This document shows, one piece after another, positions 1-32,000 of a stretch of DNA of 32,000 nucleotides. A model generated the notes under the pieces. That model worked only from the letters and a program-made list of their open reading frames with translations. It was not told the DNA's origin and did no database searches. Source of the stretch: Cenarchaeum sp. (lineage in GTDB: Archaea; Thermoproteota; Nitrososphaeria; Nitrososphaerales; Nitrosopumilaceae); contig OY843584.1 in the NCBI GenBank assembly GCA_963692915.1, forward strand, positions 631,186 through 663,185. The letters are read 5' to 3'. Both the position numbers and the translations under genes were made by a program. How positions within the stretch are numbered: the first letter of the stretch is position 1; the number at the start of each line of letters is the position of its first letter.

Positions 1-2000
1 ACAGGGGAATCACCATAGTGCAGGCAAACGTCACGCTCGCATACGCAAAGGACGGCGAGGAGTATGTCATAAACATGATAGACACGCCCGGCCACGTCGA
101 CTTTAGCGGGAGGGTCATACGCAGCCTGCGCGCAATAGACGGGGCCGTCGTCGTCTGCGACGCAGTCGAGGGCATAATGACGCAGACCGAGACGGTGACG
201 CGCATGGCCCTCGAGGAGCGTGTGCGCCCTGTCCTCTATATCAACAAGATCGACCGCCTCATAAAGGAGCTCCGCCTCACGCCCGAAAAGATGCAAGAGA
301 CGCTTGCCAACGTTGTGAAAAACTTTAACTCGCTAATCGACACGTATGCCGAGCCCGAGTACCGCGAAAAGTGGAAGGTGTCAATACAGGACGGGAGCGT
401 CTCGTTTGGCTCCGCAAAGGACCGCTGGGGGTTCAACATTGACATAATGAAGGAAAAGGGCGCCTCCTTCAAGGACATCTATGCCGCATATGACACCGAC
501 GGCAGCGTCGAGGCCCTCGCCGAGCGCGTCCCGATAGCCGATGCGATCCTCGGCATGGTCGTAAAGCACCACCCTCCCCCGCATGTGGCACAGGCGTACC
601 GCGTGCCAAAGATATGGAAGGGCGACCTTGACTCCGAAATTGGCCGCGCAATCGTGAACTGTGACGAGTCCGGCCCCACTGTGATGATGATAGTCAACAT
701 GGCCCTGGATCCAGCGGCCGGTCCGGTGGCCATCGGGCGCCTCTTTTCCGGGACGATAAAGGACGGCGACACCGTGAACATCATTGACACAAAGCGCGAG
801 GGCCGCGTCCAGTCCGTCAACTTTTTCATGGGAAACCAGCGCGAGCAGGTCGGCAGCCTCGGCGCGGGCAACATACCGGCCCTCCTGGGCCTCACCGAGG
901 TCAGGGCAGGCCAGACGCTCTCGAGCATAAAGGGCATAAACGTCTTTGAGGGAATAAAGTACGTTTCTGAGCCCGTCGTGCAGATCGCCATAGAGCCAAA
1001 GCACCCAAAGGACCTTCCGCGCCTAGTCGACGTGCTAAAGCGCCTGACTATCGAGGACCCAAACCTCGTGGTAAAGATAAACGAGGAGAGCGGCGAGACG
1101 ATAATCGCCGGAATGGGCGTTTTGCACCTGGATATCGCGACGACGCTAATAGCCGAGAACAAGGTCGACATCATCACCTCGCCGCCGCTCATCAACTATA
1201 GGGAGACGGTGAGGGGCGCGTGCGACGCCATAATGTCAAAGTCGCCCAACAGGCACAACAAGATATTCATGAGAGTCGAGCCCCTCGAGGATGCCGTTGC
1301 CGACCGCATCCGTGACGGGACGCTCTCGGAGATGAAGGACAAGAAAGAGGTCGCAAGGATGCTGCGCGAGCTCGGCTGGGAGCCAGACGTCGCAAAGAGC
1401 GTCATGCGCTTTGACCCGCGCGGAAACGTCATGATAAACGCGACAAAGGGGGTTCAGTTCATCCAAGAGTCCACTGACTCGATACTCTCGGGCTTTGATG
1501 ACGTGATGAAGGAGGGGCCTGTTGCGCGCGAACAGGTCCGCAACTGCAAGTTTGTCTTTACGCACTTTGTGCCCCACGAGGACCCCGCGCACCGCGGCCT
1601 CGCGCAGCTTGGGCCGGCATCACGGCGCGCGTGCATGGGTGCTGCACTGATGGCCAACCCGACGCTCCTCGAGCCGGTTCTTGCGATCGAGGTTCGCGTT
1701 CCGCAGGACATGATAGGCAACGTCGCCACGGTCATATCGGGCAGGCGCGGAAAGGTCCTTGACACGCAGCAAAAGGGCGTGATTAGCATAGTGACCGGCG
1801 AGCTTCCGGCATCCGAGACGTTTGACCTATCAGAGGCCATGAGGGGCCAGACTGCCGGCAGGGCGATGTGGAACACGCACTTCAAGGCGTGGTCAGAGGC
1901 CCCAAAGTCGATCCAGTCCCAGGTCGTCGCAGACATTCGCAAGCGAAAGGGCCTTGCCCCCGACCCGCCAAAGCCCGGCGAGTTTGTCGACAGAGAGTGA
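1..2000 (+). CDS. fusA: Translation elongation factor 2 (aEF-2), 5' end cut by the window edge
   Basis: The frame is open from nt 3, and the RGITI switch-I motif precedes the listed GTG at 18. It is followed by DTPGHVDF (G3), NKIDR (G4) and the C-terminal HEDPAHRG loop that carries the diphthamide histidine in archaeal/eukaryotic EF-2. Stop TGA at 1998-2000. Family motifs were recognised by eye. Confidence 0.95.
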   Translation, partial: RGITIVQANVTLAYAKDGEEYVINMIDTPGHVDFSGRVIRSLRAIDGAVVVCDAVEGIMTQTETVTRMALEERVRPVLYINKIDRLIKELRLTPEKMQETLANVVKNFNSLIDTYAEPEYREKWKVSIQDGSVSFGSAKDRWGFNIDIMKEKGASFKDIYAAYDTDGSVEALAERVPIADAILGMVVKHHPPPHVAQAYRVPKIWKGDLDSEIGRAIVNCDESGPTVMMIVNMALDPAAGPVAIGRLFSGTIKDGDTVNIIDTKREGRVQSVNFFMGNQREQVGSLGAGNIPALLGLTEVRAGQTLSSIKGINVFEGIKYVSEPVVQIAIEPKHPKDLPRLVDVLKRLTIEDPNLVVKINEESGETIIAGMGVLHLDIATTLIAENKVDIITSPPLINYRETVRGACDAIMSKSPNRHNKIFMRVEPLEDAVADRIRDGTLSEMKDKKEVARMLRELGWEPDVAKSVMRFDPRGNVMINATKGVQFIQESTDSILSGFDDVMKEGPVAREQVRNCKFVFTHFVPHEDPAHRGLAQLGPASRRACMGAALMANPTLLEPVLAIEVRVPQDMIGNVATVISGRRGKVLDTQQKGVISIVTGELPASETFDLSEAMRGQTAGRAMWNTHFKAWSEAPKSIQSQVVADIRKRKGLAPDPPKPGEFVDRE

Positions 2001-2005
2001 GGCCC

Positions 2006-3796
2006 CTAGCCCAGCACGCCGCCAAGTACATCCATGTACGAGGAGGGCACATACCTGCGCATCCTCTGGACCAGGTCGCGCGCGCCGGCATCAAGAATGT
2101 ACGTGACGGCATGGTCATCGGCGCTGCGAACCGAGCGGCCCATGCCCTGCAGCAGCTTTGTGAGCGCGGTGTACCTGTACCAGATGTCGTCCTTTTTCAT
2201 CTTTGCCATGGTCCGCCTGTCGCCAAGCGACAGGTATGGCGTCTTTATGATGATCTGAAACCTCGAGAGATCGTCCTTTAGGTCGACGCCATACCAGAGC
2301 GACGGCGAGACCAGGACGCTGGGATCGCCGTCCTGCCCGTGCTCGGCCAGCGTCTGCTCGCGCTCCTGTCCGGAGTCGTTGTGGAGTATGCGGAGGCGCG
2401 CGGCCTCGGCAGCCCCCAGCTCGGAGCGGACGTGCGCGGCAATGGCGTCGCAATGGTCCTTGCGCGAGGTCAGTATGAGCCCCTTTTCTCCGGCGTGGTT
2501 TCTGAGTATGCTCGCAACGGTCGCATAGACTGCGCCATAGTCATCCTCAGTAGATCTCGCGTTTAGCCTGCGCACGTCCATAAAGCGAACCGTGCGGCTC
2601 TGCGCCGGAAACGGCGAGCGCTCGATCTCTATGAACGCGCAGTCCTCCTCCTCAAGGCCCATCGTCTTGCAGAATATCTCCCTGTGGACAGTCGCGCTCA
2701 TGTAGAGCTGGCGGTCCATGTCAAAGAATCTGCGCGCGTGGGCGCCCACCTCTAGGGGCTTTATCGAGATTCCGCCGCTCTCAGTTGGCTGCACTATCAT
2801 GTTCTCTGGCGCGCCGTCAAGCTCGTGGCGTATGGCATCAAGGTCATCTCGCCTTCGCCGGTACCTTGCGACCATGGAATCCTGCCGGTCGCCGACCGCA
2901 TCGCCCTTTCCGGACTCTTCCATCTCGGCGACTGCCTCGTGGTACACGTCAGCGACGTGCTCGACCATCTTTGTCACGCCATCAACATCATCAGTGTCAT
3001 AGTCTGACATGCGCAGGTTCACATCAGAGAGGTGCGAGCGGTATATGTCCATGCCGATCATGTCTATGAGCTGGTCCTCTATCTCATGGGCCTCATCGGC
3101 AATGATGGACCGGCGCTTTAGCATGTCTGCGGCCCCGGATGGCGGGTACTTGCGAGTCAAAAAATACGCCGCATAGTTGAACACCGTGTGCGACGCGTTG
3201 AGCGCAATGTATTTTTGGTCATAATAGTGGCACTTTTGGCCCTCGGTGAGCGCCTTTATCGACTCGGCCTCTGTCCCGCGGCCGTCGACTGCATACTGTG
3301 TGGGCATTGGCTTGTGCTCACAGTAGACTGTCCGCTTGCGCCCTCCGGCGGCGACCTCCCTCCACGAGCAGTTTGCGCGCGAGCACGACAGCGCGTCATC
3401 GCCGCGGGCCGCATCAGTGCCTGTGCCTGCCTGCTCGCAGAGGACGAGGCACGGAAAGTTGGACTTGCCCTTTAGCGGCCGCAGCCACGCAAAGTCCCCC
3501 GTGTACTGGTCCTGCAGGACCTTTTGCGCCGTGAGCGTGTGCGATGAGCCCGTCGCGCGCGCAAACGCCATGGCTATGTGGCTCTTGCCTATTCCGGTCG
3601 GCGCGCAGAGTATGATGTGCCTAAACCCCGAGGAGAGCGCGTCGTCTATGCGGCCCATAATCTCAGACTGCACGGCACGCGGCTCATAGGCAGAGGGAAA
3701 GCTGTCGACTAGGGAAGCCACATGAGAGGACACGATGGCGTGCGCGTGTGCGGCTCCTTTTAATCCATTGGGGTTATGCCAGGGGGTGCCCTGCAC
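2006..3796 (-). CDS. XPD/Rad3/DinG-family SF2 DNA helicase with Cys-rich (putative 4Fe-4S) insert
   Basis: 596-aa ORF. Walker A CAPTGIGKS (nt 3581-3607) and DEAH within ADEAHEIED (DEAH = 3086-3097). Six Cys lie between them (NFPCLVLC, CSRANC, VYCEH, KCHYY), as in the Fe-S insert of XPD/DinG. The C-terminal block SPSLWYGVDL...QGMGRSVRSADDHAVTYILD resembles Helicase_C_2 motifs V/VI. An in-frame GTG at 3733 sits 24-30 nt downstream of a TATA-like TTAAAAG, so the true start may be 3733. Confidence 0.8.
   Translation of the reverse strand: MQGTPWHNPNGLKGAAHAHAIVSSHVASLVDSFPSAYEPRAVQSEIMGRIDDALSSGFRHIILCAPTGIGKSHIAMAFARATGSSHTLTAQKVLQDQYTGDFAWLRPLKGKSNFPCLVLCEQAGTGTDAARGDDALSCSRANCSWREVAAGGRKRTVYCEHKPMPTQYAVDGRGTEAESIKALTEGQKCHYYDQKYIALNASHTVFNYAAYFLTRKYPPSGAADMLKRRSIIADEAHEIEDQLIDMIGMDIYRSHLSDVNLRMSDYDTDDVDGVTKMVEHVADVYHEAVAEMEESGKGDAVGDRQDSMVARYRRRRDDLDAIRHELDGAPENMIVQPTESGGISIKPLEVGAHARRFFDMDRQLYMSATVHREIFCKTMGLEEEDCAFIEIERSPFPAQSRTVRFMDVRRLNARSTEDDYGAVYATVASILRNHAGEKGLILTSRKDHCDAIAAHVRSELGAAEAARLRILHNDSGQEREQTLAEHGQDGDPSVLVSPSLWYGVDLKDDLSRFQIIIKTPYLSLGDRRTMAKMKKDDIWYRYTALTKLLQGMGRSVRSADDHAVTYILDAGARDLVQRMRRYVPSSYMDVLGGVLG
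3757..3763 (-). promoter_or_regulatory. TATA-like box (TTAAAAG on minus strand) for the helicase gene
   Basis: AT-rich heptamer in a GC-rich spacer, 24-30 nt upstream of the in-frame GTG at 3733. The spacing matches other genes in this window (pgk, giant genes, radical SAM). Confidence 0.35.
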
Positions 3797-4000
3797 AAAA
3801 GGTGGGAGCGGGCAAGATGGCCTGCCGGGCGCAGATCAGTGGGGCTCACCAAAGGCCGGCAGGTCCGGCAGGCTGCCAAAACACACGCTTTGTGGCCTCC
3901 GGCACCCTGCGGGAAAGCCCCTTTTGCCCCATGGCGCACACTTGTGGACGGGGCATCCTTGTTCACAATACTTAACATCAACCCGGCCCAACTCTAGACC

Positions 4001-6949
4001 ATGTCCCCATGGACCGAGCAGAACCGGCTCGGCAGGCCGGTGCGCAAGTTCGTCAATGGCGTGCCCGATCCGCGCTACTGGCAGGCCGGCCTTTACGCGA
4101 ACGCCACGGTGCGGCCGACGCGCAATGCCCCCAACGTCTTTGAAATCTCGCCGGTCAGCGATCGCGAGTCAGTAATCCTCCCCTCGGCCTCGACGCGCTC
4201 GCTGGAGATCGTAAAGGATCCCGGCAGCGGGGGGATTCGCCTCCTCGCCTCGGCCTCGCCGGAGGACTCGTCATATCCGGCCGAGACCGGCCATGAATGC
4301 GCCAGGGTGGGTGCGGCAGCACCCGAGTGGGTGCGCGATCCGGCCGCGCGCGCCTTTGACGTCGAGCTTGCATCACAGCTAAACTTTGCGCCAGTCTCTG
4401 CACCGCCCAACATGCAAAACACGCTGGCGCGCACCATGGCCCCCAGGACAGGTGAGGGCATATGGGTGCAGGCAGTCTTTGAGAGCCAGACAGGCATCCT
4501 CGCGCGCCATGCGCTCGACGCGCACAGGGCCATACGGCGCGCGCATGGCGCAGACGGCAGCACCGGAATCATCGCGCGCACCCTTGAGCCCCACTATGCG
4601 TCAAGGGCCACCCTGCCGCTAGTCGCCCTCTCGATCAGGGGGGCGTTCCTCTCTGACTCGCCTGAAGCAACGCTTGCCGCACTGGGCGCCGCCTTTGGAT
4701 CCGTCTCCGTGGAGGGAGACTCGCTCAGCGCGCACATGTATGACATTGCGCCGCTCCTTGACTGGCTCGAGTCGCGACAGCTCGCCTCAGACGGCGCATA
4801 CGACATACTGGGGCACAACTGCGCAATGTGGAAAGACTCGAGGCTCGGCTTTGGGCGCGACATGTCCCCCGTCCTCGTGGCCACGCACCCCGAGCTCTCC
4901 GCGCTCCTGCGCATTCCCGACGACCCCGCACTGGAGATCAGGTACATGCGGCGCAGGCGCGGCGGCGCAGAAGAGGTCGTGCTTGGCCATGACCTTGCGT
5001 CAGCTGACTATGCGCGCCTCACAGAGTCGCCGGCCTCGATATCCCCGGAGCACATGGAGTCCCACACGTATCTCCTGGGCGCAACGGGCACGGGCAAGAC
5101 GTCCCTCATGAGGTCGCTTGCGCTGCACCTCTGCACGCCAAAGGGCAACGGCTACGACAGGGCCGTGATAATAGTGGACGTAAAGGACGACGACGCGCTG
5201 TCGTACCTCACGCAGCTCGACGCCGAGACACTCGACTCGGGCCGCGTGACATACATTGACATGAACCGCACCGAGTATGCGATAAACCCCCTCGAGCTGC
5301 CGCCCCATGACGAGTCCTCGCGGGACATGGTCGTCTCGCGCAAGATAGGCCAGGTCTCCTCGCTCCTAAAGGAGGTCTATTCGCAGCAGGCCGTCATGGT
5401 CCAGGTCGAGCGCCTCATCAGGCTCCTCCTCGCGCACCTCTACTCGCAAACGCCCTCGCCGACGATGGCCGACCTGTACGGCATCATCACGACGAGCCTG
5501 AATGACCCGACTGCAGCGGCGCGGCGCATGGCGACGGCCTCGCCGGACCTCTCGCAGGCGTTCGCCTCGCTCTCGAGGCTGCCGCGGGACTCGTGGACGC
5601 CGCTCATCAACAGGATCGAGCCGTTTGCCATCGACGCGTACATGAAAAAGAGGTTCTCGGCGCGCCATGGGACAGTCGACTTTGCAAGGATGCTCGAGCC
5701 CGGCCAGATCACGATATTTCGCGCGTCTGAGGCCGAGACGCCCTCGCACGTGCACGCCATCATGCCCACGCTCATAGCGCTCGAGATATGGAACGCGCTC
5801 CTCTCACGGGCCGAGGCCGGCGGGAAGCGCACGCCTGTCACGCTGTTCCTTGACGAGTTTCACATGATGCGCGACGTCACGCTGCTAAAGTCGATGCTCT
5901 CGCGCGGGCGCTCCCTCGGCCTGGGCCTCGTGCTTGCGCACCAGAACCTCTCGCAGGTGGATCGCCCGATGCTTGACATGGTGCTCGGCAACACCTCGAC
6001 GCACATACACGGCAGGGCAGTCGGGGGAGACGCGCGCACGATAGCCAACGCGATAGACCCCGCACACGCCGCCGAGATCATCGACCAGATCAGCGGCCTG
6101 CCAAACCATTCGTTTCTGATCAGCCGCGTCCCGCCAAAGGGCGCCGAGCGCGCCCCGCCGGTGCGCTTTGTGGCGCACGCCCCGCCGCCGCGCGTGACTG
6201 ATGACGCGCACCTCGCGATGTTCCTCAAAAGGATGTCTGACACACACCGGCCTGATGACGGCGCAGGATCAATCCCGCATGACGCGTGGAAGGCAGAGCT
6301 GTCAGTCCTCCTGCCTGCCCGGCTATGGTGGCACATCATCGTGGCGATGCGCGACGGCGGCTCTAGTGTCACGCAGCTCGCCGAGAGCGCCGCTGTCGTG
6401 GGCCTCATCAAAATGCGCTACGAGATCTCCTCGGCGCTCACCTCGATGGTGCATGACAGGCTCGTGAAGAGGATCTCGGATCGCCGGAGCGGGACCGTGG
6501 CGCACCCGACGCACGCGCTCACCGACCTTGCCAGGGAGACGTACCTGCCCTGCTCATTTGGCGCGATCGGCCGTGCCAGGGGAGTCGAGGAGGCCGCGTG
6601 CGCGGCCTTTGAGCACAATGTGGCCAAAGGCCGCTTTGCGGCCATCGCCGCGCAGGGGCGCACGATTGGCTCGTTGAACTCTGTTGACATGATCGCGTAT
6701 GACTATGAGCGCGACTGCGCGCGCAGCGTCGAGGTCGAGTCGGCAGCCGAGGTGAGCAGCCATCCCGAGCACGTCATACACAACATGTCAAAGTGGGAGG
6801 CCATGGGGTTTGTTGGCTGCGACACGTGGTCTGACTCACCGGCGGTGCTGCGCCTGCGCGAAAAGGTTCCCGAGCCTGTCCGCTCGGCAGTCAGGTGCTT
6901 TGTCCTGCAGGACGGCAAGTGGGTGTGCCATGGCGGCACGGGCAAGTGA
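4001..6949 (+). CDS. Large multidomain P-loop ATPase, VirD4/TraG (T4CP)- or HerA/FtsK-like core, with unknown N-terminal region and wHTH plus degenerate PD-(D/E)xK-like C-terminus
   Basis: 982-aa ORF. Walker A GATGTGKT (nt 5078-5101) and Walker B TLFLDEFH (LFLDEF = 5843-5860). RSLGLGLVLAHQNLSQV, YAINPLE and IIVDVKDD blocks resemble coupling-protein/DUF87-type ATPases. Residues 1-350 carry no motif I recognise. Residues ~775-850 look like a winged helix (IIVAMRDGGSSVTQLAESAAV...LVKRISDRRSGTVAHPTHALTDLARE). Residues ~865-945 follow an E...D...ExK-like pattern (FEH...VDMIAYD...VEVES) with the Lys position occupied by Glu. Confidence 0.7.
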   Translation: MSPWTEQNRLGRPVRKFVNGVPDPRYWQAGLYANATVRPTRNAPNVFEISPVSDRESVILPSASTRSLEIVKDPGSGGIRLLASASPEDSSYPAETGHECARVGAAAPEWVRDPAARAFDVELASQLNFAPVSAPPNMQNTLARTMAPRTGEGIWVQAVFESQTGILARHALDAHRAIRRAHGADGSTGIIARTLEPHYASRATLPLVALSIRGAFLSDSPEATLAALGAAFGSVSVEGDSLSAHMYDIAPLLDWLESRQLASDGAYDILGHNCAMWKDSRLGFGRDMSPVLVATHPELSALLRIPDDPALEIRYMRRRRGGAEEVVLGHDLASADYARLTESPASISPEHMESHTYLLGATGTGKTSLMRSLALHLCTPKGNGYDRAVIIVDVKDDDALSYLTQLDAETLDSGRVTYIDMNRTEYAINPLELPPHDESSRDMVVSRKIGQVSSLLKEVYSQQAVMVQVERLIRLLLAHLYSQTPSPTMADLYGIITTSLNDPTAAARRMATASPDLSQAFASLSRLPRDSWTPLINRIEPFAIDAYMKKRFSARHGTVDFARMLEPGQITIFRASEAETPSHVHAIMPTLIALEIWNALLSRAEAGGKRTPVTLFLDEFHMMRDVTLLKSMLSRGRSLGLGLVLAHQNLSQVDRPMLDMVLGNTSTHIHGRAVGGDARTIANAIDPAHAAEIIDQISGLPNHSFLISRVPPKGAERAPPVRFVAHAPPPRVTDDAHLAMFLKRMSDTHRPDDGAGSIPHDAWKAELSVLLPARLWWHIIVAMRDGGSSVTQLAESAAVVGLIKMRYEISSALTSMVHDRLVKRISDRRSGTVAHPTHALTDLARETYLPCSFGAIGRARGVEEAACAAFEHNVAKGRFAAIAAQGRTIGSLNSVDMIAYDYERDCARSVEVESAAEVSSHPEHVIHNMSKWEAMGFVGCDTWSDSPAVLRLREKVPEPVRSAVRCFVLQDGKWVCHGGTGK

Positions 6950-7033
6950 TGTCGGCCAAGAGCAATATTTCCACGTGGCACACGCTTGCTATCTAATCAG
7001 GGCAATCATGACGCACACGCGCATGCCGCGCAG

Positions 7034-10000
7034 CTATTCCGGGGGCGGCGCCGGATACATCTCCAGGAGCGCAAGCTCGGCGAGGTTTATCTCGTGGGCG
7101 ATCTTTGCGCGGAGGCGCTCGAGGTACTCCTTTTGGTCCTCGGGCTCCGGGGAGGCGACATAGGCCGGCTCGGCAGCCGGCGCGGCCGGCGCAACTCCCA
7201 TGGCGCGCAGGTGCTCCTCGGCGATCGCGCGCTCGGACGCGATGAGCTCCGCAAAGCTGTCGGTGCCGCGCGCCCAGCCGTGCTGCGTCGCGCGATCCTC
7301 CTCGTACATCGACTCGTCGATCTCGTGGTACAGCGAGGCGAGGTTGCGCAGCGGCTCGTACGTGCCGGCCGGGGTGATGCGGTAGACGCGGTACTCGTCG
7401 TCGAGCATGTACGTCACGTGGCGCGTGTCATAGTCGTACGTCCCGTCGCCGTCGGCGTCAACGTTGCTGGCGATGAGCGGGTAGAGCACTAGCGCCCCGC
7501 CGTTGACCTCGATGCCGTGGCTCGGGTTTAGCGACTCGCCGGTCACGTGGACGCCGTGGTTGAAAAAGTTCTGCCACGAGTTGCGCCTCTCGTCCCAGAC
7601 GACCGTCGAGACGACGTCAAAGTTGAGGGGCTCGCGGAACGTGTGGTGTATCGTGACTATGCGGCACTCGGCCTCCGAGCCTGGCATGCACGCGCCGATC
7701 TCCGAGCTCGCGCGCAGCGTCTCGGCGTCTATCGTGTCGACTGCGCCGCCGACTGAGGCCGTCGCGTTGCCGTTGCCGTACGGCAGGCTCACCCTTATCT
7801 CGGCGCCCGACTCGCCAAAGTGCTGCCCGCGCCCCAGGCCAAAGGCCAGGCCGACGTGCCTGACGTTGAGCGGGCCCGTGTCCTCAAAGACCTTTATGAT
7901 CGCGACGTTCTCCACTCCGGTCTCCACGGTTATGAGCGGCATGGGCGTGTAATAGTACTCGGCGTCCACGGCCTCTCCGTTGTACGAGAACCCCTGGCTC
8001 ACGCGCCTCGTCCCCGTGGAGTCGACTCCCAGCGTCGGCGGCGTGCAGTCATCGCAGCCGTCCCCGCCGCCGCCGCCGCCGGATCCGGCCTGCGTGGCGC
8101 CAAAGCGCGTAAAGTGGTTTGTCCATATCACGAGATCCCCGCCATCGCGCACGCGGCACTCCCTGAGCTCGATGGCGCCAGAGCCAATACCTCTCGGCAC
8201 CCCAGAGTCATCAAACGATTCGCACTCGGGTATGGAGTGAACGGTGAGGGCGTCTGCGCCGGACAGCCAGAACGCGTGAGCCGCAGCGCCGGCACCGAGC
8301 AGCCTTATCGCCACGGGCCTGTCAAATGTCATCGGAGTCGCATCACCGCTCTTGCCGAACTCGACAAGTATCGCCGGCGGCCTGGAGGACAGAACCCTGG
8401 TCACTGCCTCGTTGGCCGCAGTCTCCTCGTCTGTCCCCTCCGCCGCGACATACTCGGTGCCGCGCGCCGGGGGCGGGAGTCGCGCGACGGCGATGGACTC
8501 GTCAGTGTCAACATCCCCAAAGTCCTCGACCACCGTTGACTGGCGTAATGTGACAGTCGCCCCGTCCACGTTCACCGTTATCGTTCCGGCCAGCGTGTCA
8601 CTGGGCAGCGAACTCAGGATGATCCTCGTGCTCTCGCCCAGCTCGCCTCTCTCCTCCCCTACAGCCTCGATTGTGTACTCGCCTGTGGCAGGCACGGTGA
8701 GCTCGAGCGCGCTAAGAGTGCCGCCAGCCTCGACCAGGGGCGCCTGCATGGTCGGCACGGGAACAAGCGGGTTACCGGCCCTGTCAGTCAGGCCCGATAT
8801 GCTGATTGTGAAGGGGCCAAAGTTCACGCGCGAGTGCACTTGTCTGATCGTGTGCGTGGCAGCTTCGGGGGCTATGGTAAGCGTGAAGGTATGGACCTGG
8901 CCGATTGAGCCACTCGACACTATACTGGCTACGCCGTGCACAGGCTCGGTGTATATTGTCAGCTGATGCGTGTTTCCCGGTGGGCGAAACACTTGGAGGA
9001 ACTCTGGAGGCACGGTGTCTATGACGGCGTTGCCGCCGGACGTAATGTCCGACTGGGTCAGTTCCACGTCAGTCGCGGGGTTTGCCCCCGTTGCGCGTAT
9101 GGTAAACTCGAATGGGGCGTTGTCGTCGGCGGCGTCCACCACGAACGAGTGTGACCACGTCCTGTCGTCGGTGTCGCCGGCGTTGCCCATCGCCGTCGGC
9201 GCGCTTGTCCTGTGCGTGCCCGGCACCGTTATCGTCGGTGCCGGCGACGTCACGATGTCCTCGCTGAACGTGACGTCGAGTGTGATCCTGTCACCGGCGT
9301 TTGCGTACTGGGAGTTTGGCCCCGTCCTGTCCGTGAACGAGCCGCTAGCCTCGTCTGCGACGGTCAGCGTGAGCGGGTACGCCGAGAGCGGCGCGTCATC
9401 CGCAATGTCGTTCGTTGCCGTGTTGGCCGCCAGGCCATTGGCTGCCGCAGACGTGTCAAGTATGTCCGACATCATGGAGGCAGGGACGTCATAGCCCAGC
9501 GCGGGCGGCGTGACGGTCGTGTCGCCTGTGCCCCAGCCGCTTGCGATCACGGTCGACTCGGCCAGCGTGAGCGTGAGCGTGCGCCCGACAAGCTCCGCTG
9601 TTCCAAAGTCTGTGCCCTCCGTGACGGCCGAGGCGAGCTCTGTTGCCGTGGGCAGTGCGGGCGGGGTCGTCGCCGTCGCATAGTGGTACCAGCGCGAGGC
9701 GTCCGGCCCGCCGGCGGCGGCCGTGACGTCCTCGTCAAACGTGACCTCTATTGACCTGGGCGAGACCGTCTTGGCCGTAAAGAGCGGCGGCAGGCCGTCA
9801 ATTGCCGTCGTGCGCCCCGCGATGGGCGTGCCGTCAGAGGCCAAGAGCACCGGCATTGTCTGGCCCGAGGCCGGCCTGTACGCGATGTGGGGGGTGGCAT
9901 CAGAGGCCTGCGCGTCATACCCGATGTAGAACGTGAGCGGCTCGGTGTCGGTGCCGGAGCAGATGCTGGTAATGTCAAACGGCGTGGCTGACACCGCCGC

Positions 10001-13000
10001 CGGGGCGCCGCCGCTCGTGCACACAGCCGAGAACGCGGTGGCCTGCGTCCCGCCGGTTCCGTCACGCGCCGTGCCGACAAACCACTCGTCGAGGTGGATG
10101 TTGCCCGTGACCGTGCTGGTGAACACGATCCTGACATAGGTCGAGTCTGCCGCCCTGTGGGTCGTCGCCGTGTATGCGGCCGGCGGGATTATCTCCAAAT
10201 ACTCTTGCGTCACCTGCGTGCCGGCCGCAAGCGCATTGGGCGCCGTGGCCTTGTCCGTGACTTGGCCGAGGCGGATCATGTAGGTGGCTCCAAGTGTCGC
10301 ATCACTCCCGAGGTTCATGCGCACAAAGTTATCCGAGCCGGGCTGCGTGAGGCTGTCCACGCCAAGGTCAGGCCTGATGCTCCACCCTGCAGTCGTGGAT
10401 GGCAGCTCGACGCCTTCGGTGAACGTCACGTGCACGGTTCTGAGCGAGTGGAACGTGACAGAGACTATGGAGGGCACGAGCCTGTCCGGAACCATCACCG
10501 TTGAGCCGCTGGCCAGGGGGTTGCCGGCCCCGTCACTCAGTCCACTGCCCATATACGTCACAGTCGGCGCAAAGCTAGTGTCAACGTCCGCATCGGCGTA
10601 CGCTATGGTCACGAGGTCGCGTGCCGAGTTGAGGGTCGCGCTCGTGACTGTGACTGTGGTCGTGCCCTCGGCGACTCCCCAGTCTGCTGAACCCACCGTT
10701 GCGCTTCTGGGCAGGTTCTCGGACAGCTTTACAGTCAGCGACGTGGCTGACGTCGTCCTCGTGTCAGCGTCTGTGAGCATTGTGGGAGGCGTGCGGTCTA
10801 TGCTGACGCGGTATCCGGCACCTGCTATGGAGCTGCCGTCAGCATTAGTCGCGCGGGTCGTCAGGTCGGCGTGCGTGAATGTTGCCGCGCTTCCCTCAGC
10901 GTCCGTAACGGTGATGCTGAACGTGACGTCACCTTCTGGCGAGCTGCTCGTCACGCTGTGCGAATAGATGTACCGTAGGGGGTTGGCCTGATCTGGCCTG
11001 AACACGCTCGTGCTAGTCACCGGCGAGCCCGAGTCCGTAAAGAACATCGCGGTGCCAAGAGCCGCCGTGTTACTGACTGTGGCGCTCACGGGAATGAGCG
11101 TGCTGCCGACGTAGAGCGGCTCGGTGACTGTTATGACAACCCACACATTGTCATTCAGGCGAGCAGGATTCGCGAGGTAGGGACTGTTTGAGGGGGTAGA
11201 GGCCTGCTTTCTCATGTGCAGCGAGTCTCTGGCTGCCAGTGCGGGCGGCGCGCCGTCACCGGCCTCAGTCGAGTACGACAGCACGGCATTCACGCCATCC
11301 GTCAGGGTTCCGGCCACATACATGACAGACGGCGTGGCCGCCGTCGAGGAGAGCGGCCCGTGCGTGATGAGGAGCTCCGTGACGGCAGGGCTCGACGGTA
11401 TGGCCGGCGTGACTGCGTCACCTGCCCCTGCCGAGGTCTCCGGCGTTGCAGTCACCTTGCCGGAGGTCGCCACAGTCTCCACGCGCGATATGTCCAGCGC
11501 CACATTGCCTGCGTCACTGGCCGCGTCGTTCTCGGTGACCGTCCAGTTCATCGTGTCAAGCGTGCCCCCAAGGCTGCCATCAAACGTGACCCTTGTTGTG
11601 GTCAGCGTCTGTGTCTCGGCCGTAAACGAGTCCGCAGTCGTGATCATGGCCGACTCTTCTGCGCCCACCGCGTTGGCAGGCTCGGCCATGTCCGCTATAT
11701 CATAGTCTGGAATCACCGTGTACTCCCTGTCAGCCATGATCGCCGAGCCGAGGCTGAGTGTGTACGTGGACAGTGTTTCGCGCATGGCGGACAGCACTTG
11801 TATCCCCACGGGGGAGGTGGAGGGGGAGCCGTCGTCTTCTTGCACAACCCAATTGTTGTCCGTGCCTTCGGTGCCCGCGACGTACGGGTTGGACGTGCCC
11901 TCTATGTTCTCCACAAACGTGACGGGCTCGGTGAACGTGACGTGCAGCGAGGTCGGCGTGGTTATCACGGCTGCCCTTATCTCCGGGGGCGCCGTGTCAG
12001 CGGCGGTGGCCTGGCTTGTCGTCAACACTGTAACGCCATAGGTCAGGTCGCCATCAGTGGCCGTGTATGTCACCTTTGGCGTCGAGGCCGTCGAGGCCAG
12101 GCCGTCGTGCGTTAGGATGATCGAGCGGCGGAGCAGCTCGGCAGGGCCTTCGAGAGTCCCAGTCGCCGCCGAGACTGCCGTGACGCGCCTGTCCGTGCCG
12201 GCCTCGGTCACGGCCCAGTCGTCGGCATCCAGTGTGCCGCCCGGCTGGAGCGGGAACGTCACGGCGATTGTCCTCGAGTCTATCGTCCTGGCCGTAAAGG
12301 CCGCCGGCGGGGCGTCCCCAAATGCCGCTGACACCGAGCGCTCCGTGACTGCGTTGCCCTGCGCGTCGGCCAGTCCGGTCGACGGCAGGCTGACTGTGTG
12401 CTCGACGCCAGTCGTGGCCGCAGAGGCCAGCGTGATGGTGAGCGTGTTCGTGCCTGCGTTGTACGCCGGCGATCCCGCTGCCGGCGTCACGGTGTCCGGA
12501 TCGCTGCCGGCGTCGTCCCCGTCAGGCACGGTCACGGCGTACGTCAGGGTATCTATCGTCCCCGTGTTGGCCATCGCCTCGCCAAAGTTGACCGTGATCG
12601 TGTCAGCCGCGCCAAACGAGGCCACAGGCGTCGGAGGGGCGCCGTCTGCGGCCATCCTTGCCACCAGCGCGGAGAGCGCATTGCCCACAGTGTCCACGAT
12701 CCCCGGCGGGGCGTTCGAACCGGTCGGCACCGTGTAGGTGACCGGCGGCGTGGCCCCAGTCGACGCCGTGTCCGCATGATACAGCGTTAATGCGCCAGAG
12801 GGCTGGCTGCCGGCATGCGAGGCCTGATGCACTCCAACTTGCCATCCAGCGGCGCGCTCTCCGGCGACAGGAAGCACGACGGCCTCGCTGAACGTAATGT
12901 CCGTCCCGGTGCGGCTCACAGTCTTTGCCGTGTACGTCGGCGGCATGTTGTCAACTGCCTCGGCGTCGTGATACGGCACGGAGAGTCCCTGGATGGCCGA

Positions 13001-16000
13001 CGGGGTACCGCTCACCCCGGGGGGCAGGCCGATTTGGGGGATGAGGTTGTGCCTCACATTTGGCGTGGATCCCGTCGATGAGAGCGGCGCGTGCGTGATT
13101 GTCATCTCGGTCGCCGTGTTCGATGGAGACAGCTTAATTGTGGGAAGGAGTTGCGATTGAGCCACAAACACGGACGCGGTGCCCAGCATGAGTGAGGATA
13201 TCTGCCTCCTCTCGGACGTCTGCGGATCACCGTCATCATCATCAGTCACTATCCAATGGCCAAGGTTGAGAAAGCCGCTAGTCAGCGGCGGGCCAAAGAA
13301 CGACACAGTCGTGCTCGTCGGCGAGTTTGTCACTGCCGTGAATGGCGGCGCAGTCGCCATGACAGTCGTGGTCGTCAGGGCGTTGCCAGACGTGTCGGCC
13401 AGTCCCGTGGACGGCAGTGCCACCGCGTACACGTCGCGGTGTGTCGCCGTGCCGGCCAGCATCAGCTCCAGCGTGTGCGTGTGGGGATTGTACTCGTGTG
13501 GCCCGGACAGCGTCACTGCTGTCGAGTCCTCGGTCACCGTGTAGGTGAGGCCCGCTATCGTCTCCGGACTGGCAAGGGCCTCGCTAAAGGCCACATTGAT
13601 CACGCCGGGTGCCCCAAATGACGCGCTAGCCGTGGGCCCGATGCCGTCGGTGAGGGGCACAGACGATCCGGTGCGCAGGACGTTGCGCCCTGACGCGTCA
13701 ACGACCCTGTTGGAGGCCGTGTCGGATCCCGTGTACAGCAGTGCCGTGCCGGCGGCCAGGTCGGTAAAGTCCAGTGCCTGTGTGCGCGTGAGCGTGATCC
13801 TGTCGGCGGCGACATGGCCCGAGTCAAACGTTATGCCGCCGCCAATGGTCCACTCTGAGCCCGTGAGGACAATATTGGCGTCGACAGACTTTGAGAGCGT
13901 CGCGCTCACCTGCGTTGGCGAGTCGAGTGTCGCCGAGACCAGCGTCATCGGGGTGCCATCAACGACCGTTTTTGGCGGCGGTATCTCACGGGTGCGATCA
14001 ACCAACATCAGTTCATCCAGCGTGAACGGGTCGGTGTCCATCGGGTCGCCGCCAGAGTCGGCCAGGGCCGTCTGTCCTGCCAAAAGCGTCGCCGGCTTTG
14101 CGAACATGATGCCCGGCATTGATGTCAAATCCAAATTCGATATTGACTCGTGCCTTAGCGTAAACGCAGTCGCCGAGCTGAGCTCGACTGTCGGCGAGCG
14201 CAGCAGGTCGACTGTGCTGTGCTCGCCGGCCCTGACTGACTGGATCTCCACGGTGACCGGACCGTCAGACGTCATGCCCGCGAGGCTCCAGTCAGCGGCG
14301 CGCAGCGTCCCGCTCACGGCCTCGTCAAGCCTGACCACCGTCGTGCGGTCGCCCGTCAAGAGCGCCACGGAGATCTCGGGGGCAGGCGAGTTAACGACCG
14401 AGATCCCGGATTTCCCAGCGGACTGGTTTGGCGGCGTGGCCCTATCCGCAAAGTTCTGCGCATCGGGAATGTATTCGCCGCTCTTGAGGCGCTGTGGCAG
14501 TGTCCCAACCACCTCGTTGGGGTTGGTCGGCGAGACCATGAGATTGGAGCCCCCAACAGAGCCTGCAACAGGTCCTGTTGTGCCGGCCGCGGTGTGCACA
14601 TGTATAACGGACTCTGGAAGCACAGTGACAGGGCCACTGAATGTGACTCTCACGCTCGTGCCATCACTGCTAACAGATGGGGCAAAAGTGGTAATGCTCT
14701 CCTTGTCGACTGCGACGATATCCCACACCCCGGCGCCCAGGTCCGTGCCGCCAAACGCTAGACCCCCAGTGGCCGGTGAGGTGTACCTGATCGTCGGCGT
14801 CTCATCAGGACCCAAGGCGCCAGAAAAGGCAACGCGAATGTCAAAGTCTAGCCTGTTATCTATCGTGGACGTGACACCTCTACCAGCGGATGAAAAGGGA
14901 TGTCCAACTGCCGTAACGGGTATTTCCCTCGTAGAATCAGGGAGGTTGATGATGACGAACTCGGATGCGCGAATCGTGCTGCCGTCCGCCCTGGACTTGA
15001 GAACTGCAAAATAGCTGGTATCGCCGGTCTTGTCCACACGGAACGGCGGCGTGTGCGTCAGTGTGCACGTGGCAGCGCACGTTGCGGGGTCAAATGGGGT
15101 GCCAGCGCTGTTCTCGAATGTCGGCGCGATGGTGTACACGACGCCGGGGATCGCATTGGCGCCTAGCGTGGCCGTGACGATCATGGCGGTAGTACGCGCA
15201 ACACTCGACACGGTGATCACGTCTGGCAGGGTGTCTGCGTCATGGGGAGTTAACGTGTTGTCAGGCGCCGTGACCCCAAGGTTGGACGTGGTGGCGGTGG
15301 ACATGTCGATGGTGTCGTCAAACGTCATGCGAATCGTCTTTGAGCCCGTAAACTCTGCAGAGCTCAAAACCAGCGGCGGCGTGTGCGTCAGTTCGCACGT
15401 GGCGCCGCACGTTGCGGGGTCAAATGGGGTGCCGGGGCCGTTTGCGAATGTTGGCGCGATTGTGTACACGACGCCGGGGATCGCATCGGCGCTTAGCGTG
15501 GCCTCGACATTCCTGGCGGTAGAACGGGAAACACTCGACACGGTGATCACGTCTGGCATGGTGTCTGCGTCATGGGGAGTTAACGTGTTGTCAGGCGCAG
15601 TGACTGCCATGTTGGACGTAGTGGCGGTGTCAGTGGCGATAGTGTCCACGAACTTCATGAGAATCGTCCTTGGGCCCGTAAACTCTGCTGAGGACAGAAC
15701 ATTCGCGCGCACGAGCACGTTGGCAGTGCTGCCTGACGTGGTGTCTTGCCAATTTATCAAGTTGGCTCCCGATGTTGGGCTCACGTTTGGGGGAGTTGCC
15801 GTGTCCCTGGCCACGATGGTAAAGGTGAGTGTGAAACCACCGGTGTCAGCGGCATCTATAGTGAACGTGTGCCGCCAGCTCCGGTCATTGCTGTCGGCGG
15901 TGTTGACCATGTCCACGGCCGTCGGCGTCCTGTGCGCTCCAGGGACCACTATCGTCGGCGCCGGCGATGTCGCGACGTCCTCGTCAAACGTCACGTCTAT

Positions 16001-16207
16001 GGTAATCCTGTCACCGGCGTTAGCCCAGTGCGCAAGACCTCCAGTGCGATCCACAAAGCTGCTGCCAGTATTGTCGGCCACGGTGACCGTGAGGACGGTG
16101 ACCCCCGGAGGATCCGTGTCTGCCGTTTGGGCCGTCGCACCGCTGACAGAGGCGGCAAGAAAGAGCGACATGATCGCAAACGCCAGTGTTGGCACTGCAG
16201 CCCGCAT
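7034..16207 (-). CDS. Giant secreted surface protein (3057 aa) with many Ig-like (SbsA/Big_5-type) repeats and a distinct 342-aa C-terminal module
   Basis: Uninterrupted 9174-nt ORF. N-terminal signal peptide MRAAVPTLAFAIMSLFLAASVSGA. Recurrent ~100-aa Thr/Ala/Ser-rich modules carry the (V/I)TF(S/T/D)E(A/P/D)V strand motif typical of S-layer-type bacterial Ig-like domains. A Gly6 hinge leads into the CDDCTPPTLG...DADGDGTYDYD (DxDxDG-like) C-terminal module. No C-terminal TM segment. TATA box 25-31 nt upstream of the ATG. Confidence 0.85.
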   Translation of the reverse strand: MRAAVPTLAFAIMSLFLAASVSGATAQTADTDPPGVTVLTVTVADNTGSSFVDRTGGLAHWANAGDRITIDVTFDEDVATSPAPTIVVPGAHRTPTAVDMVNTADSNDRSWRHTFTIDAADTGGFTLTFTIVARDTATPPNVSPTSGANLINWQDTTSGSTANVLVRANVLSSAEFTGPRTILMKFVDTIATDTATTSNMAVTAPDNTLTPHDADTMPDVITVSSVSRSTARNVEATLSADAIPGVVYTIAPTFANGPGTPFDPATCGATCELTHTPPLVLSSAEFTGSKTIRMTFDDTIDMSTATTSNLGVTAPDNTLTPHDADTLPDVITVSSVARTTAMIVTATLGANAIPGVVYTIAPTFENSAGTPFDPATCAATCTLTHTPPFRVDKTGDTSYFAVLKSRADGSTIRASEFVIINLPDSTREIPVTAVGHPFSSAGRGVTSTIDNRLDFDIRVAFSGALGPDETPTIRYTSPATGGLAFGGTDLGAGVWDIVAVDKESITTFAPSVSSDGTSVRVTFSGPVTVLPESVIHVHTAAGTTGPVAGSVGGSNLMVSPTNPNEVVGTLPQRLKSGEYIPDAQNFADRATPPNQSAGKSGISVVNSPAPEISVALLTGDRTTVVRLDEAVSGTLRAADWSLAGMTSDGPVTVEIQSVRAGEHSTVDLLRSPTVELSSATAFTLRHESISNLDLTSMPGIMFAKPATLLAGQTALADSGGDPMDTDPFTLDELMLVDRTREIPPPKTVVDGTPMTLVSATLDSPTQVSATLSKSVDANIVLTGSEWTIGGGITFDSGHVAADRITLTRTQALDFTDLAAGTALLYTGSDTASNRVVDASGRNVLRTGSSVPLTDGIGPTASASFGAPGVINVAFSEALASPETIAGLTYTVTEDSTAVTLSGPHEYNPHTHTLELMLAGTATHRDVYAVALPSTGLADTSGNALTTTTVMATAPPFTAVTNSPTSTTVSFFGPPLTSGFLNLGHWIVTDDDDGDPQTSERRQISSLMLGTASVFVAQSQLLPTIKLSPSNTATEMTITHAPLSSTGSTPNVRHNLIPQIGLPPGVSGTPSAIQGLSVPYHDAEAVDNMPPTYTAKTVSRTGTDITFSEAVVLPVAGERAAGWQVGVHQASHAGSQPSGALTLYHADTASTGATPPVTYTVPTGSNAPPGIVDTVGNALSALVARMAADGAPPTPVASFGAADTITVNFGEAMANTGTIDTLTYAVTVPDGDDAGSDPDTVTPAAGSPAYNAGTNTLTITLASAATTGVEHTVSLPSTGLADAQGNAVTERSVSAAFGDAPPAAFTARTIDSRTIAVTFPLQPGGTLDADDWAVTEAGTDRRVTAVSAATGTLEGPAELLRRSIILTHDGLASTASTPKVTYTATDGDLTYGVTVLTTSQATAADTAPPEIRAAVITTPTSLHVTFTEPVTFVENIEGTSNPYVAGTEGTDNNWVVQEDDGSPSTSPVGIQVLSAMRETLSTYTLSLGSAIMADREYTVIPDYDIADMAEPANAVGAEESAMITTADSFTAETQTLTTTRVTFDGSLGGTLDTMNWTVTENDAASDAGNVALDISRVETVATSGKVTATPETSAGAGDAVTPAIPSSPAVTELLITHGPLSSTAATPSVMYVAGTLTDGVNAVLSYSTEAGDGAPPALAARDSLHMRKQASTPSNSPYLANPARLNDNVWVVITVTEPLYVGSTLIPVSATVSNTAALGTAMFFTDSGSPVTSTSVFRPDQANPLRYIYSHSVTSSSPEGDVTFSITVTDAEGSAATFTHADLTTRATNADGSSIAGAGYRVSIDRTPPTMLTDADTRTTSATSLTVKLSENLPRSATVGSADWGVAEGTTTVTVTSATLNSARDLVTIAYADADVDTSFAPTVTYMGSGLSDGAGNPLASGSTVMVPDRLVPSIVSVTFHSLRTVHVTFTEGVELPSTTAGWSIRPDLGVDSLTQPGSDNFVRMNLGSDATLGATYMIRLGQVTDKATAPNALAAGTQVTQEYLEIIPPAAYTATTHRAADSTYVRIVFTSTVTGNIHLDEWFVGTARDGTGGTQATAFSAVCTSGGAPAAVSATPFDITSICSGTDTEPLTFYIGYDAQASDATPHIAYRPASGQTMPVLLASDGTPIAGRTTAIDGLPPLFTAKTVSPRSIEVTFDEDVTAAAGGPDASRWYHYATATTPPALPTATELASAVTEGTDFGTAELVGRTLTLTLAESTVIASGWGTGDTTVTPPALGYDVPASMMSDILDTSAAANGLAANTATNDIADDAPLSAYPLTLTVADEASGSFTDRTGPNSQYANAGDRITLDVTFSEDIVTSPAPTITVPGTHRTSAPTAMGNAGDTDDRTWSHSFVVDAADDNAPFEFTIRATGANPATDVELTQSDITSGGNAVIDTVPPEFLQVFRPPGNTHQLTIYTEPVHGVASIVSSGSIGQVHTFTLTIAPEAATHTIRQVHSRVNFGPFTISISGLTDRAGNPLVPVPTMQAPLVEAGGTLSALELTVPATGEYTIEAVGEERGELGESTRIILSSLPSDTLAGTITVNVDGATVTLRQSTVVEDFGDVDTDESIAVARLPPPARGTEYVAAEGTDEETAANEAVTRVLSSRPPAILVEFGKSGDATPMTFDRPVAIRLLGAGAAAHAFWLSGADALTVHSIPECESFDDSGVPRGIGSGAIELRECRVRDGGDLVIWTNHFTRFGATQAGSGGGGGGDGCDDCTPPTLGVDSTGTRRVSQGFSYNGEAVDAEYYYTPMPLITVETGVENVAIIKVFEDTGPLNVRHVGLAFGLGRGQHFGESGAEIRVSLPYGNGNATASVGGAVDTIDAETLRASSEIGACMPGSEAECRIVTIHHTFREPLNFDVVSTVVWDERRNSWQNFFNHGVHVTGESLNPSHGIEVNGGALVLYPLIASNVDADGDGTYDYDTRHVTYMLDDEYRVYRITPAGTYEPLRNLASLYHEIDESMYEEDRATQHGWARGTDSFAELIASERAIAEEHLRAMGVAPAAPAAEPAYVASPEPEDQKEYLERLRAKIAHEINLAELALLEMYPAPPPE
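8064..8081. repeat. (CCG)6 trinucleotide repeat encoding the poly-Gly hinge of giant protein 1
   Basis: Six consecutive CCG units on the plus strand (GGC Gly codons on the coding strand). The paralog has four units at 17877-17888. Confidence 0.85.
15038..15697. repeat. Internal tandem duplication of a 330-bp (110-aa) domain unit in giant gene 1
   Basis: Residues 171-280 and 281-390 both run LSSAEFTG...NAIPGVVYTIAPTF...THTPP. Units are at 15368-15697 and 15038-15367. Giant protein 2 has a single unit, which accounts for the 100-aa length difference. Confidence 0.9.
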
Positions 16208-16231
16208 ACTGCCGCCCTTTCAACATACGAG

Positions 16232-16238
16232 TATATAA
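16232..16238 (-). promoter_or_regulatory. TATA box (TTATATA on minus strand) of giant gene 1
   Basis: Located 25-31 nt upstream of the ATG at 16207. An identical element sits at the same spacing upstream of giant gene 2. Confidence 0.55.
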
Positions 16239-16266
16239 CACAATTGGTGGGTTTGCGCCCAAAATG

Positions 16267-16285
16267 CCCCCCCCCCCCCCCCCCC
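16267..16285. repeat. Homopolymer C19 (G19 on the coding strand) upstream of the giant gene 1 promoter
   Basis: 19 consecutive C counted directly. The proximal end is 60 nt upstream of the ATG and 28 nt upstream of the TATA box. Confidence 0.95.
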
Positions 16286-16846
16286 ATTATACGGCATGCC
16301 CCGACCTAGCCGCAGAGCCTTTTGCGAACCTTGGCTTGCCAAGCAGTATCGTTCGGGTTTCAGCAATGCTCGGCGCATCAGACTCAGAGTCGCTACGCTC
16401 GTCGTTTTCCATGTGGCAGCATGACTTAATTTCAGTGTGAAGTGCTGGGCCGTGCCCTGCTTTGCCCACGAATAGACGCGGGCAGCAGCTCCTGGGAACG
16501 GCACGGCATGAAATTCCAGAGGCGGCCAACAGGCCCTGTCATGTCGCCGCGCCGGGATATCCCCGGTATACTGATGTGCGCCTTTGGCGCCCCTGCAAAA
16601 GGATCACATGCGGGATGAGCCGTGCCGGGCTTGCGCCCTCCGGGGCGCGCTCGCCGCCGCCGGAATCGCGCGTCCTGCCCGGGATGGGCTTGCGTCGGCA
16701 CGGTGTCCCGGATGCCGGGTTTGGCTGTGCCGCAGGGCCTGGCGCCAAACGGGCCTGGCGGTGCCGCCTGGGCAGAACCGCCAGTCCCGAGATCAGCAGG
16801 CTGCGATGCGCGATGGCGCGCCGTCGCACACGCGCATGCCGCGCAG

Positions 16847-19800
16847 CTATTCCGGGGGCGGCGCAGGGTACATCTCTAGGAGCGCAAGCTCGGCGAGGTT
16901 TATCTCGTGGGCGATCTTTGCGCGGAGGCGCTCGAGGTACTCCTTTTGGTCCTCGGGCTCCGGGGAGGCGACATAGGCCGGTTCGGCAGCCGGCGCGGCC
17001 GGCACAACGCCCATGGCGCGCAGGTGCTCCTCGGCGATCGCGCGCTCGGACGCGATGAGCTCAGCAAAGCTGTCGGTGCCGCGCGCCCAGCCGTGCTGCG
17101 TCGCGCGATCCTCCTCGTACATCGACTCGTCGATCTCGTGGTGCAGCGAGGCGAGGTTGCGCAGCGGCTCGTACGTGCCGGCCGGGGTGATGCGGTAGAC
17201 GCGGTACTCGCCGTCGAGCATGTACGTCACGTGGCGCGTGTCATAGTCGTACGTCCCGTCGCCGTCGGCATCGACGTTGCCGGCTATGAGCGGGTAGAGC
17301 ACGAGCGCCCCGCCGTTGACCTCGATGCCGTGGCTCGGGTTTAGCGACTCGCCGGTCACGTGGACGCCGTGGTTGAAAAAGTTCTGCCACGAGTTGCGCC
17401 TCTCGTCCCAGACGACCGTCGAGACGACGTCAAAGTTGAGGGGCTCGCGGAACGTGTGGTGTATCGTGACTATGCGGCACTCGGCCTCCGAGCCTGGCAT
17501 GCACGCGCCGATCTCCGAGCTCGCGCGCAGCGTCTCGGCGTCTATCGTGTCGACTGCGCCGCCTACCGAGGCCGTCGCGTTGCCGTTGCCGTACGGCAGG
17601 CTCACCCTTATCTCGGCGCCCGACTCGCCAAAGTGCTGCCCGCGCCCCAGGCCAAAGGCCAGGCCGACGTGCCTGACGTTGAGCGGGCCCGTGTCCTCAA
17701 AGACCTTTATGATCGCGACGTTCTCGACTCCTGTCTCCACGGTTATGAGCGGCATGGGCGTGTAATAGTACTCGGCATCCACGGCCTCTCCGTTGTACGA
17801 GAACCCCTGGCTCACGCGCCTGGTCCCCGTGGAGTCGACTCCCAGCGTCGGCGGCGTGCAGTCATCGCAGCCGTCCCCGCCGCCGCCGCTGACGCCTGGT
17901 GCAGTGGCGCCAAAGCGCGTAAAGTGGTTTGTCCATATCACGAGATCCCCGCCATCGCGCACGCGGCACTCATTGAGCTCGATGGCGCCAGAGCCAATAT
18001 CTCCGGGCACTTCAGAGGCGTCACGCGATTCACACTCGGGTATGGCGTTAACGGTTAAGCCATTTGGGCCGGACAGCCAGAACGCGTGAACCGCAGCGCC
18101 GGCACCGAGCAGCCTTATTGCCACAGGCCTGTCAAATGTCATCGGAGCCGCATCGCCGCTCTTGCCTAACTCGACTAGCGTCGCCGGCGGCCTGGAGGCC
18201 AGAACCCTGGTCACTGCCTCGTTGGCCGCAGTCTCCTCCTCGTCTGCTCCTATCGCTGCGACGTACTCGGTGTCGCGCGCCGGGGGAGGGAGTCGCACGA
18301 CCACTACGGACTCGTCAGTGTCAACATCTCCAAAGTCTTCGACCACCGTCGACTGGCGTAATGTGACAGTCACCCCGTCCACGTTCACCGTTATCGTTCC
18401 AGCTAGTGTGTCACTGCGTTGCTCAGTCAGGCGGATGATCGTGCTCTCGCCCAACCCGCCTCTCTCGCCCTCCGGCGCCTCGATTGTGTACGAGCCTGCA
18501 GGTGGCACGGAGAACTCGGGCACAGCAAGAGTGCTTCCAGAGCCGGCTCTGACCGGAGTCGTTTGCTCACGGTTCACCGTGTAAACAAGCGGATTGTCGG
18601 CCCTGTCAGTCAGGCCGGTTAAAGTGAGTGAGTATGTGCCAGTGCCAGCTATGACCGCCTGGAATTGCTTGATCGTGTCCGTGGGAGCGTCGGCAGGTAC
18701 GGTGAACATGTTGTTATGGACCGGGCCAAAGGTGTGCGCCGTGTCTGGGCCCTGTGACACTGCCATGGCTGTGCCGTGCACAGGCTCGGTGAATATCAAT
18801 CGCTGATCAGAATCATGATCATTCATGGGTGGGCGAACCACGTAGAGGAGCTCTGGAGGCACGGTGTCTATGACGGCGTTGCCGCCGGACGTAATGTGCG
18901 ATTGGGTCAGTTCCACGTCAGTCGCGGGGTTTGCCCCCGTTGCGCGTATGGCAAACTCTAATGGAGCATTGTCGTCGGCGGCGTCCACCACGAACGAGTG
19001 TGACCACGTCCTGTCGTCGGTGTCGCCGTCGTTGCCCATCGCCGTCGGCGCGCTTGTCCTGTGCGTGCCCGGCACCGTTATCGTCGGTGCCGGCGACGTC
19101 ACGATGTCCTCGCTGAACGTGACGTCGAGTGTGATCCTGTCACCGGCGTTGGCGTGCTGGGAGTTTGCCCCCGTCCTGTCCGTGAACGAGCCGCTAGCCT
19201 CGTCTGCGACGGTCAGCGTGAGCGGGTACGCCGAGAGCGGCGCGTCATCCGCAATGTTGTTCGTTGCCGTGTTGGCCGCCAGGCCATTGGCTGCCGCAGA
19301 CGCGTCAAGTATGTCCGACATCATGGAGGCAGGGACGTCATAGCCCAGCGCGGGCGGCGTGATGGTCGTGTCGCCTGTGCCCCAGCCGCTTGTGATCACG
19401 GTCGACTCGGCCAGCGTGAGCGTGAGCGTGCGCCCTTCAAGCGTCGCGGTTCCAAAGCTTGTGCCCGCCGTGACGGCCGCGGCGAGCTCTGTTGCCGTGG
19501 GCAGTGCCGGCGGGGTCGTCGCCGTCGCATAGTGGTACCAGCGCGAGGCGTCCGGCCCGCCTGCGGCGGCAGTGACGTCCTCGTCAAACGTGACCTCTAT
19601 TGACCGAGGCGAGACCGTCTTGGCCGTAAAGAGCGGCGGCAGGCCGTCGATTGCCGTCGTGCGCCCCGCGATGGGCGTGCCGTCAGAGGCCAAGAGCACC
19701 GGCATTGTCTGGCCCGAGGCCGGCCTGTACGCGATGTGGGGGGTGGCATCAGAGGCCTGCGCGTCATAGCCGATGTAGAACGTGAGCGGCTCGGTGTCGG

Positions 19801-22800
19801 TGCCTTGGCATATGCTGGTAATGTCAAACGGCGTGGCTGACACCGCCGTCGGGGCGCCGCCGCTCGTGCACACAGCCGAGAACGCGGTGGCCTGCGTCCC
19901 GCCGGTTCCGTCACGCGCCGTGCCGACAAACCACTCGTTGAGGTGGATGTTGCCCGTGACCGTGCTGGTGAACACGATCCTGACATAGGTCGAGTCCGCC
20001 ACCCTGTGGGTCGTCGCCGTGTATGCGGCCGGCGGGATTATCTCCAGATACTCTTGCGTCACCACCATGCCGGCCGCAAGCGAATTGGGCACCGTGGCCT
20101 TGTCCGTGACTTGGCCGACGCGGATCATATAGGTGTCCCCGATTGTCGCATCACTGCCGAGGTTCATGCGCACAAAGCGATCCGAGCCGGGCTGCGTGAG
20201 GCTGCTCACGCCAAGGTCAGGCGTGATGCTCCACCCTGCAGTCGTGGATGGCAGCTCGACGTCTTCGGTGAACGTCACGTGCACGGTTCTGTGCGAGGGG
20301 AACGTGACAGTGTCTATGGAGGGCACGAGCTTGTCCGAAACGATCACCTCTGAGCCGCTGGCCAGGGGGTGGCCGGCCCCGTCACTCAGGCCAGTGCCCA
20401 TATACGTCACAGTCGGCGCAAAGCTAGTGTCAACGTCCGCATCCTCGTACTCTATGTTCACTCGGTCGCGCGCCGCGTTGAGGGTCGCGCTCGTGACTGT
20501 GACTGTGGTCGTGCCCTCGGCGACTGCCCAGTCTGTTGTAAGCACCGTTGCGCTTCTGGGCAGGTTCTCGGACAGCTTTACAGTCAGCATCGTGACCGAC
20601 GTCGTCCTCGTGTCACCGTCTGTGACCATTGTGGGAGGCGTGCGGTCTATGCTGACGCGGTATCCGGCACCTGCTATGGAGCTGCCGTCAGCATTAGTCG
20701 CGCCGGTTGTCAGGTTATCATGCGTGTATGTCGCCATGTTCCCCTCAGCGTCAGTCACGGTGAGCGTGAACGTGACGTCAACCTCTGGCGAGGTGCCCGT
20801 CACGGTGTGTGAATAGTTGTACTGGTAACGGGTCGGATCAGAGGAGGCACTGCGCTTCAGACCGCCAGCTGCCGAGGCCGTCGTCGACGAGCTCTCTCCC
20901 GGAAAGAGCGTGATGGTGGCGCGGGCAGGATCATAGCTTGCAGAATCTGTCAGGATAGCCGTGCTGCCGACGTATAGCGGTTCAGTGAATATTCCTATAA
21001 CCCACACATTTTCAGCTAGGAGGGCAGGTTTCGCAAAGCCCGTCGTGTTGGGCGCATTCTCTTGCGCCCTCATGTACAGCGAGTCTCCGGCTGCCAGTTC
21101 GGGCGGCGCGCCGTCACTGGCTTCAGTCGAGTACGACAGCACGGCATTTCCGCCATCCGTCAGGGTTCCGGCCACATACGTGACAGACGGCGTGGCCGCC
21201 GTCGAGGAGAGCGGCCCGTGCGTGATGAGCAGCTCCGTGACGGCAGGACTCGACGGTATGGCAGGCGTGACTGCGTCACCGGCCCCCGTCGTGGTCTCGG
21301 GCGTTGCAGTCACCGAGCCGGAGGTCGCCACAGTCGCCACGCGCGATATGCCCAGCGCCGCGTCCGGCGAGCCGGCAATGTCGTTCTCGGTGACCGTCCA
21401 GTTCCTCGTGTCAAGCGTGCCTCCAAGGCTGCCATCAAACGTGACCTTTGTTGTGGTCAGCGTCTGCGTCTCGGCCGTAAACGAGTTCGCAGGCGTGATC
21501 ATGGCCGACTCTACTGCGCCCACCGCGTTGGCAGGCTCGGCCATGTCCGCTATATCATAGTCTGGAATCACCACGTACTCCGTGCCAGCCACGATCGGCG
21601 AGCCGAGGCTGAGTGTGTACGTTAACGGTGTTGGGCGCGTGGCGGACAGCACTTGTATCTCCACAGGGGTGACGGAGATGCTGCCTTCTTGTTCCACAAC
21701 CCAGTCGTTGTCCGTGCCTTCGATGGCCGCGACGTACGGGTTGGACGTGCCCTCCATGTTCTCCACAAACGTGACGGGCTCGGTGAACGTGACGTGCAGC
21801 GAGGTCGGCGTGGTTATCACGGCTGCCCTTATCTCCGGGGGCGCCGTGTCGGCGGCGACTGCCAGACCTGTTGGCACAGGCGTACTGCCGTAGTACAGGT
21901 CACCACTCGCCGAGCTGTATGTCACTTTTGGCGTCGAGGCCGTCGAGGCCAGGCCAACGTGAGTCAGGACGTACGAGCGGGCGAGCACTTCCATATCTTC
22001 AAAGATACCAATTGCCGACGTGACTGCCATGACCATCCTGTCCGTGCCGTCCTCGCTCACTTTCCAGTCGTTGACATCGAGTGTGCCGGTCGGGCGCGAC
22101 GGAAATGTCACGGCGATGTGATCTGAGTCTAGCGTCCTTGCAGTAAAGACTGCCGGCGGGGCGTCCCCGTTTGCAGCTGACACCGAGCGCTCCGTGACTG
22201 CGTTGCCCTGCGCGTCGGCCAGTCCGGTCGACGGCAGGCTGACCGTGTGCTCTATTCCATTAACGGCGTTGGAGGCCAGCGTGATGGTAAGCGTGTTTGC
22301 GCTTGCGTCATACGCCGGCGATCCCGTTGCCTGCGGTACGGTGTCCGGAGCGTCACCATCATCGCTTCCATCAGGCATTGTGACTGTGTACGCCAGGCCG
22401 GCTATTGTCCCCGCGTTGGCCATCGACTCGCCAAAGTTGACTGTGATCATGTTATCCGCGCTAAACGAGGCAACGGGTGCTGGCGGCGTGCCGTCTGTGG
22501 CCTGAGGGGCGGGCAGCGCATTAAGCGTTTTGTCCGCAAGATCCACGATCCCCGGCGGGGCACTATCGCCAGTCGGCACCGTATAGGCAACTACCGGCAT
22601 GGCAGCAGTTGAGCCCGTGTCCGGGTGTGTCAGTGTGAGTGCGCCGTTGAGCTGGCTGCCAGCAGCCGAGGCGCCAAACCCGCCAACAGTCCATCCGGCA
22701 GCGCGCGAGCCGACGGCGGGCAGGACGACGGCCTCGCTGAACGAGACGTCCGTCTCGGTTCGGCTCACAGTCTTTGCCGTGTACGTCGGCCGCACTGCGT

Positions 22801-25720
22801 CGACGGACTCGGCGGTGAAATGTGGCACGTTGAGCCCAAGTGGGTTAACCACAGAGCCAATGCTAATGTTGTGCCTGACAGCCGGTGTGGATCCCGTCGA
22901 AGAGAGCGGCGCGTGCGTGATCGTCATCTCTGTTGCCGTGTTCACAACTAGTGTAGCGATCAAAGCCTGCCCATGGAGTCGGCTCGCAGATTTGGTGCCT
23001 AGCACAATTGTCGTTACCTGTCTATCCTCGGATGTCATCGAATCACCGTCGTCGTCGTCAGTCACCACCCACTGTCCCACGTTGAGAATATTAGACGGTG
23101 CGCCAAAGAACGACACAGTCGTGCTCGTCGGCGAGTTCGTCACTGCCGTGAATGGCGGCGCACGAGTCACAACACTCGTGGCCGTCAGGGCGTTGCCGGA
23201 CGTGTCGGCCAGTCCGGAGGACGGCAGTGTCACCGTGTACTCATCGTAGCGTAACGCCGGGTCAGTCAACATGAGCTCCAGCGTGCGTGTCGCCGGATTG
23301 TACTCGTGCGATCCTGACAGCGTCACGGTTTCTGTAGGCCCAAGCACGCCAAAGTCGTTTGTCGAAGGCTTTTTGCTCGCCGTGTAGGTGAGGCCCGCTA
23401 TCGTCTCCGGACTGGCAAGCTCCTCGCTAAAGGTCACTTTGATCACGCTCGACGTCCCAAATGACGCGCTCGCCGTGGGCCCGATGCCGTCGGTGAGGGG
23501 CACAGACGATCCGGTGCGCAGGACGACGTGTCCCGACGCGTCAACGACCCTGTTGCTGGCCATATCGGATCCCGTGTACAGCAGTGCCGTGCCGGCGCCC
23601 AAGTGGGTAAAGTCCAGCGCCTGCGTGCGCGTGAGCGTGATCGTGTTGGTGATGACAACGCCCGAGTCAAACGTTATGCCGCCGCCAATGGTCCACTCTG
23701 AGCCCGTGAGGACAATATTGGTGTCGACAGACCTTGAGAGCGTCGCGCTCACCTGCGTTGGCGAGTCGAGTGTCGCCGAGACCAGCGTCATCGGGGTGCC
23801 GTCGACGACCGTTTTTGGCGGCGGTATCATGTCGATGCGATTAACCGGCATCAGTTCATCCAGCGTGAACGGGTCGCTGTCCATCGTGTCGCCGCCCGAG
23901 TCGGCCAGGGCCGTCTGTCCTGCCGGAAGCGTCGCGGGCTCCCTGAACAGGATGCCCGGCAGTGATGTCAACTTCGCGTCCAACATTGACATGTGCCTTA
24001 GCGTAAACGCAGTCGCCGAGTCGAGCTCGACTGTTGGCGAGCGCAGCAGGTCGACTGTGCTGTGCTCGCCGGCCCTGACTGACTGGATCTCCAGTGTAAC
24101 CGGACCGTCAGACGTCATGCCCGCGAGGCTCCAGTCAGCGGCGCGCAGCGTCCCGCTCACGGCCTCGTCAAGCCTGACTACTGTCGTGCGGTCGCCCGTC
24201 GAGAGCGCCACAGAGATCTCGGGGGCAGGCGAGTCAACGAGCGAGACCCCGCCACTCCCGCTGCTGCGGTTTGGCGGCGTGGCTCCATCCCCAAACTGAG
24301 TCGCCTCGGGATAGTATTCGGCGCTCTTGAGGCGCTGTGGCAGTGTCCCAACCACCTCGTTGGGGTTGGTCGGCGAGACCATGAGATTGGAGCCCCCAAC
24401 AGAGCCTGCAACAGATCCTAATGAGAGGCGTTCGGTGTACACTTTGATAACGGAATCTGGAAGTATAGTGACGGGGGCATTGAATCTGGCGCTCACGGTC
24501 GTGCCATCACGGCTAACAGATGCGCTAATAGTGCCAATGCCAACCTTGTCGAGTGCGACGATCTCCCACACCCCGGCGCCCAGGTCCGTGCCGCCAAACA
24601 CTAGACCCCCGGTGGCCGGTGAGGTGTACCTGATCGTCGGCGTCTCATCAGGACCCAAGACGTCACTAGAGGCAATTCTAAGGTCAAAGTCTAGCCTCCC
24701 AGTTAGCGTTTCCGTGGGGCCTCTAGGAGGTGTAAAGGGATTTCCAAGTTCCGTAACGGGTATCTCCCTTGTAGAATCAGGGAGGTTGATGATGGTGAAC
24801 TCGGATGCGCGAACCGTGCTGCCGGTTGCAGCGGACCTGAGAACTACTTTGTAGAAACCTTCGCCGGTCTTTTCCACACGGTCGAACGGCGGCGTGTGCG
24901 TCAGTGTGCACACGGCGCCGCACGGTGAGGGGCCAATTGGGAGATCGGCGTTGCCGGTGAATGTCTGCGCGATGGTGTACACGACACCGGGGATCGCATT
25001 GGCGCTTAGCGTGGCTATGACGGCCCTGGCGCCTTGACGCATAACACTCGACACCTCGATCACGTCGGGCATGGTGTCCGCGTCATGTGGGGTTACCGTG
25101 TCATCAGGCGCCGTGACCGCAAGGTTGGACGACACGACAGTATCACTGGCGACACTGCCTGAGAACCCCATGCGAATCGTCTTTGAGCCCGTAAACTCTG
25201 CAGAGGACAGATTAGGCGCGTTCAAGACCACATTGGCAGCGTTGCCAGACGAGAGGCCTTGCCATGTTATCGCCCCTGCCCCCGATGAGGGGTTTGTGTT
25301 TGGGGTAGTTGCCGTGTCCGTGGCCACGATGTTAAAGGTGAAGGTGAACGGACCGCTGTCATTGGCGGCTATGACGTGCGTGTGCGACCAGGACCGGTCA
25401 TTGCCGTCGGCGGTGTTGACCATGGCCACGCCCGACGGTGACCTCTGCGCGCCAGGGGCCGTTATCGTCGGCGCCGGCGATGTCACGACGTCCTCGTCAA
25501 ACGTCACGTCCACGGTAATCCTGTCACCGATGCTCGCCCAGAACGCACGACTTCCCGTGCGATCCACAAAGGTGCCTTCAACATTGTCGGCCACGGTGAC
25601 TGTGAGGACAGTGACCCCCGGAGGCGTCGTGTCTGCCGCCTGGGCCGACGCGCCGCTGACAGAGGCGGCAAGGAAGAGCGACATGATCGCAAACGCCAAT
25701 GTTGGCACTGCAGCCCGCAT
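16847..25720 (-). CDS. Giant secreted surface protein (2957 aa), paralog of 7034-16207
   Basis: Uninterrupted 8874-nt ORF. The first 24 aa (signal peptide) are identical to the paralog, and the last 342 aa differ at 4 positions by eye. It has the same Ig-like repeat architecture, TATA box and poly-G tract upstream. Confidence 0.85.
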   Translation of the reverse strand: MRAAVPTLAFAIMSLFLAASVSGASAQAADTTPPGVTVLTVTVADNVEGTFVDRTGSRAFWASIGDRITVDVTFDEDVVTSPAPTITAPGAQRSPSGVAMVNTADGNDRSWSHTHVIAANDSGPFTFTFNIVATDTATTPNTNPSSGAGAITWQGLSSGNAANVVLNAPNLSSAEFTGSKTIRMGFSGSVASDTVVSSNLAVTAPDDTVTPHDADTMPDVIEVSSVMRQGARAVIATLSANAIPGVVYTIAQTFTGNADLPIGPSPCGAVCTLTHTPPFDRVEKTGEGFYKVVLRSAATGSTVRASEFTIINLPDSTREIPVTELGNPFTPPRGPTETLTGRLDFDLRIASSDVLGPDETPTIRYTSPATGGLVFGGTDLGAGVWEIVALDKVGIGTISASVSRDGTTVSARFNAPVTILPDSVIKVYTERLSLGSVAGSVGGSNLMVSPTNPNEVVGTLPQRLKSAEYYPEATQFGDGATPPNRSSGSGGVSLVDSPAPEISVALSTGDRTTVVRLDEAVSGTLRAADWSLAGMTSDGPVTLEIQSVRAGEHSTVDLLRSPTVELDSATAFTLRHMSMLDAKLTSLPGILFREPATLPAGQTALADSGGDTMDSDPFTLDELMPVNRIDMIPPPKTVVDGTPMTLVSATLDSPTQVSATLSRSVDTNIVLTGSEWTIGGGITFDSGVVITNTITLTRTQALDFTHLGAGTALLYTGSDMASNRVVDASGHVVLRTGSSVPLTDGIGPTASASFGTSSVIKVTFSEELASPETIAGLTYTASKKPSTNDFGVLGPTETVTLSGSHEYNPATRTLELMLTDPALRYDEYTVTLPSSGLADTSGNALTATSVVTRAPPFTAVTNSPTSTTVSFFGAPSNILNVGQWVVTDDDDGDSMTSEDRQVTTIVLGTKSASRLHGQALIATLVVNTATEMTITHAPLSSTGSTPAVRHNISIGSVVNPLGLNVPHFTAESVDAVRPTYTAKTVSRTETDVSFSEAVVLPAVGSRAAGWTVGGFGASAAGSQLNGALTLTHPDTGSTAAMPVVAYTVPTGDSAPPGIVDLADKTLNALPAPQATDGTPPAPVASFSADNMITVNFGESMANAGTIAGLAYTVTMPDGSDDGDAPDTVPQATGSPAYDASANTLTITLASNAVNGIEHTVSLPSTGLADAQGNAVTERSVSAANGDAPPAVFTARTLDSDHIAVTFPSRPTGTLDVNDWKVSEDGTDRMVMAVTSAIGIFEDMEVLARSYVLTHVGLASTASTPKVTYSSASGDLYYGSTPVPTGLAVAADTAPPEIRAAVITTPTSLHVTFTEPVTFVENMEGTSNPYVAAIEGTDNDWVVEQEGSISVTPVEIQVLSATRPTPLTYTLSLGSPIVAGTEYVVIPDYDIADMAEPANAVGAVESAMITPANSFTAETQTLTTTKVTFDGSLGGTLDTRNWTVTENDIAGSPDAALGISRVATVATSGSVTATPETTTGAGDAVTPAIPSSPAVTELLITHGPLSSTAATPSVTYVAGTLTDGGNAVLSYSTEASDGAPPELAAGDSLYMRAQENAPNTTGFAKPALLAENVWVIGIFTEPLYVGSTAILTDSASYDPARATITLFPGESSSTTASAAGGLKRSASSDPTRYQYNYSHTVTGTSPEVDVTFTLTVTDAEGNMATYTHDNLTTGATNADGSSIAGAGYRVSIDRTPPTMVTDGDTRTTSVTMLTVKLSENLPRSATVLTTDWAVAEGTTTVTVTSATLNAARDRVNIEYEDADVDTSFAPTVTYMGTGLSDGAGHPLASGSEVIVSDKLVPSIDTVTFPSHRTVHVTFTEDVELPSTTAGWSITPDLGVSSLTQPGSDRFVRMNLGSDATIGDTYMIRVGQVTDKATVPNSLAAGMVVTQEYLEIIPPAAYTATTHRVADSTYVRIVFTSTVTGNIHLNEWFVGTARDGTGGTQATAFSAVCTSGGAPTAVSATPFDITSICQGTDTEPLTFYIGYDAQASDATPHIAYRPASGQTMPVLLASDGTPIAGRTTAIDGLPPLFTAKTVSPRSIEVTFDEDVTAAAGGPDASRWYHYATATTPPALPTATELAAAVTAGTSFGTATLEGRTLTLTLAESTVITSGWGTGDTTITPPALGYDVPASMMSDILDASAAANGLAANTATNNIADDAPLSAYPLTLTVADEASGSFTDRTGANSQHANAGDRITLDVTFSEDIVTSPAPTITVPGTHRTSAPTAMGNDGDTDDRTWSHSFVVDAADDNAPLEFAIRATGANPATDVELTQSHITSGGNAVIDTVPPELLYVVRPPMNDHDSDQRLIFTEPVHGTAMAVSQGPDTAHTFGPVHNNMFTVPADAPTDTIKQFQAVIAGTGTYSLTLTGLTDRADNPLVYTVNREQTTPVRAGSGSTLAVPEFSVPPAGSYTIEAPEGERGGLGESTIIRLTEQRSDTLAGTITVNVDGVTVTLRQSTVVEDFGDVDTDESVVVVRLPPPARDTEYVAAIGADEEETAANEAVTRVLASRPPATLVELGKSGDAAPMTFDRPVAIRLLGAGAAVHAFWLSGPNGLTVNAIPECESRDASEVPGDIGSGAIELNECRVRDGGDLVIWTNHFTRFGATAPGVSGGGGDGCDDCTPPTLGVDSTGTRRVSQGFSYNGEAVDAEYYYTPMPLITVETGVENVAIIKVFEDTGPLNVRHVGLAFGLGRGQHFGESGAEIRVSLPYGNGNATASVGGAVDTIDAETLRASSEIGACMPGSEAECRIVTIHHTFREPLNFDVVSTVVWDERRNSWQNFFNHGVHVTGESLNPSHGIEVNGGALVLYPLIAGNVDADGDGTYDYDTRHVTYMLDGEYRVYRITPAGTYEPLRNLASLHHEIDESMYEEDRATQHGWARGTDSFAELIASERAIAEEHLRAMGVVPAAPAAEPAYVASPEPEDQKEYLERLRAKIAHEINLAELALLEMYPAPPPE
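17877..17888. repeat. (CCG)4 trinucleotide repeat encoding the poly-Gly hinge of giant protein 2
   Basis: Four CCG units at the position homologous to the six-unit tract at 8064-8081. Confidence 0.8.
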
Positions 25721-25744
25721 ACTGCCGCCTTCTCAACACGCGGG

Positions 25745-25751
25745 TATATAA
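25745..25751 (-). promoter_or_regulatory. TATA box (TTATATA on minus strand) of giant gene 2
   Basis: Located 25-31 nt upstream of the ATG at 25720, the same spacing as copy 1. Confidence 0.55.
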
Positions 25752-25779
25752 CACCATTTGTCGGTTTGCGCCCAAAATG

Positions 25780-25796
25780 CCCCCCCCCCCCCCCCC
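25780..25796. repeat. Homopolymer C17 (G17 on the coding strand) upstream of the giant gene 2 promoter
   Basis: 17 consecutive C counted directly. The proximal end is again exactly 60 nt upstream of the ATG. Confidence 0.95.
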
Positions 25797-26128
25797 ATTA
25801 TACGGCATATCCCCGCCTAGCCGCGCAGCATTCTGCGATCAGCCGGACCTCGGAGATGTGGCAGACACGCACGTGGGCAGGGGCGCCACAAGGCCAGGCG
25901 GGAATCACCCATTCCAGCATAAACCCAGACTCCCACCGGCAGACAAAAGATCCCACGGGCCATAAACCCCCCTCCCATGCCATTGGGCCCATCATCCCCA
26001 CAGCCCCGACCCCACGCGTGGGGTGACTGCCATGAACGGCGAGCCGGCAGAACCCCCACAGGCACGCCAACGGGCCGCTGCCAGGGCGCCCCAACGGTTT
26101 TAACACCAAGGAGAGCGCGCGCGATCGC

Positions 26129-27349
26129 GTGCTAACGATAGACGATCTCGAGCTGCACGGCAGAACGGTCTTCCTGAGGGCAGACATGAACTGCCCAGTA
26201 GACGCCGCGACCGGAGAGATTGCCGGAACGGGCAGGATAGAGGAGACGGCCGAGACGGTCAGGGATTTACAGGGCGCAAAGGTAGTCATTGCGTCACACC
26301 AGGGCAGGGTGGGCAACTCGGAGTATACCGGAATGGTAGAGCACGCAAAGGTAATGTCGCGCGTCCTGGGACGCAAGATAGAGCACGTGCAGGACGTCAT
26401 CGGCGAGGCCGCAAGCAGGGCAATATCATCCATGAGTGACGGCGACGTTCTCCTGCTTGACAACCTGAGGCTGTGCGCCGAGGAGAATTACGAGTTCTCC
26501 CCGGAAGAGGCAGCGGCCACGATAATGGTAAAGAGGCTATCCGGACTATTTGACGCGTGCGTTCTGGACTCGTTTCCTAGCGCGCACAGGGCACACCCTT
26601 CGCTAGTCGGAATGCCAAGGGTACTTCCCGCGTGCGCCGGCAGGCTAGTCGAGCGCGAGGTTCGCCGGCTAGGCGAGATAATGTCTGTCGCAAAGGCGCC
26701 GCACGTGCTCGTCCTCGGCGGAGCAAAGGTTCGCGACAGGCTAGAGGCCATCAGGCTGCTCATCGAGGGCGGGAGGGCCGACCACGTGCTGCTCACCGGC
26801 ATGGTAGCTAGCGTGTTCCTGCGCGCGCAGGGAAGGATCGGCCACGAGCTCGGGCTGCATGACGAGCGGGGCCTCGTCTCGACTGCCCACTCGCTCATCG
26901 GCGAGCACCCCGGCGTGTTCATGACGCCTGTTGACGTCGCCCTGGAGGGAACGTCAGGCCGGTCCGTAGTCGACGTGCGCGAGCTGCCCGGAGGCGCGCA
27001 CGTGCTAGACATTGGGGAAAAGACCGTCGCGCACTATGCGAGGACGATATCGGGGGCAGGAACCGTCTTTATGTCAGGGCCGGCCGGAATGTTTGAGCGC
27101 GAGGGCTTTGAGGCCGGCACGCGGGGCCTACTGGAGGCAGTCTGCGACTCGATGGCAACGACAGTCGTGAGCGGCGGGCACCTGAGCACGGCGCTGAGGA
27201 GGTACGGCCTCTCGGGCCGCGTTGACCATGTCAGCACCGCCGGCGGCGCGCTGGTCCAGTACATGGCCGGACGGCGCCTTCCGATGATGCGCGCACTAGA
27301 CGAGGCCGGCGAGCGCGAGCTGGAGAGGCGCGCCGGCAAGTCAGGCTAG
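26129..27349 (+). CDS. pgk: Phosphoglycerate kinase (archaeal type)
   Basis: 406-aa ORF with a GTG start. The N-terminus LTIDDLELHGRTVFLRADMNCPVD...GRIEET...ASHQGRVG...LLLDNLR matches the conserved PGK N-domain pattern. The C-terminal GGHLS...STAGGALV matches the ATP-binding domain. TATA-like TTTTAAC at 26098-26104, 25-31 nt upstream. Confidence 0.92.
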   Translation: MLTIDDLELHGRTVFLRADMNCPVDAATGEIAGTGRIEETAETVRDLQGAKVVIASHQGRVGNSEYTGMVEHAKVMSRVLGRKIEHVQDVIGEAASRAISSMSDGDVLLLDNLRLCAEENYEFSPEEAAATIMVKRLSGLFDACVLDSFPSAHRAHPSLVGMPRVLPACAGRLVEREVRRLGEIMSVAKAPHVLVLGGAKVRDRLEAIRLLIEGGRADHVLLTGMVASVFLRAQGRIGHELGLHDERGLVSTAHSLIGEHPGVFMTPVDVALEGTSGRSVVDVRELPGGAHVLDIGEKTVAHYARTISGAGTVFMSGPAGMFEREGFEAGTRGLLEAVCDSMATTVVSGGHLSTALRRYGLSGRVDHVSTAGGALVQYMAGRRLPMMRALDEAGERELERRAGKSG

Positions 27350-27360
27350 GGCGCCCGCTC

Positions 27361-27569
27361 GGCGTTTTGGCAAAAAAAATCACACACTAGGGGACTCTGC
27401 TCTTTTGCCATACTGGCGGCCCGGCGTGTTGGCAAAAAAAAAAATCACACTAGGGAACACTCTGCTCTTTTGCCATACTGCCGGCCAGGCGTTTTGAAAA
27501 AAATCACACTAGGGGGTACTCTATGTGTTCTTGCGCCATACTGTCCGCCAGGCGTTTTGAATAAAACGC
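27361..27569. repeat. Tandem array of ~63-bp repeats (3 full units plus a partial) in the convergent pgk/radical-SAM spacer
   Basis: Units are at 27361-27422, 27423-27487 and 27488-27550, with a partial unit from 27551. All begin GGCG(T/G)TTTG. Units 1-2 contain the inverted repeat TGGCAAAA(27368-27375)...TTTTGCCA(27403-27410) and A8-A11 runs. The partial unit forms the hairpin GCGTTTT-GAAT-AAAACGC (27552-27569). Confidence 0.85.
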
Positions 27570-27646
27570 GCACGGGCAGACTATGCAAAAAAAAACGCAA
27601 AGGCGGAAACACGGGGGAGATCATCTGGCGCGCGCAGAAAGGCGCA

Positions 27647-28789
27647 CTAGAGTCGGCGAACAGTCCCAAACATCGTGTCGCGCTGGATTGGCGTGCGCCC
27701 AATCTCGCGAACGAGCGCGCCGAGCTCGTCAACGGAAGAGCCAGTGGACTTGCCGGCGGCCCTGTATATCTCCTCAGAGAACGCGGTCCCGACGAGGTCG
27801 TTGCCGCCGTTGGAGAGGGCGACCTGCGCGAGCTTTTTTCCGTACGCGACCCAATAGACCGAGATGTTGTCTAGCGCGCCGGCGAGCATGAGGCGCGAGG
27901 CGGCCATGACGCGCAGGTCGTATATCGAGGAGCACTCGGCAGTCACGTCCCCGTCGCGGACCAGCTCCGTGTTCTCTAGGCTGAACTTTAGCGGGATGAA
28001 CGTGATAAACCCACCAGTCCTCTTTTGGAGCTCGCGCACGCGCAAGAGGTGGTCAACGACATGCTCGGGCCGCTCGACGTGCCCGTATAGCATCGTCACG
28101 TTGCTCCTTATGCCCTGCCTGTGCGCCTCCTCGACTGTGTCAAGCCACTCCTGGCCGCTGCACTTGCCGCGCACGACCCTCTTGCGCACGTCCGGATGGA
28201 GTATCTCGGCGCCCCCGCCGGGAAGCGTGTCAAGGCCGGCGTCCTTTAGCCTCGAGAGAATCTCGCGCACGCTGACTTTTGTGAGGGCCGAGAGGTAGAA
28301 TATCTCGGCTGCCGTGAACGCCTTTATATGCATGTCCGGCTGGCTCTTTTTTATCGAGCGCATCATCTCCTCATAGTACTCGAGGGGAAGCTTTGGGTGA
28401 AACCCGCCGACAATGTGGACCTCCGTTGCGCCCATGCCCCGCGCCGCCGAGACGCGCGCAGTTATCTGCTCGGCGCTAAGCGTGTACGCGTCATCATCGC
28501 CGGCCTTGCGATAGAAAGCGCACATTTGGCAGCTCGCAGCGCAGACGTTGGTATAGTTCATGTAGTAGGATGCGGCAAACGTCACGGCATCGCCCACGCT
28601 CCGGCGGCGAACCTCGTCGGCGACGGCGCCGACCATGTGCAGGTTTTCAAGCGAGAAGATCTCCATGCCGTCCTCGGCGTCAAGCTCCTCGCCCGCAAGG
28701 GCCCGCTCAAGCGCGCGTGACTTGCCCACTAGGCTCTCTAGCACAAGGGCGCGCAGCAGGCGGGCAAATATAACGCTTGAGCGCGCCAC
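27647..28789 (-). CDS. Radical SAM enzyme of the MqnC/MqnE/CofH family (futalosine-pathway or FO-synthase type)
   Basis: NYTNVCAASCQMCAFY contains the CxxxCxxC cluster motif in the NYTN(V/I)C context of this family. The C-terminal GGNDLVGTAFSEEIYRAAG...PIQRDTMFG matches the family C-terminal signature. A TATA box (TTATATTT on minus, plus-strand 28766-28773) lies inside the listed ORF, 22-29 nt upstream of an in-frame GTG at 28744, so 28744 is the likelier start (365 aa). Confidence 0.8.
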   Translation of the reverse strand: MARSSVIFARLLRALVLESLVGKSRALERALAGEELDAEDGMEIFSLENLHMVGAVADEVRRRSVGDAVTFAASYYMNYTNVCAASCQMCAFYRKAGDDDAYTLSAEQITARVSAARGMGATEVHIVGGFHPKLPLEYYEEMMRSIKKSQPDMHIKAFTAAEIFYLSALTKVSVREILSRLKDAGLDTLPGGGAEILHPDVRKRVVRGKCSGQEWLDTVEEAHRQGIRSNVTMLYGHVERPEHVVDHLLRVRELQKRTGGFITFIPLKFSLENTELVRDGDVTAECSSIYDLRVMAASRLMLAGALDNISVYWVAYGKKLAQVALSNGGNDLVGTAFSEEIYRAAGKSTGSSVDELGALVREIGRTPIQRDTMFGTVRRL

Positions 28790-28909
28790 AGTCCTGCGCC
28801 ACCTGCGCGCAAATGTCGGGGAATTCCTGGACCAGTGTGCGCCATGGCGCCGCCAGAGAGCTTAATCGCGCAGGAGACCGCATCAGGCCAGAGTCCACGG
28901 CCCATGGCA

Positions 28910-28928
28910 GGCTATATCATATATAGCC
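28910..28928. promoter_or_regulatory. Palindromic TATA element GGCTATAT-CAT-ATATAGCC upstream of cassette gene A1
   Basis: Perfect 8-bp arms with a 3-nt spacer, ending 21 nt upstream of the ATG at 28949. An identical element with identical spacing sits upstream of A2 (31402-31420). Confidence 0.55.
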
Positions 28929-28948
28929 GCGCAGCGCAGAATTCGCGC

Positions 28949-29557
28949 ATGACGTCTGCCTATTGGAGAGCGCACGGGGACCCACCAATAGTCGTTGGGA
29001 CTGCGGCGACGACGATATACATGCTAGGCATCATACTGGTCATAGCAAGGGTCACCGGAATCGTCCACGACGTCGGATCGTTTGGCGCCGTCATTGGGAC
29101 CATGGCGTTGGGGTTTATGGTCTACATATTTGTAAAGACCACAACGCGCGACAGCAAGGCCGAGCGAGGCAGAGAGTATGAATTGAGGGAGGCTGACAGT
29201 GAAAATATCAGTCGATTGACACGCATAATCGAGCAGTGTGAGATATCGCTGCTAAAATTAGAGCAGCATAAAGAAACATCCAAGGAAAGATTAATCATGG
29301 AGTTACAATATGTGCGAGATCGGACAGACATTATTTTAACAAATTATGAGAAGTATTTGAGTCCAGAAGGCAGAAAACTAGTTGGAATCATTAAGGACAT
29401 AATCGACGAGATGAGGTTTAATGGCCATGCAGGAAATACACGCACGGATGACGCGATTAAAAACATAGTACAATTAAAACAACACGTAATGGATGTGGAT
29501 GATCAAGAGCTCAAAAGAAACAGAGAGTCGACCATGCATGGAACGCCAGATCAGTAG
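28949..29557 (+). CDS. Uncharacterised membrane protein 'A1': two N-terminal TM helices plus a charged coiled-coil-like tail (203 aa)
   Basis: Hydrophobic segments PPIVVGTAATTIYMLGIILVIARVTGIV and FGAVIGTMALGFMVYIFV are followed by a Glu/Lys/Arg-rich helical-looking region. The ORF track starts at 28835. However, a 1-nt indel between the two copies (gcaggagaccgc versus gcaaggaccgc) puts the upstream parts in different frames. ATG 28949/31441 is the only start codon shared by both copies, and it sits 21 nt after the conserved TATA palindrome. Confidence 0.65.
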   Translation: MTSAYWRAHGDPPIVVGTAATTIYMLGIILVIARVTGIVHDVGSFGAVIGTMALGFMVYIFVKTTTRDSKAERGREYELREADSENISRLTRIIEQCEISLLKLEQHKETSKERLIMELQYVRDRTDIILTNYEKYLSPEGRKLVGIIKDIIDEMRFNGHAGNTRTDDAIKNIVQLKQHVMDVDDQELKRNRESTMHGTPDQ

Positions 29558-29582
29558 AGGCAGATTTGTGCCCAACTGGACA

Positions 29583-30143
29583 TTAGCGCATATAGCCCAA
29601 CTGGAGCATCTCGTCATAAACTTGCTCTATCTGTTTTTTTGTGTAGGTTGGTTTTATGAACGCAACATATTTGGGCAATTCTGCCCCAACAATCCTATCG
29701 CGAAATTCAACATGAATTAGCGTACTTGCAATTTCAAGCCAAGCGAGATCATGCGTATGCGCAAACTGTAAAAATTCGTCTTTGCGAACCCAGTGACCAA
29801 GGCGTTTAGAATCCGCCTCAGATATGTCAGGCAAGAGATAGTAATCACTGGCAAGTTGCGGGGAATACGGTCCATGTTCCAAAAGTCCATGGGAATAGCT
29901 AAATCCCAGTTGAAACACATTTTTGGCAAAATAGAGATACAGTTGGATTTTGACGCGTTCGTGTTCTGACGCATCTCTGGGGTTTTTGCCACAGTCGATC
30001 AATTTATGCTCAAGAAGGAGCTTGAGGAGCGGAGCCGTGTTTGGATCGGGAATTTGTGGATCACTCAAAATACCCGGCATGTCTTCCGTGGCACGCTCGG
30101 ATACTGTACCATATGCAGTGGAAGCCATGCTATGGCACCCCAC
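29583..30143 (-). CDS. Uncharacterised protein 'B1' with Panacea/SocA (DUF4065)-like motif; 5' end frameshifted relative to paralog B2 (possible pseudogene)
   Basis: 186-aa ORF paralogous to 30609-31193. ERVKIQLYLYFAKNVF...HGPYSPQLASDY resembles the K-L-Q-K-L-L-Y-(F/Y)-A ... GP-V/Y ... Y core of the Panacea/SocA antitoxin-like domain, recalled from memory and not HMM-tested. The ATG homologous to the B2 start is at 30171 and runs into a stop at 30130-30132. The body is only reachable from GTG 30143 or ATG 30128. Confidence 0.5.
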   Translation of the reverse strand: MGCHSMASTAYGTVSERATEDMPGILSDPQIPDPNTAPLLKLLLEHKLIDCGKNPRDASEHERVKIQLYLYFAKNVFQLGFSYSHGLLEHGPYSPQLASDYYLLPDISEADSKRLGHWVRKDEFLQFAHTHDLAWLEIASTLIHVEFRDRIVGAELPKYVAFIKPTYTKKQIEQVYDEMLQLGYMR

Positions 30144-30171
30144 AGACCCAGTCTGCTCCCCGCGTCACCAT

Positions 30172-30287
30172 GACTCGGCATAATGGCCCAAATGATTTAA
30201 CTGTTTTTGGAATTCCACGCGCGGGAATCGGGCATTCCTGCCCATTTTGGCCAAACGGGCGCGATCCCGCCGATCCGTTTACCGCAA
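30172..30287. repeat. Conserved B-gene upstream/control block 'U', copy 1
   Basis: Near-identical to 31194-31309 (offset 1022). Contains TATA-like TAAATCATTT (minus, ~30190-30200), GGAATTCC (30209-30216) and GGAAT-N5-ATTCC (30224-30238). Confidence 0.8.
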
Positions 30288-30608
30288 CGACGCCCGCCGG
30301 GGGCGCCGTGGCCAGGCTCCACTGCGCCCTGCCGCGAATGTTCGCGTTCTGCACGTCGGCGTCGAGCCCACGAACGGCACCGCCGAGGGGGCGCTGCGGC
30401 ACGGGGCCGTGCGCCGCAAGGCAGGCGGCCAGCGAAAGTGGAGCGCCGCCACGGCCGAGCGCATGCCTACCACCCCGGTATGCCTCTTCACGTGGGGATC
30501 CACGGGATAGAGCACGGCCGGGGAGGTCATGCTGGCGATCCGGGTGCTGACCTCATGATGCACGTAACTCCAAATCAGTAAAAAGGCAGATTCGTGCCCA
30601 ACTGCGCA

Positions 30609-31193
30609 TTAGCGCATATAGCCCAACTGGAGTAGCTCGTCATAAACTTGCTCTACCTGTTTTTTTGTGTAGGTTGGTTTTGTGGACGCAACGTATTTGG
30701 GCAATTCTGGTCCAACAATCCTATCGCGGAATTCAACATGAATTAGCGTACTTGCAATTTCAAGCCAAGTGAGATCATGCGTATGCGCAAACTGTAAAAA
30801 TTCGTCCATGCGAGACCAATAGGCAATATACTGGGAATCCGCCTCAGATATGTCAGGTAAAAGACGATAGTCACTGACAAGTCCCGGGGAATGTGCCCCA
30901 TGTCTAAAAAGCACATGATAATAGCTGAATGCCAGATCAAACACATTTTGGGCAAAAAAGACACACAGTTGGATTTTGATGCGGTCGTTTTCTGACGCAT
31001 CTCTGGGGTTTTTGTCACAGTCGATCAATTTGTGCTCAAAAAGGAGCTTGAGGAAAGAGGCTGTGTTGGGATCGGGAATTCGTGGATCATTCAAAATACT
31101 TGGCATGTCCACCGTGGCACGCTCAGACACTGCTCGATATGCCGGAGGAACAACGTAGTACCCACAGTCCCAGTATGCCCTCCACGCCATCAT
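30609..31193 (-). CDS. Uncharacterised protein 'B2' with Panacea/SocA (DUF4065)-like motif (194 aa)
   Basis: Intact paralog of B1 (DRIKIQLCVFFAQNVF...HGAHSPGLVSDY). The ATG at 31193 lies 19 nt downstream of a TATA-like TAAATTATTT (minus, ~31212-31222). Confidence 0.6.
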   Translation of the reverse strand: MMAWRAYWDCGYYVVPPAYRAVSERATVDMPSILNDPRIPDPNTASFLKLLFEHKLIDCDKNPRDASENDRIKIQLCVFFAQNVFDLAFSYYHVLFRHGAHSPGLVSDYRLLPDISEADSQYIAYWSRMDEFLQFAHTHDLTWLEIASTLIHVEFRDRIVGPELPKYVASTKPTYTKKQVEQVYDELLQLGYMR

Positions 31194-31309
31194 GTCCCAA
31201 CAGAATTACCCAAATAATTTAACCGTTTTTGGAATTCCACGCACGGGAATCTGGCATTCCTGCCCATTTTGGCCAAATGGGCGTGATCCTGCCGATCCGT
31301 TTACCGCAA
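31194..31309. repeat. Conserved B-gene upstream/control block 'U', copy 2 (here fused to the A2 promoter region)
   Basis: Contains GGAATTCC (31231-31238) and GGAAT-N5-ATTCC (31246-31260). It is followed by a third GGAATTCC (31315-31322) and GGAATTCG (31430-31437) flanking the TATA palindrome. Confidence 0.8.
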
Positions 31310-31401
31310 TGGGGGGAATTCCTGCCCATGTGCGCCATAGCGCCACCGGAGAGCTTAATCGTGCAAGGACCGCATCAGGCCAAAGTCCACGGCTCAGGGC
31401 A

Positions 31402-31420
31402 GGCTATATCATATATAGCC
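31402..31420. promoter_or_regulatory. Palindromic TATA element upstream of cassette gene A2
   Basis: Same 19-nt GGCTATAT-CAT-ATATAGCC as at 28910-28928, and the same 39-nt distance from its first base to the ATG. Confidence 0.55.
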
Positions 31421-31440
31421 GGGCAGCGTGGAATTCGTGC

Positions 31441-32000
31441 ATGACGTCTGCCTATTGGAAAGCGCACGGCGACCCGCCAATAGTCGTGGGGACTGCGGCG
31501 ACCACGATATACATGCTAGGCATCATACTGGCCATAGCAAGGGTCACCGGAATCGTCCACGACGTCGGATCGTTTGGCGCCGTCATTGGGACCATGGCGT
31601 TGGGGTTTATGGTCTACATATTTGTGAATAACACAACGCGCGACAACAAGGCCGAGCGGGGCAAAGAGTATGAATTGAGGGAGGCTGACAGTGAAAACAT
31701 CAGTCGATTAACACACATAATCGAGAAGTGTGCGATAACGCTGCGAAAATTAAATCAACATAAAGAAACATCCAAGGAAAGACCAGACATGGCAATACAA
31801 CGCCTGCTAGGACTGATAGACAATATTTCAACGAATTATGAGAAGTATTTGAGTCTAGACGGCCAGAAACTAGTCGGAATTATTAGGGACACAGTTGATG
31901 AGATGATGTTTAACGATCAAGAAGGAAAGATACACATGGATGACGCGATTAAAAATATCGTACAATTAAAACAACACGTAATGGATGTAGATGATCAAGA
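31441..32000 (+). CDS. Uncharacterised membrane protein 'A2', paralog of A1, 3' end cut by the window edge
   Basis: My own translation from ATG 31441 is open to the window end: MTSAYWKAHGDPPIVVGTAATTIYMLGIILAIARVTGIVHDVGSFGAVIGTMALGFMVYIFVNNTTRD...DAIKNIVQLKQHVMDVDDQ. The TM region is nearly identical to A1 and the coiled-coil part is more diverged. It is absent from the ORF track because it has no stop in the window. Confidence 0.65.
   Translation, partial: MTSAYWKAHGDPPIVVGTAATTIYMLGIILAIARVTGIVHDVGSFGAVIGTMALGFMVYIFVNNTTRDNKAERGKEYELREADSENISRLTHIIEKCAITLRKLNQHKETSKERPDMAIQRLLGLIDNISTNYEKYLSLDGQKLVGIIRDTVDEMMFNDQEGKIHMDDAIKNIVQLKQHVMDVDDQ

Follow-up and report, generated by a model that had tools for sequence, protein, structure and literature searches.

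The Fe-S helicase gene and the TraG/VirD4-like ATPase gene that diverge from a short spacer in the Cenarchaeum sp. DNA considered here (the window, i.e. the whole stretch of 32,000 nucleotides that was analysed) are unrelated: the ATPase gene was inserted beside the helicase gene in this genome only, and the two do not form a functional pair. The ATPase is a new member of the known TraG/VirD4-like family of archaeal conjugative plasmids and integrated elements. On balance, the juxtaposition by insertion is best read as having left a solo conjugation-type ATPase, most likely acting autonomously on mobile or foreign DNA, in the manner of a domesticated defence-island enzyme.

The preliminary description of this DNA had presented the two genes as a divergent pair set between a core translation gene and giant genes, on one of which the ATPase gene abuts in convergent orientation across an 84-bp gap. 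Coordinates and neighbours were confirmed, and the main features are (in window coordinates):

18..2000, + strand: aEF-2 gene, cut by the window start
2006..3796, - strand: Fe-S helicase ORF, 596 aa as the longest ORF
3797..4000, no strand: divergent intergenic spacer (blastn of the window against loci L004 and L001)
3966..3977, + strand: conserved CAAYRCTTAACA box, with 23 nt between its end and the ATPase ATG
4001..6949, + strand: TraG/VirD4-like ATPase ORF, 982 aa, comprising N-domain, P-loop core, winged helix and PD-(D/E)xK-like tail
7034..16207, - strand: giant ORF, 3057 aa, convergent with the ATPase gene across the 84-bp gap

The spacer measures 204 bp, as originally given, if the longest helicase ORF is taken; but the helicase homologs are 563-575 aa long and the ortholog of the sister Cenarchaeum genome is called at 575 aa, so that the true start is probably the GTG at 3733, which would make the protein 575 aa and the spacer 267 bp long. 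No tRNA, integrase or transfer gene was found in the 32-kb window, the Rfam scan of which returned no matches, and a direct/inverted repeat search for att sites or terminal inverted repeats around the ATPase gene gave short, chance-level matches alone, in agreement with the earlier statement that integrase, att and transfer genes are missing. The GC content of the ATPase stretch (64-66%, surroundings 59-68%) likewise matches that of the host, as had been noted.

Several lines of comparison separate the histories of the two genes. The helicase is present at none of the 91 other loci carrying ATPase homologs, and the ATPase at none of the three helicase loci. In the sister genome the ATPase gene (1.83-1.85 Mb) and the helicase gene (0.74-0.76 Mb) are 1.1 Mb apart, and in L005, from a genome of 1.23 Mb, about 100 kb separate the ATPase homolog P0116 from the helicase. 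Between the window and the sister genome the helicase is 96% identical (dN/dS 0.09), whereas the ATPase is 69% identical, and dS across the same two genomes amounts to 0.215 in the former and 0.60 in the latter, which shows that the two genes have different histories. Indeed, the insert specific to the window (3904-7013) contains the ATPase gene alone, the blastn similarity to L001 being confined to 3959-6922, and the corresponding slot of the sister genome holds MJECL33/32-like genes and an IS in place of the ATPase gene, while the giant gene is kept. This last observation speaks against the role in handling the giant proteins that had been raised as a possibility. No Pfam domains were found in these proteins, and a link between them and the ATPase was also discarded from the side of the ICE-like cluster described below, since HMMs of the secreted proteins of that cluster (c4 and c8) miss the giant genes.

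The spacer itself is composite. Positions 3787-3864 are shared with the region upstream of the helicase in the sister genome (blastn, L004), 3904-3958 are unique, and 3959-4000 travel with the ATPase gene (blastn, L001). The CAAYRCTTAACA box within this last part is the one stretch that stays conserved ahead of the ATPase gene in five copies from four independent genomic contexts, the DNA being otherwise unalignable. It is a putative TATA-like promoter element carried along with the ATPase gene and, being 23 nt before the ATG, it would leave a very short or absent leader.

The helicase is, as first described, an XPD/DinG-like Fe-S enzyme. Walker A, DEAH box, four-cysteine Fe-S domain and Helicase_C_2 are all present (Pfam: Helicase_C_2, DEAD_2, ResIII); Walker A, DEAH and the four invariant cysteines are kept across 20 homologs, and the profile of these 20 sequences matches the structures of FANCJ, XPD and DinG. 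The scores against curated equivalog models all fall below the cut-offs (rad3, 35 bits vs 247; YoaA, 91 vs 680; DinG, 53 vs 789), so that the protein scores neither as the archaeal XPD/Rad3 ortholog nor as a bacterial DinG/YoaA equivalog; it belongs to a separate clade within the XPD/DinG superfamily. Its gene is convergent with that of EF-2 both in the sister genome (L004) and in a more distant one (L005): it behaves as a core gene, conserved in the chromosomes of ammonia-oxidising archaea and passed on vertically alongside aEF-2.

In the light of these data, a two-gene module for DNA translocation or defence, expressed from a shared divergent promoter region as envisaged in the preliminary description, is highly improbable. 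Defence systems do include pairs of an ATPase and a helicase, the two genes diverge over a spacer of 204-267 bp, and the PADLOC 'type IV DinG, associated' model covers the full length of the helicase (4.6e-56). However, the adjacency, the conservation of which had been proposed as a check, proved unique to the window, the ATPase occurring independently of the conserved helicase, an outcome that the preliminary description itself had named as refuting the module, and the helicase keeping its place next to EF-2 elsewhere without the ATPase, which is less conserved and located elsewhere. As for the PADLOC match, more than 80 chromosomal helicase homologs lie on Mb-scale contigs, so that it reflects generic DinG-family similarity; type IV CRISPR DinG (Csf4) was rejected as an identity, the cas_csf4 score being 15 bits vs a cut-off of 400 and cas genes, type IV included, being absent from the window.

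The ATPase is built of the following parts:

4001..5035, + strand: N-terminal domain, residues 1-345 (structure model, pLDDT 84)
5078..5101, + strand: Walker A GATGTGKT, residues 360-367 (translation; G365 and K366 invariant in 31 family members)
5843..5860, + strand: Walker B LFLDEF, residues 615-620 (translation; D618 invariant in 31 family members, E619 nearly invariant)
6320..6544, + strand: winged helix-turn-helix, residues ~774-848 (AlphaFold model; Foldseek matches to MarR, PadR and SmtB regulators)
6584..6931, + strand: PD-(D/E)xK-like alpha-beta-beta-beta-alpha-beta domain, residues ~862-977 (model secondary structure and Foldseek)

The core carries, besides Walker A and B, an LVLAHQNLSQ block (residues 643-652, LAHQNLSQ being 645-652), with H647 and Q648 nearly invariant in the 31 family members, so that all the marks of a HerA/FtsK/T4CP-type core are in place (Walker A, Walker B, LAHQN block), and its Pfam matches (TrwB_AAD_bind, 1.5e-9; DUF87; TraG-D_C) pass the Pfam cut-offs; the earlier assignment to the coupling-protein or HerA/FtsK-type ATPases is upheld as a T4CP/HerA-type core. 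The region preceding the core, first taken for some 350 residues of novel sequence, is instead a family-wide, family-specific domain, which aligns with the N-terminus of a cluster-embedded homolog (hhalign probability 100) and in L013, L015 and L076 has an ORF to itself. Its best 11 Foldseek matches are all TrwK/VirB4 (E 7e-3 to 0.1, TMq 0.31-0.40, rmsd ~9 A). These are the sole coherent fold matches, all of them weak, and the modelled fold thus weakly resembles the N-terminal domain of VirB4. Hydropathy detected no transmembrane helix in the ATPase, the maximum 19-residue score being 1.37 (2.75 in the bacterial relative P0006).

At the other end of the protein, the model of residues 735-982 (AlphaFold, pLDDT 90.7) bears out, at the fold level, the winged-helix segment and restriction-endonuclease-like tail that had been proposed, with Foldseek E-values that are weak for both flanking domains of the ATPase (0.007-0.1). 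The family profile also matches MarR-family structures. The tail is matched by PaqCI, NucS, BspD6I, FokI and HindIII, and in the family alignment D896, E911 and E913 are invariant and K931 nearly so, giving a putative catalytic motif D...ExE, vs the classic D...ExK. From the model and these residues, the tail is a putative PD-(D/E)xK-like nuclease domain; the same motif (D...ExE...K) is carried by pNOB8 TraG.

By tblastn, matches were obtained in 15 archaeal plasmids, with TraG-like genes alone, at 23-27% identity in the core, and over 638 columns spanning core, winged helix and tail the family profile can be aligned with that of pNOB8 TraG, ORF1025 (hhalign probability 100, E 1.9e-63). Similar lengths (~1000 aa) are found in pNOB8 ORF1025, the pKEF9, pING, pTC and pAH1 homologs and, from its published annotation, pM164 TraG, the one case in which the gene has been shown to be essential for DNA transfer, in S. 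islandicus (PMC9899855). In pNOB8 TraG, the P-loop core, winged helix and C-terminal tail align over columns 249-936 of the family profile, but the first ~230 residues remain unaligned with the N-domain of the window family. Furthermore, unlike the crenarchaeal plasmid genes, that of the window stands alone on the chromosome, no TrbE/VirB4, ParA/B, RepA or integrase gene lying nearby. Membership of this plasmid and ICE family fits the relic of a mobile element that the preliminary description had offered as an alternative.

A metagenome scan, with an alignment of 10 sequences of the ATPase family as the query, recovered 79 loci with ATPase homologs; a second, word-index-limited homolog search with a 31-sequence profile added no new members. 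In the longer metagenome loci the ATPase gene lies within a conserved cluster that also contains a prepilin peptidase gene and other shared genes, and the low-GC homologs embedded in this cluster probably come from Nitrosopumilales. The prepilin peptidase gene and a gene with a TFIIB-like zinc ribbon match, in gene content, the signature published for thaumarchaeal ICEs with VirD4/TraG (Krupovic et al. 2019, PMC6563490); a TFIIB identity for the cluster gene c6 was dropped, its zinc-ribbon match being weak (E 0.08) and the sole one. The cluster homologs (~1050 aa) have the three-part architecture of the window ATPase, N-domain included. In contrast, the Cenarchaeum clade lacks those neighbours and sits on a separate branch.

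Bacterial coupling proteins (TrwB, VirD4, TraD) share with the window ATPase the Pfam domains TrwB_AAD_bind and TraG-D_C and an NCBIfam SXT_TraD match, with NCBIfam scores far under the cut-offs (SXT_TraD, 31 bits vs 366; TraD_Ftype, 12 vs 521). The nearest bacterial relative, P0006, is 25% identical and comes from a PrgI-VirB4-SLT-T4CP-relaxase operon, in which it is the coupling ATPase. Unlike these proteins, the window ATPase has neither an N-terminal membrane anchor nor a relaxase partner, and it carries the additional winged-helix and nuclease-like domains. As regards VirB4, CedB and CedD, the N-domain gives a weak fold match to the VirB4 N-terminal domain (E 7e-3, TMq up to 0.40), and the VirB4 and CedB sequence models give 15 bits vs cut-offs of 643 and 700. 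HerA-nuclease defence systems (Sir2-HerA, DUF4297-HerA, DptH/SspH, MADS mad8) combine a nuclease with an ATPase of the same superfamily, and the family profile matches defence HerA structures over the P-loop region; their partner genes are, however, absent, and in the window protein the nuclease-like domain is fused to the ATPase. PADLOC returned single-gene partial matches alone for the ATPase (mad8, 8e-20; weak DndH matches) and no complete system in the window, which has no methyltransferase, Sir2, DUF4297 or Dnd genes. Since PDB entries aligned by HHpred underlie the mad profiles, the mad8 match is generic, and MADS membership was rejected, as this match covers the P-loop region alone and no methyltransferase or other mad gene is present. 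A viral packaging ATPase was also considered and set aside, no relatives being found in phage records or IMG/VR viral contigs.

The solo ATPase copies form one clade of their own in the tree and are not scattered among the ICE copies. Those of Cenarchaeum are intact ORFs of 978-987 aa, 58-69% identical, with dN/dS of 0.37-0.49, and are under purifying selection; at ~0.4 their dN/dS is 4-5 times the helicase value, which shows relaxed constraint relative to the latter. None of the conserved cluster families c1-c9 was found by HMMs in the window, L001-L003, L008 or L010, no T4SS gene was found by Pfam within 10 kb in L092 and L093, and TrbE/VirB4 and other transfer genes lie neither in the window nor closer than 10 kb to seven further copies that belong or are related to the Cenarchaeum clade. 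Nor did an all-vs-all comparison of the ORFs of six loci yield a conserved partner gene, TPR proteins being common to L001 and L003 alone. Defence genes lie near four of eight ATPase contexts: L001 has Type I R-M, an integrase and ISs, L092 Type I cas genes, L093 GmrSD with many IS fragments, and L010 Cas3. Thus, of the earlier suggestion of a defence system, the part that stood is that relatives often reside in variable, defence-bearing regions, while the PADLOC search did not provide a complete system; the proximity could be simple co-accumulation of mobile debris.

Since no mating-pore genes occur near any copy of the Cenarchaeum clade, autonomous action is favoured over conjugation. The P-loop core, being of the HerA/FtsK/T4CP type, would assemble into a ring and translocate DNA at the expense of ATP, the winged helix would bind DNA, the PD-(D/E)xK-like tail may nick or cut it, and the soluble, VirB4-NTD-like N-domain may mediate assembly or partner contacts, the gene presumably bringing its own promoter-like box into a variable slot. 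A function in DNA transfer in trans, i.e. DNA export or import between cells together with a T4SS-like or Ced/Ted-like apparatus whose genes would lie elsewhere in the genome, is unlikely, although it draws on several observations. A TraG homolog is reported to be essential for conjugation (PMC9899855), the components of the Sulfolobus Ced DNA-exchange system are dispersed, so that partner genes could lie beyond the 32-kb window, and CedB and CedD have VirB4-NTD-like domains (PMC11868833), in keeping with VirB4 as the best fold match of the N-domain. Furthermore, the ATPase gene of L092 is followed after 122 bp by uvrB-uvrA-uvrC in the same orientation, and that of the window lies beside a repair-type helicase gene, echoing the connection of Ced with DNA damage. 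Against such a function stand the absence of the c1-c9 families and of nearby T4SS genes described above, and the lack of a transmembrane helix.

A further view, namely that the ATPase is the decaying remnant of a lost integrative-conjugative element and has no present function, is also given a low probability. The solo context near ISs and other mobile debris, the raised dN/dS and the missing integrase and att site would all suit it, and the copy P0005 (L003) lacks ~80 residues including Walker B, which indicates that some copies are decaying. Full-length intact ORFs are, however, retained at dS 0.3-0.8 in six or more genomes or contigs, with the Walker motifs and the nuclease-like residues invariant, the promoter-like box is conserved and the solo copies form their own clade. 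A solo ATPase acting autonomously on mobile or foreign DNA remains the preferred reading. A more speculative one concerns the winged helix and tail, which are invariant from the window gene to pNOB8 TraG. According to published work, no relaxase can be recognised in the conjugative plasmids of archaea or in thaumarchaeal ICEs (PMC9905601, PMC6563490), and a limited literature search found no published description of the winged helix and nuclease-like tail of archaeal TraG. It is conceivable, if doubtful, that winged helix and tail are the DNA-processing nuclease of archaeal conjugation, substituting for the relaxase, and that the solo clade is an exapted, single-gene enzyme targeting DNA autonomously in a defence-like manner.

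The locus itself is mostly ordinary, a core repair-type helicase gene beside a solo gene derived from a mobile element, and no new two-gene system. What it brings to light is that sponge-associated Cenarchaeum keep an intact, mobile clade of TraG-like ATPases without the transfer apparatus, often near defence genes. CedB and CedD are earlier examples of conjugation-type ATPases domesticated in archaeal chromosomes (PMC11868833) and, by comparison with these proteins of Sulfolobales, the solo clade is a candidate for a conjugation ATPase recruited to another DNA-directed job, while the conserved TraG tail is a testable candidate for DNA processing in archaeal conjugation.

The window, of about 62% GC, contains the following genes:

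18..2000, + strand, C-terminal fragment of aEF-2 (Pfam)
2006..3796, - strand, helicase ORF, 596 aa
4001..6949, + strand, ATPase ORF, 982 aa
7034..16207 and 16847..25720, - strand, two giant ORFs in tandem, 3057 and 2957 aa
26129-27349, PGK
27647..28789, CofH/MqnC-like radical-SAM gene

ORF analysis and translation bear out the helicase and the ATPase as divergent genes at the positions assigned to them in the preliminary description; the ATPase gene and the first giant gene are convergent, with 84 bp between them. The 204-bp spacer that had been given for the divergent pair holds with the longest helicase ORF; however, since helicase homologs are 563-575 aa long and the ortholog of the sister genome (Cenarchaeum sp. 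MAG OY843768.1) is called at 575 aa, the true start may be the GTG at 3733, in which case the spacer would be 267 bp. The giant ORFs are paralogous to each other, have no Pfam match and are both 89-90% nucleotide-identical to the 3' 5.1 kb (the part compared) of a 3060-aa gene of OY843768.1. At the far end of the window (29000-32000), GC falls to 44-55%, against about 62% elsewhere, and only short ORFs are present, with no Pfam match, Rfam family or tRNA.

The helicase is assigned by Pfam to the XPD/DinG superfamily (Helicase_C_2, DEAD_2, ResIII); Walker A, the DEAH box and four invariant cysteines are common to 20 aligned homologs, the profile of which matches the structures of FANCJ, XPD, Rad3 and DinG. 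Its scores lie far under the curated cut-offs for Rad3, DinG, YoaA and Csf4, and the protein is best described as forming a clade of its own within the superfamily, not as an equivalog of one of these. The homolog search returned 109 sequences, several on contigs of 1.2-3.2 Mb and more than 80 with at least 94% query coverage and at least 34% identity. In the sister genome the ortholog is 96% identical (dS 0.215, dN/dS 0.09) and convergent with EF-2 as in the window, and the same EF-2 arrangement is found for the 62%-identical ortholog of a more distant 1.23-Mb genome (locus L005). As judged from these sequences, the helicase is a widespread, vertically inherited core gene, the lineage's own Fe-S helicase.

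The closest ATPase relative in the sister genome is only 69% identical and is found at 1.83-1.85 Mb (L001), the helicase being at 0.74-0.76 Mb. This ATPase gene neighbours a type I R-M system, an integrase-like gene, two transposases and TPR gene arrays. Given this identity, the other locus and a dS of 0.60, roughly threefold the helicase value, the two ATPase copies are not related as simple orthologs. At the nucleotide level the window and L001 are similar only over 3959-6922, i.e. the gene and 42 bp upstream. The helicase locus of the sister genome (L004) matches the window up to 3864 on the helicase side (94% identity) and again from 7014 onward, in the giant gene (90% identity); between these points it has two MJECL33-like genes, an MJECL32-like gene and an IS. 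Thus, the slot beside the helicase is variable, and in the window its sole occupant is the ATPase gene. Within the L004 slot (5325-9950), the DDE_3 IS is bounded by perfect inverted repeats of 24 nt (6629-6652 and 7716-7739) and the MJECL33-like gene is duplicated; an ~80-bp copy of helicase-upstream sequence is present at both ends of the slot (5364-5414, 9872-9922). As the CofH-like radical-SAM gene is directly upstream of the helicase in L005 and ~24 kb away in the window, the block 3800-27600 (ATPase, two giant genes and PGK) is a lineage-specific insertion or rearrangement.

A word-indexed search found five close ATPase relatives and one distant relative, and no more; an exhaustive search gave 4989 family matches at E<1e-3, with 97 at E<1e-30, and residues ~345-970 are covered by many of the matches. 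By tblastn against plasmids, one gene was matched in each of 15 archaeal plasmids, those of Sulfolobales being annotated as T4SS DNA-binding, DUF87 or ATP-binding protein. The pNOB8 gene, of 1025 aa, is taken here to be the traG of the literature; a 31-member family profile matches its product with a probability of 100 (E 1.9e-63), the alignment covering the P-loop core, the winged-helix region and the C-terminal domain, including the motif DLVAF...AVEIES..E...HPEQV..NM.K. For pM164 in S. islandicus, traG is reported to be essential for transfer (PMC9899855). Walker A G365/K366, Walker B D618, D896, E911 and E913 are conserved in the family, and H647, Q648, Q885 and K931 are nearly invariant. 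On this sequence evidence, the ATPase belongs, as a solo member, to the archaeal TraG/VirD4-like family, a known kind. No convincing membrane anchor is found in the window ATPase or the archaeal relatives checked, unlike the nearest bacterial relative (P0006), which has one and is encoded as the coupling ATPase in a PrgI-VirB4-SLT-T4CP-relaxase operon.

The AlphaFold model of residues 735-982 (built with 18 sequences, pLDDT 90.7) consists of a winged helix and, after it, an alpha-beta-beta-beta-alpha-beta unit, with D896 at the start of the second strand and E911-x-E913 on the third. Foldseek matches the tail to MarR/PadR regulators and to the PD-(D/E)xK nucleases PaqCI, NucS, BspD6I, FokI and HindIII (E 0.01-0.2, probability up to 1.0), so that the earlier reading of a winged helix and a restriction-endonuclease-like tail was right at the fold level; the nuclease-like motif is D...ExE plus a downstream lysine instead of the classic ExK. 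The N-terminus, by contrast, had been called novel, and its domain is not unique, since ~1050-aa homologs have it too (hhalign probability 100, with some circularity, as the profile contains close relatives). The top eleven Foldseek matches of its model (residues 1-345, pLDDT 84) are all TrwK/VirB4 of R388, though weak (E 7e-3 to 0.1, TMq 0.31-0.40). In three loci (L013 and L015 at ~780-3970, and L076) the N-domain has an ORF of its own (~390 aa) that immediately precedes a ~650-aa ATPase, either a split-gene form or a frameshift. A few genes further downstream, L015 encodes another DUF87 ATPase, of 622 aa.

Contexts of solo ATPase copies, by locus
L001: type I R-M, integrase, ISs
L002, L008: genes of unknown function
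L003: TPR genes, HNH gene
L092: fragmented type I cas module on one side, uvrB-uvrA-uvrC on the other
L093: GmrSD, many transposase fragments, HNH gene
L010: more distant archaeal homolog, near Cas3

ORF comparison finds no neighbours common to the solo loci but TPR proteins. In L092 (10001-19445), the full-length homolog is 39% identical; Cas3 is split in two there and Cas7 is in pieces, and the uvrB-uvrA-uvrC operon begins 122 bp downstream of the ATPase homolog on the same strand. HNH_4 endonuclease genes of 337-338 aa are near two copies (L093 13206-14219, L003 604-1620), one adjoining the ATPase on the same strand and the other 9 kb off. Membership of MADS was rejected, the mad8 match being generic and the other MADS genes absent. 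A rough neighbour-joining tree separates the solo high-GC copies, as a single clade, from cluster-embedded homologs.

The latter come from a metagenome scan that yielded 79 ATPase-homolog loci, mostly of 33-40% GC, a composition that suggests Nitrosopumilales. In the longer loci (L017-L064, e.g. L023 4983-20511), a ~1050-aa homolog is part of a conserved cluster in the order c7, c6, c3, c5, c2, ATPase, c1, variable stretch, c4, c8, c9, where the neighbour families include:

c2: type IV prepilin peptidase
c1: AbrB/MazE-like, on the strand opposite to the ATPase
c4: 845-aa secreted protein, after the variable stretch
c6: CxC...CxxCG zinc ribbon, overlapping the start of c3

The gene overlapped by c6 is of ~400 aa, the sole PDB matches of the zinc ribbon are to TFIIB and weak (E 0.08), and a 460-aa secreted or anchored protein is also encoded. 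The cluster resembles the signature of thaumarchaeal integrative-conjugative elements (ICEs), namely VirD4/TraG, prepilin peptidase and a TFIIB gene that directly precedes ParB (PMC6563490), and is probably their conjugation module; VirB4 was not found within the sampled flanks. The L040 cluster contains inserted cargo such as a TPR-TIR protein. HMMs of all cluster neighbour families have no match in the window or the high-GC solo loci.

That the ATPase gene is simply a decaying element remnant is one of the remaining alternatives. Some copies may be decaying: one of them (P0005, L003 10001-12703), 98% identical to the L002 copy, is missing ~80 residues, among them Walker B and the LAHQN block, either through decay or as an artefact of assembly. 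Intact ORFs of 978-987 aa are nevertheless found at 58-69% identity and dS 0.3-0.8, with dN/dS of 0.37-0.49 overall and 0.30 in the core, and, within otherwise unalignable DNA, a CAAYRCTTAACA box precedes the start codon by 23-36 nt in 5/5 copies, which represent four independent contexts. The box can be read as a TATA-like putative promoter travelling with the gene, which looks functional but under less constraint than the helicase.

The module proposed in the preliminary description is contradicted by the core-gene nature of the helicase and by the loci fetched, in which the helicase accompanies none of the 91 other ATPase homologs and the ATPase is present in 0/3 helicase loci: a genuine two-gene system is the least likely explanation, and the two genes lie side by side by chance. 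The ATPase would, by analogy with the HerA/FtsK/T4CP superfamily, form an ATP-driven ring moving DNA, with the winged helix supplying DNA binding and the nuclease-like tail supplying cleavage. Because the solo copies are in variable, often defence-rich regions and no transfer genes occur within 10 kb of any one sampled, an autonomous action on mobile or foreign DNA is favoured. The other remaining alternative, namely that the ATPase works in trans in DNA exchange, has a precedent in CedB and CedD, which are dispersed and VirB4-like (PMC11868833).

The ATPase family and its association with mobile elements are already published, and the window adds an unannotated solo member. A limited search of the literature found no description of the conserved winged-helix and nuclease-like tail of archaeal TraG. 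Published work emphasises the lack of a recognisable relaxase in archaeal conjugative plasmids and in thaumarchaeal ICEs (PMC9905601, PMC6563490); this tail may thus be put forward, as a testable if improbable candidate, for the DNA-processing step.

Follow-up and report, generated by a model that had tools for sequence, protein, structure and literature searches.

Segmental shuffling between gene copies is best known from the surface proteins of bacterial pathogens, where gene-conversion or mosaic systems include pilE/pilS and opa of Neisseria, vlsE of Borrelia, msp2 of Anaplasma and the vsp/vlp genes of Mycoplasma. Neisseria pilE requires an upstream G-rich element that forms a G-quadruplex, and poly-G or poly-C tracts are present in many such genes. 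To our knowledge, Thaumarchaeota are not genetically tractable, and we know of almost nothing on the ways in which symbiotic archaea display themselves to an animal host or evade viruses and phagocytosis. Mosaic multi-gene loci of surface proteins with PKD/Ig domains are described for Methanosarcinales by Makarova et al. (2021; PMC8416519). The S-layer protein of N. maritimus, NmSLP (Nmar_1547), has a 91%-identical paralog, Nmar_1201 (PMC11153153). According to Moeller et al. (2019), the ammonia-oxidising archaea of sponges, C. symbiosum among them, have an enlarged repertoire of S-layer-like proteins, for which the authors suggested a part in adhesion or recognition (PMC6790972). Our literature search gave no relevant report of gene conversion in Cenarchaeum.

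The window, i.e. the whole stretch of 32,000 nucleotides analysed here, harbors two giant same-strand open reading frames in tandem, which an earlier reading made from the sequence alone (the sequence-only reading) had described as paralogous surface-protein genes with conserved ends and a variable core. Both were recovered on the minus strand with the expected lengths of 3057 and 2957 amino acids. We call the downstream gene wD and the upstream gene, which adjoins PGK, wU (Table 1). The encoded proteins are 79% identical over their whole length (85.6% at the nucleotide level; 1262 of 8778 aligned nucleotides differ and the longest identical run is 260 nt). They have a size of ~315 kDa, a pI of 4.4 and a lysine content of 0.7-0.9%, and an N-terminal signal peptide is their sole hydrophobic segment. 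On the 3' side of wD lies a convergent gene for a HerA/TrwB-like ATPase. Long plus-strand ORFs over wD and wU were dismissed as high-GC artefacts; an ORF at 25798-26463, which overlaps the start of PGK and has no family, was set aside too. tRNA and Rfam scans of the window found nothing. The nearest relatives are MAGs of Cenarchaeum, whose known members include symbionts of sponges (PMC7848895), so the host association on which the sequence-only reading had made its adhesin proposal depend is present. The closest genome is a chromosome-level Cenarchaeum sp. MAG of 1.98 Mb (OY843768.1), which served as comparator. It carries the same tandem pair next to PGK as two full-length ORFs, called cU (upstream) and cD (downstream) below; the dS of PGK between the two genomes is 0.13.

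Table 1. Coordinates of the two giant genes and their segments in the window.
Feature	Position (nt)	Strand	Remarks
wD, downstream gene	7034..16207	(-)	ORF, 3057 aa, ~316 kDa, pI 4.4; secreted giant protein
wU, upstream gene, adjoins PGK	16847..25720	(-)	ORF, 2957 aa; paralog of wD
wD promoter block	16208..16300	(-)	TTATATA box 16232-16238; G19 tract 16267-16285
wU promoter block	25721..25813	(-)	TTATATA box 25745-25751; G17 tract 25780-25796
N-terminal module (aa 24-120)	15848..16138	(-)	reused at aa 2264-2360, nt 9128-9418
Tandem duplication of ~110-aa Cys-containing module in wD	15041..15700	(-)	aa 170-279 and 280-389
wD core cassette (aa 378-1494)	11726..15076	(-)	95.6% nt identity to cU; 81% to wU and cD
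wU core cassette (aa 268-1380)	21581..24919	(-)	97.2% to cD; 81% to wD and cU
wD variable block 2 (aa 1495-1811)	10775..11725	(-)	counterpart in wU 20624..21580
wU variable block 2	20624..21580	(-)	unique allele
wD conserved middle block (aa 1812-2381)	9065..10774	(-)	95% identical to wU block
wU conserved middle block	18914..20623	(-)	counterpart of wD aa 1812-2381
wD variable block 3 (aa 2382-2711)	8075..9064	(-)	96.5% to cU, 80.7% to wU
wU variable block 3	17888..18913	(-)	unique allele; 81-83% to other three genes
wD C-terminal conserved domain	7037..8074	(-)	98% nt identity to wU copy
wU C-terminal conserved domain	16850..17887	(-)	homogenised with wD copy

The alternation of near-identical and strongly substituted segments that had been noticed by eye is borne out by the alignment. 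The first 24 amino acids of wD and wU are identical and the last 342 differ at 4 residues (20 of 1026 nucleotides between 7037-8062 and 16850-17875), while an internal block at 9000-10130 differs from its counterpart at 18849-19979 in 37 of 1131 nucleotides (96.7% identity). The adjacent substituted block (~8550-9055 versus 18360-18900) shows 65-78% nucleotide identity, with indels, and in further variable blocks the identity goes down to 55-70%. The conserved 5' flank is also present, with ~95-120 nt before each ATG alike in both copies; past the stop codons ~22 nt are conserved. Identity in sliding windows, proposed as a check, is not uniform: the number of differences per 150-nt window ranges from 0 to 65, and their dispersion index is 12 where a uniform process would give ~1. 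The dS along the pair runs from 0 to ~1.2, a more than 20-fold variation which uneven selection alone cannot explain. In the middle block, dS is 0.05-0.06 at a dN/dS of 0.6-1.4, and the likeness of the two copies there thus reflects recent homogenisation rather than constraint. Variable block 2 is the most divergent part (40% amino acid identity, dS ~1), and variable block 3 of wD is strongly diverged from wU, with indels. As to the ~100-aa N-terminal module said to recur about 2270 residues later, its reuse is confirmed by 57% identity (E ~1e-32), and the offset is corrected to 2240 residues. The difference of 100 amino acids in length between wD and wU is mainly due to the duplication of another module, of ~110 amino acids, within wD; its two copies are 78% identical, wU has one copy, and a recombination breakpoint lies within the duplication.

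Comparison of the four genes revealed 709 informative sites, arranged in long, nearly pure runs. The number of runs is 72, whereas 10,000 permutations averaged 249 and never went below 223, and in a Sawyer-type permutation test the longest concordant runs gave P <= 5e-4 in five of the six gene pairs; these breakpoint tests support a non-uniform history. Three segments have mutually incompatible histories. At the N-terminus, 38 informative sites follow gene position, as expected for positional orthologs. In the 3.3-kb core, ~490 consecutive informative sites are swapped between the two positions, a pattern shared by variable block 3 of wD, and the dS between the core cassettes of wU and cD is 0.04. 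In the C-terminal 1 kb, each of the 32 informative sites places wU together with wD and cU together with cD, none conflicting, and identity is 98.1% and 97.2% within genomes versus 94-95% between genomes. Here the paralogs are closer to each other within a genome than to their positional orthologs, which shows concerted evolution. In the block corresponding to aa 1495-1811, cU and cD are 97% identical, which shows that conversion happened in the sister lineage. The four-gene comparison rests on one close comparator genome, and dates and polarity of the events are for this reason not derivable from it.

Together, the uneven dS, the permutation tests and the incompatible segment histories uphold the proposal of segmental gene conversion or recombination between the paralogs. 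That the two paralogous genes for giant surface proteins of this host-associated archaeon have recombined repeatedly is strongly supported. Within each genome, the promoter with the signal peptide, the middle block of 1.7 kb and the final 1 kb at the C-terminus have been made alike by gene conversion, and the variable cassettes (the N-terminal modules, the 3.3-kb core and two more blocks) occur in differing combinations and positions in the two close genomes. The overall reading that we prefer, with a probability of roughly three in four, is that an old tandem duplication of giant envelope-protein genes was reshaped by homologous recombination between direct repeats. The locus would go back to a gene of the sponge-associated thaumarchaeon Cenarchaeum that coded for a giant secreted protein of the cell envelope and became duplicated, and homologous recombination between the two direct repeats would continually remodel the pair. 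The core swap could have come about by an intrachromosomal double crossover, with pop-out via one conserved block and re-integration via another, or by ectopic replacement with DNA of related strains. The latter route would fit the divergence between genomes, which in the core cassettes is about a third of that in the flanking PGK, the sole housekeeping gene used as yardstick: 77 differences per 1788 synonymous sites were counted in the core cassettes, 38.5 per 314 in PGK (P = 5e-7 versus the core cassettes) and 69 per 501 in the C-terminal domain (P = 2.5e-12). No relative of variable block 2 of wU was found in the protein database, donors of the wU-unique segments were found neither there nor in the other loci examined, and a metagenome scan for population alleles gave no close relatives. 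The probable outcome is that a constant anchor carries exposed surfaces in varying combinations, which would serve in dealing with the host, phagocytosis or viruses.

What these proteins are was approached by structure prediction and homology searches. About 15 S-layer-type Ig-like modules are recognisable in the proteins. An AF2 model of the repeat module, built from 29 modules in the window, has a pLDDT of 79.6, and its best fold matches in the PDB come from two S-layer proteins, SbsC and SbsB, namely from their Ig-like domains (TM ~0.6); the matches 4uic, 2ra1 and 4aq1 superimpose with an rmsd of ~3 Å over 97-99 columns, at a weak Foldseek E of ~7e-3. In Pfam, NCBIfam and the PDB, no usable sequence match was obtained with whole proteins, 330-aa pieces or a C-terminal-domain profile; the 330-aa pieces did not match Big_5 (PF13205) even at E <= 10, and gave only a marginal match to CopC (PF04234), which for the N-terminal module scores 24.0 bits at a cutoff of 23.3. 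A HMMER search with the first 1200 amino acids against 1.84 billion representatives found 23 relatives, and the ten that were looked up are without a name or annotated as hypothetical protein; a word-index search with a 470-aa repeat region gave one distant match. A partial homolog in a MAG labelled Deltaproteobacteria carries both PF13205 and PF04234.

The C-terminal domain is predicted to consist of a beta-sandwich and helices, with four near-invariant cysteines, conserved as pairs, and the motifs CxxC-TPPTLGVD ... WQNFFNHG (pLDDT of the AF2 core >90). A transmembrane segment is absent, and no structure of known function matches the domain; a PDB fold search gave only generic beta-sandwich matches at TM ~0.2. 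We found 92 homologs, mostly in Nitrosopumilales; the domain has no annotation. In other Nitrosopumilales the domain comes after differing N-terminal domains, free-living relatives have it joined to beta-propeller proteins of 500-650 amino acids, and at least eight mostly giant genes share it on the sister chromosome. From this architecture and conservation, the domain probably holds the protein on the cell envelope. It may be a general, Nitrosopumilales-wide anchor for surface display, constant itself and combined with interchangeable Ig-like cassettes.

The same recombination might also act on proteins that are structural S-layer subunits of Cenarchaeum, comparable to Nmar_1547 and Nmar_1201 of N. 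maritimus, or S-layer accessories, in which case the variation would be driven mainly by viruses to which they serve as receptors and not by sponge adhesion. The fold matches of the Ig-like arrays to S-layer proteins agree with this, as do the pI of 4.4 (for the S-layer proteins of ammonia-oxidising archaea, values from 3.4 to 4.9 are on record; PMC6790972), the lack of a membrane anchor, as in NmSLP, and the pair of S-layer paralogs in N. maritimus (PMC11153153). However, the proteins have no sequence similarity to any PDB chain (phmmer with the whole protein against all PDB chains, no match at E <= 1, which bears on NmSLP on the assumption that its entries are included), NmSLP is outside the top 50 fold matches, at least eight giant genes with the C-terminal domain in one genome go beyond the needs of a lattice, and the occurrence of this domain on beta-propeller proteins suits a general display anchor better. 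We regard this alternative as possible but rather unlikely.

Selection for variability in exposed modules had been suggested as well. The variable modules have dN/dS values of 0.5-1.8, and one block of 360 codons exceeds 1 (1.6-1.8, nominal P 0.002-0.016), which agrees with the suggestion at the nominal level; the significance is lost after correction for 12 regions under a conservative model. Selection for variability, like the candidacy of wD and wU as adhesins, is no more than suggestive. The variable blocks could instead be spacer-like modules under relaxed constraint, drifting near-neutrally with occasional recombination and without selection for diversity. Most of them do fall at a dN/dS of 0.5-1.0, and the one block above this is just nominally significant. 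Against such drift, all four ORFs, the two in the window and the two in the sister genome, are intact across ~9 kb each, and old alleles (dS up to ~1) are kept side by side while neighbouring blocks are homogenised, which suggests that diversity is being kept. Drift of this kind seems rather unlikely to us.

The linkage of the cassettes in both genomes is taken here from the assemblies, and the duplication or the linkage, especially the swapped core, could in principle stem from mis-joined reads across conserved blocks or from the merging of strains. It is common for the genome of a symbiont to be a composite of its population. Of the two boundaries of the swapped core, one coincides with 95 nt that are identical in both copies, and the other lies inside an internal tandem repeat. 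Collapse or false duplication is excluded, however, by the extent of the differences between the copies and the shortness of their longest identity given above, and the same tandem layout was independently assembled in the chromosome-level comparator. Mis-joins cannot produce the within-genome pattern of the C-terminal sites or the converted block of the sister genome, and several independent ones would be needed; we consider an assembly artefact very unlikely. Plain divergence after duplication, with identity varying through purifying selection on the ends, can draw on the strong purifying selection on the C-terminal domain (dN/dS 0.08) but is refuted by a dS that itself varies, by conserved blocks in which a dN/dS of 0.6-1.4 goes with a dS of just 0.05, and by four-gene site patterns that are incompatible between segments at permutation P <= 5e-4, and has practically no standing left.

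In the promoter blocks, the centre of the TTATATA box of wD lies 28 nt before the ATG, and the G19 and G17 tracts are situated 60-78 nt before the start codons. Apart from these tracts, no run of G or C reaches 10 nt in the window or in 26 other loci. Their lengths in the four copies of the two genomes are 19, 17, 18 and 16, to be read with the proneness of homopolymer lengths to sequencing error. A long homopolymer in the promoter, a criterion for contingency loci, is thus present. The tract might act as a spacer prone to slippage and so switch or tune the expression of each gene, in which case this would be a contingency locus; by analogy with the G4 of Neisseria pilE, it could alternatively fold into a G-quadruplex at which recombination of the copies starts. 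That the G16-G19 tract upstream of all four copies is a functional element of an archaeal variation system is, in our judgement, improbable. If it were true, this element and the exchange of cassettes between strains would together constitute the first antigenic-variation-like system described in an archaeal animal symbiont.

Shuffling of the Ig-like cassettes is demonstrated between the gene copies and appears to take place between lineages as well. The locus is a concrete, sequence-defined candidate for surface presentation and escape in an archaeal symbiont, and offers a natural system for the study of homologous recombination and gene conversion in Thaumarchaeota.

With the Methanosarcinales loci, the pair has in common that neighbouring genes of an archaeon encode large surface proteins of Ig fold and recombine into mosaics (PMC8416519). 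Unlike these, wD and wU have no PKD or other Pfam match and end in a Nitrosopumilales-specific C-terminal domain, they belong to an animal symbiont of the phylum Thaumarchaeota, and just two 9-kb genes are involved, with a position swap relative to the sister genome and poly-G tracts in the promoters. VARTIG of Thermococcales likewise involves a large archaeal Ig-domain protein diversified through recombination (PMC8416519). Its hypervariable part is the C-terminal Ig domain, and variable genes come after it, whereas in wD and wU the C-terminus is most conserved and there is no downstream module; no homology to arCOG07710 was seen in the two proteins. NmSLP resembles them as a thaumarchaeal, secreted protein with acidic Ig-like arrays, no transmembrane anchor and two paralogs, but it has 1734 amino acids instead of ~3000, its paralogs are dispersed and not in tandem, and the C-terminal domain described here is distinct. 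Similar to the Ig-like domains of SbsC, SbsB and Sap (Big_5/SbsA-type), which are the best structural matches to the modelled repeat module, the modules are predicted to adopt an S-layer-type fold, although wD and wU reach no Big_5 Pfam threshold.

The pathogen systems differ from the pair in their organisation. Both wD and wU are full-length genes with the same promoter block, in place of an expression site and silent cassettes, and promoterless or truncated silent cassettes were found neither in the window nor in the other loci examined. The genes are also larger, with 9 kb as compared to 0.5-1.5 kb, and here they are known from sequence only. What the Cenarchaeum locus has in common with the pathogen systems is segmental transfer between paralogs, constant ends around variable cassettes and association with a host.

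The upstream giant gene of the window (wU, beside PGK) and the downstream one (wD) are direct repeats between which homologous exchange has taken place recurrently. Their neighbor genes encode aEF-2, an XPD-like helicase, a HerA/TrwB-like ATPase, PGK and a CofH/MqnC radical-SAM enzyme. The landmarks that the sequence-only reading had described by eye were all recovered. The wU and wD products agree over the first 24 amino acids and differ at 4 residues in the last 342 (20 of 1026 nt), an internal block differs at 37 of 1131 nt (9000-10130 versus 18849-19979), and in the neighboring block and several N-proximal ones nucleotide identity is down to 55-78%, with indels. The N-terminal module (aa 24-120) is found again at aa 2264-2360 with 57% identity, and ca. 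95-120 nt before each ATG are common to both copies, as are ca. 22 nt past each stop codon. A module of ca. 110 aa is tandemly duplicated in wD (aa 170-279 and 280-389, 78% identical) and single in wU, which mainly explains the 100-aa length difference between the two products.

Features of the giant-gene pair, and segments of the codon alignment of wU and wD with cU and cD, the upstream and downstream giant genes of the matching locus (L001) in the sister genome
Feature	Position	Strand	Description
wD	7034-16207	minus	ORF, 3057 aa
wU	16847-25720	minus	ORF, 2957 aa
C-terminal domain	7037-8074 (wD), 16850-17887 (wU)	minus	ca. 340 aa, separate, strongly conserved
Core cassettes	11726-15076 (wD), 21581-24919 (wU)		position exchanged relative to sister genome
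G19 tract	16267-16285	minus	wD promoter
G17 tract	25780-25796	minus	wU promoter
G18 and G16 tracts	L001 1884-1901 and 11696-11711		sister-genome giant genes
Alignment segment	columns 1-240		positional orthology, 38 sites; wD-cD 93%, wU and cU each ca. 80% to every other copy
Alignment segment	columns 379-1507		swapped, ca. 490 sites; wU-cD 97.2%, wD-cU 95.6%, remaining pairs 81%
Alignment segment	columns 1530-1830		mostly within-genome; cU-cD 97.3%, wU unique allele, 80%
Alignment segment	columns 2400-2745		swapped again; wD-cU 96.5%
Alignment segment	columns 2789-3090		within-genome only, 32/32 sites

The ATPase gene (HerA/TrwB/VirD4-like, 982 aa, 4001-6949, plus strand) is convergent with wD; its product matches DUF87, TrwB_AAD_bind and TraG-D_C as well as two PHROG families of unknown function, and its first ca. 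340 aa are without a match. At 29000-32000 the G+C content falls from ca. 0.62 to 0.44-0.55, and neither Pfam nor PHROG gives a match for the ORFs at 28835-29557, 29583-30143 and 30609-31193; this end of the window may be an island that is foreign or evolves fast.

Thr, Ala, Ser, Val and Gly are abundant in both giant proteins (ca. 310 kDa, pI 4.4), and Lys is scarce. Apart from a typical signal peptide at the N-terminus neither has a hydrophobic segment, and a C-terminal membrane anchor is absent from both. With an HMM built iteratively from the two sequences, ca. 15 confident copies of a single module of ca. 90-110 aa with the consensus D..PP....A.....T..VTF.E...W.V were identified in each protein. 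The AlphaFold model of this module, built with 29 in-window copies as input, is a β-sandwich (pLDDT 79.6) for which the top PDB matches are Ig-like domains from SbsC and SbsB, two bacterial S-layer proteins (TM ca. 0.6), followed by Sap and CopC/PcoC. Pfam, NCBIfam and PDB sequence searches with the giant proteins gave only a marginal CopC match on the N-terminal module. A search of 1.84 billion representative proteins with the N-terminal 1200 aa gave just 23 relatives, and the 10 that were checked are all unnamed or 'hypothetical', most of them on short contigs.

The C-terminal domain has four near-invariant cysteines and the motifs CxxC-TPPTLGVD and WQNFFNHG, and is modelled as a confident β-sandwich core followed by helices; the PDB holds no specific match to it by structure or sequence. 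It represents an unannotated family (homologs P0001-P0092), the named members of which are mostly from Nitrosopumilales. In free-living relatives it ends proteins of 500-650 aa with β-propeller or Ig N-terminal parts, and on the sister Cenarchaeum chromosome it occurs in at least eight genes, five of which have open frames of more than 3400 aa. The domain may be a widely used module for attachment to, or display on, the cell envelope, acting as a surface-display anchor. Instead of adhesins, the giant proteins might be subunits of an S-layer: fold, charge and the absent anchor are all S-layer-like, and N. maritimus likewise has two S-layer paralogs (PMC11153153), but there is no detectable sequence similarity to NmSLP and their family counts eight or more giant genes. 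As adhesin candidates, they would combine a constant anchor with shuffled Ig-like surfaces displayed on a sponge symbiont, which could be relevant to host recognition, phagocytosis avoidance or virus attachment.

The best match to the locus in the genome collection, which assigns it to Cenarchaeum, is a chromosome-level MAG of 1.98 Mb (OY843768.1, with L001); weaker matches are further MAGs with the label Cenarchaeum, Thaumarchaeota or Nitrosarchaeum. Between the window and L001 the nucleotide identity of PGK is 96.2% (dS 0.13), so the genomes are closely related, yet from different strains. The same tandem pair lies beside PGK in L001, with cU and cD encoding 3058 and 3060 aa. Beyond the downstream gene, the 3′ flank resembles the intergenic spacer ca. 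75 nt further in L001 (20957-21134) than in the window (6880-7033), and therefore the 3′ boundary of duplication or conversion differs between the genomes.

Identity between wU and wD is non-uniform, with 0-65 differences per 150 nt (dispersion index 12), and dS varies from 0 to ca. 1.2 (Nei-Gojobori, 60-codon windows). The conserved middle block (columns 1801-2400) has a dS of 0.05-0.06 and a dN/dS of 0.6-1.4, indicating that its likeness reflects recent homogenization and not constraint; in the C-terminal domain a dS of 0.067 goes together with a dN/dS of 0.08. Simple divergence, even under uneven selection, is excluded because dS itself is uneven and the low-dS blocks are under unlike constraint.

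The four-gene alignment contains 709 parsimony-informative sites, each backing one of three groupings, and these lie in long, nearly pure runs: 72 were observed, against 249 on average and never fewer than 223 in 10,000 permutations. The longest concordant runs are significant in five of the six gene pairs (P ≤ 5e-4), which gives the breakpoints statistical support. One breakpoint lies within the internally duplicated module and another in a 95-nt stretch that is identical in both copies and forms a conserved module start. Runs, permutation tests and mutually different site patterns across the four genes together establish the segmental recombination between paralogs that the sequence-only reading had proposed. 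The cU-cD identity in columns 1530-1830 reveals conversion in the sister-genome lineage; the exchange includes non-reciprocal conversion after the lineage split, and cassette linkage differs between the genomes. For each variable segment there are two or three old alleles (dS up to ca. 1), differently combined across the four genes, and the blocks in between stay alike through conversion. The segment at aa 1531-1790 of wU (20351-21130) shares just ca. 40% amino acid identity with the other three genes and has no relatives at E ≤ 1e-5 in a collection of 5.8 billion proteins.

In columns 361-720 the dN/dS between wU and wD is 1.6-1.8 (bootstrap interval 1.15-3.0; Fisher P 0.016-0.002 according to how transitions are weighted); it is ca. 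4 in the short block of columns 1441-1530, ca. 1 in the N-terminal modules and 0.5-0.9 in the rest of the repeats. For the suggested selection for variability, these values, once corrected for the 12 regions, make positive selection on the variable modules suggestive only. Near-neutral drift of the modules, instead of selection for diversity, is a possible explanation; since old alleles are retained side by side next to homogenized blocks, we argue that diversity is being kept.

Of 1788 synonymous sites in the swapped core cassettes, 77 (4.3%) differ between genomes, compared with 38.5 of 314 (12.3%) for PGK (P = 5e-7 versus cores) and 69 of 501 (13.8%) for the C-terminal domain (P = 2.5e-12). 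The cores are about three times less diverged synonymously than either; non-coding flanks are 7-10% different. Against this background, which comprises one housekeeping gene only, the values suggest that cores moved between lineages after the split. An intramolecular double crossover between the direct repeats could produce the swap in a single step, in which a circle excised through one conserved block and re-integrated through another would exchange precisely the stretch bounded by the crossovers. Ectopic replacement by related-strain DNA would need two steps and is favored because the cores show low between-genome dS. Unequal sister-chromosome exchange alone yields three-copy or one-copy arrays and no swap. 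A mis-join in assembly that mimics the swap is unlikely, and an assembly artefact is incapable of making the within-genome site patterns. The duplication itself is no artefact either, since the copies differ at 14.4% of positions, with a longest identical stretch of 260 nt, and the arrangement recurs in the independent assembly.

A TTATATA sequence in the shared upstream block, centered 28 nt 5′ of each ATG, would fit an archaeal TATA box with leaderless transcription. In all four giant genes a poly-G tract lies 60-78 nt upstream of the start codon, with a conserved 17-nt motif and the TTATATA box just downstream. These tracts are the only G/C runs of at least 10 in the window and 26 further loci compared, and the adjoining motif is confined to the promoters of these four genes. 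The tract may be a slippage or G-quadruplex element; the length differences may represent real slippage or sequencing error.

Recombination at this locus, the C-terminal domain and the poly-G promoters were not found described in the literature searched. Sponge ammonia-oxidizing archaea including C. symbiosum have an expanded set of S-layer-like proteins, for which adhesion or recognition roles were proposed (Moeller et al. 2019, PMC6790972). Makarova et al. (2021, PMC8416519) describe the Thermococcales VARTIG system, in which an Ig-domain protein is made hypervariable by recombination, and mosaic loci for PKD-domain surface proteins in Methanosarcinales with a conserved or homogenized C-terminal domain; the latter are the closest described pattern to the window pair. 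Unlike cassette-type antigenic variation, which is defined by silent donor copies, the pair is without such copies and works like the mosaic, gene-conversion surface-protein families of bacterial pathogens.

Follow-up and report, generated by a model that had tools for sequence, protein, structure and literature searches.

A low-GC tandem array in a Cenarchaeum-like sponge symbiont carries a candidate toxin-antitoxin-like module

What kind of system does a Cenarchaeum-like sponge-symbiont archaeon encode in a repeated cassette of two genes whose composition is foreign to it, and to which known proteins are the products of this cassette related? The question arises at the end of the 32,000-nt stretch of DNA that we analysed (the window), which holds the start of a low-GC tandem array of a module of two genes, A and B. 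An earlier note on this DNA had recognised such a cassette in an archaeon, and our data confirm it for this thaumarchaeon; the note had also assigned B to the Panacea/SocA domain, and here our searches lead elsewhere.

The fall in GC from about 60% to about 40% beyond ∼29.1 kb is borne out by windowed values: 0.60–0.69 up to ∼29.0 kb, 0.38–0.45 at 29.1–30.0 kb, 0.68–0.69 at 30.15–30.6 kb, 0.43–0.47 at 30.6–31.2 kb and 0.42 again at 31.65–31.95 kb. The GC3 of B1 and B2 is 0.44 and that of A codons 66–202 is 0.44–0.45, flanking host genes have 0.75–0.80, and A codons 1–65 are intermediate (0.66–0.69). The layout proposed earlier (A1, B1, block U, insert, B2, block U, A2) agrees with the coordinates in Table 1 and with three repeats, namely the 5' part of A (28876–29175 versus 31368–31667, 94%), the 3' part of B (29558–29857 versus 30584–30883, 88%) and block U. 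All four products match called proteins of one 1.64-Mb contig identically, A2 as a prefix. A1 and B1 are indeed convergent, with 25 bp between their stops and no terminator-like site found in that spacer, while B2 and A2 diverge from a region of 247 nt (31194–31440), also as described before.

Table 1. Features of the array start, with positions counted from the first letter of the window
Feature	Position	Strand	Basis or remark
A1 promoter-proximal region	28818-28948	+	Read from sequence; repeated before A2 at 31313-31440 (families D5, D6)
A1, 202 aa	28949-29557	+	Identical to called protein P0009
Spacer between convergent A1 and B1 stop codons, 25 nt	29558-29582	.	Coordinates
B1, 181 aa, soluble, putative stand-alone homolog of the DarG C-terminal domain ('YwgA'-type)	29583-30128	-	Identical to P0001
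U1, conserved block upstream of B1	30139-30287	.	86% identical to 31161-31309
GC-rich segment, 270 nt, 73% GC	30288-30557	.	Takes the place of the A promoter and of almost a whole A copy
Leftover 3' end of a deleted A copy, 24 nt (MMHVTPNQ-stop, compare MHGTPDQ-stop in A1)	30558-30581	+	Repeat register 29558/30584, alignment, ORF 30207-30581
B2, 194-aa paralog of B1 (75% identity)	30609-31193	-	Identical to P0209
U2, the other copy of block U; overlaps the B2 call at its 5' end	31161-31309	.	Repeat and box search
A2 promoter-proximal region	31310-31440	+	Box at 31318-31329, TATA-like inverted repeat at 31402-31420
A2, intact copy cut by the window end; 202-aa full product on record	31441-32000	+	Translation is a prefix of P0012, same contig

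The control regions are repeated together with the genes. In complete units block U makes up the half of the divergent B/A control region that lies nearer B, and its U1 copy carries the box ATTCCTGCCCAT at 30234–30245. This box has three exact copies, all within the array, and six matches when up to two mismatches are allowed, a number that 0 of 100 shuffles reached. Upstream of A1 lie a diverged copy of it, GGGGAATTCCTGG, and an 8-bp inverted repeat with a TATA-like core, GGCTATAT-CAT-ATATAGCC (28910–28928), ∼21–39 nt before the ATG at 28949, which the public gene call uses as the A1 start rather than the GTG at 28835. Given the TATA spacing typical of archaea, we infer a promoter role for this region.

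A1 has two TM helices near its N-terminus (residues about 12–30 and 42–60, by hydropathy), followed by a C-terminal domain of ∼140 aa that is helical, charged and predicted to be cytoplasmic. No relatives of it were found in Pfam, NCBIfam, PADLOC, PHROG or PDB, in keeping with its earlier description as a two-TM protein with a helical tail and no recognisable family. A2 is 80% identical to A1; between copies the TM part is almost invariant and the tail is variable.

B is more informative. The motif pair pointed out before (KIQLxLYFA, then HGPYSP...) is present in B1 as KIQLYLYFA and HGPYSPQLASDYY, and a B profile retrieves a family of 1733 clusters of ∼150–170-aa proteins, without a Pfam model, whose consensus R-L-K-L-Q-K-Y-V-Y-L-A ... 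G-P-Y-S-P-x-L-A-x-D-Y-Y has this pair as its most conserved part. Of 73 family members, 38 match the NCBIfam model antitoxin_DarG (NF048014), always at positions ∼169–296 of 338, which are the C-terminal domain of DarG (best E 1.1e–6); the PADLOC DarG model is matched down to E 1e–8, and the same motif gives a marginal match (E 0.011) to PDB entry 7yk3_B, the C-terminal domain of Mycobacterium tuberculosis DarG. B1 alone matches no Pfam, NCBIfam or PADLOC model (DarG, Panacea or others), so its link to DarG is transitive, made via the family profile, and spans mainly the motif-bearing half. Foldseek with the AF2 model of B (pLDDT 91) returned nothing significant. We conclude from these profile matches that the best characterised relative of the B family is the C-terminal, toxin-binding domain of DarG. 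Direct binding of this domain to DarT is reported to neutralise the toxin (Deep et al. 2023, as cited in PMC11825919; PMC8832971) and, going by the title of Deep et al. 2023 as cited in PMC11825919, the domain acts by ssDNA mimicry. The 181-aa B lacks the N-terminal macrodomain (ADP-ribosyl glycohydrolase) and has no Pfam or NCBIfam domain; its neighbours are A and the array repeats, with no DarT-like ADP-ribosyltransferase beside it by Pfam, NCBIfam and PADLOC. Its first 23 residues are predicted to be disordered, and the close relatives P0007, P0021, P0211 and P0213 carry the JGI/IMG label 'uncharacterized protein YwgA'.

Elsewhere, most archaeal and bacterial relatives of B face a PIN nuclease gene: a downstream gene could be scored at 60 of their loci, and at 59 it codes for a PIN nuclease. 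Among 80 metagenome loci, 58 have a downstream gene of 130–260 aa and in 57 of these it belongs to one family, a count that overstates independence, since the search patterns were characteristic of one subgroup and some loci are near-duplicates of others; two more independent look-ups gave the same outcome. All six members of the neighbour family that were scanned are PIN-like (five match Pfam PIN models, and three of these exceed the gathering score), and the partners, of ∼165 aa, have an intact D-E-D-D-type nuclease core. They are convergent with the B-family gene in 49 of 57 cases, and the stop-to-stop distance is ≤10 nt in 41 of those 49 (median –4). The gene order called atypical for a toxin-antitoxin operon is therefore the rule within the B family. 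An antitoxin-like role for B, as suggested before, thus seems plausible, given the DarG matches of the family and its pairing with PIN nucleases. A profile of the 57 neighbours found nothing in six-frame translations of the window and of the sister-genome locus L001, and A does not match it either; in thaumarchaea the PIN partner appears to be swapped for the two-TM, helical-tail protein A.

The pairing of A with B recurs outside the window, as the earlier note's reading required. In the MAG Cenarchaeum sp. OY843768.1, whose DNA is ∼89% identical to that of the window genome, the array is syntenic, at the same site and adjoining the same radical SAM gene. A-B pairs are present in three Cenarchaeum-type contigs and also on L089, an unrelated thaumarchaeal contig. 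L089 has homologs of B (36% identity) and of A (29% identity over 186 aa, E 5e–28) that converge, 36 nt apart, and form a 40–45% GC islet within 62–69% GC DNA. On two further contigs (L090 and L007) B-like genes are paired with other N-terminal-TM proteins. We found no relatives on viral contigs or plasmids, and no defence-island context was seen in the window.

The two Cenarchaeum arrays differ in copy number. The window genome has three B and two A, and the sister array has six intact B, two intact A and four truncated A, the latter replaced by a non-coding segment of 73% GC. This segment also accounts for what had been taken for 280 bp of foreign GC-rich DNA: a GC-rich insert exists, but it is not random foreign DNA, being a 270-nt component of the unit that recurs in five copies across the two genomes, at 85–89% identity and only inside arrays. 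Its indels are not multiples of three, so the copies share no common reading frame; it has no Rfam match, its fold z-score is –1.48 and it shows one compensatory pair.

The reading that we prefer, and which we hold about equally likely to be right as wrong, is that the array is a lineage-specific toxin-antitoxin-like module in which A acts as membrane effector and B neutralises it, and which has been amplified and is shedding its toxins. B would be a cytosolic, stand-alone relative of the toxin-binding domain of DarG, A the harmful or effector partner at the membrane, and binding of B to the cytoplasmic tail of A would keep A inactive. Each gene would have its own promoter and be transcribed toward the other; because only 25 nt separate the stops, the transcripts probably overlap at their 3' ends, as the earlier note had supposed, which might couple expression through antisense. 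The module would have entered, or been kept, as low-GC DNA and multiplied through unequal recombination, after which individual A copies might have been deleted, with the GC-rich non-coding segment in their place and the orphan B copies left intact. If the toxic gene is the one being lost, A copies should disappear while B copies stay, which is the asymmetry seen; from it and by analogy we propose a toxic role for A.

It seems unlikely, though worth weighing, that the array is not a toxin-antitoxin system. In that reading B would serve as a small regulator or an adaptor, perhaps built on a winged-helix-like core (helix, helix, beta-hairpin), A would have a sensory or structural task at the membrane and do no harm, and the array would be a lineage-specific expansion for life in the sponge. 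The AF2 model does contain a helix-helix-hairpin core (residues 31–88), the control regions with their repeated boxes and inverted repeat would suit such a system, as would an A protein with a near-invariant TM part and a variable tail, and many expanded accessory families are described for sponge thaumarchaea. However, the B family matches no DNA-binding family in Pfam, has a classical toxin, the PIN nuclease, as its conserved partner elsewhere, and counts the toxin-binding domain of an antitoxin as its closest characterised relative; nor is it easy to see why A would be lost selectively and B kept if A did no harm.

Quite improbable, in our judgement, is that B is a true Panacea/SocA antitoxin (DUF4065, PF13274) and A a PanT-type membrane toxin. 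Many different toxins are found with Panacea antitoxins, among them membrane-depolarising proteins that have TM helices and a coiled coil, and a GPV motif is described as their signature and reported to be critical for neutralisation (PMC8832971). Q-K-x-x-Y-x-A followed by G-P-Y in the B family is indeed similar to Q-K-L-A-Y-F followed by G-P-V in Panacea, and hhalign places G-P-Y-S-P of B on F-G-P-V-L-P, with G and P kept and V replaced by Y family-wide (G-A-H in B2). A UniRef 90%-cluster mate of the B-family member P0015 is named 'Antitoxin SocA-like Panacea domain-containing protein', and one of the 73 members weakly matches NCBIfam SocA_antitoxin (E 0.009). Since the motif resemblance is real and such a name exists, a distant relationship is possible. 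Membership is nevertheless not supported by profile searches, as PF13274 matches neither B1 and B2 (E up to 1), nor nine close family members (E up to 10), nor the 73 superfamily members (E up to 0.01), nor P0210, a member that UniRef itself names 'Panacea' (E up to 10). The 73-sequence B profile aligned by hhalign with 29 PF13274 proteins gives 36 columns around the motif pair (E 0.014, probability 3%), a negative result that is not final because the Panacea profile is narrow, of Burkholderia type only; with the single PanA of phage phi52237 it gives 43 columns and a probability of 12%.

We also think it very improbable that the array serves no function today and is a decaying relic of DNA gained by horizontal transfer. 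Foreign composition, truncated A copies and GC-rich filler would fit such decay, and so would B2, which has HGAHSPG in place of the signature and starts at an upstream ATG because the ancestral start codon is gone. On the other hand, the frames of all eight B and all four A are intact despite dS up to 0.3, the A-B pair is kept at 29–36% identity in another lineage, and the array occupies the same site in the two sister genomes. The dN/dS between copies is 0.26–0.50 for A and 0.31–1.0 for B; orthologous pairs have 0.26–0.38, and B2 and its sister-genome ortholog (L001, 12365–12931; 90% identity) have 0.31 while sharing the same signature and start changes. Several B pairs reach ∼0.8–1.0, also in line with decay, and this could reflect relaxation rather than diversifying selection. 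Judging by these comparisons, both A and B are maintained. Reversed roles, with B-family proteins as effectors or activators (for example nucleic-acid mimics titrating a host factor) and PIN proteins and A as controllers or targets, are hardly credible: the reported ssDNA mimicry and the excess of B over A copies would fit, but PIN proteins are nucleases with an intact core, B has no enzymatic motif, and survival of orphan B suits a harmless neutraliser better.

How does the module compare with known systems? With DarTG it shares the sequence match of the B family to the DarG C-terminal domain (7YK3 chain B; NF048014), including the motif pair x-I/L-Q-K-x-x-Y-F/L-A ... Y-G-P-Y-S, a likeness known from sequence, as Foldseek with the B model did not return 7yk3_B. 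However, B stands alone at ∼160–180 aa, without macrodomain or DarT partner, and A and B are convergent whereas DarTG is an operon. Like Panacea proteins (PanA/SocA), B is small, mostly helical and antitoxin-like, with a Q-K-x-x-Y helix before a G-P-x motif, and in both cases one neutraliser family has unrelated partners (mostly PIN for the B family, a two-TM protein here), membrane-targeting ones having a precedent in Panacea (PMC8832971). Unlike Panacea, the B family has GPY instead of GPV and no HMM or significant profile-profile match, and its pairs are mostly convergent with overlapping stops, while PanAT are conserved two-gene loci (PMC8832971).

B relatives adjoin PIN proteins of ∼165 aa just as VapB antitoxins do, yet the window contains no PIN, B is unrelated to the VapB-type DNA-binding antitoxins, and the B-family and PIN genes converge with a 4-nt stop overlap where VapBC is a co-transcribed operon. 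B-family members also match the first ∼120 of 294 positions of the PADLOC candidate PDC-M19A, down to E 1.2e–8, though B1 and B2 themselves do not, and PDC-M19A is longer and has a candidate phage-defence function only. As in type II systems, A and B are adjacent and co-occur across genomes; unlike the co-transcribed, autoregulated type II operon, they converge and have separate upstream regions, an arrangement that may carry a regulatory meaning of its own. Set beside these systems, the module looks like an undescribed variant of the toxin-antitoxin theme.

B, the protein encoded by the window's B1 and B2 genes, is, judged by sequence, a stand-alone homolog of a toxin-binding antitoxin domain, a relationship that reaches B1 through the family profile. 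Taken singly, B1 and B2 match nothing in Pfam, NCBIfam, PADLOC or PHROGs, and a word-indexed search with B finds only 8 relatives; a B profile search of 1.84 billion representatives returned 1733 clusters, 386 of them with E up to 1e-10, mostly stand-alone proteins of 145-200 aa. This family has no Pfam model and carries only a placeholder name ('YwgA'-type). Its conserved core (R-L-K-L-Q-K-Y-V-Y-L-A ... G-P-Y-S-P-x-L-A-x-D-Y-Y) is the motif pair singled out in the earlier note. The NCBIfam DarG antitoxin model is matched by 38 of 73 members, always over about positions 169-296 of 338, that is, in the C-terminal domain, and PADLOC matches of members reach E 1e-8 for the DarG model and E 1.2e-8 for the candidate PDC-M19A. 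The family profile also matches the C-terminal domain of M. tuberculosis DarG (PDB 7yk3_B, E 0.011), and the match falls on the same motif (LEIQKLMYFA ... GRYGPYSER). Binding and inhibition of DarT are assigned to this domain of DarG by the title of a 2023 paper by Deep et al. (cited in PMC11825919) and by PMC8832971.

The motif pair had been taken for the core of the Panacea/SocA domain (PF13274). The resemblance is real at the level of the motifs, but membership was not borne out by profile search, as none of the 73 family members matches PF13274. When B was compared with a Panacea profile (built from the validated PanA of Burkholderia prophage phi52237, which led to 47 PF13274 proteins, 29 of them aligned), 36 columns around the two motifs aligned, with E 0.014 and a probability of 3%. 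The Panacea signature is GPV, according to PMC8832971, and at this site the B family has GPY. UniRef attributes a Panacea domain to one protein closely related to a family member, yet the current Pfam model has no match there. The predicted model of B1 (pLDDT 91) is all-alpha with one hairpin; the structural comparison proposed together with the Panacea assignment, a Foldseek search of this model against PDB and BFVD, gave no significant match, and PDB sequence searches with the close-B and Panacea profiles returned nothing. On sequence, the DarG C-terminal domain is the better-supported relative of B, for B1 transitively through the family profile. It should be noted that B2 and its ortholog carry G-A-H instead of G-P-Y, yet their dN/dS is 0.31.

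B-family genes are faced by a conserved partner: in thaumarchaea it is A, a small two-helix membrane protein, and elsewhere a PIN nuclease. Partners were counted in 80 metagenome loci with B-like genes; as these were retrieved by subgroup-specific patterns and include near-duplicates, the numbers do not come from independent samples. In 58 loci the gene downstream encodes 130-260 aa, and in 57 of them it belongs to one family, whose scanned members match Pfam PIN models. Forty-nine PIN partners are convergent and 8 co-directional; stops overlap or lie ≤10 nt apart in 41 of the 49 convergent pairs (median -4), and in two more look-ups, made independently, the PINs were again convergent and overlapped by 17 nt. 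With 49/57 partners convergent and mostly stop-overlapping, this order is a hallmark of the family; the convergence of A1 and B1 described earlier stands, but not its description as atypical. No PIN gene is present in the window or in the sister Cenarchaeum array (L001), and the idea that A is a diverged PIN was rejected. In two hot-spring contigs (L002/L003, 1-8000, the context of the B-like protein P0007) the B-like/PIN pair is accompanied by PCNA, a PD-(D/E)XK (Cas4-like) nuclease and unknown genes. These contigs may represent a mobile element or virus, although a search of IMG/VR found no B relatives.

A has hydrophobic helices at residues ∼12-30 and 42-60 followed by a charged helical tail, and the positive charges directly after the second helix suggest that the tail would be cytoplasmic. 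Scans of A1 and A2 against Pfam, NCBIfam, PADLOC and PHROGs gave no family match, a PDB search with the A profile gave chance-level matches only, and a word-indexed search returned no more than five homologs, which lie on three contigs of Cenarchaeum type. The B relatives nearest to the Cenarchaeum clade have the same kind of partner. On an unrelated thaumarchaeal contig with AmoB-like and PFOR genes (L089), a B homolog of 36% identity faces a convergent 196-aa A homolog across a gap of 36 nt (29% identity over 186 aa, BLASTP E 5e-28, HMM E 1.4e-33), so the two proteins do co-occur in another genome, as the earlier note had asked of a genuine module. This pair (3900-5250) is an islet of 40-45% GC within DNA of 62-69% GC, so low GC is still seen at 29-36% protein identity, and either there is a reason for its maintenance or low-GC donors have supplied the module again and again. 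In a further locus (L090) a B-like gene overlaps by 4 nt a co-directional gene for a 175-aa protein with two TM helices and a helical tail, for which homology to A was not detectable; in another (L007) the neighbouring TM protein is cut at the contig end. The sister genome (∼1.74 Mb) has a second, divergent B-like paralog elsewhere on the chromosome (P0016, 211 aa; L088 2175-5715), and its neighbours are a cytosine DNA methylase, an unknown protein of 208 aa and a very acidic helical protein of 270 aa that is signal/TM-anchored.

The host part of the window is high-GC archaeal DNA, and GC falls from 0.60-0.69 to 0.38-0.45 immediately past the radical SAM gene, the low-GC stretch being broken by a single spike of 0.68-0.69 at 30.15-30.6 kb. 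This drop agrees with the earlier account, as do the repeat map, recovered as three repeat pairs, the 25-nt spacer between the stops of A1 and B1 and the 247-nt divergent region between B2 and A2. The products of the four genes are identical to called proteins on one public 1.64-Mb contig.

Features of the window (coordinates in nt)
Feature	Position	Strand	Remark
EF-2			
XPD-like helicase			
HerA/TrwB-like ATPase	4001-6949	+	982 aa
Giant ORF	7034-16207	-	3057 aa
Giant ORF	16847-25720	-	2957 aa
Phosphoglycerate kinase			
Tandem repeat	27357-27570		3-4 copies of a 62-65-nt unit
MqnE/CofH-type radical SAM gene	27647-28789	-	
Box, diverged copy	28818-28840		
A1	28949-29557	+	202 aa
A1, TM-encoding 5' third	28949-29143	+	
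A1, remainder	29144-29557	+	
B1	29583-30128	-	181 aa
Box, exact copies	30234-30245; 31256-31267; 31318-31329		
GC-rich segment	30288-30557		73% GC
Residual 3' end of A	30558-30581		24 nt
B2	30609-31193	-	194 aa
A2	31441 to window end	+	202 aa in full
Repeat pair	28876-29175 / 31368-31667		94% match
Repeat pair	29558-29857 / 30584-30883		88% match
Repeat pair	30139-30287 / 31161-31309		86% match

The HerA/TrwB/TraG-type ATPase, just upstream of the giant ORFs, has type IV coupling-protein-like domains and may belong to a machinery for secretion or a conjugation-like process. The two tandem giant ORFs have no Pfam match at E up to 0.001; patterns of spurious internal ORFs recur in them at an offset of ∼9.85 kb (e.g. 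9748-10137 and 19597-19986), which marks them as paralogous duplicates. The tandem unit between the phosphoglycerate kinase and radical SAM genes reads AAAAAAAATCACACTAGGG..CTCTGCTCTTTTGCCATACTG.CGGCC.GGCGTTTTG. No tRNA was found in the window, and a scan for bacterial promoters and terminators was uninformative, as expected for an archaeal host.

Among genomes scanned at one per species, the only related locus was the array of the sister MAG (Cenarchaeum sp. OY843768.1). It is syntenic with that of the window, adjoining the same radical SAM gene with flanks ∼89-93% identical, and it is longer, with 6 intact B and 2 intact A; four more units carry, in place of A, the GC-rich segment fused to the last ∼55 codons of A. 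The window genome has 3 B and 2 A products on record. The nearest counterpart of A2 is the A of the sister's fifth unit (81%), and the third B of the window genome (P0004) shares 90% identity with the B opposite that same A, so A-B pairs appear to have been inherited together. Across both arrays A has been lost oftener than B. A viral or plasmid origin gained no support, as no relatives were found in IMG/VR or PLSDB.

The GC-rich segment exists in 5 copies of 85-89% identity, all within array units, where it displaces the promoter region and most of A. Indels among the copies (1, 4, 9 and 11 nt) are not all multiples of three and leave no common reading frame; together with the lack of an Rfam match, an unremarkable folding energy (z = -1.48) and only 1 compensatory pair, they led to the rejection of a gene or structured RNA. 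No copy lies outside the array within the 52 kb examined, and a 30-nt stretch resembling the radical SAM gene (E 0.011) seems to be a chance match of GC-rich DNA.

No frame is broken among the 8 B and 4 A, at dS up to ∼0.3, and dN/dS is 0.31-1.0 for B and 0.26-0.50 for A. Between copies of A the TM part hardly changes, and variation is seen in the tail and in B. The A gene is chimeric in composition: its TM-encoding third (codons 1-65) is 94% identical between copies with an intermediate GC3 of 0.66-0.69, and the rest (codons 66-202) is ∼80% identical with GC3 of 0.44, equal to that of B (host genes, 0.75-0.80). Possible explanations are gene conversion and the fusion of a host-like part with a foreign one. 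The box ATTCCTGCCCAT, whose exact copies are restricted to array control regions, occurs twice in the complete divergent region at a spacing of 62 nt, and may be an operator.

Our reading of the array, which we consider evenly poised between right and wrong, is that A would be a harmful partner acting at the membrane, that B would neutralise it by binding its cytoplasmic tail, and that the array would have grown by unequal recombination. A would probably start from a TATA-like inverted repeat ∼21-39 nt upstream of its ATG and give a leaderless mRNA; the convergent A and B transcripts would overlap, since the first T-runs sit inside the opposite gene. A broader proposal is more doubtful: stand-alone proteins like the DarG C-terminal domain and their convergent, stop-overlapping partners might form a widespread, so far undescribed class of two-gene conflict modules. 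A single neutraliser fold would there have been combined with effectors that are unrelated to one another, 2-TM membrane proteins in thaumarchaea and, in most lineages, PIN nucleases. An obligatory antisense overlap of 3' ends might then add RNA-level coupling to protein-level neutralisation, and the Cenarchaeum array might document how effectors were swapped, units amplified and toxins lost in an uncultured symbiont of animals.

A literature search (YwgA; DarG + Panacea; PIN + DarG) found no description of a convergent PIN/B-like pair or of an A-B pair. If true, our proposals would give a role to a family of ∼1,700 clusters and would show that DarG's toxin-binding domain also exists on its own, as a module whose partners can be exchanged. 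The conserved geometry, convergent with overlapping stops, would be unusual for protein-protein toxin-antitoxin pairs and suggests antisense coupling. The array would contribute an archaeal case, specific to a symbiont, in which the membrane partner is new, and would reveal which of the two partners goes first. Panacea already provides the concept of a promiscuous antitoxin domain whose toxins, among them membrane ones, are swapped (PMC8832971); the B family would be a second case of such a promiscuous neutraliser beside it.
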